Of a stretch of 64,000 bases of DNA, positions 1 through 64,000 are shown in pieces (within the stretch, counting starts at the first letter, position 1; the number at the start of each line of letters is the position of its first letter). A program made the position numbers and the translations under genes. The notes below the pieces were generated by a model. The model searched no databases. It was not told where the DNA came from and was given only the letters and a program-made list of their open reading frames with translations. Source of the DNA: Gammaproteobacteria bacterium (GTDB lineage Bacteria; Pseudomonadota; Gammaproteobacteria; DSM-16500). Where the stretch lies: contig JANRLY010000040.1 of NCBI GenBank assembly GCA_033762075.1, positions 17,372 through 81,371 of the forward strand. The letters run 5' to 3'.

Positions 1-61
1 GCCCCACTTGGGGGCTGGCTGTTGGGGGCTTTCCTTGGATTTTGTGGGAAGAAGCATAAAC

Positions 62-90
62 AAAAAACCCCTTATTTTAAAGGGGTTTTG
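62..90. terminator. Bidirectional rho-independent terminator (displaced original ssrA terminator)
   Basis: The hairpin is AAAACCCCT / 8-nt loop / AGGGGTTTT at 64-89. It has an A-run on its left and a T-run on its right. On the minus strand it lies about 28 nt after the orphan ssrA 3' fragment. Confidence 0.7.
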
Positions 91-117
91 GATGTTTTTG
101 GATGTCTTTGGAAGTGA

Positions 118-150
118 ATTTGGTGGAGGCGGCGGGAATTGAACCCGCGT
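118..150. repeat. attL: orphan copy of the ssrA 3' end (33 bp)
   Basis: ATTTGGTGGAGGCGGCGGGAATTGAACCCGCGT is identical to 47070-47102. No tmRNA body follows it. Confidence 0.85.
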
Positions 151-203
151 TCCAATCAGGGAATCATACTGATTTATTTAGCTTTTTTCCAGCGGCCTTT
201 TTT

Positions 204-227
204 AAAGGGCGAATCAAGGGCGAATTT
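204..227 (+). promoter_or_regulatory. Candidate integrase arm-type binding site (tandem GGGCGAA)
   Basis: AAAGGGCGAATCAAGGGCGAATTT matches AAAGGGCGAAATGCGGGCGAATTT at 46927-46950 in 20 of 24 positions. Both copies have the same orientation and both lie inside the element near its ends. Confidence 0.45.
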
Positions 228-307
228 CAAGTAATTAATGTATTTTTTATGCTTTAACACATTGATTACGCTATACTTCCATTAACTTAGTTTATTGAGA
301 TAATGGT

Positions 308-901
308 ATGAGTAACTGTGGCTGCCACCAAACCGCTACAACAGATAATGAAAGAAAAATTTTGCAAATAGCATTAATTCTGAATGCAACTATGTTTGTG
401 GTAGGGCTAATTGCAGGGATATTAGCTCATTCAACAGGTCTTATTGCTGATTCATTAGATATGCTTGCTGATGCATCTGCTTACACCATAGGATTATATG
501 CAATTGGTCGTAGTTTACGGCTTAAAAGTATTGCTGCTACACTTAGTGGCAGTTTGTTATTAGTACTTGGTGTGGGAGTGTTGGTCGAGGTAATCAGGAG
601 AACGTGGTTAGGTAGTGTGCCTGAAAGCACTACTATGATTATAGTGGCTTCTATTTCTTTGCTGGTAAATTCAAATGTACTCCGTTTATTAAGTCAATTT
701 CGTAAGGCTGAGGCTCATTTACGCGCTACTTGGATATTCACTCGAGCAGATGTTATTGTTAATTTGGGCGTAATTATTTCCGGTATATTGGTTGCTCTAA
801 CACATTCTCGTTTTCCTGATTTATTGGTGGGATTTGCAATTGGCTTGTATGTTATCAAGGAAGCGTTTGGAATTCTTAAAGACGCTCGTTTGTCAAGCTA
901 A
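308..901 (+). CDS. Cation diffusion facilitator (CDF) transporter, membrane domain only (no cytoplasmic C-terminal domain)
   Basis: The 197-aa product has six hydrophobic segments. It carries the CDF signature ADSLDMLADASAY in TM2 and ends just after the post-TM6 ILKDA motif. The N-terminus is Cys/His-rich (MSNCGCH). Confidence 0.7.
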   Translation: MSNCGCHQTATTDNERKILQIALILNATMFVVGLIAGILAHSTGLIADSLDMLADASAYTIGLYAIGRSLRLKSIAATLSGSLLLVLGVGVLVEVIRRTWLGSVPESTTMIIVASISLLVNSNVLRLLSQFRKAEAHLRATWIFTRADVIVNLGVIISGILVALTHSRFPDLLVGFAIGLYVIKEAFGILKDARLSS

Positions 902-2106
902 CCAGCTACTAATGCAGTAGATGGTAATATAGTAGCCCAATTGTTGACTGTTTTATATCCAGCCTTACTTGATGGGTCTGGTATCCACTTCCCATAGGTT
1001 TTTATGACCATCTCTGTGTCGCGATGTCCCATTTGCTTGGCTAACCAGAGCATATTTTCACCGGATGAAAGCATCATGGATGCATAAGTGTGGCGGGTTT
1101 GATAAGGATTACGGTAGCGTACACCGGCTTTTTTTAGAATGTATTTCCAACAAGTTTTTCTAATTTGGGCGTGAGTTTCCCACGGCTTTTTTGTGCGTGG
1201 ATTATGAAAGATGCGCTTATCTTCCAAGAAAGTATAAAATTTTTGTGCTTGTAATGCATCTAAGGCTGGTGGTAGCAACATTACATTACGCTCTCCAGCT
1301 TCAGTTTTTGTGCACTTCTCTTGTTTTTCTACCACAGCGCGATTAACGCGTACTAAACCATTAACCCAATCAATGTCACGCCATTCCAATGCGATTAATT
1401 CGGAGGGACGCAATCCAGTGAAAAAAGCAAATTTAAAAAGATGGCTTGCTTGACCTTCAGCATGATTTAAAATAGCACTGATTTCATTAATATCAAAAGG
1501 ATCTGGCGTATAGTCACTCTTGATTGTTTTTTTATTAAGTACTTTTGCTAATTTGACTCGATCTAGAGGATTTCGTTGCAAGATATCATCATTAATTGCT
1601 TCGTCTAATACCGCACGCAACGGCGTCAAAATATTACGTACTGTTTTAGCAGTGAGATTTAAATTGCTGATCCACTTGCGGATAAAAGCCGGTGTTAATT
1701 CAGTAAGAGGTACTTTACCAAATACCTCAAATAAATGTGCTTGGCAAATTTTTTTATAACCCACTACAGTGCTTGGTTGTAAGGTGCGCTCGGCTTGTTC
1801 TATAAAATTATGTAGTAATTCACCTACTGTTATATTGCTAGCAACATGCCCAAACATCCGTCCTTTTTTAGAATCAGGAAAATAATTAGCATAAGAGAAA
1901 TTGCCGCGCTCAATCGCATTTAAAATTTCGCTGCGTAACCGTTCCGCATATTTAATATTGGAGGGTGTTGCTTCAATGCTAAGAGTTTCACGGCATTCAA
2001 CACCCTTATAGCTAAAATGGATGCGAATCGTGCTACCTTTGTCCCATCTGCGAATCTCTATACCAAATGGAGTTTTTGTAGCATTTGTTTTCCGCTCTCC
2101 ACCCAT
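898..2106 (-). CDS. int: Tyrosine integrase (phage integrase family with an N-terminal Arm-type DNA-binding domain)
   Basis: The 402-aa product has an N-terminus FGIEIRRWDKGSTIRIHFSYKGVECRETL typical of arm-binding domains. The C-terminus RHTYASMML...GHRD...IKTYGKW gives the R-H-R-Y catalytic signature. It is adjacent to attL and xis. Confidence 0.9.
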   Translation of the reverse strand: MGGERKTNATKTPFGIEIRRWDKGSTIRIHFSYKGVECRETLSIEATPSNIKYAERLRSEILNAIERGNFSYANYFPDSKKGRMFGHVASNITVGELLHNFIEQAERTLQPSTVVGYKKICQAHLFEVFGKVPLTELTPAFIRKWISNLNLTAKTVRNILTPLRAVLDEAINDDILQRNPLDRVKLAKVLNKKTIKSDYTPDPFDINEISAILNHAEGQASHLFKFAFFTGLRPSELIALEWRDIDWVNGLVRVNRAVVEKQEKCTKTEAGERNVMLLPPALDALQAQKFYTFLEDKRIFHNPRTKKPWETHAQIRKTCWKYILKKAGVRYRNPYQTRHTYASMMLSSGENMLWLAKQMGHRDTEMVIKTYGKWIPDPSSKAGYKTVNNWATILPSTALVAG

Positions 2107-2261
2107 TTTTCTACCTCAATTAAATTGACCCATAAGTTCCCATCAGGGCCTACCTTGCATTGGAGCCCGTCCAGCCAAATTCCTCGTTTTCGTTTAGCAT
2201 GGACAGCGTCAGAGGTATCTCCTGAAATTTCGCAATATTTCCTAAGTTTTATCCATTTCAT
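2058..2261 (-). CDS. xis: Excisionase-like small DNA-binding protein
   Basis: The 67-aa basic protein lies immediately upstream of int and overlaps it. The motif KRKRGIWLDG...GPDGNLWVNLIEVEKW resembles lambda-type Xis winged-helix proteins. Confidence 0.6.
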   Translation of the reverse strand: MKWIKLRKYCEISGDTSDAVHAKRKRGIWLDGLQCKVGPDGNLWVNLIEVEKWVESGKQMLQKLHLV

Positions 2262-3142
2262 GGCGATACATGCTCCGGCGGTGACATTGATAGCTCTGGT
2301 TGCGATGAATTGCCAGTCAATTCTGATGGCGGTACATCGGACTTCTGATCAATTTTTGCGCTTCCCTTAAGGTTAGGCGCGATGGCATCTACAAAGTTAA
2401 TGCGCTTATAAATTTCACGGCAGCGGATAACGTCACCCATGCAGTAAGTCGCTACTTTTTCCACTTCACCACGCTGCACAAAATCCCAAACTTTAGACCC
2501 ATCAATAACCTCGCCATTCGGCAAATCTGCATCTTTGGTAGGGATGCCAAGCACTTTGCATAAGCGGTCTAAGCTAATTCGTTCTTTGACACCAGCCCAC
2601 AGAACCATCGTGTCTTGCGCTAGCTCGCTCCACGGTTTGCTATCCTGATATAAGTTTATGAGAGGTTTTACATTTAAAATCACTGCGCGATGAAAAAGAA
2701 AACGTAAATCAAATTGCACATTGTGACCGACCCAGCTTGGATTACGTTTATTGAGTTGCTCATAGGCTGCGTTGAAAAACGTTTGTAATAGTACCGCTTC
2801 ACTTTCATATTGATGACGAAAGCACACCGACGGTTCGCTATCTTCTATGGCCCAGCCAATACAAATAATTTCGCCTTGCTCACCGTGCAGTGCTGTTTTA
2901 CGCCAAGCATCTTCCAGCGCCGATTCACGTTTTACTAAATCATCCTGATATTTTTGCTGTGCTGCCTCACGCAATTGTGGAAAGGTATTTTCTTGCCAAT
3001 CACGGATTGTCTCTGCTTTTTTAATATTGCGCGGACACTTTGGATCTTCATACGGCGGGACATCAGAAAGCTGTGCTGCAATTTCTTTTCTTAACTCTAA
3101 ACGTTGCCCTGGTATGGTTTCAATATCGATAAAAACTTTCAT
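2258..3142 (-). CDS. DnaQ-like / PolB-exo-type 3'-5' exonuclease
   Basis: The 294-aa product has Exo motifs FIDIETIP (ExoI), HNVQFDLRFL (ExoII) and YCMGDV (ExoIII). It sits in the leftward early operon. Confidence 0.65.
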   Translation of the reverse strand: MKVFIDIETIPGQRLELRKEIAAQLSDVPPYEDPKCPRNIKKAETIRDWQENTFPQLREAAQQKYQDDLVKRESALEDAWRKTALHGEQGEIICIGWAIEDSEPSVCFRHQYESEAVLLQTFFNAAYEQLNKRNPSWVGHNVQFDLRFLFHRAVILNVKPLINLYQDSKPWSELAQDTMVLWAGVKERISLDRLCKVLGIPTKDADLPNGEVIDGSKVWDFVQRGEVEKVATYCMGDVIRCREIYKRINFVDAIAPNLKGSAKIDQKSDVPPSELTGNSSQPELSMSPPEHVSP

Positions 3143-3158
3143 AAACTACTCCTTGTAA

Positions 3159-3806
3159 TCAGAAAGGTATGTCTTGGCTCAAATCATCCATGTCTTGTGG
3201 TTGTGCTGCTGGTGCAACAAACGGTGGTTGATATTGCATTGACTGACTTGCAGGCTGCGCCGGTTGAGTATTGGCTATACCACTTAAATTTATTTTCTTA
3301 CGAATACCCTCTGGCACAGTCATATAAGTGGCATCGGAATATTCATCTAAATCAAAATAAATTTGTGGGTTTACTGCTGGTGGACATGGAACACCTGCGG
3401 GCAACCGGCAAATGCTAATTACATCTGACCATTTCTTTTGTGTGTTTTGATTGACTGAATGTTTGGTGGTGATATAGCAGGGAGCGCCCAGGATGGTTGA
3501 TAGTTTGAAGCCCTTTAATTCATCGGCGCTAAATCCTTTGCCGCGCCACGCTTCCAGTAAGCCGCGTAAATTAGACTTTTCACTGAGGCTGGTGGTGTAC
3601 GTTTGCATGTGGATGAAGGGTCTGCCATCTGCCATTAGTTTGTCGGTGAACTCCCAGCCGATTAAGACTTTGGGAGAGTGATTGCCGTAGGTTTTATTCA
3701 GTTGTTCACCCAGATCAATCAGTGCGTAGCACCGTGCTACATGCAGTCCTTCGGGTGCTAATACAAAACTACCGCCATTATCCTTTGCTGTTAAGCTCAT
3801 TGCCAT
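3159..3806 (-). CDS. Phage single-stranded-DNA-binding-like protein (DUF669-like) with an SSB-type acidic tip
   Basis: The 215-aa product has a Q/P-rich linker and a C-terminus DMDDLSQDIPF. That resembles the DDDIPF protein-interaction tail of bacterial SSB. It lies in the recombination and early operon. Confidence 0.55.
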   Translation of the reverse strand: MAMSLTAKDNGGSFVLAPEGLHVARCYALIDLGEQLNKTYGNHSPKVLIGWEFTDKLMADGRPFIHMQTYTTSLSEKSNLRGLLEAWRGKGFSADELKGFKLSTILGAPCYITTKHSVNQNTQKKWSDVISICRLPAGVPCPPAVNPQIYFDLDEYSDATYMTVPEGIRKKINLSGIANTQPAQPASQSMQYQPPFVAPAAQPQDMDDLSQDIPF

Positions 3807-3912
3807 TCTCCTGTAAAGTGGTTAAAAATTTAACTATCCTCCAAAACCAGTCGCGTTTTATCTCGAACTGGGCCAGCCTTTCTTTCGGTGTTATTTGATC
3901 GACCATAAACAT
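3778..3912 (-). CDS. Small ORF (44 aa), first gene of the leftward early operon
   Basis: The ATG is preceded by AAGGAAGGAGAAAGGC (Shine-Dalgarno). The stop overlaps the start of the SSB-like gene. It was not in the ORF track because it is under 60 aa, and no family was recognised. Confidence 0.35.
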   Translation of the reverse strand: MFMVDQITPKERLAQFEIKRDWFWRIVKFLTTLQENGNELNSKG

Positions 3913-3957
3913 GCCTTTCTCCTTCCTTTGCTGTCCTACGATGTCCTAACTGTACCT

Positions 3958-3989
3958 AATTATTTGTCCACAAATGTGGACAAATAATT
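3958..3989. promoter_or_regulatory. Candidate operator: 32-bp inverted repeat between the divergent early operons
   Basis: AATTATTTGTCCACA-aa-TGTGGACAAATAATT has perfect 15-bp arms. TTGTCC and TAATTG/TAATTA hexamers on both strands could be overlapping divergent promoters. Confidence 0.55.
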
Positions 3990-4013
3990 GGTTAGCATGA
4001 ATGCCAGTGACTT

Positions 4014-4286
4014 ATGAATTGGATAACTGATGGCATTGCAGGGAAGAGAAATGACATGCATCACGAGCAGGTACTATTGACTGCCATCAGGTTTTTTGGA
4101 TCACAAAGCAAGATGGCTAATGCTCTTAATTTGAAACGCAGCATTGTAAATAACTGGTTAAACCGCGACAGGCGCATTCCATTTGAATACGCCATTGCGA
4201 TAGAAACCCTAACCAATGGTGCAGTGAATCGTTATGAGATTGCACCTTATGCTAGATGGCTAGAGAACCTGAAGGCACATAGATGA
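4014..4286 (+). CDS. Cro / YdaS-like helix-turn-helix regulator
   Basis: The HTH-like segment SQSKMANALNLKRSIVNNWLNRDRRIP resembles the YdaS/Cro family. It is the first rightward gene next to the operator. The start could instead be the ATG at 4056. Confidence 0.55.
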   Translation: MNWITDGIAGKRNDMHHEQVLLTAIRFFGSQSKMANALNLKRSIVNNWLNRDRRIPFEYAIAIETLTNGAVNRYEIAPYARWLENLKAHR

Positions 4287-4316
4287 AATGGACAGCGAAT
4301 AGCCTGGAGATTTTTC

Positions 4317-4772
4317 ATGCAAAAATGGTCTAGTGACGGCACTCGCCTTGAAAGAACTGGTTGGCGTGATGACACGATCAGTTTGCGTCATCGTCTTTGG
4401 GGATTTGATTGCCCGTGTACTGACATCGATTTTTTATTGATTGAATATCACATCGCTGAACCGGTGGCGTTAGTTGAATATAAACATTTTCAGGCTGGAT
4501 TTCCAAATCTGCAACAAACGGGTTATCGCGCATTAAAACGATTAGCAGAAAAAGCAGAATTGCCGCTACTACTTACTTTTTATTGGCCTGAAATCTGGGC
4601 ATTCCGCGTATTCCCATTGAATGATGCCGCAAAAAGACATTTTCAAAAAAAAGATGATTTATCTGAATACGACTATGTATCGCGCTTGCACCAAATGCGG
4701 CGAATCGTATTAACGCAAGAGATGGCTAAAAGCCTTAACACCATTAAACCACCAAAAGATTCTGAGGAATAA
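4317..4772 (+). CDS. Hypothetical phage early protein with a possible PD-(D/E)xK-like motif
   Basis: The 151-aa product contains CTDIDFLLIEY ... ALVEYKH, a D ... E-x-K spacing like restriction-endonuclease-fold nucleases. No family was recognised with confidence. Confidence 0.3.
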   Translation: MQKWSSDGTRLERTGWRDDTISLRHRLWGFDCPCTDIDFLLIEYHIAEPVALVEYKHFQAGFPNLQQTGYRALKRLAEKAELPLLLTFYWPEIWAFRVFPLNDAAKRHFQKKDDLSEYDYVSRLHQMRRIVLTQEMAKSLNTIKPPKDSEE

Positions 4773-4775
4773 CGT

Positions 4776-5726
4776 ATGGCACGGTATAGCAAAATTGAAC
4801 GATGCATTTTGAATGACCAGAAATTTAATAGCTTATCTGACGATGCCAAGCTGGTTTTTTTAATTTTGTTAATTCATCCGCATCTCACTGCTATCGGTGC
4901 CATGCGCGCAACACTTCCTGGACTTGCAAGTGAATTAGGTTGGCCTATTGATAGGCTTCGAAAAGCCTTTGCGGAAGCCTTTAGGAAAGACATGGTAAGG
5001 CATGATGAAAAGGCTTGTTTAATATGGTTGCCCAACTACCTAAAGCATAACCGACCAGAGTCACCCAACGTGGTGAAATCGTGGGAGCAGTCACTCGATT
5101 ATTTACCGGAATGTAGTCTTAAAAATGAATTGATCCAACACGTAAAAACCTTTGTAAATGAGCTTTCTACTGCATTTCAGGAAGCCTTACCGGAAGTCTT
5201 TCTTAAGCCTTGCGAAAGTCTTCAGGAAGACTTACCTCAATCAGTAACAGTAGCAGTAACAGTAACAGAAGCAGTAGCAATAACAGAAACAGTAACAGGA
5301 GCAGAAGAAAAAGACTTTGTCGCGTCACCGCGACATCGTGTGGATGATCACGACAATCTCGTTTCTGTTTTCAATCACTGGAAAACTACACTGCAGCATC
5401 CCAATGCTGTGTTGGATGAGAAACGCAAAAAGTTAATTCGCACTGCGCTGAAGATGGGTTACACCGTTGCCCAGATTTGTGATGCCATCACGGGCTGCAG
5501 TTACACACCACACAACATCGGCGATAACGACCGTGGCCAACGCTATGACGGTTTGCATGTCATCTTGCGTGATGCAGACCAGATTGATCGGTTTATTCGT
5601 AATGCCACTAGCCCGCCACGCCCACCGCATCCGGCTGACAAGCTGATGCAAGCCAACATCACTGCTGGACAAAACTGGTTACGCAAAAAACTTGATGAAA
5701 CGGAGAACCCTCATGCAGACGAGTGA
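4776..5726 (+). CDS. Phage replication initiator / replisome organiser (O/DnaD-like, with a conserved phage C-terminal domain)
   Basis: The 316-aa product has an N-terminal winged-helix-like region. The C-terminal VFNHWKTTL...KRKKLIRTALKMGYTVAQICDAI resembles the conserved phage replication-protein C-terminus. A tandem DNA repeat lies in the linker coding region. Confidence 0.55.
   Translation: MARYSKIERCILNDQKFNSLSDDAKLVFLILLIHPHLTAIGAMRATLPGLASELGWPIDRLRKAFAEAFRKDMVRHDEKACLIWLPNYLKHNRPESPNVVKSWEQSLDYLPECSLKNELIQHVKTFVNELSTAFQEALPEVFLKPCESLQEDLPQSVTVAVTVTEAVAITETVTGAEEKDFVASPRHRVDDHDNLVSVFNHWKTTLQHPNAVLDEKRKKLIRTALKMGYTVAQICDAITGCSYTPHNIGDNDRGQRYDGLHVILRDADQIDRFIRNATSPPRPPHPADKLMQANITAGQNWLRKKLDETENPHADE
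5242..5307 (+). repeat. Degenerate 12-nt tandem repeat (about 5.5 copies) inside the initiator gene; candidate origin iterons
   Basis: The units read CAGTAACAGTAG CAGTAACAGTAA CAGAAGCAGTAG CAATAACAGAAA CAGTAACAGGAG CAGAAG. They encode SVTVAVTVTEAVAITETVTGAEE. Confidence 0.5.
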
Positions 5727-6384
5727 CATGCCAAATTTTTTAAATTTGCTTACGGGTTTGGGCGCGCTGTATGGAAAACCCATCAACGAGCCGTTGGTAG
5801 AAATTTACTGGCGGGCGTTGCAGCGATTTGATTTTCCTGCGGTGAAAGAAGCGTTGCAGGCGCATGTCGATAATCCCGACAGTGGCCAATACATGCCAAA
5901 GCCTGCTGATGTGGTGCGTTACCTTGAAGGCGGCAGTCGCACTCAAGGGTTGCAAGCTTGGAGCCGTGTCGTCAAGGCAATCGGCAGCATCGGTTGCTAT
6001 CGCTCACTCGTGTTTGATGATCCGGTTATTCATGCCGTTATTTCGGATATGGGTGGATGGATGCAGCTTTGCAAAGTGACCGAAGATGAATTGCCCTTTA
6101 AAGCCAATGAGTTTGAGAAACGTTACGCCGCTTATGTTTTGCATCCACCTGAAACATATCCCAGGCAATTAACCGGTGTGATCGAACACCAAAATAGCGC
6201 GCAGGGTCATGAAGCCGAACCACCTGTGTTGATTGGCGACCAACAAAAAGCGCTGTTGGTATACCAAGGTGGCGGTAACGCAGCATTGCCTTACCACCAA
6301 CCCACTGTCCCTTTGGCGCATTTAGTGAAGCAGCTTCCTGCGCTGATATCCAATCAATCCAATCAAAAGGAACCCACTGCATGA
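5713..6384 (+). CDS. Phage replication-associated protein (possible helicase loader; family not recognised)
   Basis: The gene is translationally coupled to the initiator gene, with GGAG 7 nt upstream of the ATG at 5713. Its position is equivalent to lambda P. The function is inferred from position only. Confidence 0.3.
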   Translation: MQTSDMPNFLNLLTGLGALYGKPINEPLVEIYWRALQRFDFPAVKEALQAHVDNPDSGQYMPKPADVVRYLEGGSRTQGLQAWSRVVKAIGSIGCYRSLVFDDPVIHAVISDMGGWMQLCKVTEDELPFKANEFEKRYAAYVLHPPETYPRQLTGVIEHQNSAQGHEAEPPVLIGDQQKALLVYQGGGNAALPYHQPTVPLAHLVKQLPALISNQSNQKEPTA

Positions 6385-7058
6385 GCACCGATGAAACCCA
6401 AGAAATCGCCATTATACCGGCTATTGCTAGAACCCTTAAAACCCTAGCAGATGGCACGGTCAGGCTAAACATTGACGTAGAGCCTGCCTACCGTGAAACC
6501 GCCATGCACCTCTTTGGCGAACCAGGTACAGGCATTGCTGTCGCTCGTCTCAGTCTTGAGGCTACCCAGAGCCAATTACGGCAAGAAACGATAGCACCGT
6601 ACCGGCATGCGGCTAAGTCTTTGAGACTTTCGGCTTTTTTCAGGTCACCCGAGGTTTGGCTGCTGATTGGCACAGACGCCCAATTTTTGGCCTGGGTTCG
6701 GCTGCAAAAATGCGCCTATTGTCAGGCCGCACCTTCGGAACATAAGCCCACAGAGGCCGCCCACGTGCGCCGTGTGGCGGAAGGTGCCGGTGTTGCCATT
6801 AAGCCCGATTATTGCGCCATCCCACTATGCCATACCCATCATGCACTGCAACATGCTCAGGGCGAAAGCGCCCTTGGCGGGAAGGAGTGGTTTGATAAAA
6901 AACGCATTGAATTTGTCACCCAATGGGCATGGGAAAGCTTGAAGCAACAGTTGGGCTATGAATCTTGGGCAGAAGTACCACCCGTTACTCTGCGTATGTG
7001 GGCTGTCACCAGGAGCGTTCACACTTATTTACCCTCGGAGTACCGCGATGAAAACTAA
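6381..7058 (+). CDS. HNH-type / Ref- or DUF968-like nuclease-fold protein
   Basis: It contains the Cys/His cluster CAYCQA...AHVRR...IPLCHTHHALQH, typical of phage HNH/DUF968 proteins. The start overlaps the previous stop as ATGA. Confidence 0.4.
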   Translation: MSTDETQEIAIIPAIARTLKTLADGTVRLNIDVEPAYRETAMHLFGEPGTGIAVARLSLEATQSQLRQETIAPYRHAAKSLRLSAFFRSPEVWLLIGTDAQFLAWVRLQKCAYCQAAPSEHKPTEAAHVRRVAEGAGVAIKPDYCAIPLCHTHHALQHAQGESALGGKEWFDKKRIEFVTQWAWESLKQQLGYESWAEVPPVTLRMWAVTRSVHTYLPSEYRDEN

Positions 7059-7344
7059 TCGTAAAAAACTGATTGGAAAATCTATCAAAACACTGGAGCG
7101 CATTGAAGCGGTTCAGTTTGATATTGCCTCTTACCAAGAAAGTATCAAGCGGCTTCATGATTTTGCTGAAGGCCGTATAACGCTTAACGGTACGGGTTGT
7201 ACTTATCGTGCTGTACAGCGTGCGCTGAATCATAAACGCACACAGGAAGATGAGGATCGTATGCAATGGACGCTAAAAAATATTAAAACGCAGATGGCGT
7301 TATTGGAACGCGAATTGGAAGTATTACTTGAGTATGGTGCTTAG
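7048..7344 (+). CDS. Hypothetical phage protein (98 aa, coiled-coil-like)
   Basis: An in-frame ATG at 7048 overlaps the end of the previous gene. No family was recognised. Confidence 0.4.
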   Translation: MKTNRKKLIGKSIKTLERIEAVQFDIASYQESIKRLHDFAEGRITLNGTGCTYRAVQRALNHKRTQEDEDRMQWTLKNIKTQMALLERELEVLLEYGA

Positions 7345-7345
7345 T

Positions 7346-7738
7346 ATGAATGAACCCTTTGTGAAATACGTTGAAGAACGTTTGCAGCAATGGGCTGAAT
7401 GGTACAGTCGTGGCAATTTATTTGGCTTAGGGTATCCATCCTGCTCCCTAGAATATCGCCTGATGACAGAAGGTATCATTGTGAAAACGACCGGTGCTAA
7501 AACTTTATCTTCAAATGAGGAAGCAGAGGAAATCGAAGCTTTGGTCAGAGAAATGGCGCACCAGAATGAAAAGATAGCATTGGCTTTACGTTGTCAGTAT
7601 TTTTCATGTGGCACCTTACGTGTGAAAGCTAAAAAGCTTCATATTTCCCATAACCAGTTTAAATATTACGTTGATTTGGGGCATCAGTGGTTAGCGGGCC
7701 GATTAAGTGCCAAACGGGTAAAATTGCGTTGGAAATAG
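7346..7738 (+). CDS. Late-gene antiterminator Q-like protein
   Basis: LQQWAEWYSRG near the N-terminus and the C-terminal HTH-like region LRCQYF...KLHISHNQFKYYVDLGHQWLAGRL resemble the small Q family (QuuD-like). It lies directly upstream of a promoter-terminator unit and the lysis genes. The start may be 7328 or 7334. Confidence 0.55.
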   Translation: MNEPFVKYVEERLQQWAEWYSRGNLFGLGYPSCSLEYRLMTEGIIVKTTGAKTLSSNEEAEEIEALVREMAHQNEKIALALRCQYFSCGTLRVKAKKLHISHNQFKYYVDLGHQWLAGRLSAKRVKLRWK

Positions 7739-7755
7739 TTGAGACTATCGAGGGC

Positions 7756-7784
7756 TTGTTTTGTAATTACAAAAGTGGTATAAA
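7756..7784 (+). promoter_or_regulatory. Candidate late promoter (PR'-like)
   Basis: TTGTTT, a 17-nt spacer, then TATAAA. It lies 18 nt after the Q-like gene and about 30 nt upstream of a terminator hairpin. Confidence 0.5.
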
Positions 7785-7812
7785 ATTTCTATCATGCGAT
7801 AGTTGTGTGAAA

Positions 7813-7840
7813 GACCTGCCAAGTGCAGGTTTTTTTGTTT
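7813..7840 (+). terminator. Rho-independent terminator (tR'-like) 1
   Basis: ACCTGC-caagt-GCAGGT followed by TTTTTTTG. Confidence 0.65.
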
Positions 7841-7852
7841 TTGCGTCCCGTA

Positions 7853-7886
7853 AAGCCAGGCTTAGTAATAGGTCTGGCTTTTTTTA
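7853..7886 (+). terminator. Rho-independent terminator 2
   Basis: AGCCAGG...TCTGGCT hairpin followed by seven T residues. Confidence 0.6.
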
Positions 7887-7910
7887 TGCCTAAAATTATT
7901 CGGTGAAATT

Positions 7911-8270
7911 ATGTCGGAAACCACATTAATAAAATCACAACTTACGCATCATGATGAACGTATCGCTGACCTGTCCGATGATCTGAATGAATTAAAAGTA
8001 ACCGTAAGCATTCTTGCAGAAAAGCATCTCATTCTCATTGAAAAACTGGATTCCTTTATTGAAAAAATGACACGTGCTGATAATCGACTACAAAAACTGG
8101 AAGAATTTATGATAACTCACTTGGAACGCACAGCATTTATAAAATCACTTTTAAAATTCTGGCCTGTTATTTTAGCGACCTTATTATTTTTCTTCTCAAT
8201 AGGTGTAATGGTAGACAACCAAAAAGTGGCCGATGAATTTACCAGTAAATTATATTGGAAAAAGTCATGA
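7911..8270 (+). CDS. XhlA-like lysis-associated membrane protein (coiled coil plus a C-terminal TM helix); possible holin or antiholin
   Basis: The 119-aa product has a long heptad-like N-terminal region and a single TM segment, FWPVILATLLFFFSIGVMV. It is the first gene after the late promoter, directly upstream of the endolysin. Confidence 0.45.
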   Translation: MSETTLIKSQLTHHDERIADLSDDLNELKVTVSILAEKHLILIEKLDSFIEKMTRADNRLQKLEEFMITHLERTAFIKSLLKFWPVILATLLFFFSIGVMVDNQKVADEFTSKLYWKKS

Positions 8271-8806
8271 GTAATTTTGATACCGCCATTCTCACTGTAC
8301 TGCGTCATGAAGGGTTGTACGTGAATGACCCTCAAGATGCAGGTGGGGCGACCAATTACGGTGTCTCGCTGCGTTGGTTAAAAAGTATTGGTGATTTGAA
8401 TAGCGATGGATTTTTAGACGGTGATCTTGATCATGATGGCGATGTCGATTTATTTGATGTAAAAAATATGACGCGCGATGATGCAATCAAACTCTATCGT
8501 CAATATTGGTGGGATAACTTTCCCTATGAAAAAATTGTTAATCAACTTATTGGCACTAAACTATTTGACTTAGCGGTTAACATGGGCAGTAAGCCCTCCC
8601 ATAAATGTTTGCAGCGTGCGATACGCGCAGCAAGTGGATTACATCTACTTGAGGATGGAATTCTCGGTACAAAATCGCTTGAAGCAATCAACGCTGCAAA
8701 CGCAGATACATTACTGGCTGCTTATCGCAGTGAGGCAGCAGGATTTTATCGTTCACTCAACAAACCAAAATATATTGAAGGTTGGTTAAACAGGGCTTAC
8801 TCATGA
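8267..8806 (+). CDS. Endolysin, glycoside hydrolase family 108-like with a C-terminal peptidoglycan-binding region
   Basis: It has the N-terminal signature LRHEGLYVNDPQDAGGATNYGVS and YRQYWWD typical of GH108 lysozymes. It carries an unusual insertion with two D-x-D/N-x-D-G loops. Confidence 0.75.
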   Translation: MSNFDTAILTVLRHEGLYVNDPQDAGGATNYGVSLRWLKSIGDLNSDGFLDGDLDHDGDVDLFDVKNMTRDDAIKLYRQYWWDNFPYEKIVNQLIGTKLFDLAVNMGSKPSHKCLQRAIRAASGLHLLEDGILGTKSLEAINAANADTLLAAYRSEAAGFYRSLNKPKYIEGWLNRAYS

Positions 8807-9429
8807 GCTTGGAAGCATTAGGTAGTCTTATCGTAAAATCAGCGCCGCTCTTGGGCGGTGTACTAGCAGGGCCAGCAGGTGCAGCGATTGGTTCTGTGAT
8901 TGCTGCTAAATTTGGCGGTAACATTAACGATACCAGTGATTTGATTAACCGTATTGAGGGTGATCCTAACGCTAAGATAAAGCTGTTGGAAATACAATCT
9001 AATAATGAAGTAGAACTACAGCGCATACACATGGTGATGGCTGAGAATGAATTGAAGTACGCTTATTTAGAAATAGAAAGTGATCATCAAGATCGTAGTA
9101 GTGCACGACAACGGGAGGCTGCATTAGCTCAAGCAGGACAACGTGACTATACGCCAGCAGCACTTGCCTACCTCCTGACGCTGGGTGTGTTCGTGGCGTT
9201 GTACTACCTATTCACTCAAGGCGTGCCGACTGATAACAAAGAGTTGATCGTCAGTATCATCAGCGCAATGACAACGGTGTGGGTAGCAGCAATGGCTTAC
9301 TATCATGGGTCGTCTGCAGGCTCGCGCAGTAAGGATAAATTGTTGTTGAACACTGATCCAAGAGCATTAGGCTTTCAATCGCATACGCCAGCGGCAGCCT
9401 TACATAATCAGACACATGATGATTCGTAG
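8803..9429 (+). CDS. Holin, 3-TM GTA-type (usual partner of GH108 endolysins)
   Basis: The N-terminus is Gly/Ala-rich and there are two C-terminal TM helices (AALAYLLTLGVFVALYYLF, LIVSIISAMTTVWVAAMAYY). The start overlaps the endolysin stop as ATGA. Confidence 0.55.
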   Translation: MSLEALGSLIVKSAPLLGGVLAGPAGAAIGSVIAAKFGGNINDTSDLINRIEGDPNAKIKLLEIQSNNEVELQRIHMVMAENELKYAYLEIESDHQDRSSARQREAALAQAGQRDYTPAALAYLLTLGVFVALYYLFTQGVPTDNKELIVSIISAMTTVWVAAMAYYHGSSAGSRSKDKLLLNTDPRALGFQSHTPAAALHNQTHDDS

Positions 9430-9527
9430 GTACTGTCAGCGATGTCGCTCGACTGCGGGCGAACGAGGCGCAGTATTTAAAAATATTTCATTTCGGCAAC
9501 TTATCATTTCGTTTCGCTTGGAACCCT

Positions 9528-10760
9528 ATGAAAATACGTAAAATTGCTATAGACAAGGTTATCCCATATGCACGCAACCCTCGAAAAAACGAGAATGCGG
9601 TTGCCAAGGTTGCGGCCAGCCTTAAAGAGTTTGGTTGGAAGCAGGCTATTGTCGTTGATAGCGAAATGGTGGTCATCGCAGGCCACACCAGATTGCTGGC
9701 AGCAAAAAAACTCAGTATGGATGAAGTACCCATATTGGTGGCAGACGATTTAACACCGGCACAAGTGAAAGCTTACCGGTTAGCCGATAACCGTACCCAC
9801 GAGGAATCGGAGTGGGATAAGGAAGCGCTCGCCATTGAGTTAGGTGAATTAGGCGATTTGGATTATGACTTACGCTATACCGGTTTTGACCCTGAAGAAA
9901 TCCAGGGTTTAAAAGCGCTAGCAGAAGCTGTCGAAAATGGATTGAAGGATGAAGATGATTGTCCTGAAATTGCAGAAGAACCAATTAGCCAGTTAGGTGA
10001 TGTGTGGTTATTAGGGCGTCACCGTGTTCTTTGTGGTGATAGCACGCGTATTGATAACGTAGAAAAATTAGCTGCCGGTGAGTTGGCCGATATGGTCTTT
10101 ACCGATCCGCCATACAATGTGGACTATGAAGGCTATACCGATGACAAACTTAAAATCACTCACGATAATATGAATGATGATCAATTTAAAAAATTCTTGT
10201 TGGATATTTTTGCATCCTACCTTGTCGCTGTAAAAAAAGGTGCTGCGATGTATGTGTGTCACGGTTCTATTTATCAACGTGAGTTTCAAAATGCACTAGA
10301 AGCAAATGGTTTTACCGTGCGGAATCAAATCATCTGGGCAAAGAATCATTTTGCTTGGGGACGCGGGCGTTACAAGTTTCAGCACGAGCCTATTTTCTAC
10401 TGCTATCAGAAAGGTCAATCAGACCCGTGGTATGGCGATAAAACGCAATCCACGTTATGGCAAATAGATAAGCCCAACGCTAATCGACTTCACCCGACTA
10501 TGAAGCCGGTGGCATTGATTGAGATGGCATTAAAAAATAGCAGCAAAGCGGGTGATATTGTATTGGATTTATTTGGTGGTTCCGGTAGCACGCTGATTGC
10601 TTGCGAGAAAACCGCACGTAGTGCATGGCTTATGGAACTCGACCCAAAATATTGTGATGTGATCGTTAAGCGCTGGCAGGATTTCACTGGCCATCAGGCT
10701 ACCTTGCAAGATGACGGGCGTACCTTTAATGAAATCGCTACTCAGCGCAAGGCTGCTTAG
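9528..10760 (+). CDS. ParB-like nuclease domain fused to an N6-adenine/N4-cytosine DNA methyltransferase
   Basis: The N-terminal ParB motif is VVIAGHTRLLAAKKL. The methyltransferase motifs are FTDPPYN (motif IV) and VLDLFGGSGSTLIACE (motif I). Confidence 0.8.
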   Translation: MKIRKIAIDKVIPYARNPRKNENAVAKVAASLKEFGWKQAIVVDSEMVVIAGHTRLLAAKKLSMDEVPILVADDLTPAQVKAYRLADNRTHEESEWDKEALAIELGELGDLDYDLRYTGFDPEEIQGLKALAEAVENGLKDEDDCPEIAEEPISQLGDVWLLGRHRVLCGDSTRIDNVEKLAAGELADMVFTDPPYNVDYEGYTDDKLKITHDNMNDDQFKKFLLDIFASYLVAVKKGAAMYVCHGSIYQREFQNALEANGFTVRNQIIWAKNHFAWGRGRYKFQHEPIFYCYQKGQSDPWYGDKTQSTLWQIDKPNANRLHPTMKPVALIEMALKNSSKAGDIVLDLFGGSGSTLIACEKTARSAWLMELDPKYCDVIVKRWQDFTGHQATLQDDGRTFNEIATQRKAA

Positions 10761-10981
10761 TATTCTATGTCTGCCTTGGTAATTTCTGGTTGCTGATCAT
10801 GCAACGCAGGTTCGACCTTACTCAAGTAGTGCATCCACTCGCGTGCCAGCGCTTTTCGCTGTGCCGGTGTCGCTTTGTCGTCTTGAATGGCGCGTGCCAT
10901 TGTGGTGCCGACATAGTGTAAAAAAATGAGGTTTGAGTGGTCTTCTGAAGTCATTTTGAGGTGATATACTTGCTTAGTCAT
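10757..10981 (-). CDS. Hypothetical 74-aa protein, reverse-oriented moron in the late region
   Basis: The ATG at 10981 is preceded by GGAGGTAGCAGCC. The longer 185-aa version in the ORF track would overlap the terminase small-subunit gene. No family was recognised. Confidence 0.45.
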   Translation of the reverse strand: MTKQVYHLKMTSEDHSNLIFLHYVGTTMARAIQDDKATPAQRKALAREWMHYLSKVEPALHDQQPEITKADIEY

Positions 10982-11046
10982 GGCTGCTACCTCCGTAGTA
11001 GTTGTGAAAGTAATGGTTAGGTGTTGAAGCACCTTTCCATCGCGTA

Positions 11047-11076
11047 GGGAGCGGCCAAAACCGCTCCCTTTTTTAT
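11047..11076 (+). terminator. Rho-independent terminator hairpin
   Basis: GGGAGCGG-ccaaaa-CCGCTCCC followed by TTTTTTATTT. Confidence 0.6.
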
Positions 11077-11168
11077 TTGTCATGATGATGTTAGCTCTGG
11101 CAAATATTAAAGCAAAGTCATTCATCGCTTTATATTTGTACATATTTTGGCCTGATTGGAGGCTTTGA

Positions 11169-11735
11169 ATGTCCGCTGTATCACCGTTATATCCTGCATC
11201 GACCATCGCTAAATTATTCAATTTGACCGAGCGGCGAATACAGCAATTGGCAAAAGAGGGGATTATTCCCAAAGCAGAGCGTGGCAAATATGACTTGATT
11301 GGCTCGGTTCGCAACTATGTGAAGTATTTGCAGGAACGTGCATTAGGCCGTGACGATGGTGCTTATAAAGACGAGGCCGACATCAAGGTAGAACGCAAAC
11401 GCCTTATCAAAGCCCAGGCAGATAAAACTGAAAGTGAAACACAAAAATTACGTGGTGAGCTTATCCCGTTTGAATGGGTGGAGGATGTACTTAATGAAGT
11501 GGCGGTACTCTACGGCTCAGGCGTTGATGCTCTGCCTGGACGATTAGCCAATGAACTGGCAGGTATCCATGACCCAGCCGAAGTTAAAGCCAGACTCTTT
11601 GATGAATGCAGACGCATCCGCATTGCCACTGCCGATTTCCTCCGCCGATTTGCAGAGACTGTCGAACGCGGTGAAGTTGTCAGCATCGATAGTCGACGCA
11701 GCGAAAGCGAGGACACCGGATCAGTGGGCGAATGA
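11169..11735 (+). CDS. Terminase small subunit (lambda Nu1-like)
   Basis: The N-terminal winged HTH is IAKLFNLTERRIQQLAKEGIIP...GKYDL, followed by a coiled-coil region. It lies immediately upstream of, and overlaps, the gpA-like large subunit. Confidence 0.7.
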   Translation: MSAVSPLYPASTIAKLFNLTERRIQQLAKEGIIPKAERGKYDLIGSVRNYVKYLQERALGRDDGAYKDEADIKVERKRLIKAQADKTESETQKLRGELIPFEWVEDVLNEVAVLYGSGVDALPGRLANELAGIHDPAEVKARLFDECRRIRIATADFLRRFAETVERGEVVSIDSRRSESEDTGSVGE

Positions 11736-13536
11736 AAATAGGCATCTACCACCAGGGAGTGCCGAACCTGGCCCGTGGAGAAGCGCGCGCAGCCCTTACA
11801 TGATTTCGATTGTCCATGCCTGTATTCAACCCAAAAATAAACGGGTGATCGCGGTGATGGGCAGTCAGATGGGTAAAACGGCTGGCCTTTTGAATGTCAT
11901 TGGCCATCGTTTAGATGATGACCCTGCGCCGATTATTTATGTTGGGCCGACCCGAAATAATATCGATAACGTCATTGAACCTAAGATCATGGACATGATT
12001 AAGGGCGTGCCTACTCTTTGGGCAAAAATGGCGAAAGGAAAAAAGGCGACAAAAACGCATAAGCGTATCGCAGGTATATCGTTACGATTAGCCTGGGCGG
12101 GATCTCCTACAGAATTAGCCAGTGACAGTGCCGTGTTGGTATTAGTCGATGAGATTGATCGGATGGATGACAATGTTAAAGGTGAAGGTAATGTTTTTGA
12201 GTTAGCTGAAGCACGCACCAGTACCTACCCTGACGGGCGTGTGATTGGAACCAGCACGCCTACCATTGGAAATGTTGATACGTTTGTTCATCCGGTCACC
12301 GACTTAGAGCATTGGGCAGTGTCTGATACCGTTGCATCACCCATTTGGCGATTGTGGCAAGAAGGCAGCCGTCATGAATGGGCGTGGCCTTGCCCACATT
12401 GCAGCGAATATTTTATTCCGCGATTTAAACATTTAGTTTGGCCGGAAAAATCAACGCCGGATGAAGCACGACAAAAAGCAAATCTTGCCTGCCCACGCTG
12501 TGGTTCGCTGATTAGCGATGAACACAAAGCAGAAATGAATAAACGCGGGACGTATGTGGCACCAGGACAAACTGTCACAAAAGATGGTGAGGTACTGGGT
12601 AATGCGGATACGATAAATAGTGATACGGCATCCTTCTGGGTGAGTGGTATTTGTAGTTTTAGTTCAAAGAAAACGTTTGGATTTTTAGCAAAGAAATTTT
12701 TAGCAGCAGTCCGTAGTGGAGAGTCAGAACGTATTCAAGGCGTCATTAATACTGATTTTGGTGAGTTATTTAAAATTGGTGGTGATGCACCTGAGTGGAC
12801 GGTGGTTGCAGAACGTAAGCGCGGTTACAAACAAGGTGATGTACCACAAGGTGTGAACCTTATCACAGCAGGCGTTGACGTACAGAAAAACCGCCTTGTA
12901 TATGTGGTACGTGGCTGGGGTTCTCGCTATGAAAGCTGGTTGATTGAGCATGGCGAGCTTTGGGGTGAAACGGATAAGCCAGAAGTATGGCAGGAATTAA
13001 GCGAATTAATTTCTACCTCATGGCAAGGGCATCTACTTTCACGTGTGGCCATTGACTCCGGCTATCAAACACAACAGGTTTATCAATTTTGCCGCTTACA
13101 TAAAAATGCGGCGCTTGCTACAAAGGGTCACGATACGCTGGATAAACCGTTTAAAAAATCAGATATCGATGTCAACGTGCGTGGTAAAACAATTACAAAC
13201 GGTTTGCAGCTTTGGCATTTTAATACTGACCAAATGAAAAGCTGGGTACATTCTCGTGTGGAATGGCCACATGACCAGCCTGGTGGCTGGTGGTTGCCGG
13301 ATGATATTAGCGATGATTACTGCAAACAAATCGTCGCAGAACAAAGATCAGTAAAACCCAGCGGCAAAGTTATCTGGGTACAAGTGAAAAAAGATAACCA
13401 TTACCTTGATGCAGAAGCGTTGGCTTATTTGGCTGCAAAAATTATTACAGCCGGACGTGAGTATGCTATCGAGGGACAGTCACAAGTTATTTCCAAACCT
13501 AAACGCCGAATGATTAGTCAAGGAGTGCATCTCTAA
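11551..13536 (+). CDS. Terminase large subunit (lambda gpA family)
   Basis: DQWANENRHLPPGSAEPGPWR matches the gpA N-terminal motif. The Walker A-like segment is GSQMGKTAG, and there is a Zn-ribbon-like CPHCSEY...CPRCG. The true start is uncertain (11551, 11569, 11602 or GTG 11671). Confidence 0.85.
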   Translation: MNWQVSMTQPKLKPDSLMNADASALPLPISSADLQRLSNAVKLSASIVDAAKARTPDQWANENRHLPPGSAEPGPWRSARSPYMISIVHACIQPKNKRVIAVMGSQMGKTAGLLNVIGHRLDDDPAPIIYVGPTRNNIDNVIEPKIMDMIKGVPTLWAKMAKGKKATKTHKRIAGISLRLAWAGSPTELASDSAVLVLVDEIDRMDDNVKGEGNVFELAEARTSTYPDGRVIGTSTPTIGNVDTFVHPVTDLEHWAVSDTVASPIWRLWQEGSRHEWAWPCPHCSEYFIPRFKHLVWPEKSTPDEARQKANLACPRCGSLISDEHKAEMNKRGTYVAPGQTVTKDGEVLGNADTINSDTASFWVSGICSFSSKKTFGFLAKKFLAAVRSGESERIQGVINTDFGELFKIGGDAPEWTVVAERKRGYKQGDVPQGVNLITAGVDVQKNRLVYVVRGWGSRYESWLIEHGELWGETDKPEVWQELSELISTSWQGHLLSRVAIDSGYQTQQVYQFCRLHKNAALATKGHDTLDKPFKKSDIDVNVRGKTITNGLQLWHFNTDQMKSWVHSRVEWPHDQPGGWWLPDDISDDYCKQIVAEQRSVKPSGKVIWVQVKKDNHYLDAEALAYLAAKIITAGREYAIEGQSQVISKPKRRMISQGVHL

Positions 13537-13769
13537 TGGCAGGTATTACTTTAGAACAAGCAGAAGCACAATTGTCAGCTTGGTTAAGTGCCAGCGCTGC
13601 TGTTGCGCAAGGTCAATCTTATACGATCTCAACAGAAAGTGGATCACGATCTCTAAGCCGTGCGAATGCGCGAGAAATTATGTCGCAAATAAAATATTGG
13701 GATACGCAAGTGAAGCGTTTAACTCGCGGTGGTATTAATGTACGTGGAGTGACGATTAGCAATGGTTAA
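13536..13769 (+). CDS. Head-tail joining protein gpW-like
   Basis: The 77-aa product begins MAGITLEQAEAQLSAWLSA...YWDTQVKRL, typical of gpW. It lies between the terminase and portal genes, as in lambda. Confidence 0.7.
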   Translation: MAGITLEQAEAQLSAWLSASAAVAQGQSYTISTESGSRSLSRANAREIMSQIKYWDTQVKRLTRGGINVRGVTISNG

Positions 13770-15360
13770 GCGTCCGGTGAAGGTTCAGGAAAATTGGATT
13801 GATAAAGCGTATCGATATGTTGCGCCTATCAAGGCTGCAGAACGCTATAAAGCACGGATGACGCTTGCATTAGCGGGCAGTTATAACGGTGCCTCTCGCA
13901 CACGGCGCTCGCTTGCAGATTATTTACCAACAGGTGGCGATGCAGATACGGATTTAATGTTTGACTTGCCGTTGTTACGCAAACGTTCACGCGATTTAGC
14001 GCGAAACAACCCACTATCTCTCGGTGCAATTAATACAGTTTGCACCAATGTTGTTGGCACAGGCTTAAAATTACAAGCACGTATTGATCGTGATTTCCTA
14101 GGCATGAGCGATGAAGAAGCCGATCAATGGGAATCCAATGTTGAGCGTGAATTTAGATTGTGGGCGGAATCAGCCGATTGTGATGCCGGTAGAACCCTTA
14201 ATTTTGCAGGCATTCAAGAGTTGGTGTTTCGTTCTACGCTAGAGAATGGCGATTGCTTTGTCTTGATGCCCTTTATCACTCGAGGAAATAATCCTTACTC
14301 CCTTTGTTTGCAAATTATAGAAGCAGATCGAGTATGCAATCAAAATAAAATGGCTGATAGCGATACGTTGGTCGGGGGTGTGCGCAAAGATCAATATGGT
14401 GCACCGATTGAATATCATATTTTAAAAGGTCATCCAGGAAATATTTATAGTGTTAAAAATCTGGAGTGGTTGGTGGTGCCTGCCTTTGGTGGTCTCACAG
14501 GACGCCGGAATGTCATTCATCTCTACAAGATGCTTCGCCCTGGTCAAACACGTGGCGTGCCTTATTTAGCGCCGGTGATTGAGTCATTGAAACAGCTTGG
14601 CAATTATACCGATGCAGAAGTGATGGCTGCTGTCATTAGCAGTTACTTTACCGTTTTTATTAAATCACCACAGGGTGATACCGATTTAGCGCCGATGCAG
14701 CCTATCAGTGAAGTCGGTGGCAGCCAAGGTGACTCAGACTACAAGCTAGCAAGTGGCGCCATTGTTGGATTGGCAGAAGGTGAGGATATTTCAACCGCTA
14801 ATCCTGGTCGACCCAATGCACAATTCGATCCATTTGTACAAGCTGTATTAAGACAAATTGGCGTGGCATTGGAATTACCGTTTGAGATATTGATTAAACA
14901 TTTCACCGCTTCTTATTCTGCTGCACGTGCAGCATTACTCGAAGCATGGCGGTTTTTCACTGCTAAAAGGGAATGGTTAGCGCAGAATTTTTGCCAAGTT
15001 GCCTATGAAGCTTGGCTAACAGAGGCTATTGCCACAGGCAGAATCAATGCGCCTGGCTTTATTGGTGGCGATCCTGCTATTCGCAACGCTTATACCGGCA
15101 CAGAATGGACTGGCCCAGCGCCAGGACAGATTGACCCACTGAAGGAAATTCAGGCAGCAAAAGAAAGAGTCGATTTAGGCGTGAGTACGCTATCGCGTGA
15201 AACAGCAGCATTGACAGGTGAAGATTGGCAAAAGACGCATCAGCAATCAGTCAAAGAACATAAAATGCGAGAAGAAGCAGGTCTCCTTCTCCAAAATAAT
15301 CCTAATAATTCGTTTCCATCCTCAGCTGACAAAACAAATTCATCTGGAGAAAATCCATGA
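13762..15360 (+). CDS. Portal protein (lambda gpB family)
   Basis: Size (532 aa), position and sequence character (GVPYLAPVIE, ELPFEIL) are consistent with lambda-family portals. Confidence 0.75.
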   Translation: MVKRPVKVQENWIDKAYRYVAPIKAAERYKARMTLALAGSYNGASRTRRSLADYLPTGGDADTDLMFDLPLLRKRSRDLARNNPLSLGAINTVCTNVVGTGLKLQARIDRDFLGMSDEEADQWESNVEREFRLWAESADCDAGRTLNFAGIQELVFRSTLENGDCFVLMPFITRGNNPYSLCLQIIEADRVCNQNKMADSDTLVGGVRKDQYGAPIEYHILKGHPGNIYSVKNLEWLVVPAFGGLTGRRNVIHLYKMLRPGQTRGVPYLAPVIESLKQLGNYTDAEVMAAVISSYFTVFIKSPQGDTDLAPMQPISEVGGSQGDSDYKLASGAIVGLAEGEDISTANPGRPNAQFDPFVQAVLRQIGVALELPFEILIKHFTASYSAARAALLEAWRFFTAKREWLAQNFCQVAYEAWLTEAIATGRINAPGFIGGDPAIRNAYTGTEWTGPAPGQIDPLKEIQAAKERVDLGVSTLSRETAALTGEDWQKTHQQSVKEHKMREEAGLLLQNNPNNSFPSSADKTNSSGENP

Positions 15361-16670
15361 AAGCCTTTGATTTAGCCATTGCCCAGCCGTGGGCTATTTT
15401 GCCTGAAATGCTCACAACTATTTTGAGTATCGCAGCGCGTGAAACTGATCCTGAAGCAGTCGCTGCAAAATTAGGACGAACCTTAGAAAACACGTATCAC
15501 GCTGAGTTTAGAGATGGCGTGGCAATATTGCCAGTCTCCGGCCCTGTCATGCGTTACGCCAATCTTTTTTCTAAAGTATCCGGTGCGACATCGATTGATG
15601 TGCTTGCAACGGATTTTACACAAGCATTGGAAAATCCTGACGTCAAAGCCATTGTATTAAATGTTGATAGTCCTGGTGGCACGGTGGCTGGTGTCAATGA
15701 ATTAGCTGACATGATTTATGCAGCACGCGGTAAAAAACCGATTACAGCTTATGTCTCTGGCATGGGCGCGAGTGCTGCTTATTGGCTGGCCTCAGCAGCG
15801 GATGAAATTGTGATTGATGCGACAGCGAGCGTTGGCAGCATTGGCGTGATCTCTGTGCAAAATGATGAGACAGAACGTAAAGCGAAAGCTGGAGTAAAAG
15901 AAATTCAAATTGTCAGCAGTCTATCTCCGCGTAAACGTCCTGATCTATCTACAGAAGAAGGTCGTGCGGATATTCAAGCGGTTGTAGATAGCATTGCAAA
16001 AGTATTTTTTCAAACTGTCGCGAGAAATCGCGGTGTGACAACGGATACTGTTTTGACCGATTTTGGGCAAGGCGGTTTATTGGTGGGAGCTGATGCGGTT
16101 GATGCGGGTATTGCTGATCGTATTGGTTCTTTGGAGCAGGTGATCGCCGGATTGTCCGGTGCTTTTAAAAGAGGAAGGGTTATGACTGAGCAGCTAAAAA
16201 GTGAAGCGCAGGATATGACAATGGATACGTTTATCCAACGCTATCCTGCGATGGCAGAAACGTTAAAAATGGAAGGTGCTAAAGGAGAACGTGAGCGCAT
16301 CCAATCGGTAGAAGATCAATTTATGTCTGGGCATGAATCGCTGATTCAATCTCTGAAATTTGATGGCAAAACAACCGGTGCAGAAGCTGCGATAAAAGTG
16401 CTGGCAGCAGAAAAAGAATCGCGCACTAAAATGCTCGCCAATCTAAAGGCGGATGCACCTTCTGCCGTGCCCATGCCAAGTATCCATCAAGCTGATAAAA
16501 ATGATGTGGTGCCTGATGATGAAGAATTGCCTGCTGAGGAAAAATACGAAGCACAGTGGCGCAAAGACGCAAAACTGCGTGCAGAATTCGGCAGCAAAGA
16601 GGCATTCATGGCTTACATGAAAGCGCAATCCAATGGTCAGGTGCGATTGTTAAGACGTGCTGCTGAATAA
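15357..16670 (+). CDS. Head maturation protease (S49/ClpP-like, lambda gpC-like) with a C-terminal scaffold region
   Basis: It has the S49 motifs VLNVDSPGGTVAG and GMGASAAYWLASAADE. The C-terminal third is charged and helical. Confidence 0.8.
   Translation: MKAFDLAIAQPWAILPEMLTTILSIAARETDPEAVAAKLGRTLENTYHAEFRDGVAILPVSGPVMRYANLFSKVSGATSIDVLATDFTQALENPDVKAIVLNVDSPGGTVAGVNELADMIYAARGKKPITAYVSGMGASAAYWLASAADEIVIDATASVGSIGVISVQNDETERKAKAGVKEIQIVSSLSPRKRPDLSTEEGRADIQAVVDSIAKVFFQTVARNRGVTTDTVLTDFGQGGLLVGADAVDAGIADRIGSLEQVIAGLSGAFKRGRVMTEQLKSEAQDMTMDTFIQRYPAMAETLKMEGAKGERERIQSVEDQFMSGHESLIQSLKFDGKTTGAEAAIKVLAAEKESRTKMLANLKADAPSAVPMPSIHQADKNDVVPDDEELPAEEKYEAQWRKDAKLRAEFGSKEAFMAYMKAQSNGQVRLLRRAAE
16182..16670 (+). 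CDS. Nested in-frame scaffold protein (lambda Nu3-like arrangement)
   Basis: An internal in-frame ATG at 16182 is preceded by the strong Shine-Dalgarno GAGGAAGGG (16171-16179). The downstream 162 aa are helical, charged and scaffold-like. Confidence 0.45.
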   Translation: MTEQLKSEAQDMTMDTFIQRYPAMAETLKMEGAKGERERIQSVEDQFMSGHESLIQSLKFDGKTTGAEAAIKVLAAEKESRTKMLANLKADAPSAVPMPSIHQADKNDVVPDDEELPAEEKYEAQWRKDAKLRAEFGSKEAFMAYMKAQSNGQVRLLRRAAE

Positions 16671-16690
16671 CCCAATATATTTTTAAGCAG

Positions 16691-16711
16691 CCCGCGCATG
16701 CGGGTTTTTTT
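16691..16711 (+). terminator. Rho-independent terminator within the late operon
   Basis: CCCGC-gcat-GCGGG followed by seven T residues. It shares the 17-nt tail TTTTTTTATGCCTAAAA with the terminator at 7853-7886. Confidence 0.6.
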
Positions 16712-16752
16712 ATGCCTAAAAATCCTATTCACATTTTAGAGGACAATATGTC

Positions 16753-17310
16753 ATGACTACGTTAGCAAAAGATACACCGCGTGATTACGAGCTAGGTCAA
16801 ATTAATGCGTTTCCTGTGGTTGCCACCGATATTATTTATGAAGGTGCAGCCGTAGGTTTAAATGGTTCGGGATACGCCCGTCCATTGACTGCAGGAGATA
16901 AATTTTTAGGGTTCTGCGAACAGCTTGCGGATAACAATACAGGCGCTGCAGGTGATAAAAAAGTACGGGTTGCCGTTGAAGGTAAAGTAAAGCTTAGCAT
17001 CAGCGGGCTGGCTATTACCGATGTAGGTAAACCGGTTTTTGCATCAGATGATGATACGTTCACGTTAACACAAAGTACCAATTCATTTATTGGACGCGTA
17101 CACCGTTATGAGTCATCCGGTGTTGGCATCGTAGAATTTGATGCAAACAAAGGTGTGGCAGGTGCATTGACTGAGTTAACCGATAATTCCGGTGGTACAG
17201 CTTCTGCAACGATTGCTGTTATCGGAGGCACTTATAGTCAATCGGAAGTAGCTAATGCCATCGCTTCACTTGCTGCGCAAGTTAACGCATTAATCCGCCA
17301 AACCAAGTAA
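16753..17310 (+). CDS. Head decoration / cement-like protein
   Basis: The 185-aa gene lies between the protease and the major capsid gene, in the lambda gpD position. The beta-rich N-terminal part resembles DUF2190-type decoration proteins. The call is tentative. Confidence 0.4.
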   Translation: MTTLAKDTPRDYELGQINAFPVVATDIIYEGAAVGLNGSGYARPLTAGDKFLGFCEQLADNNTGAAGDKKVRVAVEGKVKLSISGLAITDVGKPVFASDDDTFTLTQSTNSFIGRVHRYESSGVGIVEFDANKGVAGALTELTDNSGGTASATIAVIGGTYSQSEVANAIASLAAQVNALIRQTK

Positions 17311-17329
17311 TTTAGAGGAGTAATACACT

Positions 17330-18283
17330 ATGTCAGCCATAGGTTTAAGTAGTCGTGCGATTATCGGTGAATTTTATCGTCAGTTGGAACAGGACGCAGG
17401 TCAAAATTGGATTAATCCAATCTCTATGCTTTTCTCCAGCAACCAAGAAAGTGAAACTTACAAATGGCTAGGCCAAAGCCCTGTCATGCGTGAGTGGATT
17501 GGTGGTCGTCAAGCAAAGGGATTCAGAGAAAATGGTATCACCATCGCTAACAAGCACTTTGAAGCAACGCTTGAAGTGTTGATCAGTGAAATGCGTCGAG
17601 ATAAAACAGGTCAGGTTATGGTTCGGGTGCGTGAGTTAGCAGAACGTACCAATGCACATTGGGCAAGCTTACTCTCAACGCTTATCCTGAATGGCGCTAC
17701 CTCGGTTTGTTATGACGGCCAATATTTCTTTGATACTGATCACTCGGAAGGGAATAGCGGTACGCAAAGTAATTCTCTCAGTGTAGATATTTCTGGATTG
17801 CCTATTCCAGCCGATGAGCAAGGTTCTACAACTGAGCCAAGCGCTAGAGTAATGAAGTCTTGTATTTTAAAGGGTGTACGTCAAATCCTTGGATTTAAGG
17901 ATGACCAAGGTGAACCCATGAATGAAAATGCAAGAAACTTTCTCATCATGGTTCCTACTGCTTTCATGGATGTAGCGAATGCTGCCATTAATAATTCAGT
18001 GTTGAGCGGCGCAGAAACCAATGATCTTGCTTCAACGCGCAACTTCTCAGTGAATTTTGCAGTGAATCCGCGCCTCACTTGGACAGATAAGTTTGCGGTA
18101 TTTCGTGCAGATGGTTCTGTCTCTCCTTTTATTCGCCAAGAAGAAACACCAGTGCAATTAAATGCGATTGCTGAAGGTTCTGAAGAAGAATTTAAAAATC
18201 AACGGCATTTATACGGTGTAGATTGCTGGCGTAATGTGGGTTACGGCTACTGGCAAAAAGCTTGTTTAGTCACCTTAGCTTAA
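17330..18283 (+). CDS. Major capsid protein (Mu gpT-like family)
   Basis: GLSSRAIIGEFYRQLEQ...WINPISMLFSSNQESETYKWLGQSPVMREWIGGRQAKG is the characteristic N-terminus of gpT-like major head subunits. Confidence 0.8.
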   Translation: MSAIGLSSRAIIGEFYRQLEQDAGQNWINPISMLFSSNQESETYKWLGQSPVMREWIGGRQAKGFRENGITIANKHFEATLEVLISEMRRDKTGQVMVRVRELAERTNAHWASLLSTLILNGATSVCYDGQYFFDTDHSEGNSGTQSNSLSVDISGLPIPADEQGSTTEPSARVMKSCILKGVRQILGFKDDQGEPMNENARNFLIMVPTAFMDVANAAINNSVLSGAETNDLASTRNFSVNFAVNPRLTWTDKFAVFRADGSVSPFIRQEETPVQLNAIAEGSEEEFKNQRHLYGVDCWRNVGYGYWQKACLVTLA

Positions 18284-18297
18284 AAAGGAGTGTTGCC

Positions 18298-18612
18298 ATG
18301 AATCAATATGAAATTATCAAAGGGCCAATCACACTGCCAGTCGGTGTGATTGTTCACTTAAGTGAAGCGCAAGTGATACCGCGTAAACATGCCTTAAGAA
18401 ATAAAGAAAATGGCTTTTATGAAGTTATTTCACCGGTGCAATTTAAAAATGGTGAGTTATTGGGTTTTGATGCAACACCTGATAAAACGCTGTTATCTGC
18501 TTTTTTGCCGCTTGAAAAAATCAGAGAGCTTCAAGCAGAAAAATTGCAACAAACTAAGCAAGACAAAGCCGTTAAAAAACCACTCAATGAAACAAAAAAT
18601 AAGGATACGTAA
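18298..18612 (+). CDS. Hypothetical head-associated protein
   Basis: The ATG at 18298 is preceded by AAAAGGAG. The product is 104 aa with a lysine-rich tail, and no family was recognised. Confidence 0.45.
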   Translation: MNQYEIIKGPITLPVGVIVHLSEAQVIPRKHALRNKENGFYEVISPVQFKNGELLGFDATPDKTLLSAFLPLEKIRELQAEKLQQTKQDKAVKKPLNETKNKDT

Positions 18613-18615
18613 GCT

Positions 18616-18891
18616 GTGTTTGCTGAAGATTTATCATTATTTTTTAACTCAAGTGATTTTGCGGTGGCTGCTGTTTTTAGAGGAACAACCATTGTTAAAG
18701 GCATTCTTGGCAGCGCTTATGTAGAAGTAAATGGCGTTGAATCCTCAAAGCCTGTTTTTACCTGTGCGTTTTCGGATGTCGAGGATGTGATGCGCTCAGA
18801 TTCATTAGTGATTGAGAGCATCGAATATAAAATTGTGGCTGTAAAGCCCGATGGTACAGGCATTGCCGTGCTTGTTTTGGAGTTGCAGTAA
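18616..18891 (+). CDS. Head-tail connector / adaptor protein
   Basis: The 91-aa gene has a GTG start. Its position between the capsid and tail-completion genes and its beta-rich sequence resemble head-tail joining proteins. Confidence 0.45.
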   Translation: MFAEDLSLFFNSSDFAVAAVFRGTTIVKGILGSAYVEVNGVESSKPVFTCAFSDVEDVMRSDSLVIESIEYKIVAVKPDGTGIAVLVLELQ

Positions 18892-19454
18892 TGGAAGTCA
18901 ATGTTCGTATTGATGTTAAAAATGTAGAAAAAATGTTAGCAGATTTTCCTGCTAATATTATTCCACCCGCCATTGCGCGCGCCCTAAATAAAACCATTCA
19001 ATCCGCAAAGTCCACTGCTACTAAATCGATTGCTGCCAACATTGGTATTAAGCAACAAGATGTGCGTTCTGTGTTGGATATTGATAAGGCAAATCGCAAT
19101 AATCTTACCGCTATTTTAAAAGCAAGCAGTAAACGCCGTTTACCAGTCATTAAAATTGATCCTCGTGCAACTCAGGATGAAAGTGGTGTCAGTTACAAAG
19201 GTCAGGATGGGCAGATACAACATATTGATCACGCTTTCATTGCAACCATGAGAAGTGGTCATCGCGGCGTTTTTAAAAGAAAACCAGATGCCAAGCGCTT
19301 GCCGATTATTGAATTACAAGGGCCAAGCATACAAAAGGTCTTTGTGAATCAGGCTATTCAGGAAGCAATTAAATCCGCCATTGATGCGCGTTGGCAGCCT
19401 AATCTTGATCATGAAGTCTGGTTTGAGTTGCAACGCCGAGGTTATACCAAATGA
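18891..19454 (+). CDS. Minor tail protein Z-like (tail completion)
   Basis: The 187-aa product has FPANIIPPAIARALNKT... and HRGVFKRK motifs typical of the gpZ family. Confidence 0.6.
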   Translation: MEVNVRIDVKNVEKMLADFPANIIPPAIARALNKTIQSAKSTATKSIAANIGIKQQDVRSVLDIDKANRNNLTAILKASSKRRLPVIKIDPRATQDESGVSYKGQDGQIQHIDHAFIATMRSGHRGVFKRKPDAKRLPIIELQGPSIQKVFVNQAIQEAIKSAIDARWQPNLDHEVWFELQRRGYTK

Positions 19455-19912
19455 CCCACGTGCGCACCAAAATTCGTCAAGCGATTGTCACTGCTTTAGC
19501 TGGGCTTACTACTACTGAAGACCGTATCTTCGATACGCAAATTTATCCCTTAGAACGCGCACAACTTCCTGCTATTACTGTGGCAGTTGAAAAAGACAAT
19601 GTTCTAAGTGATTGGTCAACGATGTTGGAAAGTGGTGTTTTAGCGCAGACATATGAAATGCCAGTGATGATTCGAGGGTACGCTAAAGCGACTGAAACAG
19701 TGCAAGATGTTTTAGATGCTATTGCCCTTGAGGTCATTGAGGCACTGAAAGCAGACCGAACATTGGGCGGTCTTTCTAAAGATATCCGCATCGATGATGT
19801 ACCTGAAATTACGGTATCCGGCACCGGTGAACAGCCAATTGGCATGATTACTTTGGGTTGTATGGTGCTATACCGCATTGCAGACAATGCGCCCGATGTT
19901 CCCTTACTTTAA
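19451..19912 (+). CDS. Tail terminator / tail completion protein (gpU-like position)
   Basis: The 153-aa gene is translationally coupled to its neighbours and lies directly upstream of the major tail gene. Confidence 0.5.
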   Translation: MTHVRTKIRQAIVTALAGLTTTEDRIFDTQIYPLERAQLPAITVAVEKDNVLSDWSTMLESGVLAQTYEMPVMIRGYAKATETVQDVLDAIALEVIEALKADRTLGGLSKDIRIDDVPEITVSGTGEQPIGMITLGCMVLYRIADNAPDVPLL

Positions 19913-19932
19913 TTTTTCAAGGAGTTTAGTTT

Positions 19933-20328
19933 ATGGCAACTCATTTAGGTAAAGATGGTGTAGTCAAAGTATCGACTAATACCGTTGCAGAAGTCCGCAC
20001 GTGGACACTCAATGAAGCAGCAGATGTGGTAGATGCTAGCGTCATTGGAGATGATTGGAAAGTACAAAAAACCACCCTGAAATCTTGGCACGGTACATTA
20101 ACGTGTTTTTGGGATGAAACCGACACAACTGGTCAGGCCGCTCTCGCAATTGGAGCTAGTGTGACATTAAATCTCTATCCTGAAGGTAGTGCAGACGGGA
20201 GCACCTATTTCACTGGCACCGCTTTGGTAACAGGCGTTGATGTAAGTGCTGCTCACAACGGATTAGTAGAAGCTAATATTGTTTTCCAAGGAACTGGTGC
20301 TTTAACCATATCAACTGTTGATCTCTAG
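19933..20328 (+). CDS. Major tail protein (small, RcGTA g9 / phi13-like family)
   Basis: The 131-aa product contains ...VRTWTLNEAADVVDASVIGDDW...WHGTLTCFWDETD... as in the small major-tail family. A chaperone pair and the tape measure follow. Confidence 0.65.
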   Translation: MATHLGKDGVVKVSTNTVAEVRTWTLNEAADVVDASVIGDDWKVQKTTLKSWHGTLTCFWDETDTTGQAALAIGASVTLNLYPEGSADGSTYFTGTALVTGVDVSAAHNGLVEANIVFQGTGALTISTVDL

Positions 20329-20338
20329 AGGATAAGTC

Positions 20339-20716
20339 ATGACAAATATTTTAGAAAAAGCTAAACAGCATTTTAGAGACGTTATTAACGGTGAAGGACT
20401 GCGTTATATTGAAATAGCTGAGTGGGGAGAGGTCAACCAACCCGTCAAAATTTATTTTAAACCGCTTGCGGCTTTACCTGTGAAAATCTATAGCAAATTT
20501 ATTGAATTAGGAACACAGCAAACCGTAGAAGCTTTTGTCGATATGTTGATACTACGTTGTCTTGATCAAGAAGGTAAGCCACTTTTTAAACCTGTTGATA
20601 GAACTGAAATGCTTCGTCAGATTTCACCTGTAGTCGTCTGCGATATCATTAGGAAAATGAGTGATAAAGAAAAAGACGAGCATATTGATGCTGAGATAGC
20701 CGAAAAAAACTCCTAG
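20339..20716 (+). CDS. Tail assembly chaperone (gpG-like, frame-0 product)
   Basis: The 125-aa acidic protein lies between the major tail and tape measure genes. It ends just after the slippery run A AAA AAC. Confidence 0.7.
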   Translation: MTNILEKAKQHFRDVINGEGLRYIEIAEWGEVNQPVKIYFKPLAALPVKIYSKFIELGTQQTVEAFVDMLILRCLDQEGKPLFKPVDRTEMLRQISPVVVCDIIRKMSDKEKDEHIDAEIAEKNS

Positions 20717-20853
20717 CCGACACTGATCTTTATTGCGTATATGCACTTGCTGACCGTTTGCATAAAACCGTCGGTGAAATACTCGCTATACCAGTGTCGG
20801 AATTTATCGGTTGGCTTGCCTATTTAAAAATCACTCAAGAGAAGCGCCCATAA
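20339..20853 (+). CDS. Tail assembly chaperone GT-like fusion made by a programmed -1 frameshift
   Basis: At the slippery heptamer A_AAA_AAC (20704-20710), the -1 frame stays open for 48 codons (LLADTDLYCVYALADRLHKTVGEILAIPVSEFIGWLAYLKITQEKRP). It stops at 20851-20853, 2 nt before the tape-measure ATG. Confidence 0.65.
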
Positions 20854-20855
20854 TT

Positions 20856-22658
20856 ATGTCCGCAACTGCAACCGTCATACTTACTGCTGAAGATAGGACA
20901 AAGGCTGCTTTTGCGTCATTAAAAAGTAACGTCGGTGGTGTTACCAGTTATTTAGGTGGTTTAAAAACTCAATTATTAGCCTTAGCAGGTGTTGCTGGTT
21001 TTGGTGCCCTAGTGGTGAGTGCTATTCGTGCAGGTGATGAAGTAGCAAAATTATCGCAGAAATTAGGTGCATCGACTGAGGCGCTATCACAGTATCGTCA
21101 CGTGGCTGAGTTATCCAATGTTGCCTTTGAGTCGTTGACTAAAGGCTGGCAATTGATGGAGAAAAATGTATCGCTAGCCACGCAGGGTATTGGCCCAGCT
21201 AAAGATGCGTTAAAAGAATTAGGATTATCTGCAAGTGATTTAAAAAAATTAAAACCAGAAGCACAATTTGAAATATTAGCAGATGCAATGGAACAAGTAA
21301 AAAATCCTGCTGATAAAGTGCGTCTGGCTATGCAGGTTTTTGGCAAAGCCGGTGCAGATTTAATTCCTGTTATGCAGGGTGGATCTGCTGCTATTCGTGC
21401 GGCGCGTGAGGAAGCGGATCGATTGGGTCTTACCTTAGATCAAGCAGCAGCACGTGATATGGAAGAAGCAAACGATGCTATGATGCGTCTTAAGAGTGCT
21501 TTTCTAGGTGTGGCGAATACGTTGGCTGTACAATTTGGCCCAGCGCTTGCTACCATCGCTGAATGGCTTAGTCAAAACTTACCGGCTGCCGTCAATGTTA
21601 CTGTCAAAGCGTTTATTCGATTAAAAGAAATCGTTGCATTAGCGCTTTCAACGATCTTCTCTGCTATGGGAACCTTGTTTAGTCTGTTAGCAAAGCTGCC
21701 AGGCGATGTTGGTCAGACATTTAAAGATGGTGCGGACGCTGCTGATCAATTTACAAAAAAAATGTTTGATACTGTTTCTGGATATGAAAAACAGCTTGAT
21801 GACATGAATATCAAAGAAAAACAGCATTACACTGCCGTTCAGCAGACGAGCAAAACTTACACGGAACTATATAATCCCGCATTGCAGGCAATGACAGAAC
21901 AAAAAAAGAAAGCACGTGAACATACCGCTAAATTAACAGATACAGAAAAAGCTTATAAAAAAGAGCTAGAGGATGGTAAGCAGCTTACAGAAGACCTGCG
22001 TACGCCACAGGAGACTTACGCGGATAACATTCAAAAAATTAATAAACTTTTAGCTGATGGTGTCATTACTCAAGAAACCTACAATCGCGCATTGCTCAAG
22101 TATCAAAAAGATTTAAGTGATTCCTCTGGTGTGACCAAAGCGTTAGAAGATCAAAAGAAAATAACCGAAGATCATGTTAAACAAATGGCAGATATTTTTA
22201 AAAATGGTTTCTTTGCCCTCATGAATGATGGTTTTGATGGCATGGTAAAAAGTTTTGAAAATGCACTGGCATCAATGGCTGCTGATGCAGCATCCAATGA
22301 AATTAGTCAAATGCTGTTTGGTGGCGTGGGAAGTAGCGCAGGTAAAGGTGAGTCGAGTCTTTTTAGCGATATTTTTGGTGGCATTGGCAGTTTCTTTGGC
22401 TTTGGCGGATTCAAAGCTGCGGGTGGGCCGGTATTGGCAGGCAAAGGCTATATTGTGGGTGAAAATGGCCCTGAATATTTTCTGCCAAAACAAAGCGGCA
22501 ATATTATCCCGAATGATCAAATGACTCAAAAAAATTCTGGTTCAACGATTGTCATGAATATTAGCACACCTGATGCCAACTCTTTTAGACGCTCAAGTGG
22601 TCAAATTATTTCTGAAATGGGTGTTGCCATACAACGTGCTGTGAGGAGAAATACATGA
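20856..22658 (+). CDS. Tail tape measure protein
   Basis: The 600-aa product is helical and Ala/Lys/Gln-rich. The C-terminal GGPVLAGKGYIVGENGPEYFLP motif is typical of tape measure proteins. Confidence 0.85.
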   Translation: MSATATVILTAEDRTKAAFASLKSNVGGVTSYLGGLKTQLLALAGVAGFGALVVSAIRAGDEVAKLSQKLGASTEALSQYRHVAELSNVAFESLTKGWQLMEKNVSLATQGIGPAKDALKELGLSASDLKKLKPEAQFEILADAMEQVKNPADKVRLAMQVFGKAGADLIPVMQGGSAAIRAAREEADRLGLTLDQAAARDMEEANDAMMRLKSAFLGVANTLAVQFGPALATIAEWLSQNLPAAVNVTVKAFIRLKEIVALALSTIFSAMGTLFSLLAKLPGDVGQTFKDGADAADQFTKKMFDTVSGYEKQLDDMNIKEKQHYTAVQQTSKTYTELYNPALQAMTEQKKKAREHTAKLTDTEKAYKKELEDGKQLTEDLRTPQETYADNIQKINKLLADGVITQETYNRALLKYQKDLSDSSGVTKALEDQKKITEDHVKQMADIFKNGFFALMNDGFDGMVKSFENALASMAADAASNEISQMLFGGVGSSAGKGESSLFSDIFGGIGSFFGFGGFKAAGGPVLAGKGYIVGENGPEYFLPKQSGNIIPNDQMTQKNSGSTIVMNISTPDANSFRRSSGQIISEMGVAIQRAVRRNT

Positions 22659-24271
22659 GTTTTTTAGAATCACCACGTTTCCCTGACAATATTGGAATGA
22701 ATTCTTCTGGTGGCCCACAATACAATACTGAAGTGGTTATTTTACGCAGCGGATTTGAACAGCGTAATGCACGGTGGACTTATCCACTGCATACATATGA
22801 TGTGGCATCGGGTGTCAAAACAGATACTGATTTAGGAAATATCATCCAGTTTTTTAATAGTGTTCGCGGACGATTAATTGGTTTCCGTTATAAAGATTGG
22901 ACGGATTATCAATCTGCACCCATAGGCGATGCGATTACACCCACCGATCAAACCATTGGAACCGGCGATGGAACTATTACTGATTTTCAATTAATCAAAA
23001 CCTATGCGGCGGGTTCTGTTACCCAAGATCGCCTTATTAATAAACCTGTGCCTGGCTCGACTGTCGTGGCTATTGGCGGTGTAGCGGACAATAATTTTGT
23101 TGTCGATAACACAACAGGCGTTGTGTCTTTTGCCTCTGATAATGCATTAACAATTACAGATATTACGCAAGCCACGCATGGAAAAATTACTACTGCTGAA
23201 GATCACAATTTATCAGTAGGCAATACCGTATTTTTTAGCGGTATTGATGGAATGACGCAGCTAAATAATATTCGCGGTAAAATTTCGTCTATTGTTTCAG
23301 ACACAGAATTTGAAGTGCTTATTAATACCAATTTGTTTGATGAATATGAAAGTGGCGGCCAAATCAATACCGTTCCTCAGTCGGGCGAAATTGTATCAGC
23401 AGGTTTTGAGTTTGATGTACCATGCCGCTTTGATGCCGATAAACTATCCATAGGCATGCTGCATCACAGTGTTGGCACCTACACTATTCCTATTGTAGAA
23501 ATGCGCTTAGCCAATGCACCTGGTGGTGGGCCGTATGTCACCTATGCTGTAGATTTTAATTATATACTGCCTGATTACATCCCAACCTATTTAAAACGCA
23601 ATCAAAATTTAGTGTCTGTCACCAATGGCTATCAGGGTATATTTTCAGGCTGGTTCCGCTTTGATGAGTATGAATTTAACCAAAATAATTTACTCGATAA
23701 TCAAAACGGCACAGGGTTTTTAACAATTCACCGCAACGACAATGACAATATCCGCTTTGATTTTTATGATGCAGATGGCAATGCATATTTTGGATTTGAA
23801 AGTAATAGTAGTTTCGATGACGATTCTGAATGGCATCATATTTTATGTTCATGGGATACTAATTTTGAATCCGGTAGCAAAGTGGCGCATCTGTATATCG
23901 ATGGAGAAGATGAACTTAATATTACGGATGATGATTCTGATGCTTTTGAGATTGCGTATGAATCAACCAATTGGTTTATAGGCACGGATGCGTATGAATC
24001 CTATCCTTTCATCGGCTGCATGACAGAGTTTTATTTTGCACCGAATCAGTTTCTTGATTTTAGCATTGCCTCAAATCGCCTTAAATTCCGCAATACATTT
24101 GGCAAGCCTGTATTGCTGGGTGCAGATGGTTCCTACCCAACAGGTATTACGCCCGCCATTTACCTTAAAAATTTAGTGCTGACCTTTGCTAATAACTTAG
24201 GTTCGGGCGGTAACTTTAGCATCAACGGACAACTAACCGGCTGCTCAAGTTCGCCTACGGATGATGTATGA
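22655..24271 (+). CDS. Distal tail protein (RcGTA g12-like, TIGR02217/DUF2460-type) with a C-terminal LamG/concanavalin-like domain
   Basis: The N-terminus FLESPRFPDNIGMNSSGGPQYNTEVV...GFEQRN is characteristic. The C-terminal part (GWFRFDE...WHHILCSWD...LYIDGE...FIGCMTEFYF) resembles LamG lectin folds. Confidence 0.65.
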   Translation: MSFLESPRFPDNIGMNSSGGPQYNTEVVILRSGFEQRNARWTYPLHTYDVASGVKTDTDLGNIIQFFNSVRGRLIGFRYKDWTDYQSAPIGDAITPTDQTIGTGDGTITDFQLIKTYAAGSVTQDRLINKPVPGSTVVAIGGVADNNFVVDNTTGVVSFASDNALTITDITQATHGKITTAEDHNLSVGNTVFFSGIDGMTQLNNIRGKISSIVSDTEFEVLINTNLFDEYESGGQINTVPQSGEIVSAGFEFDVPCRFDADKLSIGMLHHSVGTYTIPIVEMRLANAPGGGPYVTYAVDFNYILPDYIPTYLKRNQNLVSVTNGYQGIFSGWFRFDEYEFNQNNLLDNQNGTGFLTIHRNDNDNIRFDFYDADGNAYFGFESNSSFDDDSEWHHILCSWDTNFESGSKVAHLYIDGEDELNITDDDSDAFEIAYESTNWFIGTDAYESYPFIGCMTEFYFAPNQFLDFSIASNRLKFRNTFGKPVLLGADGSYPTGITPAIYLKNLVLTFANNLGSGGNFSINGQLTGCSSSPTDDV

Positions 24272-25116
24272 CGAAGCCATTAAGTTATGCATTACTCGAT
24301 CATTATCAAAAAGAAAATCAAACGATCACGCGCTGCGTTCGCATTGAGCGTAGAGATGGTGTTGTCATTGGGTTAACAGATCATGATGCGGATTTAGTTG
24401 TTCAGGGAATTTTGTATAAAAGTGCGGTAGGTTATACGCCGACTGCTATTCAAGCCAATGATAATTTATCTGTTAATAACATTGATGTGGAAGGCATATT
24501 AGCGGTTGCAGGTGTTGGCCGTGATGATATTGCTGGCGGATTATTTGATTACGCTCGCGTGTATGTGTTTGAGGTCAATTATAAGAAGCCAACTTATGAC
24601 ATTATGCCGCTTGTTACAGGATTTTGGGGGGAATCAAAATTACAAGAGAACAAATATACCACCGAATTTCGCAGCCTCTCTCAAGCATTGCAGCAAAAAC
24701 TAGGTGAGCTTTATTCTATTACGTGTAGAGCCAATTTAGGAGACTCTCGTTGTAAAGCGAATCTCGCTTCTTTTACCGTAAGCGGCACAGTCAACGATGT
24801 TACCAATAAAGCTATTTTCAGTGCGTCCACCTTTGCTCAAGACAGCGGATATTTTCAATTCGGCCTACTCACATGGACTACCGGTAACAATACAAGCTAT
24901 TCAATGGAAGTCAAAGTATTCACCACCGGCGGTGGCTTTCAGTTAGTCCAGCCCATGCCAAATACCATTGAGGTGGGTGATACCTTTCATGTCTATGCGG
25001 GATGTAACAAAGCCATCGCTACCTGCAAAGCCAAATTTAATAACGTGGTGAATTTTCGTGGCGAGCCGTTCGTTCCTGGAATCGACAAAATGCTGAGTTA
25101 TCCCAATGCCAAATAG
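24268..25116 (+). CDS. Tail hub protein (RcGTA g13-like, DUF2163/TIGR02218-type)
   Basis: It contains TITRCVRIERRDGVVIGLTDHDADL and the C-terminal CNKAIATCKAKFNNVVNFRGEPFVPG motif. Confidence 0.65.
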   Translation: MTKPLSYALLDHYQKENQTITRCVRIERRDGVVIGLTDHDADLVVQGILYKSAVGYTPTAIQANDNLSVNNIDVEGILAVAGVGRDDIAGGLFDYARVYVFEVNYKKPTYDIMPLVTGFWGESKLQENKYTTEFRSLSQALQQKLGELYSITCRANLGDSRCKANLASFTVSGTVNDVTNKAIFSASTFAQDSGYFQFGLLTWTTGNNTSYSMEVKVFTTGGGFQLVQPMPNTIEVGDTFHVYAGCNKAIATCKAKFNNVVNFRGEPFVPGIDKMLSYPNAK

Positions 25117-25519
25117 AACCGATATTATTGCTGAAGCAAAAACATGGTTGGGTACGCCTTTTAAACATCAAGGCCGCGTAAAAGGCCGTGGTGTGGATTG
25201 CGTAGGGATTGTGATTGGCATTGCGCATCACTTTAACTTGACCGATTTTGACTACGTGGAATATAGCCACTTGCCAGATGGCGTGACCATGCGGAAATTG
25301 CTGGATGAAAATTTAACACCTATTCTGATTGATCAAGCCCAACCTGGTGATGTCTATCTCATGCGCTTTGAATATCAGCCACAGCATGTCGCCATTGTGA
25401 CGGAATACGGCATGATTCACGCCTATGCACAGGTACGCCGTTGTGTTGAACATAGAATTGATGATGTGTGGCGCTCTCGTATTGTCACTGCTTATGCCTT
25501 CAAAGGGATTGACGAGTAA
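25106..25519 (+). CDS. NlpC/P60 cell-wall peptidase (RcGTA g14-like)
   Basis: It contains WLGTPFKHQGR...GVDCVGIV (catalytic Cys) and HVAIV (His). Confidence 0.75.
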   Translation: MPNRTDIIAEAKTWLGTPFKHQGRVKGRGVDCVGIVIGIAHHFNLTDFDYVEYSHLPDGVTMRKLLDENLTPILIDQAQPGDVYLMRFEYQPQHVAIVTEYGMIHAYAQVRRCVEHRIDDVWRSRIVTAYAFKGIDE

Positions 25520-28500
25520 TGGCAACCGTTGCATTAGGATTAGTCGGCGCTGCTGTTGGCGGTGCATTTGGTATGCCTGGCTTAGGTTTTACCATTGGCT
25601 CTGCTATTGGGCGCGCATTTTTTACCGGTGCCACCCAGCAATATCAAACGATGCAGATGCCTGGCCAAGAAGGGCCACGTCTCAGCGATCTTAAAGTTCA
25701 GTCATCCACCTATGGAACGTCCATCCCTCTGATTTACGGTACTTATCGTGTATCGGGAAATATGATCTGGGCTACTGATATCGTGGAGCGCAGTACCACA
25801 ACGACAACAACTTCTACTTCTACCAGTTCAAGTAGCGGTGGAGGCGGTGGCGGTAAAGGTGGTGGAGGCGGCGGAGGTGGCGGTAGTGCCCGTACTACCA
25901 CAACCATCACTCAGACTACCACGACCTATTCCTATTACGGGAACTTTGCCATAGGTCTCTGTGCTGGGCCGATATTGGGCATTCGGCGTATTTGGGCGGA
26001 CGGTAAGCCGATTTATAACACCAGTGCAAATGCCTCAACCCAAACCGTTATGGCCAGTAGTACGCATGGATTTATTCGTGTCTACAATGGCGATGAAGGT
26101 CAATTGCCCGATCCGCTATTAGAGGCACACCAGGGCGCAGGTAACGTGCCAGCTTTTCGTGGATTGGCTTATATTGTCTTTGAAAATTTTGCACTGGCAG
26201 ATTTTGGCAATCATGTTCCAAACATTACAGTGGAAGTAGTACAGGTCGGTTCCCAAAATGTGACTCTGAATAATTTAGTAACAAGTGTCAGCCGTTCAAT
26301 AGGAAATCCGGTGGGACAAGCCTACGATTTTGATGGTGGCGTTATTCATACCAAAATTGGTGGTGATGAGTGGGGGCATGAATTTCCACCTCCTGCTGGC
26401 CCTCAGCGCATCGATTTAGATTTAAACTTGAATGTCGTACAACGTATTGTCGGTGCTAATTTAGAATCTAATCAGGCATATCATCAAAATATAAAATATA
26501 TGCCGAACTTGTTCGTGACGTTTAATATCAATTACCCATACAAATGGTATGACGTCTCTACCAGCCAGCATTATACATTAAAGGGTGATGGTCACCAGCC
26601 GCAAATGGGTGCGTATGCGAATGGATTTGTTTTTTTGGCGACTGCCATCGAACAGCAAATTTATAATAATTCCATTATCAAGTATCCAGTCGCAGGAAAG
26701 TTTTCTGTTCCTGATAATTTTTCTCAGGTCGTTAATTTTTACGGATACTTTACCAGCAATGTCGGTTACATCGTTGACATGGATATCAAGAATAGTTATC
26801 TCTTTGTGTCCACATTAGAGTCCAGTGGCCCAAAAATTTTAGCCATTGATCCGAATAGTTTAGCGATAGTTAAAAAGTGGAATGTATCGCTGGGTGGAAA
26901 TGTTAGTTACAATATTTCAGTGAACAGCAGCGGAACGCAGGCGCTTCTTACCAAAATTGAATTTAATAACACAAACGCCTATTTAGTGAATCTTGATTTT
27001 AACGCCAGTACGATTTCCACTTACACGGATTTAACGTCGCACTCTGGCGGTAACGGCGCATTTTTCTTTTTAAATGACCATTTCGCGTATGCAGGTGGTC
27101 TTACTACGTTTGGTTCTACCTCGTATGCCTCACTTCAAGGTGTTAATACAGTTGAACCAGAAACGCCACTACTTGCTGCTATTGTCCAGGATATTTGTTT
27201 AAAGGCTGGTTTAGGGTTAAATGATATTGATGTGTCGCTGCTGGGTAATAACATTGTAGGTTATGCTATTTCTCAACAGTCATCTGCTAGAGACAGTTTA
27301 ACGCCTCTGCAAAGTGCTTACTTTTTTGATGTGGTTGAATCAGGGTTTAAATTAAAGTTTGTGCCACGTGGATTAGCAAGTCCCGTTATCATTCCAGAAG
27401 ATGATTTATCTGCGCGCGAATATGGTCAAGAAGAAGTACCCGATCTTACTACCACTCGCGCTCAAGAATTAGATTTACCTCGTCGTATGAATGTCTTGTT
27501 CACGAACATCAATGCGGATTATCAGCAGGGAAACCAAATTGCACAGCGCATTATTACGCAAGCAACCACAGAACAAAAAATAGAGCTATCCATTGCAATG
27601 GCTGATGCTGATGCAGCCAAGATAGCGGATGTCTTACTCTACGATGCCTGGACGCAACGCACTCAATTTGAATTTTCTCTTTCACGCAAATATGCCTACC
27701 TTGATCCAACCGATGTCGTTATTGTGCATGGTCATGTGATGCGATTGATTAATGTAGATTACGGTGATCCAGGATTATTAAAACTTAAAGCAGTGATGGA
27801 AGATGAAACGGTTTATACCTCACTTGCCACGGGTGATGATGTCACCACCCAAAGCGCGCCAGAGTTGCCATTGCCATCACCTGCAAGGCTCTTTTTAATG
27901 GATATGCCAATCTTGCAGGATATTGATGATGACTACGGTTTTTATGCCTGTGCCTCCGGTGTCTTGCAAAACTGGCCTGGTGCAGTAGTCACTAAATCGA
28001 TTGATGGCGGTGATACTTATTCTGAAGTTTACAGCAACAATACGCCTGGCGTTTATGGGATGGTGTTAACGCAATTACCGGATCACAAAACTACTGTCTT
28101 TGATGAAACTAGCCAAGTTTACGTGAAGCTGACCTCCGGTGAACTATCCAGTACGACTGAGTTAAATATTTTAAACGGTGCAAATGCCTGTGTGATGGGT
28201 TTAGAAGTTCTGCAATTTCAGTATGCTGAATTGCAGCCGGACGGCAGTTATTTGTTAAGTCGGTTCTTGCGTGGTAGACGTGGAACAGAATTAGCAACTG
28301 ACCTGCATGTTGAAGGTGAAGCATTCATATTAATTGATGCAGCAACGTGGAAGCGCGTTCATAGCTCGGAATCTGAAATAGGTATTGAGCGAGTCTATAA
28401 GGCCATTACCTATGGCCGTACATTGCAAGAATCCTATGCGCAAGCTTTCACTAACACCGCTATAGGAAAAAAACCATATAGTCCAGTGGGTATTCGCGGC

Positions 28501-28791
28501 TCACGTGATAGTGATGATTTAACCATTACATGGATTCGCCGCTCGCGCGTGGGTGGTTCTTGGCGTGATTATGTGGATGCCACCATTGATCCTGAAATTA
28601 CAGGGTATGAAGTGGATGTCTATGACGGTGATGACGTTATCAGGACACTTGATGCAGAGGATGAAGAAGTAGTTTATACCGCTGCTGATCAAACAACTGA
28701 TTTTGGTTCACCACAAAGTGAAATTACTATCAAAATATACGCTATAGGCCAAACGGTAGGCCGAGGCTTTCCTAGAGAGGCAATCCTATGA
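25519..28791 (+). CDS. Host-specificity / central tail fibre protein (RcGTA g15-like, gpJ-like)
   Basis: The 1090-aa product has an N-terminal Gly-rich region and YGTSIPLIYGTYRVSGNMIWA as in GTA-type host specificity proteins. It carries a Thr/Ser/Gly low-complexity tract. Confidence 0.7.
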   Translation: MATVALGLVGAAVGGAFGMPGLGFTIGSAIGRAFFTGATQQYQTMQMPGQEGPRLSDLKVQSSTYGTSIPLIYGTYRVSGNMIWATDIVERSTTTTTTSTSTSSSSGGGGGGKGGGGGGGGGSARTTTTITQTTTTYSYYGNFAIGLCAGPILGIRRIWADGKPIYNTSANASTQTVMASSTHGFIRVYNGDEGQLPDPLLEAHQGAGNVPAFRGLAYIVFENFALADFGNHVPNITVEVVQVGSQNVTLNNLVTSVSRSIGNPVGQAYDFDGGVIHTKIGGDEWGHEFPPPAGPQRIDLDLNLNVVQRIVGANLESNQAYHQNIKYMPNLFVTFNINYPYKWYDVSTSQHYTLKGDGHQPQMGAYANGFVFLATAIEQQIYNNSIIKYPVAGKFSVPDNFSQVVNFYGYFTSNVGYIVDMDIKNSYLFVSTLESSGPKILAIDPNSLAIVKKWNVSLGGNVSYNISVNSSGTQALLTKIEFNNTNAYLVNLDFNASTISTYTDLTSHSGGNGAFFFLNDHFAYAGGLTTFGSTSYASLQGVNTVEPETPLLAAIVQDICLKAGLGLNDIDVSLLGNNIVGYAISQQSSARDSLTPLQSAYFFDVVESGFKLKFVPRGLASPVIIPEDDLSAREYGQEEVPDLTTTRAQELDLPRRMNVLFTNINADYQQGNQIAQRIITQATTEQKIELSIAMADADAAKIADVLLYDAWTQRTQFEFSLSRKYAYLDPTDVVIVHGHVMRLINVDYGDPGLLKLKAVMEDETVYTSLATGDDVTTQSAPELPLPSPARLFLMDMPILQDIDDDYGFYACASGVLQNWPGAVVTKSIDGGDTYSEVYSNNTPGVYGMVLTQLPDHKTTVFDETSQVYVKLTSGELSSTTELNILNGANACVMGLEVLQFQYAELQPDGSYLLSRFLRGRRGTELATDLHVEGEAFILIDAATWKRVHSSESEIGIERVYKAITYGRTLQESYAQAFTNTAIGKKPYSPVGIRGSRDSDDLTITWIRRSRVGGSWRDYVDATIDPEITGYEVDVYDGDDVIRTLDAEDEEVVYTAADQTTDFGSPQSEITIKIYAIGQTVGRGFPREAIL

Positions 28792-29489
28792 CAACTACAC
28801 CTAATTTGGGTTTAACCCACATTGAAGCCAACCAAGGGCAAAAGGAAGTGACTGCCAATACCTTTGCAGATGGTTTGGATAATGCTATCGCGGGGTTTAT
28901 TAGCATTGACGTGGCGGGTGACAGTGATTTTACGCTGGATGAAACCCAAGCACCGTTAGCGCTATTGGAATTTACTGGTGTATTGACAGGCAATATCAGT
29001 GTGATTATTCCAACGGAAGAAGCGAATAAAAAATTTATCATTCATAACACTACCACCGGTGAATATACGCTGACTGTTAAACATGATGGTAGTGATGGTT
29101 TTATTGTCAAACAAGGTGAGCGCCGATGGGTCTACTCTGATGGAGCGGAAATTTATCCACTTATCCAGTACCCACGAATAAAGACAGTCGAGTTTGCTGA
29201 CCCGCTTGTATTGGACTGGTCAGATGCGGAGACTATTTTTGTGCAGCTGACGGATGATACGACAGTGGAACATACCAGTGCTGTGCCAGGACAGAGACTC
29301 AATTTGGTTTTGCAGCAAGATTCTACAGGCGCTCGTTTAATCATCTGGGGCAGCGAAGTACGGTTTGGAACCGATATCCCTAGTGTCACCTTAACCACTG
29401 ATCCAGACAAGCAAGACAAAATAGGTTTTATTTATAATGATGATGGCGCAGAGTTTTATGATGTAATATCGGTGGTAAAAGGATTTTAA
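28788..29489 (+). CDS. DUF2793-like tail fibre / receptor-binding accessory protein
   Basis: The N-terminus TTPNLGLTHIEANQGQKEVTANTFADGLDNAI is the typical DUF2793 opening. It is the last phage gene. Confidence 0.55.
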   Translation: MTTTPNLGLTHIEANQGQKEVTANTFADGLDNAIAGFISIDVAGDSDFTLDETQAPLALLEFTGVLTGNISVIIPTEEANKKFIIHNTTTGEYTLTVKHDGSDGFIVKQGERRWVYSDGAEIYPLIQYPRIKTVEFADPLVLDWSDAETIFVQLTDDTTVEHTSAVPGQRLNLVLQQDSTGARLIIWGSEVRFGTDIPSVTLTTDPDKQDKIGFIYNDDGAEFYDVISVVKGF

Positions 29490-29548
29490 ATGCTTATTGC
29501 ATCGCTGTATTTGAATAGACAATAAATAGCATCAAGCTTAACTTTTTA

Positions 29549-30340
29549 TTAAAAATTAACTGTTACTGTCCCAAGTAAATGATTTCCCCTAAGTGCTGGG
29601 TCATCCACTGACCTACCGTTTGTTCCAGTCCACTGAAGTGCCAAATTATAAATGCCGATGGTTTTGTTTATTTGTAGACTGTAATCGTTATAACTTCTCA
29701 AATCCGCGCTTCGTGGCAAGCTAAAATGACCTATGCTTCCTTTAACATTTACATCATTAAAATTAAAAATATATTTAGGAGGAATGCCGTAATTGAAGCC
29801 AATATTGTAATATGTTCCGCTTTTGTCAGTATTAAAAACATTGTTAGAGTAATCTAATTCCGCTGTCAAAAAATAATAGCTCCATTTAGTAAGTAGCTCA
29901 TTATAGTTCACTCCTGATGCCTTCGGATAATTATATCGTGCGATGCTAATATCGTAACCAAAGTGTTCTCCAATTTTATTTGCAATCCCTCCAACAGTAT
30001 CTATTTCAACAGTAGCAGTTCCATCTTCAGCATCTGGAAAGTTAACATTTGAACCCCACATATTGAGATAGATTCCTGTTGTCAAAAATGTGTAGGTTAG
30101 CCCACCTTGAAATGCTGGTAAATTGTTAGATAAACTTACTCCACGCCATACATAATTACTAGTTATATCAAAATTTCCGCTTATTGGTGATTCTGCTTCG
30201 TCAGTGGATGTAGTTGAGGCTAAATTATTTGGTTTTTCCTGTGTTAATTTTTCAGCTGTTTTCTTATTAGGGTATACATCTGCTTGTGCTATGGGGCATA
30301 ATGATAGCGATAAGAGTAAAATGACAATAAATTTTTTCAT
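29549..30340 (-). CDS. Outer-membrane beta-barrel protein (TorF / TIGR02001-type putative porin)
   Basis: It has the signal peptide MKKFIVILLLSLSLCPIAQA, the motif YVWRGVSLSNNLPAFQGGLTYTF...GIYLNMWGSNVNF, and a C-terminal aromatic residue. Confidence 0.6.
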   Translation of the reverse strand: MKKFIVILLLSLSLCPIAQADVYPNKKTAEKLTQEKPNNLASTTSTDEAESPISGNFDITSNYVWRGVSLSNNLPAFQGGLTYTFLTTGIYLNMWGSNVNFPDAEDGTATVEIDTVGGIANKIGEHFGYDISIARYNYPKASGVNYNELLTKWSYYFLTAELDYSNNVFNTDKSGTYYNIGFNYGIPPKYIFNFNDVNVKGSIGHFSLPRSADLRSYNDYSLQINKTIGIYNLALQWTGTNGRSVDDPALRGNHLLGTVTVNF

Positions 30341-30494
30341 TAAGCAGAACTCCATGAAATATAAGTTTTCCTTTAAGTTTCTTGAAACAATATAACCTCT
30401 TACGGTGCAAAAATACTAGGGAAAATTAAATTTTTATTATATGATAAGTGATGATTTGCTTCTATTGGGATGTTTTTTAATAAGGATGGTTAAT

Positions 30495-30803
30495 ATGAAA
30501 AAGTTTAAAGGTTATTTTTTTGTGCCATTATTGGGCTTTTTGGCGGGAGGTTGCGCTGAAGTTAGTCAAAACTTAGGCCAAAATATCGCTATGATATCAG
30601 AAGCGCCAAAAAATAATTGTACTTCACTAGGTGAGCTTTCTTCTAGTGTAGGATCTGGGCCATATCAACTCAAAGAACTTAAAAACAGGGCTGCGCAAAA
30701 AGGCGCCAATACTATTTTGGTTAAATCACAAAAATTACATTTCCGTAAGCAGATTAGTAGTATGGAAACAACTACCATTATAGAAGCTTATCGTTGTCCA
30801 TAG
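30495..30803 (+). CDS. DUF4156-like lipoprotein (paralogue 1)
   Basis: It has the lipobox LAGGC and the conserved motifs C-x-x-LGE, KGANTILV and EAYRC, shared with the ORFs at 34063 and 34475. Confidence 0.55.
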   Translation: MKKFKGYFFVPLLGFLAGGCAEVSQNLGQNIAMISEAPKNNCTSLGELSSSVGSGPYQLKELKNRAAQKGANTILVKSQKLHFRKQISSMETTTIIEAYRCP

Positions 30804-32947
30804 ATTAGACTTTTTAGGGTGGGTGAATTAAAACGCAACAATCTTAATCCATTAAAAACCACTAATAAACTTGCACCCATATCAGCAAATACTGCCATCC
30901 AGAGTGTTGCAAATCCAAATAGGGCTAAAACAAAAAATATTGCTTTAATTCCTATAGATAAACTTATATTTTCAACCAGCTTACGCCAGGTACGACGACT
31001 CAGTGCAATGAAAAAAGGTAGCTTGGTAAGATTATCTTCCATCAAAGCCACATCTGCAGTTTCAAGTGCAACATCTGTTCCTGCATGACCCATTGCAAAA
31101 CCAATGGATGCTTTTGCAAGTGCAGGAGCATCGTTAATTCCATCACCCACCATACCTACTGCATCATATTTTTTTAAGAGTATATCCATTGCAGCTAATT
31201 TATCTTGAGGTAATAAATTAGCTTGCACATCATCAATACCGACCATTTTCGCAATTGCTTTAGCCGTAGTTGGATTGTCTCCCGTTATCATGGCCGTTGT
31301 AATGCCAAGCTTATGAAGCCAGTTAACGGCTTCTGCACTTGTTTCTCGCAATGTATCAGTTACGCCCAATATGCCTAATACTTTTTCTTGATTGCCCAAT
31401 ACAATGGTTGTTTTACCTTCTTGTTCTAATTGTTTTAAAGTTGATTCTATTTTAGCGTTACAAACGTTTTTTTCTTCAGCAAAACGATGGTTACCTAAAA
31501 AATAGAGGTAACCATCAATATTGCCTATAATTCCTCGACCTGGAATAGTTTCAAATTTCTCTACCCGCAATAAATTTTCTTTTGCTGATAAATTTTTCCA
31601 TTTATTTAAAATTGCTTCTGCTACTGGATGTTCTGAATGGGACTCAAGGCTAGCGGTAAGGTGTAATAAAGTATTTTCTGAAATATCTGATATTTTCACA
31701 ATGTCTGTAACTATGGGTTTACCAATAGTTAATGTCCCTGTTTTATCGAAGGCAATAGCTTTAATTTTATGACCCAATTCTAAATAAGTTCCGCCTTTAA
31801 TTAAAACACCATGCTTGGCACCAGCTGCTAGACCGCTAACAATTGTAACCGGCGTTGAAATAACTAAGGCACATGGGCAAGCAATAACAAGAAGCACTAA
31901 AGCTTTATAGAACCATGGGTAAAATGGAGCACTGAATAAAAGTGACGGCATGGTAGCTACCAATATGGCTAATATAACCATAATCGGGGTATAGTATTTA
32001 GCAAATTGATCAACAAATCGTTGTGTAGGTGCTCGTTCAGACTGGGCTTGTTGTACTGCTTTTATGATTTTTGAGATAAGTGTTTCATTGATTTCTGCAG
32101 TTACTTTAAATTCAAATGACCCACGCTCGTTAATTGATCCTGCAAACACAGAATCACCTTCCGTTTTTTCTACAGGGATAGATTCGCCTGTAATTGGGGC
32201 TTGATTGACGCTGGACTGCCCTTTGGTAACAATACCATCTATAGGGATTCGCTCACCTGGTTTTACCCATATCACATTATTTAGTTGAATTTCATTAACT
32301 GCTTTAACTTGCCAAGCTCCTTCTGATGTTTTTACTGTTGCAACATCAGGAGTAATTTCCATTAATTGGCGAATTGCATGACGCGCCTTATCTAAAGAAT
32401 AACTTTCGATCATTTCAGCTAGGGCAAAAAGAAAGGTTACCATTGCTGCTTCTGGCCATTCACCAATAATCATTGCACCAATGATGGCTATCGTCATTAA
32501 AAAATTCATATTGAGAGTAAAATAGCGTACCGCTTTAATTCCCTTAATGACGGTACTCCGACCACCTATTAAAATTGAGGATAAAGCTAACATAATAATT
32601 AAAGGTGAATTTTCAGCATGAGTGATATAAGCAAATACTTCTGCAACAATGGCCAGTACGCCGGAAATACCCAAAATGATCCAATCTCGGTAATTCACGT
32701 TCGATTGCAGTAACTCCAGGCTTTTGGCGGTATAAGCTCCATTTTTGATTTCAGCCTTCATTCCTATAGAAGTAAGCGCCTTCTGAATAGCAGCTATTTC
32801 TACATCTTGATAGGTAACTTTCAATTCTTGTTGGATAAGATTGAAGTCTAACTCTAAAATTCCTGGCAAAGAATTTAGGTGATTTTTAATCATTTTTTCT
32901 TCTGTTGGGCAATCCATTTGCGGGATATGGAAAATAACGGTAGCCAT
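30788..32947 (-). CDS. P1B-type heavy-metal ATPase (Zn/Cd/Pb-type, CadA/ZntA-like)
   Basis: It has an N-terminal metal-binding domain with DCPTEE, the CPC motif in the TM6 region (ACPCALVISTP), DKTGTLT and VGDGINDAPAL. Confidence 0.9.
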   Translation of the reverse strand: MATVIFHIPQMDCPTEEKMIKNHLNSLPGILELDFNLIQQELKVTYQDVEIAAIQKALTSIGMKAEIKNGAYTAKSLELLQSNVNYRDWIILGISGVLAIVAEVFAYITHAENSPLIIMLALSSILIGGRSTVIKGIKAVRYFTLNMNFLMTIAIIGAMIIGEWPEAAMVTFLFALAEMIESYSLDKARHAIRQLMEITPDVATVKTSEGAWQVKAVNEIQLNNVIWVKPGERIPIDGIVTKGQSSVNQAPITGESIPVEKTEGDSVFAGSINERGSFEFKVTAEINETLISKIIKAVQQAQSERAPTQRFVDQFAKYYTPIMVILAILVATMPSLLFSAPFYPWFYKALVLLVIACPCALVISTPVTIVSGLAAGAKHGVLIKGGTYLELGHKIKAIAFDKTGTLTIGKPIVTDIVKISDISENTLLHLTASLESHSEHPVAEAILNKWKNLSAKENLLRVEKFETIPGRGIIGNIDGYLYFLGNHRFAEEKNVCNAKIESTLKQLEQEGKTTIVLGNQEKVLGILGVTDTLRETSAEAVNWLHKLGITTAMITGDNPTTAKAIAKMVGIDDVQANLLPQDKLAAMDILLKKYDAVGMVGDGINDAPALAKASIGFAMGHAGTDVALETADVALMEDNLTKLPFFIALSRRTWRKLVENISLSIGIKAIFFVLALFGFATLWMAVFADMGASLLVVFNGLRLLRFNSPTLKSLIYGQR

Positions 32948-33127
32948 AATTATTACTCTCAAAGTTAGTTATCAATCAATGCCTTAGATTCATGCTATCA
33001 TCATAAGCATAGCATTGATTTCTCGATAGATGGAGCCGCAAATATAACATCTAAATCAATCAAATGCTTAGAAAGAGGTCAAAAAATGTCTTACAGCAAG
33101 CAGCCTGTTTAGATAGGGGATTTAATA

Positions 33128-34036
33128 ATGAGTGTTGAGCATAATCATTCAAACTTAAAGGCTAGCAAGGAACGCCCTCTGTTATTTGCTTTAATACTAA
33201 CATCCACTTTTTTGGTTGCAGAAGTGGTGGGTGGTCTTGTTACCGGAAGTCTTGCATTAATTTCCGATGCTGCGCACATGTTAACTGATGTTACTGCGTT
33301 AGGCATTGCTCTTGTTGCTATAAAGATTGCACGTCGACCAGCAGATGTCATTAGAACATTTGGTTATTATCGATTTGAAATTTTGGCTGCAGCATTTAAT
33401 ACAATACTCTTATTTGTGGTGGCAATTTATATTTTATATGAAGCCTACCAAAGACTAAGTCATCCACCTGAAATATCTTCCATAGGCATGTTAGTTATCG
33501 CTTCTATTGGGTTGGTGGTCAACCTAGTGTCAATGAAATTGTTAACTGCTGGTAAAGATAAAAGTCTTAACATGAAAAGTGCCTATCTCGAAGTATGGAG
33601 TGATATGTTAGGATCAATGGGTGTGATTATTGGTGCTTTAATCATTCGCTTTACAGGATGGGCGTGGGTTGATTCGCTTATCGCAGTGCTGATTGGTTTA
33701 TGGGTTTTGCCTCGTACTTGGACTTTACTTAAAGAGAGTATTAACGTACTACTGGAAGGTGTGCCAGAGGGTATTGATTTAAAAAAACTGAAGGAATCAG
33801 CTTACCAAGTTGAAGGTGTGTTAGATATTCATGAGCTACATGTTTGGGCAATTACCAGTGATAGAATCAGTCTAACAGCTCATATAGTAATTGAACAAAA
33901 ATATGATTGTGAAAGCGTTTTATTTAACCTTAAAAAGCTTTTAGCATCACAATTCGGTATTTCGCATACGACCCTACAGCATGAGCGAAAAAAATGTTTT
34001 GAGGGAGACGAGGTTTGTAATTTCGTTTCTCCCTAA
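33128..34036 (+). CDS. czcD: CDF family divalent-cation efflux protein (CzcD/ZitB-like), full length
   Basis: It contains SDAAHMLTDV, six TM segments, LLKESINVLLEGVP and a cytoplasmic domain HELHVW...H. Confidence 0.85.
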   Translation: MSVEHNHSNLKASKERPLLFALILTSTFLVAEVVGGLVTGSLALISDAAHMLTDVTALGIALVAIKIARRPADVIRTFGYYRFEILAAAFNTILLFVVAIYILYEAYQRLSHPPEISSIGMLVIASIGLVVNLVSMKLLTAGKDKSLNMKSAYLEVWSDMLGSMGVIIGALIIRFTGWAWVDSLIAVLIGLWVLPRTWTLLKESINVLLEGVPEGIDLKKLKESAYQVEGVLDIHELHVWAITSDRISLTAHIVIEQKYDCESVLFNLKKLLASQFGISHTTLQHERKKCFEGDEVCNFVSP

Positions 34037-34062
34037 TTTAACTTAATATTTTTGCCTATTTG

Positions 34063-34452
34063 TTACCTGGTGCTCGGGCAATAATATGCCATACCAACCA
34101 TGCTGTGTGTATTTACTTTAATATCTTTATTTCCAATTTTTCCCATTTGGAACGACTTTTTTTCTTGAGATGAAACATGATTTGTTAAAACAACCACATT
34201 TGCACCAAGAGCCAAGGATTTATTTTTTAATAATGTGATATTCATGTCATGTAAAGTGGCGGCAGAGTCAAAAGATTCCTTAGCGACATCATTCGTATTT
34301 ATTTCACCAAGATTTTTGCAACGTTTATTTGGAGCGCCTAAAATTTTTATTTTTTCTGAGCCAGGTGTAGGGGAGACTGTAGTTGCACAACCTACAATAA
34401 AGTGACAACAGAGCACAATAGCACTGGTTTTTAAGCCTATCCATTCTTTCAT
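34063..34452 (-). CDS. DUF4156-like lipoprotein (paralogue 2)
   Basis: It has the lipobox IVGC and the motifs CKNLGEI, LGANVVVL and MAYYC. It is the last gene of the czc string. Confidence 0.5.
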   Translation of the reverse strand: MKEWIGLKTSAIVLCCHFIVGCATTVSPTPGSEKIKILGAPNKRCKNLGEINTNDVAKESFDSAATLHDMNITLLKNKSLALGANVVVLTNHVSSQEKKSFQMGKIGNKDIKVNTHSMVGMAYYCPSTR

Positions 34453-34474
34453 AATTGATCTCCTATGTGAATAT

Positions 34475-34906
34475 TTAGTAAGAATAATGTGTGCCAATTG
34501 TATTACGTTGTAACTGCCATCTAATATCAGATGAACAAGAATAAGCTCCGCCTTTTATATCGTGAGAGCTTTCAGTATAATAATGCTTCTTAGGAGTAGC
34601 TGATGTATGTGGAGTGTCTATTACCTGATGTTGGCAAAAGGTAACTACATTAGCGCCTAGTTTTCTTCCTGCATTTCTAAGGAAGTTAATGTCATCTTTC
34701 TCTAGGTTGTCTTTTGATGAAAAATAAGTGCTTTCGCCATGAATATTATTCCCATTTATCTGTCCTAGGTATTTACACTCTTTTACCGTCTCATTATCTG
34801 GAACAACATAAACACCCTCTGCGTTAGGGTCAAGTATGCGTGGAACGCAGCCACTTATAATTAAAACACCAAAACAAGCAGCAAAATAGAAGCATAACTT
34901 ATTCAT
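34475..34906 (-). CDS. DUF4156-like lipoprotein (paralogue 3)
   Basis: It has the lipobox ISGC and the motifs CKYLGQI, LGANVVTF and GAYSC. It starts 2 nt after the czcA stop. Confidence 0.5.
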   Translation of the reverse strand: MNKLCFYFAACFGVLIISGCVPRILDPNAEGVYVVPDNETVKECKYLGQINGNNIHGESTYFSSKDNLEKDDINFLRNAGRKLGANVVTFCQHQVIDTPHTSATPKKHYYTESSHDIKGGAYSCSSDIRWQLQRNTIGTHYSY

Positions 34907-34907
34907 A

Positions 34908-37900
34908 TCATTTTCCTTTAAATTGAAATTTCTTCCAGTTGATGCGGGATTTAAGAGTAATGAGATGTCCTTTTAACCAGCGTAAAACGAGCCATAATTG
35001 CACTTTAATATGAGTGTTCCTATAATCACCATTCCCATTATGCCCGTTCCTAAAAAAATGAGCATACAGAACCGGCAACACCAATAAGGTAAGTGCTGTT
35101 GAAGAAATTAAGCCACCGACAACTACAGTGGCCAGAGGACGTTGTATTTCAGCGCCAATACCTCGTGCTAGTAACATAGGAATCAGCCCAAGTGCGGTAA
35201 TAAAAGCGGTCATTAAAACAGGGCGAAGTCTTGAAACTGCGCCAATAAAGACAGCTTCATCTATTTGCATGCCTTCTTGTTTGTTTTGATTAATGGCGTT
35301 AACTAATACAACACCATTTAAAACGGCAATACCAAAAAGTGCAATAAATCCAATTGAGCCAGGAACGGAAAGATACTGCCCAGAAATGAACAGCGCTATA
35401 ATGCCTCCTATTAGCGCAAGTGGTACATTGATCATGACTAGAAGGGCTTGGCTTGCAGAAGAAAAAGCAAAATATAAAAGTAAGAAGATAAGGGCAAGAG
35501 AAATAGGAACAACAATCATTAATCTAGCTTGGGCGCGCTGTTGATTTTTAAATTGTCCACCATAGGTCACGGAATAGCCAGTTGGCAATTTAATTTGCTT
35601 GTCAATTTTTTGCTGAATTTCTGATACAACACTACCCATATCACGGCCTTCAACGTTGGCTTGAATGACTACGCGTCGTTGTACAACATCACGACGAATT
35701 TGCGGAGGAGCTGATTCAAGTTTTACCGTCGCTATATCATTCAGGCGAACCCACGCACCTTTAGGAGAGAGTAGGATAAGATTGCCAATTGCTTCCATAC
35801 TATCCCGATAAGACTTGCCTAAACGAACATAAATATCATATCGCTCATTACCATTAATGACTTGGCCCGCCACTTTCCCACCAATGGCATCTGTAATTAA
35901 TGACATAACTTGGCCTATTGAAATGCCATAGCGCATTAGAGCCTCTCTGTTTGGCTTAATCACAAGCTGTGCTTCGCCTGTAATCTGCTCCATCGCAACA
36001 TCACGTGTCCCTTTGACAGCCTTGACTGTCTCTTCAATCTCTCGGCCTTTTTCAGCAAGAATAGATAAATCGGGGCCAAATAATTTTATTGCTAACTGGG
36101 CGCGAACACCGGAAAGCAATTCATCGACACGACTAGCGATCGGTTGAGAGAAAGCAAAAAGAAGTCCTGGATAAATTGACATTTTCTTTTCCATAAGAGC
36201 TTGCAATTCCGGACGATTATTTGCAGAAGTCCATTGCTTTATAGGCTTTAAACCAACGTAAAGCTCAATATTAGAAACAGGTTCAGGATCACCACCTAGC
36301 TCAGGTCTACCTATGCGGCTTGAAACATAAGAAACCTCAGGAAAAGTCATGACTTCTTGCTCTAATTTGTTAGCAACATTAAGAGCAGTTTCTAAACTAG
36401 CTGAAGGCGCGAGCGTAGCGCGAACGTTGATTGTTCCCTCTTCAAGTTCGGGAACAAATTCTGTTCCTAAAAATGGTAAAAGCAAAAGAGATATAAGAAA
36501 TAAACTAACTACACCAATAATAATAGGTTTGGGGCGCGCTAATGATTTTTTAAGTATTTCTTTGTAATGATGCATAATAGGTCGTAAGACAGGACTTTCA
36601 CGATGCCTAATCCCTGATTTAAAGAGATAGGTAGATAATGCAGGAACAACAATCATAGCAACCACAAGAGAAGCAAACATCGATAAAACAATACTGATTG
36701 CCATTGGATGGAATAACTTTCCTTCAACACCCTGCAGACTAAATAAAGGTGTAAACACCACCATAATAATTAGTACAGCATAAAAAACCGGTCTTGCTAC
36801 TTCACGGGCTGCCTCTTGAATACGAATAGGAATAGCATGATTGCTTTCAACAATGGCATCATCAAGATCTTCATCAAGGTTGTTTTGTTCTACATAAGAA
36901 TGATTAGAACCAGGTTGACTTAAATGTTTAAAAATATTTTCCATCATCACAACCGATCCATCTACCATCATTCCGATTGCAATAGCTAAACCACCAAGAG
37001 ACATTAGATTTGCAGAAAGTCCCCAATAGGCCATTGCCATTAGTGCAAGTCCTACTGAAATCGGAACAGATATAAGTACCAGTAAGGTAGCGCGCAAATT
37101 CATAAGAAAAAGAAGTAATACAACAAAAATTAAAACAAATGCTTCTATTAATGCTTTCACAACAGTATGAACAGCCTGTTGAATCAAATCAGCTTGGTCA
37201 TAGACTGGTTCCAGTTGTACACCTTGGGGTAATGCTTTCTGGATAAGAGGTAAGGCTTCTTTAATTCCATCAATCGTCGCTTTTGTATTTGCACCAATAC
37301 GTTTTAGTACAACGCCTGCTACCACTTCACCTAAAGAGTTTGGCTTCCCTTCAACATTGCGTTCAGTCATTGTGACTGCGCCTTGGCGGATTTCACTTCC
37401 ATAAGCTACCTGTGCCACATTACGAACCCGCACAACTATGCCATCTTTATCTTTTATAGAAATATTAGCGATATCTTTTAATCCATCGTCTCCACTGCGT
37501 ACCCACCCAAATCCACGAATAGTTAATTGTTCAGACCCGCGATCCAAATACCATCCACCGGCATTACGGTTATTCGCTTCAATAGCGTTAACTAAATCTT
37601 CAATATTGAGGCGATAAGCAAGCAATCTTGCAGGATCAACTTGTACCTGATATTGACGAACTCGCCCGCCATAAGAGAGAACATCAGTTACGCCATCAAC
37701 GGGTGCTAATAAAAGTTTAACAACCCAATCGTTTAATCCTCGTAAAGCCATTGCATCATATTTTTTAGGGTTGTCAGTACGTAAAATGTATTGAAATACT
37801 TGACCAAGTCCGGATGTATTTGGGCCCATTTCAGGCACACCAACGCCAGGTGGAATTTTTTCGCGTGCAGCTTGTAGACGTTCAAATACTTGTTGACGAG

Positions 37901-38216
37901 CAAAATAGATATCAACATTATCTTTGAAAACAACTGTAACGACAGACAAGCCAACTTTAGAAATAGAGCGGACTTCTTCAACGTCAGGTAATGAGTACAT
38001 AACAGCTTCAACAGGATAAGAAAGTAATTGTTCTACTTCTTCAGCAGCTAATCCTGGTGCCTCTGTATTAATAACTACTTGGACATTGGTTACATCAGGA
38101 AACGCATCTAGGTTAAGCTGCGGCAGCACCATCGCACCAGCAATCATTGTAGCTAATAATGCGAGTAAAACTAATAAGCGGTTATTGACAGCAAAATCAA
38201 TTAATTTATCTAACAT
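34908..38216 (-). CDS. czcA: Heavy-metal efflux RND pump, CzcA family
   Basis: The 1102-aa product has the N-terminus FAVNNRLLVLLA...LDAFPDVTNVQVVINTEAPGLAAEEVE, closely patterned on CzcA. It has about 50 extra C-terminal residues. Confidence 0.9.
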   Translation of the reverse strand: MLDKLIDFAVNNRLLVLLALLATMIAGAMVLPQLNLDAFPDVTNVQVVINTEAPGLAAEEVEQLLSYPVEAVMYSLPDVEEVRSISKVGLSVVTVVFKDNVDIYFARQQVFERLQAAREKIPPGVGVPEMGPNTSGLGQVFQYILRTDNPKKYDAMALRGLNDWVVKLLLAPVDGVTDVLSYGGRVRQYQVQVDPARLLAYRLNIEDLVNAIEANNRNAGGWYLDRGSEQLTIRGFGWVRSGDDGLKDIANISIKDKDGIVVRVRNVAQVAYGSEIRQGAVTMTERNVEGKPNSLGEVVAGVVLKRIGANTKATIDGIKEALPLIQKALPQGVQLEPVYDQADLIQQAVHTVVKALIEAFVLIFVVLLLFLMNLRATLLVLISVPISVGLALMAMAYWGLSANLMSLGGLAIAIGMMVDGSVVMMENIFKHLSQPGSNHSYVEQNNLDEDLDDAIVESNHAIPIRIQEAAREVARPVFYAVLIIMVVFTPLFSLQGVEGKLFHPMAISIVLSMFASLVVAMIVVPALSTYLFKSGIRHRESPVLRPIMHHYKEILKKSLARPKPIIIGVVSLFLISLLLLPFLGTEFVPELEEGTINVRATLAPSASLETALNVANKLEQEVMTFPEVSYVSSRIGRPELGGDPEPVSNIELYVGLKPIKQWTSANNRPELQALMEKKMSIYPGLLFAFSQPIASRVDELLSGVRAQLAIKLFGPDLSILAEKGREIEETVKAVKGTRDVAMEQITGEAQLVIKPNREALMRYGISIGQVMSLITDAIGGKVAGQVINGNERYDIYVRLGKSYRDSMEAIGNLILLSPKGAWVRLNDIATVKLESAPPQIRRDVVQRRVVIQANVEGRDMGSVVSEIQQKIDKQIKLPTGYSVTYGGQFKNQQRAQARLMIVVPISLALIFLLLYFAFSSASQALLVMINVPLALIGGIIALFISGQYLSVPGSIGFIALFGIAVLNGVVLVNAINQNKQEGMQIDEAVFIGAVSRLRPVLMTAFITALGLIPMLLARGIGAEIQRPLATVVVGGLISSTALTLLVLPVLYAHFFRNGHNGNGDYRNTHIKVQLWLVLRWLKGHLITLKSRINWKKFQFKGK

Positions 38217-38234
38217 AATTGTCCTTAACTCCTA

Positions 38235-39359
38235 TTAGTGTCCGTGAGAATCAAACCCTTGTTTATTTAATTCCGCATGGACAAAGAAAGCACCTTTTGT
38301 AACCACTCGTGTTCCTGGCGCAAGACCTTCTATAATGACTTGGTTATCAATTACTTCTCCCATTTTCACTTCAACTTGCTGAAATTTTCCGGGTTGTTTT
38401 TCGATATAAACTGCCCAATCGCCATCAGCAGTCCGTAGAACTGCATCTACGGGGAGTGCCAATATTGGTTTTGTTTGTCCTGATTCAATTTGGCAATTAA
38501 CATATTGTCCAGGGTGTAGAAGGTCATCTAAATTTGGAACTTCCAAACGTATTGAGCGTGTGCGCGTTGCTTCATCCAATTGATGGTGCACTTGAATAAC
38601 ACTTCCGGTAAGAGTACGCCCATTTACTATCATACGTGCAGCATCACCAACCTTGATCGGACGTACAAGGTCGGATGGTAACTTTGCATCTACCCACACA
38701 GTTGATTCTTCAACAACTTGTAGAAGTACACGTCCCGTCTCAACCAACTCACCCTCTGTAAAATTAATATTAAAAATGGTGCCATCACGAGGAGCAAGTA
38801 ATTTAAATGTACCTTTGGCATTTGATGGTTTCTGAGTAGTTACTATTGAATTAATTTCTGCTTCTGTCATTCCGTAAGCTAAGGCGGTGGAGTATGCATG
38901 TTGGTAGGCAACTTGAGCTTCTGAATAGCGTTTTGCTGATATAGCATCTTTACCTAAGCTTTTAACACGCTCCCATTCTTGTCCTGCTAGTAGCAAATCG
39001 CCTTGGGTTTTAGCCATATCAACACTTGATAAATCAACCAATGGTTGGCCCGTTTTTACATGTTGTCCTTCTTGTACGTACCGTTGTATGACTTGAGCAG
39101 GAACACGTGTTGTTACTTTTGTTGTAAGATTGGCGTTTGGGATAACTTCACCAGGCGCAGGAATTAAATAGGCCAATACACGCGGTTGCAAAATTGTAAC
39201 TTGGATATCAGCTATTTTGAGTGCAGCGGGATCAAGTACAATAACGTTTTTTTCTGTGGAGGAGGTTTCTTTGCTAGTACTAGCATAGCTGTTAGAAATA
39301 GAAAACGTTAATCCTGTCACAATAATCATTAGAAGATATTTGCCTTTTATTTTTCCCAT
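38235..39359 (-). CDS. czcB: RND periplasmic adaptor (CzcB-like)
   Basis: It has membrane-fusion-protein architecture, lies between czcC and czcA, and has a signal or TM start MGKIKGKYLLMIIV. The ORF track offers an alternative start at 39446. Confidence 0.8.
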   Translation of the reverse strand: MGKIKGKYLLMIIVTGLTFSISNSYASTSKETSSTEKNVIVLDPAALKIADIQVTILQPRVLAYLIPAPGEVIPNANLTTKVTTRVPAQVIQRYVQEGQHVKTGQPLVDLSSVDMAKTQGDLLLAGQEWERVKSLGKDAISAKRYSEAQVAYQHAYSTALAYGMTEAEINSIVTTQKPSNAKGTFKLLAPRDGTIFNINFTEGELVETGRVLLQVVEESTVWVDAKLPSDLVRPIKVGDAARMIVNGRTLTGSVIQVHHQLDEATRTRSIRLEVPNLDDLLHPGQYVNCQIESGQTKPILALPVDAVLRTADGDWAVYIEKQPGKFQQVEVKMGEVIDNQVIIEGLAPGTRVVTKGAFFVHAELNKQGFDSHGH

Positions 39360-40600
39360 GATTGTTCTCCTGATGATAATGGTTTTAATTGCAGCCAACT
39401 GTCCACTTGGCCTGATGCTCTTAGCCATTCTGCCCAAGCTTGCCATGCACGGCCTTTTAATTCGACGCCCGCAATTTGACTATCGATACGTTGTTTTAAC
39501 TGGACTATATAGTCGGTTGAGTTTATCTCTCCTGCTTGCCACAAACGCTCAATTAATGTCATGCCATCGCCTAATGGTTTCCCAGCAGCTTGTTGCCACT
39601 GCTGTGTAGCACGGTAAAGTGTTTGGTACCGTTCGGCGCTGCTTCTAATTTCAGCTCTAGCTTGGCGTACAATATCAGCGCGTTTTCCGTCTGCTTCCAT
39701 GGCGTCGTAGTTAGCGGCGTCTACTTCTGCTCTATAGGGATTACGCACAAATAATGGAATACTGAGTGTGACACCTACTAATCGTTTCTTCTCGCCTTCA
39801 CTTGACGATTGCCCACCTTGAATTCCAATAGTTGGGTCAGGGTAACGTTCACGTTCTGCTGCCCTTATGCGTGCTCGTGCAGTTTGGTATTGTTGATTGA
39901 GTACTAAAACAGCAGGTAATTTACTCATCAAACTATCAACATCGATATCGTGTGCTGCTAATAAAGGTAAAGGAGAAGCTAAACGTGGCCAGTTCATCTG
40001 AGTAAAGCCAGTTGTTGCCCTGAGTGTCTGTAATGCTTGGTTTACACTGACCTCAGTATCAGCTTGTTGAGCTAGTGCTTCGGAAAGTGCTAATTGCGCC
40101 AAGTCCAAATCAACTCGCGCAATATCGCCACTTTTGTATCGCTTTTTTGTAAGATCGACAAATTTCTGTAATAAAGAAGTACGTTCTTTTGCTAGGGTAG
40201 CAGCCTGTTGCTCTGCTTGATATTTTGCTAAGGCACCCAAAACTTGTACGGCAAGTTGTTGCCTTAAATCGGCCAATTGTGCTTTTGCTACGCGTGCATT
40301 TGCCATGCCTACTTGTTCACGAGCGCCACGCTTGTTAGCCCAATCAATCGTTTGATCAATTTCAACATATGATTGGTTTTCTAGTGCATTTTGTTGTTGT
40401 GCACTCAATGAAGGATTATAGATAGGATAACCTGATGCACGCTCACGTGCTTTAGCAGCAGCCACATTTGATTCGGCAGCTTGGATAGCCGGATTGTTCT
40501 CTATTACTTGTTGGAGAAACAAGCTAAGCGATGAGTCTGCATAAGCAGGCAAGGCTAAGCAACAAATAAATAATGTAGCTATTTGAATGATACGTTTCAT
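39347..40600 (-). CDS. czcC: TolC-family outer-membrane factor (CzcC-like)
   Basis: The 417-aa product has a signal peptide and the two-repeat coiled pattern typical of OMF proteins. It is the first gene of the czcCBA unit. Confidence 0.8.
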   Translation of the reverse strand: MKRIIQIATLFICCLALPAYADSSLSLFLQQVIENNPAIQAAESNVAAAKARERASGYPIYNPSLSAQQQNALENQSYVEIDQTIDWANKRGAREQVGMANARVAKAQLADLRQQLAVQVLGALAKYQAEQQAATLAKERTSLLQKFVDLTKKRYKSGDIARVDLDLAQLALSEALAQQADTEVSVNQALQTLRATTGFTQMNWPRLASPLPLLAAHDIDVDSLMSKLPAVLVLNQQYQTARARIRAAERERYPDPTIGIQGGQSSSEGEKKRLVGVTLSIPLFVRNPYRAEVDAANYDAMEADGKRADIVRQARAEIRSSAERYQTLYRATQQWQQAAGKPLGDGMTLIERLWQAGEINSTDYIVQLKQRIDSQIAGVELKGRAWQAWAEWLRASGQVDSWLQLKPLSSGEQSWEK

Positions 40601-40629
40601 TTTTTCAATATATCCTTATCTGCATCCAT

Positions 40630-43600
40630 TTAATTAGGAAGCTTATATTGCTTCCATAGCAAGTAAACCGCAGGAATAACAATTAATGTTAAAAGCGTTG
40701 CACTTATCATTCCACCAACCATAGGGGCTGCAATACGGCGCATTACTTCAGAACCTGTCCCACCTAAAAACATTATTGGTAATAAGCCACCAATAATAGC
40801 TGAGACTGTCATCATAATAGGTCGTACCCGCAACAAAGCTCCATTGACAATGGCTTCACGAATATCTTTTTTCGTCAAAGAGCGTTTTTCTTGTGTCGCA
40901 ATTTGTTGCTGTTTTTCCATTGCATGATTGAGATACACTAACATCACTACACCTATCTCAACGGCTACACCTGCGAGGGCTATGAAGCCGACCCCTACCG
41001 CAACAGATAAATGATACCCTAGCAAATATAAAAGCCAGATACCACCCACTAGAGCAAACGGCAGGGTAGTAAGAATAATAATAACTTCGGAAAATCGTCG
41101 AAAATTTAAGAATAATAACAAAACGATAATGGCGAGTGTGAATGGTGCAACTACGCCTAATCGTTCTTTTGCACGCTCCAGGTATTCATATTGCCCTGAC
41201 CATGCAATGGAATAACCCGCTGGTAATTTGATTTGCTGATTAACAGTCTGTTGTGCTTCTTTGACATAAGAACCCAAGTCACGGCCAGTAATGTCGACAT
41301 AAACCCAACCATTTAGTCGCGCATTTTCGCTGCGAATCATGTCTGGCCCTTCAGTAATTTCTACACTAGCAATTTCACTAAGTGGGATAACAGCACCGGA
41401 CATGGTAACAATTGGTAGCAGGCGTAATTTTTCTAATGAGTCTCTAATTTCACGAGGGTAACGTAAATTTACCGGATAACGTTCACGTCCTTCTACGGTT
41501 TGGGTGACGTTCATACCACCGACTGCTGTTTCAATAATTTCTTGAATGTCTTCAATATTCAATCCATATCGTGCTGCTTTTAAGCGATTAATATCAACGG
41601 TGACATATCGGCTACTAGCAACACGTTCAGCAAATACTGAAGTTGTGCCTGGAACTTGCTTTAATACCGTTTCAATTTGTTGGCCAAGGGATTGAAGTAC
41701 ATTTAAATCGGTGCCAGCAATTTTTATACCAACAGGTGTTTTAATTCCAGTCGCTAACATATCTATTCGAGTGCGAATAGGCATGACCCATGCATTAGAT
41801 AATCCAGGTAGTTTGACGAGAGATTCTAGTTCAGCGCGAAGTTTTGTCATATTCATGCCAGAACGCCATTTGCTCTTTGGTTTAAATTGAATAGTGGTTT
41901 CAACCATTGAAAGCGGTGCAGGGTCAGTCGCACTTTCTGCTCGTCCAATTTTCCCAAATACACTTTTTACTTCAGGAACTGTACTAATTAGTTTATCGGT
42001 TTGTTGCAAAACTTGCTGGGCTTTACCAATTGAAATGCCTGGAAAAGTGGTAGGCATATATAGTAAATCGCCTTCATCTAATTCTGGCATAAACTCACCG
42101 CCTAATCGTGAGATAGGCCAGAAACCAATAAGCACAACGATCAAAGTGATGATCAGTACCTTTCCTGGTGTTTTTAAGATGGCATTAATGGCTGGCTTAT
42201 AAGTTTTTAATAATAATCGGTTCAAAGGGTTTTCTTGTTCCGGTCTAATTTTTCCTCGAATAAGATAACCCATCAAAACAGGAACTAGAGTGATGGAAAG
42301 AATTGCCGCTGCCGCCATTGCATACGTTTTAGTGTAGGCCAAAGGTGAAAACAGACGACCTTCTTGTGCTTGTAAAGAGAAAATAGGTAAAAAACTAAAT
42401 GTAATTATTAGCAGTGAAAAAAATAAAGGTGGCCCGACTTCCAGTGAAGCTTGTTTTATGATCTCCCAATGATCTTGACCCTCATGATTTTGTTCTAAAT
42501 GTTTATGCACGTTCTCGATCATGACGATTGCAGCATCCACCATCGCACCAATCGCAATTGCAATGCCACCCAGTGACATGATATTGGCATTAATTCCTTG
42601 GAGGTGCATGACTATCAAGGCCATCAAAATACCAATGGGTAAACTAATAATAATGACGAGCGAAGAGCGGAGATGGAAAAGAAATGCAATACAAATTAAT
42701 GAAACCAGTATGAATTCTTCCACTAATTTATCTTTCAATGTATCGATCGCACTTTTTATCAAAGTAGAGCGATCATAAGTTGTAATGATCTCTACACCTT
42801 TAGGTAAGCTAGGCTGTAATTGTTTTAATTTTTCTTTTACCGCAGCAATAGTTTGCATGGCGTTTTGGCCATATCGCATCACAATAATGCCACCAACTAC
42901 TTCGCCCTGACCATTTAATTCAGTTATGCCTCGACGCATTTGTGGGCCTAACTGCACATCAGAGACATCTTTTAGTAAAATAGGAATGCCATTTTTTCCT
43001 AATCCAATGGGTATTTGTTCGATATCTTGAATCGATTTTATGTAGCCTTTAGCGCGTACCATGTATTCTGCTTCACCCATTTCAATAGCAGAACCACCCG
43101 CTTCACGATTTCCTCTTTGAATTGCCAATTTCACTTGATCTAATGTTAATCCATAAGCGCGTAATCTGTTTGGGTCTAAGGTGATTTGGTATTGCTTAAC
43201 CATCCCACCTGCTGTTGCGACTTCAGCCACGCCTGGTACTTTTTGTAATTCATATTTGAGAAACCAATTCTGTAAACTAGTAAGCTGTGCAAGATCATGT
43301 TGTCCTGTTTTATCTATCAAGGCATATTCATAAACCCAACCTACGCCGGTTGCATCTGGGCCTAACGCTGTTTGTGCACCAGGTGGTAATCGATTTGCAA
43401 TTTGACTTAAGTATTCTAATACACGTGAGCGTGCCCAATAGAGGTCAGTTCCATCTTTAAAAATAATGTAGACATAGGACACACCAAAACCTGATTCTCC
43501 ACGCACAGTCACTGCACCAGGCACAGCTAACATCGCTGTGGTAAGTGGATAAGTCACTTGATCTTCGACTACTTGAGGTGCTTGACCAGGATAATCCGTT

Positions 43601-43749
43601 TTAATAATCACTTGTACATCAGATAAATCAGGAATAGCATCAACTGCAGTATTTTTTATCGTGTAAAAACTCCATAAAACAAGCAATACAGTTGCCAGAA
43701 GAATCAGAAATCGATTCTGTATCGACCAACGAATAATGCTTGTAACCAT
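40630..43749 (-). CDS. cusA: Cu(I)/Ag(I) efflux RND pump CusA
   Basis: The N-terminus IIRWSIQNRFLILLA...VDAIPDLSDVQVIIKTDYPGQAPQVVEDQVTYPLTTAML...YWARSRVLEYL is nearly collinear with E. coli CusA as I recall it. Confidence 0.9.
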   Translation of the reverse strand: MVTSIIRWSIQNRFLILLATVLLVLWSFYTIKNTAVDAIPDLSDVQVIIKTDYPGQAPQVVEDQVTYPLTTAMLAVPGAVTVRGESGFGVSYVYIIFKDGTDLYWARSRVLEYLSQIANRLPPGAQTALGPDATGVGWVYEYALIDKTGQHDLAQLTSLQNWFLKYELQKVPGVAEVATAGGMVKQYQITLDPNRLRAYGLTLDQVKLAIQRGNREAGGSAIEMGEAEYMVRAKGYIKSIQDIEQIPIGLGKNGIPILLKDVSDVQLGPQMRRGITELNGQGEVVGGIIVMRYGQNAMQTIAAVKEKLKQLQPSLPKGVEIITTYDRSTLIKSAIDTLKDKLVEEFILVSLICIAFLFHLRSSLVIIISLPIGILMALIVMHLQGINANIMSLGGIAIAIGAMVDAAIVMIENVHKHLEQNHEGQDHWEIIKQASLEVGPPLFFSLLIITFSFLPIFSLQAQEGRLFSPLAYTKTYAMAAAAILSITLVPVLMGYLIRGKIRPEQENPLNRLLLKTYKPAINAILKTPGKVLIITLIVVLIGFWPISRLGGEFMPELDEGDLLYMPTTFPGISIGKAQQVLQQTDKLISTVPEVKSVFGKIGRAESATDPAPLSMVETTIQFKPKSKWRSGMNMTKLRAELESLVKLPGLSNAWVMPIRTRIDMLATGIKTPVGIKIAGTDLNVLQSLGQQIETVLKQVPGTTSVFAERVASSRYVTVDINRLKAARYGLNIEDIQEIIETAVGGMNVTQTVEGRERYPVNLRYPREIRDSLEKLRLLPIVTMSGAVIPLSEIASVEITEGPDMIRSENARLNGWVYVDITGRDLGSYVKEAQQTVNQQIKLPAGYSIAWSGQYEYLERAKERLGVVAPFTLAIIVLLLFLNFRRFSEVIIILTTLPFALVGGIWLLYLLGYHLSVAVGVGFIALAGVAVEIGVVMLVYLNHAMEKQQQIATQEKRSLTKKDIREAIVNGALLRVRPIMMTVSAIIGGLLPIMFLGGTGSEVMRRIAAPMVGGMISATLLTLIVIPAVYLLWKQYKLPN

Positions 43750-43763
43750 GGTTTTCCCTCTGT

Positions 43764-45227
43764 TTAAGGAGCTAATTTTTTCATATCTGTAATAACATAT
43801 TTATTGTCTTTGGCTTTCTTAAGCGTAAATTTAACGTGATCACCTATTTTAAATTGGTTTAGATTGACTTCTTTTTCAACCGAGAAATCCATTGTCATTT
43901 CCGGCCAACTCAATACAGGAATGGGTTCATGCTGTAATGTTAAGGAGTCTTGAGAAACATTCAGAGCTGTAATGATTCCCTTTCCTTCTATAACGATGTT
44001 TGACCATGCAACCGTAGAAGTTTCGGAATTTTTAGGTTGAGAAGGTGTTTCTACTCTCTCTAATCCAGCTTTTAAATTGGCTTCCGAGTCAATGAGGAAT
44101 TGCCCAGAGGCAACAACACGTTCACCGGCCTGTAATCCAGAAAGAATTTCCACTTGATCACCCGATTCCATGCCGGTGGTGACAGGGCGTACCTGAAAAC
44201 GATTGCCTAATGAAACAATGACACGATCTCCCTGTGAGCTTCGGATGAGCGCTTCAAGAGGAATACTTAGTACATTTGATTTTGCTTCCGCAAACAAGGA
44301 AATATTTGCATACATATTAGGTTTTAAAATGTTATCAGGATTGTTGAACCGAATTCTTACTTTTAGAGTGCGGGTGGTAGGATCAACTTGCGGATATATA
44401 TATTCTACTTCACCTTTCCATATTTTATCTGGAAATGCAGATAATTTTGCTTCTGCAAGCTCGCCAATCTTCACCCAGTTAGCTTGGTCTTCAAAAACTT
44501 GAACGATCATCCAAATGCTGGATAAATCAACTAAGCTTATCATTTCTAGTTCAGGCGTAATTTTCATGCCTTCTCGTACATTTAATGCGGTTACTACACC
44601 GTCTTGCGGTGATTCAATATCAATTAGCTGACTTGATTTTTTTGTATTTTTTAATTGCTGGATTTGTTTTTCAGAAATATGAAGAGCTTGTAGTTTTTTA
44701 ATAGATGCATTAGCTAAATCTTGATCTCTGCTACCTAATGCAATCAAGTATTCTTCTTGAGCGTTAATCAATATTGGCGAATATAATTGTAGCAGTACTT
44801 GGCCTGCTTTGACAGGTGCACCTACAGTATTTACAAAAAGTTTTTTTACCCACCCATCCGCATAAGAATGGATATGGCTAATTTTATTTTCATTGGGTTC
44901 AACGTAACCAACAGCCTCAATGCGTCTTGCAAGTGTTCCTTGCATAACGGGTGCAGTGCGAACGCCAAGGTTATTGATGACGGTCGGTGAAATACGAACA
45001 CCTGATTGATCGCCTTCTTGTCCTTCAGGGTAAACAGGAACAAGTTCCATACCCATGCGCGATTTTCCAGGCCCAGAATAATGAACCGTTGGCTCCATAG
45101 TGTCGACCCAATATAAGGGTTTTTTTTCATCAGATGTTGAATGCCCAGAATATCGCCCAATTACAATACCCATAATGAGGACGAGCACAAGCACACCGAT
45201 AATGACAAGTATTGGGCCTTTTTTCAT
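43764..45227 (-). CDS. cusB: CusB-like periplasmic adaptor with an N-terminal heavy-metal-binding motif and a fused C-terminal CusF-like domain
   Basis: The N-terminal motif is KKPLYWVDTMEPTVHYSGPGKSRMGMELVPVY and the core is a membrane-fusion protein. The last ~80 aa (LTLQHEPIPVLSWPEMTMDFSV...GDHVKFTL) match the CusF metal-site motif H..I....WPEMTM. Confidence 0.8.
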   Translation of the reverse strand: MKKGPILVIIGVLVLVLIMGIVIGRYSGHSTSDEKKPLYWVDTMEPTVHYSGPGKSRMGMELVPVYPEGQEGDQSGVRISPTVINNLGVRTAPVMQGTLARRIEAVGYVEPNENKISHIHSYADGWVKKLFVNTVGAPVKAGQVLLQLYSPILINAQEEYLIALGSRDQDLANASIKKLQALHISEKQIQQLKNTKKSSQLIDIESPQDGVVTALNVREGMKITPELEMISLVDLSSIWMIVQVFEDQANWVKIGELAEAKLSAFPDKIWKGEVEYIYPQVDPTTRTLKVRIRFNNPDNILKPNMYANISLFAEAKSNVLSIPLEALIRSSQGDRVIVSLGNRFQVRPVTTGMESGDQVEILSGLQAGERVVASGQFLIDSEANLKAGLERVETPSQPKNSETSTVAWSNIVIEGKGIITALNVSQDSLTLQHEPIPVLSWPEMTMDFSVEKEVNLNQFKIGDHVKFTLKKAKDNKYVITDMKKLAP

Positions 45228-45231
45228 TTAC

Positions 45232-45498
45232 CTACTCCTTAGCGGGCGGTACTTTACCGTCTTTGTTATCAGTTTTTTTCTGTGGCTCAGAATAAACAGG
45301 GACTAAGTCCATGCCCATGCGTGATTTTCCAGGTGCTGAGTAATGAACATCAGGTTCCATTGTATCCACCCAATACAAAGGTTTCTTTTCCGTGCTCGTA
45401 GTTTGTTGATTGGTCGTTGAAGTATTTCCTTTCGAATATCCAATCAACGGAGTAGCAAGTACAGTTAATAATAAGATAACTAATAATTTCTTCTTCAT
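45232..45498 (-). CDS. Small secreted protein consisting of a stand-alone copy of the CusB N-terminal metal-binding motif
   Basis: The 88-aa product has a signal peptide. Its segment EKKPLYWVDTMEPDVHYSAPGKSRMGMDLVPVY is 29/33 identical to CusB residues 34-66. It occupies the cusF position between cusC and cusB. Confidence 0.65.
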   Translation of the reverse strand: MKKKLLVILLLTVLATPLIGYSKGNTSTTNQQTTSTEKKPLYWVDTMEPDVHYSAPGKSRMGMDLVPVYSEPQKKTDNKDGKVPPAKE

Positions 45499-46775
45499 TG
45501 TGTTACTCCTTCTAAGTAAAGTAGGGCTGCTCGTGCTTTAGCGTGTTCAACTTCGATCTGAATTTGCTCCAGACGAACTGTTAAATTATTGCTATAAGCC
45601 CGTAGCACGGTGGAAAAATCTGTCGTTGAATTTTTATAAGCGAGCAATGCAGCTTTAGAATTTTGAGTTGCTTCTGGGCGTAAATGTTGACGATATACAC
45701 TTTCGCGTTTAGATAGGCTTTGCCAGATAGCATATTGGGCAGTTAATTCCTTTAATAAGTCTTTGTAATGAACATCTCGATCAAACATGGTCGCTTCTAA
45801 TTGATGTGCACTTGCACTTAATCGTTTATCTTGGCGGTTGCCTGTGAAGAAGGGTAAATCAACGGTTACTTGCGCGCCGACAAAATTAGAACGTGTCTTG
45901 CCGGAACCATCCATATAAGTGCCTTGCCGTATGCCATAACCCACATCAACTGTCCAACCAGGTTTATATTGCTCTTTCGCAAAAGCTACTTCATCATAAG
46001 CCGCTTCAATATTTGCTGTATCAACTTTTAACATAGGATGCTGCATTAATCGAGATTGTAAAATGTCGAATGGCGGTGGGTTTGACCAGTGAGGTAATGA
46101 ATTAACTAAAGGACGATTTGCTTCATCAGCACCAATCCAGCGACCTAACTGTGCTTGCAATACATCTATCCTTTGTTCAGCTTGAACACTTTGGTCATTG
46201 AGCCGTGAAAGCTCGAGACGTAATTGTAATACATCGGATTGACTACTTCTGCCAGCGCTATATTCTGATTCGTTTGTTTTTAGTAACTGCTTATATAAGG
46301 AGCGGTTTTCCCTGAGAATGGTGGCTGCTTGATTCCAATAATAAAGGTCAAGCCATGTCTCCCTTACATTTCGTAACAACATAGCAGCCTGTTCTTGAAT
46401 CTTTTGTTGTTCAGCTTTGGCTAAGGCGCTTGTTTTTTTGGATTTCATGGCAAGAGAATGACCTGGCGCAAACGTTTGCTGTAGACCAACTTGTACCATT
46501 GTCATATCATCTTGAGTGAAGCTATATGAATTTGTGGGGACATTAGCGGCTCCAGCTATTAACTGCGGATCAGCCCATTGCCCATCAGCAACAGCTTGTT
46601 CTCTTAGGGAATCAGCATTAGCTTGGAGTTGTTTCAATTCTGGCGCACTGGCAATTGCTATATGCTCAGCTTCTGATAGGTTTAGTTGTTGTCTAGATGA
46701 GATAGCAAAACTAGTAGACGAAGAGGCGAGGATGGCTAATAGTATAATCCTCTGTAAAGCATTCGCCCTCGTCAT
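45495..46775 (-). CDS. cusC: TolC-family outer-membrane factor (CusC-like)
   Basis: The 426-aa product has a signal peptide and OMF repeat architecture. It is the first gene of the cus unit. Confidence 0.8.
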   Translation of the reverse strand: MTRANALQRIILLAILASSSTSFAISSRQQLNLSEAEHIAIASAPELKQLQANADSLREQAVADGQWADPQLIAGAANVPTNSYSFTQDDMTMVQVGLQQTFAPGHSLAMKSKKTSALAKAEQQKIQEQAAMLLRNVRETWLDLYYWNQAATILRENRSLYKQLLKTNESEYSAGRSSQSDVLQLRLELSRLNDQSVQAEQRIDVLQAQLGRWIGADEANRPLVNSLPHWSNPPPFDILQSRLMQHPMLKVDTANIEAAYDEVAFAKEQYKPGWTVDVGYGIRQGTYMDGSGKTRSNFVGAQVTVDLPFFTGNRQDKRLSASAHQLEATMFDRDVHYKDLLKELTAQYAIWQSLSKRESVYRQHLRPEATQNSKAALLAYKNSTTDFSTVLRAYSNNLTVRLEQIQIEVEHAKARAALLYLEGVTQ

Positions 46776-46926
46776 TCTTGAGTACCTCCCTGTTCAATGA
46801 ATAGTCCATGAAAGCCTAAATCGCAAGTCGGCCACGATATAGTTTATAACATTCCTATTGAAACAAAGAACTAAATTATCATCAAGTTAAGAAAAAAAAC
46901 CTCTATTGCTTAAATTAAGTTCAATC

Positions 46927-46950
46927 AAAGGGCGAAATGCGGGCGAATTT
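46927..46950 (+). promoter_or_regulatory. Candidate integrase arm-type binding site (tandem GGGCGAA), partner of 204-227
   Basis: AAAGGGCGAAATGCGGGCGAATTT lies in a non-coding tract about 120 nt inside attR. Confidence 0.45.
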
Positions 46951-46965
46951 AACGACAATCTTAGC

Positions 46966-46999
46966 CAATAAAAGACAATCTACCTTGTTAGGTAGATTG
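46966..46999 (-). terminator. Rho-independent terminator serving ssrA, supplied by the inserted element
   Basis: On the minus strand the hairpin is CAATCTACC-taacaa-GGTAGATTG followed by TCTTTTATT. It lies about 75 nt downstream of the tmRNA 3' end. Confidence 0.55.
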
Positions 47000-47069
47000 C
47001 TTAAAGTTGGTGTAAGTGTTTGATAATTTAAGGTCTTTCGTGGTCTTTGATGGTGTTTCGTTTTTATTC

Positions 47070-47102
47070 ATTTGGTGGAGGCGGCGGGAATTGAACCCGC
47101 GT
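47070..47102. repeat. attR: 33-bp repeat forming the actual 3' end of ssrA
   Basis: It is identical to 118-150 and covers the CCA end, the acceptor 3' strand and half of the T-arm of the tmRNA. Confidence 0.85.
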
Positions 47103-47481
47103 CCGCAAGCCCTCGACCTTTGGGAACTACATGTGTAGCCATGTCTTTTTTATTTAGCTCTCCAATGCCTGACTGGCACGTCATTTGGATCGCGATCCCT
47201 CAAACTTTAGCAGCTCGTCTCGGGCAGATTTCGCTGCGAGCTTGTATAATATGACTCCCCATGCCTAACTTACGTTAGACCCCACTGTACAAGCACGGTG
47301 GGTGGGAAGCTCACGGCTGGTTTTTAAGCAGCAGCTGCAAATACTTCGTTAGAAGCATCTGCAAAATGAGTATCGTTAACTGCGTTTGCAATTAAGGTTT
47401 TGTAACGTATTTTACGAGGTGAGTTACGTCCTCGACATGCCCCTCTAGTTCCGCGACCCCCGTCGAAGCCAAGTCGCCCCC
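47073..47481 (-). ncRNA. ssrA: tmRNA (ssrA)
   Basis: On the minus strand the 5' end GGGGGCG pairs with CGCCTCC-ACCA at the 3' end, including the G3:U pair. The T-arm is GCGGG-TTCAATT-CCCGC. The CCTCGTAAAA...GCAAAC region aligns with the E. coli PK1/resume region. The tag reading frame is GCA AAC ... GCT GCT GCT TAA. Confidence 0.9.
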
Positions 47482-47552
47482 AAAGATAAGTATAATGCAA
47501 TCTACACGAAAGACGGGATTCTAACTCAAATCTTCTATAGAAAACAATCAGT

Positions 47553-49082
47553 TCAACGATTAGCCGTTTCTTGTAACATTGCCTTTAACGCCGCATTCAC
47601 CCGATGATTGTCTGGATTTGAGGCTTCCTCTTTTAACATTTGATAATGTTTCGCCAAATCAGAATTCGGGTCACCCGCATCAATAATCATATTCCCCATC
47701 AACTTGTAAATCTCAGGATTTTTTTCCCAAGTGCTCGTACCGTGACAAAAGAGAGAATCTCCATATAATGCTTTTAATTTTTCTAATCCGGCTTCATCTG
47801 ATCCATGCATGAAATCCAAATTATATTTACTGGTAATGGGATCAGCATCTATTCCGCGAGGACAACGGAATAAAACTTTTCCGTTTAACACCAGCGTATT
47901 AAAACTATTAGGACCCTCGTAAATAGTCGGTAAAACATTTTCATTACTATATCCATATAATCCATCAAACACATATTTAGGTAATGGACCCAGCCATAAA
48001 ATTAAAATATGATCTGGCTGTAAATTTTGAATACGTTCGGAGGCGCCAGGATCTGCAATACTGATCGCTTCGACTTTGCCGATCATACCTAATTCATGGA
48101 TAGCATTTCGCATAATGACCGCAGCTTTATTTTCATCTTTATCCCAATGATCCGCATGCAATAAATGCAAAATACGTGCAGCTTCTTCATGGTAATCATA
48201 AAACACTGTCACAATCAGTGGCTTTTTAAAATTCGCTGGACCATTTAACTGTGCATAGCGTGCACTCGTTAATATTTGAAAAATATTATCTATTCCTTTA
48301 ATAGTAAATCCATACACCGGCATGACATTGAATTTTTTTTGCAATAATCCTTCAATGTATGCATTGAGCGCTGGCTTTTCTCGTAAGATTTTTTTGCCCT
48401 CAGCATCTTGATGTAAAAAATAATTCACATCATTGAGCGAAGCAGGTGGAGTGGGAAAATATTTTTCTGTCGTATTTTTAAGCTCATTGGATGGTTTACC
48501 CTCGGGATCATTATCGTTAAAATATTCATCGCTGGATGGCGCATAATAAAATGCCGGTATCCTCAGAAAAGTTTTGACATTTAATAAATTCGCCCTATTT
48601 TGATAACAGTAAACAGAAACTTGATCTGTACTGTCCTCTACATCGCCAACCATCTTAAAGCCATCGGCCGTAAATTCAAGTTCACAAGGAAAACGATCCC
48701 CTGCACCCGTGAACGCAAATGGAAGCTGCGGCAAAGTATTCGATTTTTTCCGTTTGAGAAATTCTTTTAATTTTATAAAATGCGTGTTGCTCTTTGCATC
48801 AAAATAATCATCTGGTAGTGCGAGGGGCAAACCAAATAAAATTTTAATTCTATCCGCGGTTTGATTTCTATAAATGACTTCAAATGTGCCTTTAAAACCT
48901 AGCTCACGGAAGAGCGCCATGATCGACATGCTCGTTGCCTGATTACCAAAACCAGGCGTATTGTCCATGGCAACACGTATGGTTTTTTGCGACTGGAGAA
49001 AGTGCTCGATGCTCTCTGGTGTTTCGGCCGCAACATTGAAAGAAAGAAGTCCGAGCAAAAGGAGGGTAAATAATTTTTTCAT
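47553..49082 (-). CDS. Uncharacterised secreted protein (509 aa from the ATG at 49082)
   Basis: It has a clear signal peptide, MKKLFTLLLLGLLSFNVAAE. No family was recognised. It lies between smpB and ssrA. Confidence 0.6.
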   Translation of the reverse strand: MKKLFTLLLLGLLSFNVAAETPESIEHFLQSQKTIRVAMDNTPGFGNQATSMSIMALFRELGFKGTFEVIYRNQTADRIKILFGLPLALPDDYFDAKSNTHFIKLKEFLKRKKSNTLPQLPFAFTGAGDRFPCELEFTADGFKMVGDVEDSTDQVSVYCYQNRANLLNVKTFLRIPAFYYAPSSDEYFNDNDPEGKPSNELKNTTEKYFPTPPASLNDVNYFLHQDAEGKKILREKPALNAYIEGLLQKKFNVMPVYGFTIKGIDNIFQILTSARYAQLNGPANFKKPLIVTVFYDYHEEAARILHLLHADHWDKDENKAAVIMRNAIHELGMIGKVEAISIADPGASERIQNLQPDHILILWLGPLPKYVFDGLYGYSNENVLPTIYEGPNSFNTLVLNGKVLFRCPRGIDADPITSKYNLDFMHGSDEAGLEKLKALYGDSLFCHGTSTWEKNPEIYKLMGNMIIDAGDPNSDLAKHYQMLKEEASNPDNHRVNAALKAMLQETANR

Positions 49083-49147
49083 AGCAGCGTCCACATTATT
49101 CTTTAGGGCGCATATTATACAAAGTTGTTTAAATAATATCTAATCAA

Positions 49148-49615
49148 CTATAAGTTTTTAGTTATTCTCTGTTTTTGTCTCTGCCAATCCCTTTCTTTTT
49201 CCGTCGCTCGTTTATCGTGCGCTTTTTTCCCTTTAGCTAGCCCAATTTGTAACTTGACTCGATTATTTTTCCAATACAACGATAAAGGAACTAATGTGTA
49301 CCCTTTACGTTCAATGTTGCCAATTAAACGATTCAACTCTATCTTATGCATCAATAACTTACGTGAGCGGGTCGGATCTGTCTCTTTATGCGTCGAGGCT
49401 GTTATAAGTGGCGTAATTTGTGCGCCAAAAAGCCAAGCTTCGCCATTCTTAATCAAGACATAACTTTGATCCAATTGAATGCGACCCGCTCTGAGGCTTT
49501 TCACTTCCCATCCTTCGAGCGCTAACCCTGCCTCAAATCGCTCTTCAATTGAGTAATCATGAGACGCTCGGCGATTTTGGGCGATTGAATTGTCTGTTCG
49601 CGTTTTTTTATTCAT
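49148..49615 (-). CDS. smpB: SsrA-binding protein SmpB
   Basis: It contains [31 protein letters not shown]...[18 protein letters not shown] and a basic C-terminal tail. The start is taken at MNKKTR. Confidence 0.9.
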
Positions 49616-49697
49616 AGTCGCGCAGTATAAATCTTCGCCTGAACGATTGACAACAAATTGTGTATAATCCCTTTCTTTTCTAGGGAACATCGAATCA

Positions 49698-50147
49698 ATG
49701 ACGACGGTCATTCAACGCAGCGCTTTAGTTGCATATCCAGCTCGGCAAATGTTTGAGCTCGTCAATGCAATCGAAGAATATCCACGCTTTTTGCCGTGGT
49801 GCCGCTCTACAAAAATCAATGCAACATCGGAGCACGCGATCGAAGCCTCAATAGAAATTGCCTGGTCTGGCATTCACAAAAGTTTTTCGACACGCAATAC
49901 ATTAACGCCATATGAAAAAATTCATATGCAATTACTGAGTGGACCCTTTCGTCGTTTAGAGGGAACTTGGACGTTTATCCCCGTTGATGAGCACGGCTGT
50001 CGCGTGTCGCTAGATTTAGAATTTGAATTATCAGGTCATTGGATGAGTAAATTATTTCAACCTGTTTTTCATCGCATCGCAGATTCACTTGTCGATGCTT
50101 TTTGCAAACGGGCCGTCGAAGTGTACGGTATTCAAGGCAACCCATGA
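49698..50147 (+). CDS. ratA: SRPBCC-family protein RatA/YfjG-like (ribosome association toxin / CoQ-binding family)
   Basis: It contains [23 protein letters not shown] and lies divergent from smpB, as in many gammaproteobacteria. Confidence 0.75.
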
Positions 50148-50458
50148 TTCACATTGAAATCGCCTACGCAGATCAAGATCATCAAGAACTTTTATCGTTA
50201 CAAGTTCCACAAGGTGCGACAGTTGAAACAGCAATCGAACGTTCCGGCATCCTTGAACAATTTCCCGCGATTGATTTAATGCGTCATAAAGTGGGAATTT
50301 TTAGCAAAGTTGTTTCGCTGAACACGTTACTGCAGGAAGGCGACAGAATTGAAATTTATCGCCCTCTACAAATTGATCCAAAAGAAGCGCGTCGCAGACG
50401 TGCGATTACCGCACAGCAGGCAAACCAGGTAAAGCAAGGTTCCCGTCAATCCTCTTAA
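50144..50458 (+). CDS. rnfH: RnfH family ubiquitin-like protein (YfjF-like)
   Basis: It reads MIHIEIAYA...LQVPQGATVETAIERSGIL...GDRIEIYRPL..DPKEARRRRA. The start overlaps the ratA stop as ATGA. Confidence 0.75.
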   Translation: MIHIEIAYADQDHQELLSLQVPQGATVETAIERSGILEQFPAIDLMRHKVGIFSKVVSLNTLLQEGDRIEIYRPLQIDPKEARRRRAITAQQANQVKQGSRQSS

Positions 50459-50732
50459 GACGTTCCTTTTCAAAAGCTAACGAAATATATTTCACAGTGG
50501 TTGAACCGCGCCCTGGATGAAACGTATAAACATAATCTAACTGATTTTTATTAAAACCATGTTTGAGAATAGGGGTGCCTAAAACTTCTTTCACTTGCTC
50601 AGCAGACATGCCTGCATGAATCTGCTTAAGTGTGTCCTTCGTGATGACATTGCCTTGTTCGACATCCGTTTTGTGTACACAGCCAGAGAGTGCAAGTGAG
50701 AATATCAGGATTTTAATGCCTCTTTGTATCAT
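50406..50732 (-). CDS. bamE: Outer-membrane assembly lipoprotein BamE (SmpA/OmlA)
   Basis: It has the lipobox LALSGC and the sequence DVEQGNVITKDTLKQIHAGMSAEQVKEVLGTP. Confidence 0.8.
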   Translation of the reverse strand: MIQRGIKILIFSLALSGCVHKTDVEQGNVITKDTLKQIHAGMSAEQVKEVLGTPILKHGFNKNQLDYVYTFHPGRGSTTVKYISLAFEKERLKRIDGNLALPGLPAVR

Positions 50733-50842
50733 TGGATTACCTGTTAAATCTGAAAATAGCCGGTTATGATACCTGATTTTGACGGTTTTAGGCACATTTT
50801 CTGGTAGAATCGACCAGCAGACAGTTTATTTTAGGAGCTCAT

Positions 50843-51250
50843 TTGGACAACGCTCATCTCAAAAAAGCAGGCCTTAAAGTCACTTTACCACGCGTTCGGG
50901 TCTTGCAAATCCTTGAAAGTACGCCAGATCATCATCTTAGCGCTGAGGATGTTTATCGCGTTTTAGTGGAGGCGGGAGAAGAAATCGGTTTGGCAACTAT
51001 TTACCGTGTCTTGACCCAATTCGAAGAAGCAGGCTTGGTTGTGCGCCATCATTTCGAGGGCGGGCATTCTGTTTTTGAATTGGATCATGGTATGCACCAT
51101 GATCATTTAGTTTGTGTAAAATGTAATAAGGTCGAAGAATTTGTCGACGAAGTCATTGAGGCTCGTCAACGCCATGTTGCAGAACAAGCGGGTTATAAAA
51201 TGACAGACCATAGTTTGAATATTTACGGCTTCTGTAAAAACTGTCGTTGA
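50843..51250 (+). CDS. fur: Ferric uptake regulator Fur
   Basis: It contains LKKAGLKVTLPRVRVLQILE...HLSAEDVYR...GLATIYRVLTQFEEAGLV.RHHFEGGHSVFEL...HHDHLVC..C and has a TTG start. Confidence 0.9.
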   Translation: MDNAHLKKAGLKVTLPRVRVLQILESTPDHHLSAEDVYRVLVEAGEEIGLATIYRVLTQFEEAGLVVRHHFEGGHSVFELDHGMHHDHLVCVKCNKVEEFVDEVIEARQRHVAEQAGYKMTDHSLNIYGFCKNCR

Positions 51251-51275
51251 AGGATCATGCAAAGGAGTGTAATGA

Positions 51276-52481
51276 ATGGATCAAACAATTCATGTCCGCG
51301 AAGAATCTCGCAAAGTCTTATCCTCTCTTTTAAAACATGTTTACATGCAAGGCCATCTTGCAATAGCAACATCATTGTTTTGCGCAGTGATTGTTTTTGC
51401 GGGCCTTTTCCATTTTCATCATAGTAATATTCCCTTATACCTGTGGTCCCTTATTTATTTGATCATTGCAGCATTTAGAATGATGATATTTAGTTCGTAT
51501 AAAATAAATCATCAGATGTTCAAATTAAAAACCTGGTATTACTTATATATTCTTGGGTCTTTTCTGGGCGGCCTCTCATGGGGCATTGTGGGAATGTTTC
51601 TTTTTTCAGATGCGACGACGGTGCAGCAAACGTTGATTATTTTAATGATAGCGGGCGTGACTGCAGGTGCTGTACCCTTATCTGCTGCTATTCCATCTGC
51701 GGCTATTTTATTTTTATTAGCTGCTATTGTGCCGATGATATATACGATTGCTCAAGTCGACAATAGGGCTTACTTTTTATTTGATATCGCAGTGCCAATT
51801 TATTTAGGCTATAACATCATTCTTGTCACGAGGACACATCAGCTCATTAAAAATTCAATTCTATTAAAATTTGAAAATGATACCTTGCTAAATAATCTTG
51901 AAATCAGTAATAAAAAATTATCACGCGCGGCGACGCATGATCCTTTAACTCATGTGGCTAATCGCAGATTATTTGAAAAAACACTCATAAAATCGATTCG
52001 AGATGCTCGTATACAACAAGCAAAATTGACATTATTTTATATCGATTTAGATAATTTTAAATTCATTAATGATCACTACGGCCATCATGCGGGTGATCAT
52101 GTCTTGTTAGTTGTGATAGGGCGTCTGAAAAACTTTTTTCGTAAAAATGATGTCATTGCACGTATTGGAGGAGATGAGCTTGCAGTGATTATTGGTAGTG
52201 CAAATGAAACTAACGAAATTAAATCTATCGCAGGCAGAATTTGTCAGCTGATTGGGATGCCAATTGAATTTAACCAAGTCAAATTAACAGTGACGTCAAG
52301 TATAGGTATTGCCATTTATCCAAATGATGGTGAGGATGAGAATGTATTACTGAATGCTGCAGATAGGCGTATGTATATCGCCAAAGAACAAGGAGGAAAT
52401 AGTTTTTATTACGAAGAAACTACACCGCCACCCATGTCTCCCAAGCAGGCACCATTGGAAAATAGAGACCACAATGAATAG
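51276..52481 (+). CDS. Membrane-anchored diguanylate cyclase (GGDEF domain, GGDEL variant)
   Basis: There are about six N-terminal TM segments followed by ATHDPLTHVANRR...FYIDLDNFKFINDHYGHHAGD...RIGGDELAVI. Confidence 0.8.
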   Translation: MDQTIHVREESRKVLSSLLKHVYMQGHLAIATSLFCAVIVFAGLFHFHHSNIPLYLWSLIYLIIAAFRMMIFSSYKINHQMFKLKTWYYLYILGSFLGGLSWGIVGMFLFSDATTVQQTLIILMIAGVTAGAVPLSAAIPSAAILFLLAAIVPMIYTIAQVDNRAYFLFDIAVPIYLGYNIILVTRTHQLIKNSILLKFENDTLLNNLEISNKKLSRAATHDPLTHVANRRLFEKTLIKSIRDARIQQAKLTLFYIDLDNFKFINDHYGHHAGDHVLLVVIGRLKNFFRKNDVIARIGGDELAVIIGSANETNEIKSIAGRICQLIGMPIEFNQVKLTVTSSIGIAIYPNDGEDENVLLNAADRRMYIAKEQGGNSFYYEETTPPPMSPKQAPLENRDHNE

Positions 52482-55400
52482 GTCTTTCTTCTAATGCGCG
52501 GAAAGCCATAGCATATTGTTGTAATTGTTTTTCATATTTTTTTCTTTCATACGGGATAAATTTTTCGAGTGATTCCGTCGCAATCGACGTTTTAAAATCA
52601 ATAATCCAACGCACACCTTTTTCATCGATAAAAGTTCTATCCACAATGCATTGCATCGGTTGCTGATCGATGAAGGTGCTTAAGCGATATTCTGATTGGG
52701 CACATTGATGCGGAGAAATAATCCAGCGCCCAATTTTATCATTTAATATATTTTGAATGGCGATAAAAATTTTCTTAATCATTTCTTTCCTCTGAAGCGA
52801 AGAAATACCTAAATGAATAAAAGAATTTTCTAACCATTGGTGCTTGATGGTGTCAGCTTGTTGAGTCCACCAATCTGTGCCTTGTTGACATAATTGTTGA
52901 ATGATTTGATGTGTGAGAGTCCCTAGGTGCCGGGCAGTCATATCTGGCAACATAAAACCCGTGTTGGATTGATGAAAAGCCGCTTCTTGATTGTTATACA
53001 CGGCAGTGACAGGATTTTTCCATTCAATTGATAATCTTTGTAAGGGATGCTTTTCAGTTTCAGAAGAAATATTGATCTCTTCATTGTGAATCGGTGTCTG
53101 AAACACAGCTGAATGATTGATTGCGGGCCAGAGTTTACTGAGTAAGCTACCATTGGCAACTTTGCCTTCCGAGGGTTGATCAAATAAAACAATGAGATTT
53201 TTTTTGGCGCGCGTCACTGCTACATAAAGCAAGCGAGATTTTTCATGCTCACTGCGGCACTCATTTTGTTTGCGAATATACTCATAAACTGAATCAGGCT
53301 CAGCGTCACTCGCTTGAATCGGTGCCATCATAAATGCGCTTTCTTTGTCGAGTGTTGTGCGTTCCATCCAAGCAAGTAATTCTCGGTCATTGCGTGTAGT
53401 TTGTTTTTCTAAATGCGGCAGAATAACAGTATCGAATTCTAATCCTTTTGAATTATGGATTGTCATAATTTGCAAACGTTCATCTGCGTCTGTGTGTGGT
53501 GCAGCATAGAGGGTTGTCATCCACTGCTCGAGAAGGTCTGCATTAATTCGCTGAGTAGAAAGTAATTTTTTCCGTAAAAAGTGAAAATAGGTTTTGCTAT
53601 CCTGCAAATCATTGTACGCTGCAACACATGCGGGTCCACCTAATAGGTGCCAAGTATTTTCAACAAGATCAGCAAGCGGTGCACGATCGCGTAATGAAAG
53701 TGCGTGAGATAAAATTGGCATCACACGTTGTACACGTTTTTTTGCATCAAGACTCAGTGTAGAAACAACGCTATCAGATTGTAATGGCTGCCAAAGCGGT
53801 GCGCGCGCATTTTTGGCTGCAATTTTTAATAAATCTGCAAGTAACAGTCCGCACCAGGGTGCACGTAAAATAGCGAGCCACGCAATACGATCGGCTGGGT
53901 CCAAGATTGCGCGTGTGAGCGCAAGTAAATCTTGAATTACGGGCCGTTCACTTAATGGATCAATATCAATTGCTCGATAAGACAATCCCGCTTGACGTAA
54001 AGCAGGGATAATGTCATTAAGATGCGTGCGTGAACGCACTAAAATGGCAATGATTTCCTCAGGATTTTTCTCGCGATATTCGCGAATGATTTCAACAATT
54101 CTTTGACCCTGCCAAGCATTTTTCTCAGGCTGCTCTGAAATTAATGTGACTGCAGAATTTGTTGTTGCTGTTTGATTGGCAGCATAACTAGGGCTGTAAG
54201 AAATTGCAGCATTGGCGATCTGATCTTCAGTGGGAAAAATAGTAGGGAAGTGTGCATTCACCCAATCAATAATAGGTAGTGTTGATCTAAAGTTGACGGC
54301 CAATACTAAGGATTCTAATTTAAGGTGGCCAATTCCTTGTTGTTTCGCGCGAATAAACAATCCTACTTCAGCTTCGCGAAATAAATAAATAGACTGCATA
54401 GGGTCGCCGACTAAAAAAAGCGTTCGACCATCATTTTTTTCCCAACCGGTGATTAATTTTTCGAGCAAACGAAATTGACTGTTTGAGGTATCTTGAAATT
54501 CATCAACTAATAGATGTTTAATTTGGTGGTCTAATGCTAATGTTAAATCAGTGGGTGCATCTTCAGTGCCTAATGCATTCAGAGCAGCCAACGCATTTTC
54601 AGTATAATCCATTTTACCTTGTTCAGAAAATGTCATTTTAAGTTGTGCGACAGTGATTCTGAGAATTTTATGCAATGCCGAAAGTAATTCCCATTGTTGA
54701 TCTGAATATGTCGGTTCAGGCGCTTGTCTGAGTTCAATTAAAGCGTGAAAAAAATTGTCGTAGCGAGAGATATCATCCATCCATGCAAGCATGCGTTGTT
54801 TCATCTCAGCATGAGTTTTATCTGCAGGAAATCCCGTATTCTTATCGAATCGTTTTCGCCAACTATCACTCATGGTTAAGACTAACTCAGCGATAGCAAG
54901 CCAAATTGTTTTATCTGCTAATTGCGTGCCGGGAAGCGTCGTTAGTGTGGCGCACCGTGTGATCGGAGAACTGGATTGCATCAATGACAATTGCTCAGCT
55001 GCAAATCGTGCCAATGTGATAAATTCTTCGGAAAGATCTTTAGGAAAAGAATGATGCAGTTTGTTCAACACATCTAAGTTGATTTCTTTAAGCTGTTGCT
55101 CGCAGTGTTGTCTGAGATGGGGATTGTTTGCGTTTCGAATTAAATCGGGTAGCCATTGATCACGTCGAGCTAACAAACTTTTTAATAATGAAGTGACTTT
55201 TTCAAGATCGTTGTCGCGATGTATTAATAAAGTGGCAATAGCATCTGACCAAGCTAAATCTTCTTCGAGATGCGATAGCATTTCACACACTGCGGCATGG
55301 TAAAGCGTGTCTGCTTCATCAGTGAGTTCAGGGGATGCGCCAAATTGCGAGAGAATGGGTAGTTGACGTGTCAAACTATTATTGAAAGCATCGATTGTTT

Positions 55401-55752
55401 GAATGCGTAAGCGATTCGGGTTGGCGAGTAATTGCCAATGATATTTATCATCTTGTGCTAGCACGCGACGTGCTAAATCCCATGTGGTTTGCGCATGCGA
55501 TAACTCAGGTTTAGGAAAATCGCGAGCTTGTTTTAATGCATTAATGATGCGTGCGCGCATTTCTGCTGCTGCTTTGCGTGTGAAGGTCATTGCTAAAATT
55601 TCTTCGGGTTGCTTCACAATTCCTAGTAATAACAAAAATCGTTGCGTGAGTAATTCAGTTTTGCCTGACCCTGCTGGGGCTTGCACAATGAAAGATCCTC
55701 TGGGATCTAATGCGCGTGCGCGTTGATTGGCGTCATTTAAATGTGTGCTCAT
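52420..55752 (-). CDS. addA: AddA-like UvrD-family helicase-nuclease (double-strand break repair)
   Basis: It has the Walker A segment APAGSGKTELLTQR, UvrD helicase motifs, and a C-terminal PD-(D/E)xK nuclease motif WIIDFKTS. It is translationally coupled to the AddB-like gene. Confidence 0.7.
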   Translation of the reverse strand: MSTHLNDANQRARALDPRGSFIVQAPAGSGKTELLTQRFLLLLGIVKQPEEILAMTFTRKAAAEMRARIINALKQARDFPKPELSHAQTTWDLARRVLAQDDKYHWQLLANPNRLRIQTIDAFNNSLTRQLPILSQFGASPELTDEADTLYHAAVCEMLSHLEEDLAWSDAIATLLIHRDNDLEKVTSLLKSLLARRDQWLPDLIRNANNPHLRQHCEQQLKEINLDVLNKLHHSFPKDLSEEFITLARFAAEQLSLMQSSSPITRCATLTTLPGTQLADKTIWLAIAELVLTMSDSWRKRFDKNTGFPADKTHAEMKQRMLAWMDDISRYDNFFHALIELRQAPEPTYSDQQWELLSALHKILRITVAQLKMTFSEQGKMDYTENALAALNALGTEDAPTDLTLALDHQIKHLLVDEFQDTSNSQFRLLEKLITGWEKNDGRTLFLVGDPMQSIYLFREAEVGLFIRAKQQGIGHLKLESLVLAVNFRSTLPIIDWVNAHFPTIFPTEDQIANAAISYSPSYAANQTATTNSAVTLISEQPEKNAWQGQRIVEIIREYREKNPEEIIAILVRSRTHLNDIIPALRQAGLSYRAIDIDPLSERPVIQDLLALTRAILDPADRIAWLAILRAPWCGLLLADLLKIAAKNARAPLWQPLQSDSVVSTLSLDAKKRVQRVMPILSHALSLRDRAPLADLVENTWHLLGGPACVAAYNDLQDSKTYFHFLRKKLLSTQRINADLLEQWMTTLYAAPHTDADERLQIMTIHNSKGLEFDTVILPHLEKQTTRNDRELLAWMERTTLDKESAFMMAPIQASDAEPDSVYEYIRKQNECRSEHEKSRLLYVAVTRAKKNLIVLFDQPSEGKVANGSLLSKLWPAINHSAVFQTPIHNEEINISSETEKHPLQRLSIEWKNPVTAVYNNQEAAFHQSNTGFMLPDMTARHLGTLTHQIIQQLCQQGTDWWTQQADTIKHQWLENSFIHLGISSLQRKEMIKKIFIAIQNILNDKIGRWIISPHQCAQSEYRLSTFIDQQPMQCIVDRTFIDEKGVRWIIDFKTSIATESLEKFIPYERKKYEKQLQQYAMAFRALEERPIHCGLYFPMVPAWETWVAV

Positions 55753-58397
55753 GTTACTCTCTCATGAATTCTGCAGAGCGATTGCAATTGACAAGTTTGG
55801 CATGTTTGCTGTCCGTATTTGGGATTGATACTCGCTATCCCCGTATAAAATTGATCAGCTAATTGTGTGAGCGTTTGTTGCCAAAAAGCGATTTGATTTT
55901 CCCAGGTGACAGTACCTTTCGTGATGGCATTTAGTGATTGAATGCCGGTAATCATAAAATCTTCTTTGCTGATACCGGTATAGCCAATCATCTCAGCATT
56001 TAATTTTGCAAAGGCAATCGCAGCAATGCGTGTGTCGCCACTGATTGCATATAAAGGTAATTGTGGCTCGTCAGGTCGCTCACCTAGCCAATTTTGCAGG
56101 CTATGATTTTTTCCAGTTTTATAATCAATGATCATCTGGGCTTGATCTTCAATTTCATCGATCCGATCGATGCGTAATTTGACGGGTATATTTCCTATCG
56201 TAGTTTGTAATTCTTTTTCGTAAGCTACAACTCGAAATGAAGGTCTATTTTTTTCGATTACAATATAACGATGCATTAAGTGGCTCAAACGTTGACATTC
56301 GAGTTGTAAATAACGCTCATGATTGACATCACGCTCAGTACAGAACAATATTGCTTTTTGAGTGCACTCTTTAATGAATTGATTCAAGTGTTCTTCACTT
56401 AAGCTCAATAACGTTTGAGAGTCTTGAATTTTTTGCCAAAAATATTCGAGTGCTTTATGTAAAATATTACCGCGATCCATCGCGCGTAATCCAATGCTAG
56501 GCATACTGACAGGCATTACATTGAGACGAATTTCAGCGAAGGCGCGAAAAGGACAAGCAGCTTGTTGTTTGAAAATGCGTGTACCGCCATGAATGGTTTC
56601 ATCTGATGTGATAGGTGGTGCCATTTCATCATCGATACATTCGATGGCTTGGGATTGAAAAATCATCGCATCTGTATCAACCTTATTCTGTAGCTGAAGT
56701 TCAGAGATTGAAAGAGAGGGAAGTGCCTCTAAAAAAACAGCGGGTCGTAGTATTTCATCTTCACGCTGTGTAGCGTGGCTAAAAATAACATGTTTCCCTG
56801 AATGTTTCAGTTGCATAAAAAGCTGCTGACAATATTCTAATTCACGTTCGGCAGAGGCGTGCGGCATTTTATATTTTTTTTGTATTTTAATAGGAATGAA
56901 TGGATTAGGGCGTGGCGGGAAAGGCCATTGTGTGTCATCTAGGCCCATCACCCAAAGATGCGTAAACGGTAAGCCTGCAGCTTCAAAAATGCCTGAAATT
57001 TGAATAGGTGCGTCAGGTGTTTTCGGTTGGAAAATTGCTTTTTCTGCCAAGTGCGTGAGATATTTTAAGGCTTCGTTTTGTGTAACCGCATCCAATATGC
57101 AATCGAACGTGGTCAACTCTGTGAGTAATTCTAACCAACGTTGTGTGATTTGATATTCTTCGCTGTTTAAACTTCGCTCCCCAGGCCAGCCCCATGTTTG
57201 TAATTGCTCTGCAAAAAAATGTGCCCAATCATGAAATGACATCGTGCGTTGCTGGGGTAATATGCATTGAACCACATTTTGTAATGTTTGAAATAATTTA
57301 GGGCAGGTTTTTTGTAAATCATATTTTCGATGCGATTGAGATAATTTCTCTAAGGAGATAGAAGAAATATTTGCATCACGTAGAGACATTGAAAACGCAG
57401 CACGGGATAATTTTTCTCGTTCGGCGCTGGCTAAAAAAGGGGAGAAGAGTAATGTTTGTAATAGCTCAGCGGAAAGACTATTGCTCTGAAAACGTAATAA
57501 TTGTAATGCGACACGAATGAGCGGTAATGTCGCAAGTGATCTTCCGGCAGAAATATTAAATGGTAAATGGATATGATCCATCGTGGTTGTGCCGGGCTCG
57601 CTAAAAGTTTCCCGAAAAATGCGTAAGACCATTTCACGGGAATGCTCAAGCGTTGGGATTACGCAGCCGATGAAGCTATTTTGTTTTTTTTCTTTTTCGT
57701 AAATGGATTTTGCCCAGGCAGCCATGGTGCGAATTTCAGATTCATCATCTTGGCAACGGAGTTGATAGGTAGAGACATTCGTTTGATGCGCATCTTGTAA
57801 AACCACGTTACATTTTTGTTGGATTAAATCAAATAAAAATTGCTGCTGCGGTGAAATCTCAGTAAAACCATACAGAATGATTTTATCTGGCAATGGAATC
57901 AATTGTTGCTGAATTTTTTCTGCGAGTTGATCAGGGAGGCTCGCTGCGTCTATCCAATGATTTTCAGTTAATTGTTGTTGAAAAGTAAATGCCCATCGTT
58001 GAAATGCTTGGCAATCCTCTGTGACATTCAAGGTGTCATTTTGATAATCAATGCGCCATGATTTTAACAATCCCCATGCTTTACGTGCAGTATCTGCTGT
58101 CTGAGCAATTTGAAGCAATTGTTCTCCCTCGTGGGATTGGGCTAACACTTTTTTCCAGAGTGCAGTTTCTTGTTGTGAAGATAATAAAATCGGATGATGC
58201 GCGATTGATCGTAGGGTAAATTCATCCCATAAACGTCGTAACCAGCTTTGGATCGGTAAAATATCTGGGGTTTCCCAAGTGAATTGATTTTTTTTAGAGT
58301 GCTGATTATGATCGTGTTTGATCAATATCGCAGATAAACGACGATTCGGCGTGAGTACAGTAGTTTTAGGAGGTAGGTTGTCAATAAAATGGGGCAC
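55749..58397 (-). CDS. addB: AddB-like PD-(D/E)xK nuclease with a C-terminal Cys cluster
   Basis: It has the C-terminal nuclease motif IIDYKTGK and terminal cysteines CQTCQLQSLC consistent with the AddB Fe-S staple. There is no Walker A motif. Confidence 0.65.
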   Translation of the reverse strand: MPHFIDNLPPKTTVLTPNRRLSAILIKHDHNQHSKKNQFTWETPDILPIQSWLRRLWDEFTLRSIAHHPILLSSQQETALWKKVLAQSHEGEQLLQIAQTADTARKAWGLLKSWRIDYQNDTLNVTEDCQAFQRWAFTFQQQLTENHWIDAASLPDQLAEKIQQQLIPLPDKIILYGFTEISPQQQFLFDLIQQKCNVVLQDAHQTNVSTYQLRCQDDESEIRTMAAWAKSIYEKEKKQNSFIGCVIPTLEHSREMVLRIFRETFSEPGTTTMDHIHLPFNISAGRSLATLPLIRVALQLLRFQSNSLSAELLQTLLFSPFLASAEREKLSRAAFSMSLRDANISSISLEKLSQSHRKYDLQKTCPKLFQTLQNVVQCILPQQRTMSFHDWAHFFAEQLQTWGWPGERSLNSEEYQITQRWLELLTELTTFDCILDAVTQNEALKYLTHLAEKAIFQPKTPDAPIQISGIFEAAGLPFTHLWVMGLDDTQWPFPPRPNPFIPIKIQKKYKMPHASAERELEYCQQLFMQLKHSGKHVIFSHATQREDEILRPAVFLEALPSLSISELQLQNKVDTDAMIFQSQAIECIDDEMAPPITSDETIHGGTRIFKQQAACPFRAFAEIRLNVMPVSMPSIGLRAMDRGNILHKALEYFWQKIQDSQTLLSLSEEHLNQFIKECTQKAILFCTERDVNHERYLQLECQRLSHLMHRYIVIEKNRPSFRVVAYEKELQTTIGNIPVKLRIDRIDEIEDQAQMIIDYKTGKNHSLQNWLGERPDEPQLPLYAISGDTRIAAIAFAKLNAEMIGYTGISKEDFMITGIQSLNAITKGTVTWENQIAFWQQTLTQLADQFYTGIASINPKYGQQTCQTCQLQSLCRIHERVT

Positions 58398-58406
58398 GCT
58401 TTTTCT

Positions 58407-59759
58407 CTACAATTCAGATGGAAATGTAATGTTAAAAATAAGTCCTGAGTGTGTTTCGGGTGCTTCCAGTGTGATGGTGGCATGATGTAGTGTAGCGATT
58501 TGACGTACGATGGCAAGACCTAATCCACTGCCTTGAGACTCTGAGCCTAAGATTCTGTAAAATCGACTGAATACACTATGACGAAGTTCTTCCGGAATCC
58601 CTGGTCCTGTATCAGTAACTTGCAAAACGATATTATCTGCTTGATTGAAAATGGCAATTTCTATGATGCCACCGCGAGGGGTATAGCGTATCGCATTATC
58701 AACAATGTTTCTGACTAAGATGCTTAGCGAAATTTCATTGCCTAAGATAGTAGTATGTCGAGGGGAATTTGACATCGTGATGGTGATATTTTTTTCGAGT
58801 GCAGCAGGCACCAGTAAGGCAACAATTTCTGTCACAATCTGCTGTAAGTCAATACGGTGTATATCATTGAGCTGTTCTTCGTGATCCAATCGGCTTAAAG
58901 TTAATAATTGTGTGACAGTGTGTGAGCTACGATCGACGCCTTGAATAACCTTTTCTAAAGCAAGTTGTTTGGCTACAGGATCTGTTTCACGCATCGCAAC
59001 TTGCGCTTGCGCTTTGATTGCTGCGAGTGGTGTTCGTAATTCATGTGCAGCATCACCAGCAAAACGCTTATCTCTTTCAAAGGCATGTTTTAAGCGTAAA
59101 AATAATCGATTTAATTCATTGACCAGAGGTTGAATTTCCACGGGAACATTTTTTGCTATTAGTGGCTCAAGATTCGTTGAGGCGCGATTAGAGATTTCAT
59201 TCGCGACATGGGTCACTGAGCGTAATGCAAGCGTGATAATTAACCAAATTAAAATTCCAAACAAAGGATAAGTAAATACTAAGATGTAAATATTATTGCG
59301 CGCAATATTATCCACTAATTGATCGCGAATATTGTAACGTTCGGCTACTATGATTTTGTCGCCGGTGACCGGGTCATAATTAGCAAAAGTGCGCCATAAT
59401 GTTTTGTCAATATAAGTGTCACTAAAACCATTTTTTATATTTTTTATTTGTTTTCCTGCAAGTGAATTTGCGTAAAATAATAAAGTTCCTGTTGATGAAT
59501 ATACTTGAAAAAATATATTGCTTTGTTCATTGTTTTCGAATTCGAATGAAGTGCGAATTTCGGTTTGCGCAGCAGAGTTATTTTTTGCAAGGCGTGTAAT
59601 AATTCTAATGAATGAAAAATTTTTGATTAAGTGTTCATCCATGTGAGGTTGAAGAATTCTTTGATCTAATAAAAAATTACCAACAGCCGTGATCGAAGAA
59701 GCAATCGTAATGCTAACCAACAAGCTCACTAATAAAAACTGGCGGATGGAATGTATCAT
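58407..59759 (-). CDS. Sensor histidine kinase (QseC/PmrB-like)
   Basis: It has two TM segments, the H-box AAHELRTPLAAI, and the N/G boxes DNAIRYTP and DTGPGIP...GLGLAIV. Confidence 0.85.
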   Translation of the reverse strand: MIHSIRQFLLVSLLVSITIASSITAVGNFLLDQRILQPHMDEHLIKNFSFIRIITRLAKNNSAAQTEIRTSFEFENNEQSNIFFQVYSSTGTLLFYANSLAGKQIKNIKNGFSDTYIDKTLWRTFANYDPVTGDKIIVAERYNIRDQLVDNIARNNIYILVFTYPLFGILIWLIITLALRSVTHVANEISNRASTNLEPLIAKNVPVEIQPLVNELNRLFLRLKHAFERDKRFAGDAAHELRTPLAAIKAQAQVAMRETDPVAKQLALEKVIQGVDRSSHTVTQLLTLSRLDHEEQLNDIHRIDLQQIVTEIVALLVPAALEKNITITMSNSPRHTTILGNEISLSILVRNIVDNAIRYTPRGGIIEIAIFNQADNIVLQVTDTGPGIPEELRHSVFSRFYRILGSESQGSGLGLAIVRQIATLHHATITLEAPETHSGLIFNITFPSEL

Positions 59760-60427
59760 TTTTTATCTTTGCTCTTGTCAATGATATAACCAATACCGCG
59801 AATAGTATGAATGACATCTGGCCCTAATTTTTTGCGTAAGTTATGGATATGCACTTCCAGGGCATTACTGTCGACGTCTTCACCCCAGCCGTACAAGGAT
59901 TGTGTTAAATTTTCACGTGAAAGTACGCGCCCTGCATTTTCGAGTAATTTATGTAAGAGGGAAAATTCTCGGCGTGAAATACTGATGGATTCGCCATTAA
60001 TTGTCACGGTATGTGCGGCGGGATCAAGAGTAATATTATCGTGAGCTAAGATTGGTTCGGCCCGTGCCGAAAATCTTCGCTGGAGGGCGCGCAGACGTGC
60101 ACATAATTCATCGATATCGACGGGTTTAGTCAGATAGTCATCGGCGCCATTATCGAGACCTTTCACCCGATCTTCAATGGATTCACGTGCAGTCAAAATG
60201 AGTACAGGCATGGTGAGTCCTAGTGCCCGCAAATTTTGTAAAACGGTCAGTCCTTCCATGCGTGGGAGACCTAAGTCGAGTACGACAATGTCAAAAATCT
60301 CTGTTTTGAGAGCTTGATTAGCAGAAGCACCGTCTTTGAGCCAGTCAACAGTATATCGGGCTTGAACTAAGCCTTTTCTTAGACCATCACCTAAGAGTTC
60401 ATCATCTTCTACTAATAGCACTCGCAT
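59756..60427 (-). CDS. OmpR-family response regulator (QseB/PmrA-like)
   Basis: It begins MRVLLVEDDELLGDGL, has the phospho-acceptor region DIVVLDLGLP and a winged-helix C-terminus IHTIRGIGYII. The start is taken at the MRVLLV methionine. Confidence 0.85.
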   Translation of the reverse strand: MRVLLVEDDELLGDGLRKGLVQARYTVDWLKDGASANQALKTEIFDIVVLDLGLPRMEGLTVLQNLRALGLTMPVLILTARESIEDRVKGLDNGADDYLTKPVDIDELCARLRALQRRFSARAEPILAHDNITLDPAAHTVTINGESISISRREFSLLHKLLENAGRVLSRENLTQSLYGWGEDVDSNALEVHIHNLRKKLGPDVIHTIRGIGYIIDKSKDKK

Positions 60428-60711
60428 AAAAGAATCCTTTTTGATTGAGTGACAAGGGCTCAAACGATTAATGATTTCATTAAGTATAGCAAATTTATAA
60501 AGAAAACCACGCAGAAATGACGGAGCAGCTTTAGTGCACAACAATGATTTAGAATTGTAATTTTTCGCGTGACTTAGGGTTTACCCTGATATTTGAATGG
60601 GATCGCTATTGTAGATGAAATTCCTTCGTTGATTTTTGTTTTCGATACGCATATATTTGCTGCTGGTTAAAATTTGGCAATTCTTCACTGTGTATTTAAA
60701 GGATTATTTGA

Positions 60712-61080
60712 ATGGCATTGACAAAAAAGGACTCTAAAAAGAAAAGTAGGCTTCAGCCTTTAAAGAAACAACCGGTTATAAAGCCAATCAAAATAAAAAG
60801 TATATCTGATGATTTTCCTATCGTAGGAATAGGTGCCTCTGCTGGAGGGCTTGAAGCCATTCAGGAATTTTTTACACATGTTCCGAAAAAGAGTGGCATG
60901 GCTTACATTGTTGTGACGCATCTTGATCCTAATCATACTAGTATGATGCCGGAATTAATAAAAAGTCATACTGAGGCACATGTTGTCACAATTGTAGATG
61001 ACATGGAAGTTTTACCAGATACAATTTATATCATCCCTCCACGAAAAAATCTTTTAATTAGAAATGGCTTTTATGCTTAG
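60712..61080 (+). CDS. CheB-type methylesterase domain, N-terminal part (split gene or frameshift)
   Basis: FPIVGIGASAGGLEAIQEFF...YIVVTHLDPNH...IYIIPP is the first half of the CheB catalytic domain found in CheB-CheR fusion proteins. It ends in TAG, overlapping the next ORF's GTG. Confidence 0.6.
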   Translation: MALTKKDSKKKSRLQPLKKQPVIKPIKIKSISDDFPIVGIGASAGGLEAIQEFFTHVPKKSGMAYIVVTHLDPNHTSMMPELIKSHTEAHVVTIVDDMEVLPDTIYIIPPRKNLLIRNGFYA

Positions 61081-63653
61081 TGGAGCAAACTGAACCTCAC
61101 TATACTAATCTCCCGATTAATGTTTTTTTTCGATCGCTTGCGATGTATAAAGGAGGAAGTGCTGCAGCGATCATTTTGTCAGGCACTGGCACTGATGGCT
61201 CGATAGGGGCGCGTGACATTAAATTAAACCGTGGTATGGTGATCGCGCAAGAGCCTGCATCTGCAAAATTTGATCAAATGCCAGTCAGTGCGATTAATAC
61301 TGGCGTTGTCGATTTTGTTTTACCGCCTGAGGAGATGTCACGTCAACTCACGCGGTGGTTGAAGAAAATTGATATGGATGACAGTAAAAATTCATCTGAG
61401 CTTCAACATATTTTTATGATCGTACGTGCCAAAACAGGCTATGATTTTTCTTGTTATAAGTTGAATACAATCCATCGGCGCATAGAAAAACAAATGTACA
61501 TACATCATCTCACTAGCATGTCGGATTATGTGAAAGTGCTTAGAGATAGCCCGCAGGAAGTTAATATATTATTCAAGAGCTTTCTAATTGGTGTTACTCG
61601 TTTTTTTAGAGATTCAGAAGCATTCGACGTATTTAAACAGACGGCACTGCCTGAGATATTCAACAAAAAGCCACCGGATTATTGTATTCGTGTATGGGTG
61701 CCGGGTTGCTCAACGGGGGAAGAAGTTTATTCAATCGCCATTGCTATTAATGAATACATGGAAGAAACGCAAAACCATTGCTGTGTTCAGATTTTTGGCA
61801 CAGATATTGACCGTGATGCGCTCAGTGTGGCGCGTAGTGGTATTTATTCAGACATTATTGAGCATGATGTGAGTTCAGGACGATTGAAACGATATTTTAC
61901 GAAAGAAAAAAATAAATACAAAATCAACAAAGAAATTCGTAGCATGGTCGTGTTTGGTGAGCAGAATCTCATTAAGGATCCTCCTTTTACGAAAGTTGAT
62001 ATTATTTCCTGTCGAAATTTATTGATATATCTCAACATAGCATTACAAAAAAAAATATTACCTATCTTTCATTACAGCTTAAAACCGCAAGGCGTTTTGT
62101 TTTTGGGAATGTCAGAATCCGTCGCGGGTTATTCAGATCTTTTTGAATTAATTAGCAAGAAGGCAAAACTATTCGAAAGAAAAAACACAATTTCGCAGAA
62201 ACAGGCTATAAAAAATTTTCCTGATTTATCTCAGCATCATGAAAGTACATTAAGTGACAGCGATAAAGTGAACATAAATAGCGCTAAACCAGAGAACAAT
62301 TTCATGTTAAAAAAATATTTACTTAATAAATTTGTGCCTCCCTGTATGCTTGTAAACAAGCAAGGAGATATTTTATATATTCATGAAAAACTCAAAAAAT
62401 ATATTAATGTACCCTCTGTGTTAGATGATTTAAATATTACAGATGTCATGCATCATAACATCAAGAATATTTTAAAATCAGCCATTATGGCTGCAAGTTC
62501 AAAGAAGAAAGAAATGACTTATCATGATTTGGTCATTAAACATCATAATCATATTTATACCATTAACTTAAAAGTTCTTTTTGTAAATGAGCCAGGATCA
62601 TTACACAATATGTTGTTAGTGATTTTTGAAGAAGAATCCATACAAGATGCTAAAATAATTCGAAAGACTGTAAAAGAAATCCCGGCTAATAAAAAAGATA
62701 AAATCATTCTTGAATTAAAAACTAATTTGCGTCATACAACTGAGAATTTACAAGCCACTGTTGAAGAGCTTGAATCAAGCAATGAAGAACTTCAATCAAT
62801 GAATGAAGAATTGCAAAGTACCAACGAAGAAATTGAAACTTCTAAAGAAGAACTAAATTCATTAAATGAAGAGCTTGTGATCATGAACACAGAGCTTCAA
62901 AGCCGAATTGACAAATTAGCAACAGTACATGATGATATGTCAAACCTGTATAATAGTACTGAAGTGGCCACCTTTTTTCTGGATAATAATCTTTGTATTA
63001 AGGGATTTACGCCTAAAGCACAAGAATTTATTCATCTTATCCCAGCAGATATTGGTCGCTCGATTGCCCACTTCGCTACTACAATTAAATATGAAAAATT
63101 GATTGATGATGCAGAAGAAGTCTTAAGAACACTTAATCAAAAAACAGTAGAAGTGCAAAGCAAGACAGATCGATGGTTCCTGGTTCGTATATTACCTTAC
63201 CGGACCTTGTCTAACATGATAGACGGGGTGGTTGTTACGCTCACTGATATTACTGAGCATAAGGAAACAGAGAAAAAACTAAGTCATCTCAATAAAATAT
63301 TAGAGAATGCACTGACATGCTGGAAAAATATATTAGATGCTCTCATGGTGCCATCATTGGTGTTAACAGTGGATTTAAAAATTGTTTCTGCAAATCGTGC
63401 GTTCTACAAAAATTTCCATTTATTACCTGAAGATGTTATAGATAAAAAGATTTATGATGTCAAAGAATTTAGCATTCCGATGATACGGGATACACTAGAA
63501 AAAATTTACCCAGAAGGTAATTTGTTTGAAGGATTCGAAATTGAAACAGACTATCCAGGCGATAGTTATCAAAAAATCATAATTAATGCGCGTAAAATTT
63601 ACAATGCTGAATTTGGTGACGACATGATCTTGCTTGCGATGGAGTTAAAATGA
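61080..63653 (+). CDS. CheB (C-terminal half)-CheR methyltransferase-coiled coil-PAS multidomain protein
   Basis: It has PINVFFRSLA...ILSGTGTDGS (the rest of the CheB domain) and the CheR SAM-binding motif IRVWVPGCSTGEEVYSIAI. It also has the LQATVEELESSNEELQSMNEELQSTNEE coiled coil and PAS-like C-terminal domains. Confidence 0.8.
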   Translation: MEQTEPHYTNLPINVFFRSLAMYKGGSAAAIILSGTGTDGSIGARDIKLNRGMVIAQEPASAKFDQMPVSAINTGVVDFVLPPEEMSRQLTRWLKKIDMDDSKNSSELQHIFMIVRAKTGYDFSCYKLNTIHRRIEKQMYIHHLTSMSDYVKVLRDSPQEVNILFKSFLIGVTRFFRDSEAFDVFKQTALPEIFNKKPPDYCIRVWVPGCSTGEEVYSIAIAINEYMEETQNHCCVQIFGTDIDRDALSVARSGIYSDIIEHDVSSGRLKRYFTKEKNKYKINKEIRSMVVFGEQNLIKDPPFTKVDIISCRNLLIYLNIALQKKILPIFHYSLKPQGVLFLGMSESVAGYSDLFELISKKAKLFERKNTISQKQAIKNFPDLSQHHESTLSDSDKVNINSAKPENNFMLKKYLLNKFVPPCMLVNKQGDILYIHEKLKKYINVPSVLDDLNITDVMHHNIKNILKSAIMAASSKKKEMTYHDLVIKHHNHIYTINLKVLFVNEPGSLHNMLLVIFEEESIQDAKIIRKTVKEIPANKKDKIILELKTNLRHTTENLQATVEELESSNEELQSMNEELQSTNEEIETSKEELNSLNEELVIMNTELQSRIDKLATVHDDMSNLYNSTEVATFFLDNNLCIKGFTPKAQEFIHLIPADIGRSIAHFATTIKYEKLIDDAEEVLRTLNQKTVEVQSKTDRWFLVRILPYRTLSNMIDGVVVTLTDITEHKETEKKLSHLNKILENALTCWKNILDALMVPSLVLTVDLKIVSANRAFYKNFHLLPEDVIDKKIYDVKEFSIPMIRDTLEKIYPEGNLFEGFEIETDYPGDSYQKIIINARKIYNAEFGDDMILLAMELK

Positions 63654-64000
63654 TGGATGAAGCACTTGATGATTTGCGTAAGCGCGCTGAATCTCTTCTA
63701 CGTGAACGCAGGAAGAATACATCGCCCAGTCAAGACGTTTATCAAATTGTCGAAGACTTAAATCTTTATCAAATAGAACTTGAAATTCAAAACGAAGATT
63801 TAATTAAGACACAGTTAGAGTTGCAAGGTTCACATAATAAATATGCTGATTTGTACAACTTGGCGCCCATCGCGTATTTCACTTTAAACAAGGATGGTTT
63901 AATTGTTGATGTCAATCAATCGGGGTTGGATTTATTTGGCATGAAAAAAAGCATGCTCATTAACCGATGTTTTTCGCGATATATTGTGCCAGAGTTTCAA
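63650..64000 (+). CDS. PAS-domain sensor protein, 5' partial (runs off the window)
   Basis: The ATG at 63650 overlaps the previous stop as ATGA. The frame is open to the window end. The coiled-coil segment LELEIQNEDLIKTQLEL is followed by a PAS start, LAPIAYFTLNKDGLIVDVN. Confidence 0.6.
   Translation, partial: MMDEALDDLRKRAESLLRERRKNTSPSQDVYQIVEDLNLYQIELEIQNEDLIKTQLELQGSHNKYADLYNLAPIAYFTLNKDGLIVDVNQSGLDLFGMKKSMLINRCFSRYIVPEFQ

Follow-up and report, generated by a model that had tools for sequence, protein, structure and literature searches.

A metal-efflux block and an apparently complete lambdoid prophage within a single pair of att sites at ssrA

Introduction

To our knowledge, phages carry resistance determinants only rarely, and then mostly small genes. 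The window (the whole stretch of 64,000 nucleotides that was analysed) comes from a 114-kb contig of a metagenome-assembled genome (MAG; proteins MDX1901861–MDX1901908, locus tags SFW66_), whose host is an uncultured Legionella relative of the Coxiellaceae type, and in it a large block of metal-efflux genes lies between the last tail gene of a phage and the att site behind it. The question raised by this locus is whether the block is cargo of the phage (the first of two hypotheses put forward in a sequence-only reading of the window) or an integrase-less island of separate origin that shares the ssrA site and was mobilised or stranded by the phage (the second).

Results

One att pair with outer arm-type sites encloses the phage and the block

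Two exact copies of a 33-nt sequence from the 3′ end of ssrA, for which no chance matches are expected, enclose a segment of 46,952 bp (Table 1). No third att copy was found in this segment, and its best interior match to the core (20 of 33 positions) was at the level of shuffled sequence, in agreement with the earlier statement that no extra att copy separates the phage from the block. The motif AAGGGCGAA occurs at 205, 216, and 46928, with a variant (cGGGCGAAt) at 46939, and at no other site in the 64 kb. The resulting pairs have an 11-bp spacing and are confined to the two outer ends, 55 nt and 122 nt from the cores, which is where the sequence-only reading had placed matching arm motifs (204–227 and 46927–46950). 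The Y-arm pair has counterparts in related contigs (numbered L): L085 has an arm that is 95% identical, and in L086 a related pair stands about as far from the core. A search of IMG/VR for the arm-pair pattern returned chance matches only, located in coding DNA or iterons (L088–L090).

The ssrA terminator hairpin at 46975–47000 is supplied by the element. On the chromosomal side of attL, positions 1–117 align weakly to X arms and look like a decayed X-type arm, possibly a relic.

The segment contains a single integrase and a single excisionase-like gene, both beside att. With the core repeat at both ends, the predicted arm-type sites on both arms, and the arm-binding domain of the integrase, the boundaries have the features of lambda-Int-type recombination. 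Because there are one integrase gene, one excisionase gene, two att cores, arm pairs at the outer ends only, and no internal relic, any excision by Int and Xis would release the whole 46.95-kb circle, in which attP would be flanked by metal genes, with the Cus-like operon on one side and the short cation diffusion facilitator (CDF) on the other.

The integrase is 60–65% identical to many Legionella integrases. The linkage of int, xis, exo, and repressor is kept in L085 (integrase 96% identical; DNA 86% identical over 917–4125) and in L086 (integrase 85% identical), and in L086 the core and the arm pair are also present and the short CDF stands beside int; on these grounds int and this CDF are assigned to the phage lineage. 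Relatives at 90% identity or more are on record for the integrase (P0362, P0363, and P0364, on contigs of 22.2, 22.9, and 15 kb), for the capsid protein (P0378, 20.5 kb), and for the OMF of system 2 (HLB43211.1, P0371, and P0372, on contigs of 35.8, 27.1, and 11.8 kb); P0363 has the same integrase C-terminus as the window and is probably accompanied by the short CDF. This short CDF is the further CDF gene that had been noticed next to int. Its homologues of 195–200 aa occur in the metal clusters of 4 relatives (L098, L016, L018, and L020).

Table 1. Features of the window, with positions counted from its first nucleotide
Feature	Position	Strand	Evidence and remarks
Chromosomal side of attL	1–117		old ssrA terminator hairpin ~61–92; GGGGGCT pair 11–30; GGATGTTTTTGGATGTCTTTGG adjoining core
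attL core	118–150		last 30 nt of ssrA + 3 nt, displaced copy; exact repeat of 47070–47102
Y-arm pair of arm-type sites	205–225	+	AAGGGCGAAT twice, 11 bp apart, 55 nt from core
Short CDF, 197 aa, membrane domain only	308–901	+	PF01545, TIGR01297; int–att moron slot
Tyrosine integrase, N-terminal arm-binding domain	898–2106	-	PF12167 (83.8 bits) and PF00589
Excisionase-like gene, 67 aa	2058–2261	-	ORF; same-position genes in L085 and L086 carry PF06806/DUF1233
Early and lysis region	2258–9429		PHROGs, Pfam
Exonuclease; 215-aa gene in repressor position	within 2258–9429	-	PHROGs, Pfam
Cro-like repressor, O-like replication protein, HNH, Q-like antiterminator, endolysin	within 2258–9429	+
ParB-like nuclease/DNA methyltransferase fusion	9528–10760	+	phrog_498, E-value 1e-158
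Packaging and head module: small and large terminase, portal (532 aa), protease/scaffold (437 aa), Mu gpT-like major capsid protein, 185-aa virion structural protein in decoration-protein position	11169–18283	+	PHROGs
Connector and tail module: head closure, neck, tail terminator, tube, tape measure, distal tail	18410–29489	+	PHROGs; Pfam Phage-tail_3, Rcc01698_C
GTA-type host-specificity protein	25519–28791	+
Last tail gene	28788–29489	+	no Pfam/NCBIfam match; homologues after tail protein in L001–L003
Junction of converging tail gene and porin gene	29490–29548		59 bp
Gcw_chp/TorF porin	29549–30355	-	Pfam/NCBIfam
DUF4156 lipoprotein a	30441–30803	+
P1B heavy-metal ATPase, ZntA/CadA-like, HMA domain PF00403	30788–32962	-	TIGR01525, 611 bits (cut-off 346)
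Full-length CDF, ZitB-like	33128–34036	+
DUF4156 lipoproteins b and c	34063–34497, 34475–34906	-
System 1, Czc-like HME-RND	34908–40600	-	OMF 39347–40600, MFP 38235–39446, RND 34908–38216
System 2, Cus-like HME-RND	40630–46775	-	OMF 45495–46775, small HMBD protein 45232–45498, CusB–CusF fusion MFP 43764–45227, RND 40630–43749
X arm	46886–47069		arm-type pair 46928–46948; ssrA terminator hairpin 46975–47000 (-); GGTCTTT repeats beside core
attR core	47070–47102		within intact ssrA 3′ end
ssrA (tmRNA), full length	47073–47481	-	ARAGORN; Rfam RF00023, 194 bits, model positions 1–374 of 374

The phage part is apparently complete

Positions 151–29489 appear to represent a complete and intact lambdoid temperate siphovirus. 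PHROGs assignments cover a full gene set for regulation, replication, lysis, packaging, head, and tail, with the holin and CI assigned by position only, and all phage genes look intact, without pseudogenes. Relatives of the packaging and head module carry Phage_portal_2, Peptidase_S49, and Mu-like_gpT. Clustered at 90% identity, the host-specificity protein and the product of the last tail gene each stay singletons; the label DUF2793, which had been given to the latter, is not borne out by Pfam or NCBIfam. A megablast comparison of the phage part with 50,697 phage records returned no match, and IMG/VR scans with the tail protein, the integrase, and the RND pump of system 2 as single proteins found no relatives. 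The contigs of the phage relatives L001–L003 end before the att sites.

The block encodes two tripartite metal-efflux systems and no mobility genes

Pfam and NCBIfam searches delimited a block of 13 ORFs (17.2 kb, 29549–46775). Domains were identified for all 13, which upholds the 13-gene metal-efflux content described earlier, with the porin and the DUF4156 lipoproteins linked to metals by association only. Both RND pumps score above the TIGR00914 cut-off for CusA/CzcA (1063 and 1288 bits, cut-off 701), and both belong to tripartite HME-RND systems, with genes for an MFP (HlyD_D23; CusB-like with a CusF domain in system 2) and an OEP adjacent. The P1B ATPase finds its best equivalog-type resemblance in ZntA, at a score under the ZntA cut-off. 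From these assignments we infer that the Cus-like system, with its CusF fusion and HMBD protein, would export Cu/Ag, and that the Czc-like RND pump, the ZntA-like ATPase, and the ZitB-like CDF would export Zn/Cd/Co. No metal-responsive regulator is encoded in the block, and no riboswitch or other RNA was found in it with Rfam.

The block contains no integrase or transposase ORF, and its ends carry no inverted-repeat pair. Neither a target duplication nor a transposase relic was found in the window, nor any match to the inverted repeats or to the tnpA/recombinase of L095, whose metal genes are described below. The earlier view that the block lacks mobility genes is confirmed, an internal att relic being absent as well. 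Two kinds of element were considered for the block and rejected: (i) the cargo of a Tn3-family transposon with intact ends, because terminal inverted repeats are absent and neither tnpA nor relics flank the block; and (ii) a phage satellite of the PICI/P4 type, because the block is without int, repressor, replication, and packaging-interference genes and the phage part has a full structural set.

Relatives of the block lie in contigs without phage genes

The gene set and gene order of the block recur in chromosomes of Coxiellaceae MAGs. The same genes, mostly in the same order, are found on 5 contigs of 74–253 kb without phage genes (L010, L019, L050, L007, and L098), and modules of the block stand beside Tn3-family transposases in L005, in L095, and in a Legionella fallonii plasmid. 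No homologue of the porin or of DUF4156 lipoprotein a was found in the relatives' clusters examined. The ATPase of L005 is 93.6% identical in protein sequence, and the DNA of system 1 is 86% identical to that of L005 over 34900–40709. The DNA of system 2 is 83% identical to L095/L096 and 80% identical to L097. In L095/L096 the homology runs from the RND gene of system 2 through the arm site to the hairpin (window positions 40647–46984); L097 starts with the ssrA core, has the Cus-like operon approximately 300 bp further on, and carries a different arm motif. Over the X arm, identity to the sequence next to ssrA in L092 is 91.8%, against only 78.1% for ssrA itself, and this arm is present with other contents in L091 and L092. 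Tandem att relics were seen in L085. Two of the 4 metagenome matches (L093 and L094) were high-GC chance matches and were discarded.

These comparisons make it well supported that the block is a pre-assembled metal cluster of the Coxiellaceae/Legionella kind, with an origin separate from that of the phage. In this respect the second hypothesis holds, on the grounds that the same cluster occurs in phage-free contigs and that the Cus-like operon stands at an ssrA core or the same att arm elsewhere; the relatives with this operon at ssrA may be plain islands. As for the related question, whether the block is found at ssrA in relatives that have no phage there, the answer is half affirmative: the Cus-like operon does lie by ssrA or the arm with no phage genes in view, on contigs that are too short to prove that a phage is absent.

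The GC spot counts that had been offered for a separate origin (approximately 42–53% in the phage late genes, 33–38% in the block, and 43% in the core) were wrong and lend it no support; the computed values are 43.5% for the phage, 39.1% for the block, and 39.0% for the host flank. The tetranucleotide pattern of the block correlates with that of the phage at r = 0.83, versus r = 0.60 with the 16.5-kb host flank. We give little weight to this tetranucleotide result, which is biased by membrane-protein genes and by the shortness of the reference. Composition is ambiguous on the origin of the block.

Discussion

A proposed composite element at the 3′ end of ssrA

The reading that we prefer, to which we assign a probability of roughly 0.55, is that positions 118–47102 constitute one composite integrative element at the ssrA 3′ end, in which a phage and an island of the same att family have been fused, probably out of a tandem array. 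For the first hypothesis this means that its structural premise stands, since the block lies inside the sole att pair, with arm-type sites and a single int and xis, and that its argument from head size stands in half (described below).

According to the composite reading, the block would have begun as a Coxiellaceae-type metal cluster that an element of this att/arm family carried beside ssrA, and a single illegitimate event would have joined it to the phage out of a tandem array. This event could have been (i) an aberrant excision of the lambda gal kind, which would have kept a working hybrid attP composed of the island X arm, the core, and the phage Y arm, or (ii) a deletion of the internal att. 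The metal block would then fill the usual accessory region between the tail genes and att, and the short CDF would fill the slot between int and att. In the lysogen, the block would be transcribed independently, because it converges on the late operon, and it would give lysogenic conversion to metal tolerance. Several points weigh against this reading: the tail–porin junction is known from this MAG contig alone, two tail proteins are singletons, 47 kb may be beyond the head, GC differs between the block and the phage, the relatives with the Cus-like operon at ssrA may be plain islands, and the block lacks a regulator that responds to metals. A simple tandem array of island and phage was rejected, the internal core match being equal to shuffled controls and no arm motif being present near 29.5 kb; nor does the junction between the tail gene and the porin gene hold an att or arm relic.

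Genome size and the fate of the proposed composite element

Cultured relatives have genomes of 40.6 and 41.4 kb (identified by the capsid protein) and 37.9–39.2 kb (by the terminase), and the contigs of IMG/VR relatives of the capsid protein (54–66% identical) cluster at 40–46 kb. Lambda tolerates up to approximately 105% of its genome length. The sequence-only reading had argued that 29 kb seems short for such a head and that 47 kb would be in the usual range: 29 kb is indeed short, but 47 kb lies at or above the upper end of the sizes of these relatives (38–41 kb cultured, mostly 40–46 kb in IMG/VR). By this comparison, 47 kb may be more than the head can take; that particles contain this length is plausible. 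On induction, the terminase, of the GpA (cos) type, would be expected to package everything from cos to cos, which is the full 47 kb, provided that it fits into the head.

We put forward tentatively, as a proposal that we doubt more than we trust, that a temperate phage from a lineage of intracellular bacteria (Coxiellaceae/Legionellales) excised aberrantly from a tandem array and took with it an ssrA-resident island that shared its att family, that the hybrid attP is functional, and that the phage now packages and transduces a complete multi-metal resistance determinant (2 tripartite RND pumps, an ATPase, and 2 CDFs) in a 47-kb genome. It is likewise possible, in our view short of an even chance, that the fusion is real and that the capsid cannot accommodate the 47-kb unit, for reasons of size or others; the phage would then be defective in effect, or its excision would not lead to productive packaging, and the block would be an integrase-less, ssrA-anchored island that borrows the int and xis of the phage for excision or never moves. 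The smaller genomes of the cultured relatives would fit such a stranded unit, as would the Cus-like operon beside ssrA in contigs without visible phage genes and the singleton tail genes, which give no sign that this exact phage circulates. The intact state of all phage genes argues against it, as do the IMG/VR relatives that reach 45–46 kb, and an aberrant excision followed by re-integration via a virion would mean that the unit has been packaged at least once.

An improbable alternative to the fusion of two elements of one att family is a classical moron acquisition, in which the X arm would be the phage's own, the block would have entered the accessory region from a plasmid or chromosome by Tn3-family transposition or illegitimate recombination, and the relatives with the arm beside the Cus-like operon would be descendants or fragments of such phages. 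The modules that adjoin Tn3-family transposases (L005, L095, and the L. fallonii plasmid) point in this direction, and the slot after the tail genes is the usual site of cargo, as in phage phi3LM21 and L001; against it, the window is free of transposition scars (inverted repeat, target duplication, or transposase relic), and the operon beside the ssrA core in L097, with its different arm motif, is easier to explain by an island long resident at ssrA than by a recent insertion into one phage.

Very improbable, finally, is an assembly artefact in which the MAG contig misjoins a prophage and a metal island of different cells or strains at approximately 29.5 kb: the source is a metagenome assembly and the tail–porin junction was seen in this contig only among the relative contigs examined, but the junction holds no repeat that could have misled an assembler, a strain mixture would branch at the core or the arms and not between the tail gene and the porin, and the two ends agree with each other in att core and arm motifs. 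The outer parts of the element are matched in other contigs, namely the int side in L086 and the link from arm to operon in L095/L096.

Implications of the proposed composite element

Such a complete prophage, with 18 kb of genes for Cu/Ag and Zn/Cd efflux inside the only boundaries that are competent for recombination, would provide a concrete example of how large efflux operons could be transferred with a phage. In a motif-profile scan, HME-RND pumps were found in 4 of 2.9 million IMG/VR contigs, and at most 2 of these look like real cargo. The case falls in a bacterial order in which intact prophages are said to be almost unknown, and they have been reported absent from L. pneumophila genomes (PMC12407071). 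The ssrA hot spot, common to phages and islands of one integrase/arm family, would be a place where two elements can be welded together. If true, island capture would offer phages a route to move large efflux operons and would be a general mechanism at crowded tRNA/tmRNA sites.

Comparison with known systems

The element shares several features with cargo-bearing lambdoid prophages: (i) int lies by att; (ii) the order runs from early genes through late and tail genes to accessory genes and att; (iii) the cargo is predicted to be transcribed independently of the late operon; and (iv) the integrase is of the lambda-Int type with arm sites. Lambdoid prophages carry morons between the tail-fibre genes and att, for example in the lambda b region and in lysogenic-conversion loci, and the Sinorhizobium phage phi3LM21, a cultured relative, has int beside att and approximately 7 kb of small accessory genes after the tail fibres. 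Unlike in phi3LM21, the cargo here amounts to approximately 18 kb, 38% of the element, with 2 complete tripartite RND pumps, an ATPase, and CDFs.

Specialised transducing phages such as lambda gal and lambda bio arise by aberrant excision. As in these phages, foreign DNA beside att replaces the accessory region, with a single clean illegitimate junction on the phage side. In contrast to them, the DNA taken up would be an adjacent island from the same att family. The hybrid attP would therefore retain arm sites on either side, and no essential gene of the phage would be lost. Integrative elements also accrete in tandem at one att, as do the ICE and CIME elements of streptococci and the tandem islands at tRNA/tmRNA genes. 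The likeness is that several elements of one att specificity compete for ssrA and that an integrase-less partner relies on the int of its neighbour; the difference is that no internal att is left, so that the two parts could no longer separate.

The gene set of the block (CDF, TolC, MFP, RND, DUF4156, and P-type ATPase; DUF2231/MCO in relatives) is that of Legionella metal clusters, namely those of L. fallonii LLAP-10 plasmid II, which is Tn3-bracketed, the helABC islands, and the tmRNA ICEs. ICEs at tmRNA are known in L. pneumophila (PMC2859405), and the integrase family and the use of ssrA as the integration site are shared as well. Unlike in the Legionella clusters, the vehicle here is a complete tailed prophage and not a conjugative plasmid, ICE, or transposon. 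The arrangement is therefore an unusual form of the known theme of prophage cargo; what sets it apart is a prophage and an unusually large Cu/Zn efflux cargo under one integrase and one att pair, which, judging from the predicted recombination sites, can now only move together.

Boundaries of the proposed composite element

The composite element is bounded by an exact 33-nt direct repeat, comprising the last 30 nt of ssrA plus 3 nt, whose two copies are separated by 46,952 bp and for which the chance expectation is zero matches. No third copy was found in the window, even at 3 mismatches, and the search for an internal att relic returned a top interior match of only 20/33, the level of shuffled sequence. 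A 15-nt exact core match (GGTGGAGGCGGCGG) in the gene for the tail host-specificity protein, within its glycine-rich part, was judged to be due to chance. Three copies of the motif AAGGGCGAA are present in the 64 kb (at 205, 216, and 46928), and with a degenerate fourth copy at 46939 (cGGGCGAAt) it forms two tandem pairs with 11-bp spacing and one orientation, located 55 nt inside attL and 122 nt inside attR. Given that the integrase has a PF12167 domain, these pairs look like lambda-type arm sites, and their positions would make the outer ends the sole recombination-competent boundaries. The phage and metal parts thus appear inseparable today, and Int/Xis excision would have to release 46.95 kb. 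The 59-bp junction between the last tail gene and the porin gene contains neither core nor arm remnants; it is represented by a single MAG contig, with no independent support, and includes no repeat that misassembly could exploit.

The DNA rightward of ssrA is ordinary chromosome; in the related metagenome contigs L091 and L092, ssrA also has homologues of smpB, ratA, and fur as neighbours. In both, ssrA and smpB abut directly, whereas in the window a 513-aa ORF without a Pfam match lies between them, and this ORF therefore looks like a local insertion. Outside attL, window positions 1–117 have the same layout as the attR-side arm (X arm), with a G-rich pair GGGGGCT (11–17 and 24–30), a terminator hairpin (~61–92), and the core-adjacent GGATGTTTTTGGATGTCTTTGG; this stretch may be what remains of an arm from an earlier ssrA element to the left of the window. 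Further right, GC falls to 30% at 62001–63000, within a large CheB/CheR/PAS fusion gene. The window is part of a 114-kb contig from one MAG, and the closest relatives of its genes are in Coxiellaceae and Legionella. For some window genes, relatives at least 90% identical exist on contigs of 12–36 kb.

Coordinates of features in the window and in related contigs (L-numbers)
Feature	Position	Strand	Remarks
att core copies	118–150; 47070–47102		
Phage part	151–29489		
Short CDF gene	308–901		197 aa; converges on int, 4-nt overlap
Tyrosine integrase gene (int)	898–2106		arm-binding domain (PF12167)
Excisionase-like gene	2058–2261		
Early genes			exonuclease; repressor-position gene divergent from Cro-like gene; O-like replication protein
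Other phage genes			Q-like antiterminator; endolysin; ParB-methyltransferase fusion
Packaging			small and large terminase subunits; lambda-type portal
Head			S49 protease/scaffold; 185-aa virion structural protein (decoration-protein position); Mu-gpT-like capsid protein
Connector			head closure, neck, and tail terminator proteins
Tail			tube, tape measure, and distal tail proteins; GTA-type host-specificity protein; last tail gene
Core-like match	25857–25874		
Metal block	29549–46775		TorF/Gcw_chp porin; three DUF4156 lipoproteins; ZntA-like P1B ATPase; ZitB-like CDF
DUF4156 genes near metal clusters	30441–30803; 34063–34906		also L007, L019, L095, L098, L184
Czc-like system			OMF-MFP-RND
Cus-like system			OMF, HMBD protein, CusB-CusF fusion, RND pump
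ssrA (tmRNA)	47073–47481	minus	full length; sole tmRNA gene; ARAGORN and Rfam
513-aa ORF	47553–49094	minus	
Other genes right of ssrA			smpB, ratA-like gene, fur, GGDEF protein, AddAB-like helicase-nucleases, two-component system, CheB/CheR genes
OmpR-type response regulator and histidine kinase	58407–60544	minus	11 kb from attR
CheB/CheR/PAS fusion gene	61080–63653		
Eukaryote-like genes and CutA1	L002 7515–8645; L003 5560–7140, 8794–9894, 13280–13600		
att units next to int	L085 3235–3466		
Tn3-family element	L095 638–5205		
Alternative arm region	L097 70–248		
Cargo-like HME-RND loci	L180 2024–12889; L181 4325–13174		

The phage part and its lineage

None of the phage genes looks broken. 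Close relatives were absent from GenBank phages and IMG/VR; the nearest structural modules, in metagenome contigs L001–L003, have tail proteins 45–50% identical and DNA 65–70% identical. In L002 and L003, the tail module is interrupted by eukaryote-like genes (Ras/Arf/Roc GTPase, ankyrin, and TPR), which are a Legionellales hallmark, and a CutA1 gene lies immediately 3' of the tail host-specificity gene; these genes look like effector-type morons of Legionellales phages.

The order int-xis-exonuclease-repressor-position gene-cro is common to the window and the related loci L085 and L086, with DNA 75–86% identical. In L086 (int 85% identical), which has a related arm pair (GTGGGCGAGACGTGGGCGAAT) at a similar core distance, the short CDF is also present between int and the arm pair. 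Both int and the short CDF are therefore part of the phage lineage. An acetyltransferase gene occupies this slot in place of the short CDF in L087 (int 77% identical), and the int-att gap is thus a variable cargo slot. The short CDF is not a truncated gene; homologues of 195–200 aa exist in relatives. L085 (int 96% identical, arm 95% identical) has no short CDF; next to its int lie its own arm pair, a degenerate core (TGGAGGCGGCGGGGATTGAACCCTC), 8 bp, a window-type arm pair, and the true core, which reveals relics of tandem att sites at this locus.

Origin of the metal block

The metal block comprises 13 nearly spacer-free ORFs, and both of its RND pumps score above the curated CusA/CzcA cut-off. 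No regulator, integrase, or transposase gene is present among these ORFs, and neither a Tn3 inverted-repeat relic nor, according to Rfam, a riboswitch was found in the block. As the block has no regulator of its own, the host two-component system beyond attR may control it in trans; weak homologues of this pair adjoin an HME-RND cluster in L068. Nearly all Legionellales HME-RND/ATPase clusters examined contain DUF4156 lipoprotein genes, which suggests an unrecognised metal-handling role.

The separate origin proposed in the sequence-only reading is borne out by relatives with the same genes and order. Composition gave mixed signals on the block. In a scan with the Czc-like pump (RND1), using one genome per species, the top matches were Coxiellaceae, Berkiella, and Legionella MAGs. 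The order OMF2-MFP2-RND2-OMF1-MFP1-RND1-CDF(-ATPase) is kept in L010, L019, and L050, and in L098 a single chromosomal cluster holds the entire gene set, DUF4156 genes and a short CDF included; neither tmRNA nor phage genes occur within 10 kb of these four clusters. The closest match over the ATPase and RND1 operon (L005; protein 93% and DNA 86–90% identical) has a Tn3-family transposase, HicAB, MmeI fragments, and KfrA as neighbours, and plasmid II of the cultured Legionella fallonii carries the same gene set flanked by two Tn3-family transposases. These contexts indicate that the block is a pre-assembled Legionellales metal cluster whose usual vehicles are plasmids and transposons.

The Cus-like operon is paired with an att arm at ssrA

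Two contigs (L095 and L096) match the window with 83% DNA identity from the Cus-like pump gene (RND2) past the promoter of OMF2 and across one arm site; the precise end of this homology is the terminator hairpin (window 46984), where a Tn3-family inverted repeat starts. The 4.6-kb element in L095 encodes a tyrosine recombinase and a 1007-aa transposase between ~88-bp inverted repeats, with an unrelated integrase 3' fragment on its far side. A third contig, L097, starts at the ssrA core and continues after ~300 bp into a Cus-like operon 80% identical to that of the window; the stretch between them contains another repeated motif, ATGTGCCCA, in 3–4 copies, bordered by a conserved core-proximal stretch and the conserved operon, which looks like a cassette-type exchange of arm specificity. 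In L091 and L092, from related hosts, a window-type X arm adjoins ssrA, and other DNA lies beyond it: one contig has an IS there, the other XRE/LuxR-type genes. Over 159 non-coding bp, the window and L092 share this arm at 91.8% identity, whereas the neighbouring ssrA is only 78.1% identical, the pattern that would be expected of a horizontally moving, protein-bound att arm. The Cus-like operon is thus repeatedly associated with the att arm at ssrA, and this association predates the composite element. The refuting case raised earlier, of relatives carrying the metal block at ssrA without a phage, holds for the operon and arm, no phage genes being seen there, but these contigs are too short to establish phage absence.

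Packaging capacity

The terminase is of the GpA family, and the cultured phages nearest to it are VP882 and phiHAP-1 (38–39 kb), both cos phages; the closest cultured relatives of the capsid protein have genomes of 40.6 and 41.4 kb. IMG/VR contigs of at least 35 kb encoding capsid proteins 54–66% identical, which may not be complete genomes, measure 36.0, 40.2, 40.5, 42.3, 42.4, 42.6, 43.5, 44.5, 45.0, 46.4, 57.3, and 63.1 kb. Thus, 29 kb is clearly short for such a head type, as had been argued from the sequence, but 47 kb is not simply in the usual range: it is at the top of the relatives' sizes or slightly over (38–41.4 kb for the cultured ones). Packaging of 47 kb is plausible, and mainly because it is only that, we place the probability of the composite reading near one half.

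Proposed history

The simplest account is a fusion of island and phage in three steps. A metal island of the same att family would have been resident at ssrA; a phage of that family would have integrated beside it; and a single illegitimate event would have linked the tail operon's end with the distal end of the island, either by lambda-gal-like aberrant excision or by deletion of an internal att. In the case of aberrant excision, the resulting circle would have a functional hybrid attP, in which the core lies between the X arm of the island and the attL-side phage arm (Y arm). Either route would explain the gene order, the clean junction, the lost normal accessory region, and the metal genes on both sides of the circular attP. 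Direct transposon insertion of the metal block into the phage accessory region is possible, but it left no trace in the window and accounts less well for L097. Excision, expression, and packaging of the composite element are inferred.

Comparison with known systems

Large RND operons had been considered highly unusual phage cargo, and a profile-derived motif scan agrees: HME-RND pumps were found in 4 of 2.9 million IMG/VR contigs. In L182, the pump is outside the tRNA/int boundary and thus in the host flank, and L183 is a 2-kb fragment. The other two positions are cargo-like: cusBA adjoins int in L181 (a 59-kb contig), and in L180 the end of the contig has an RND gene 3 kb past a J-like tail gene. 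No intact prophage was found in L. pneumophila genomes according to a 2025 paper (PMC12407071), and ICEs at tmRNA and integrase-bearing helABC metal islands are known in Legionella (PMC2859405). The mechanism of the composite element, namely Int/att integration, cargo 3' of the tail genes, and hot-spot accretion, is already known; what is unusual is the cargo, by its size and kind, along with the welded phage-island state.
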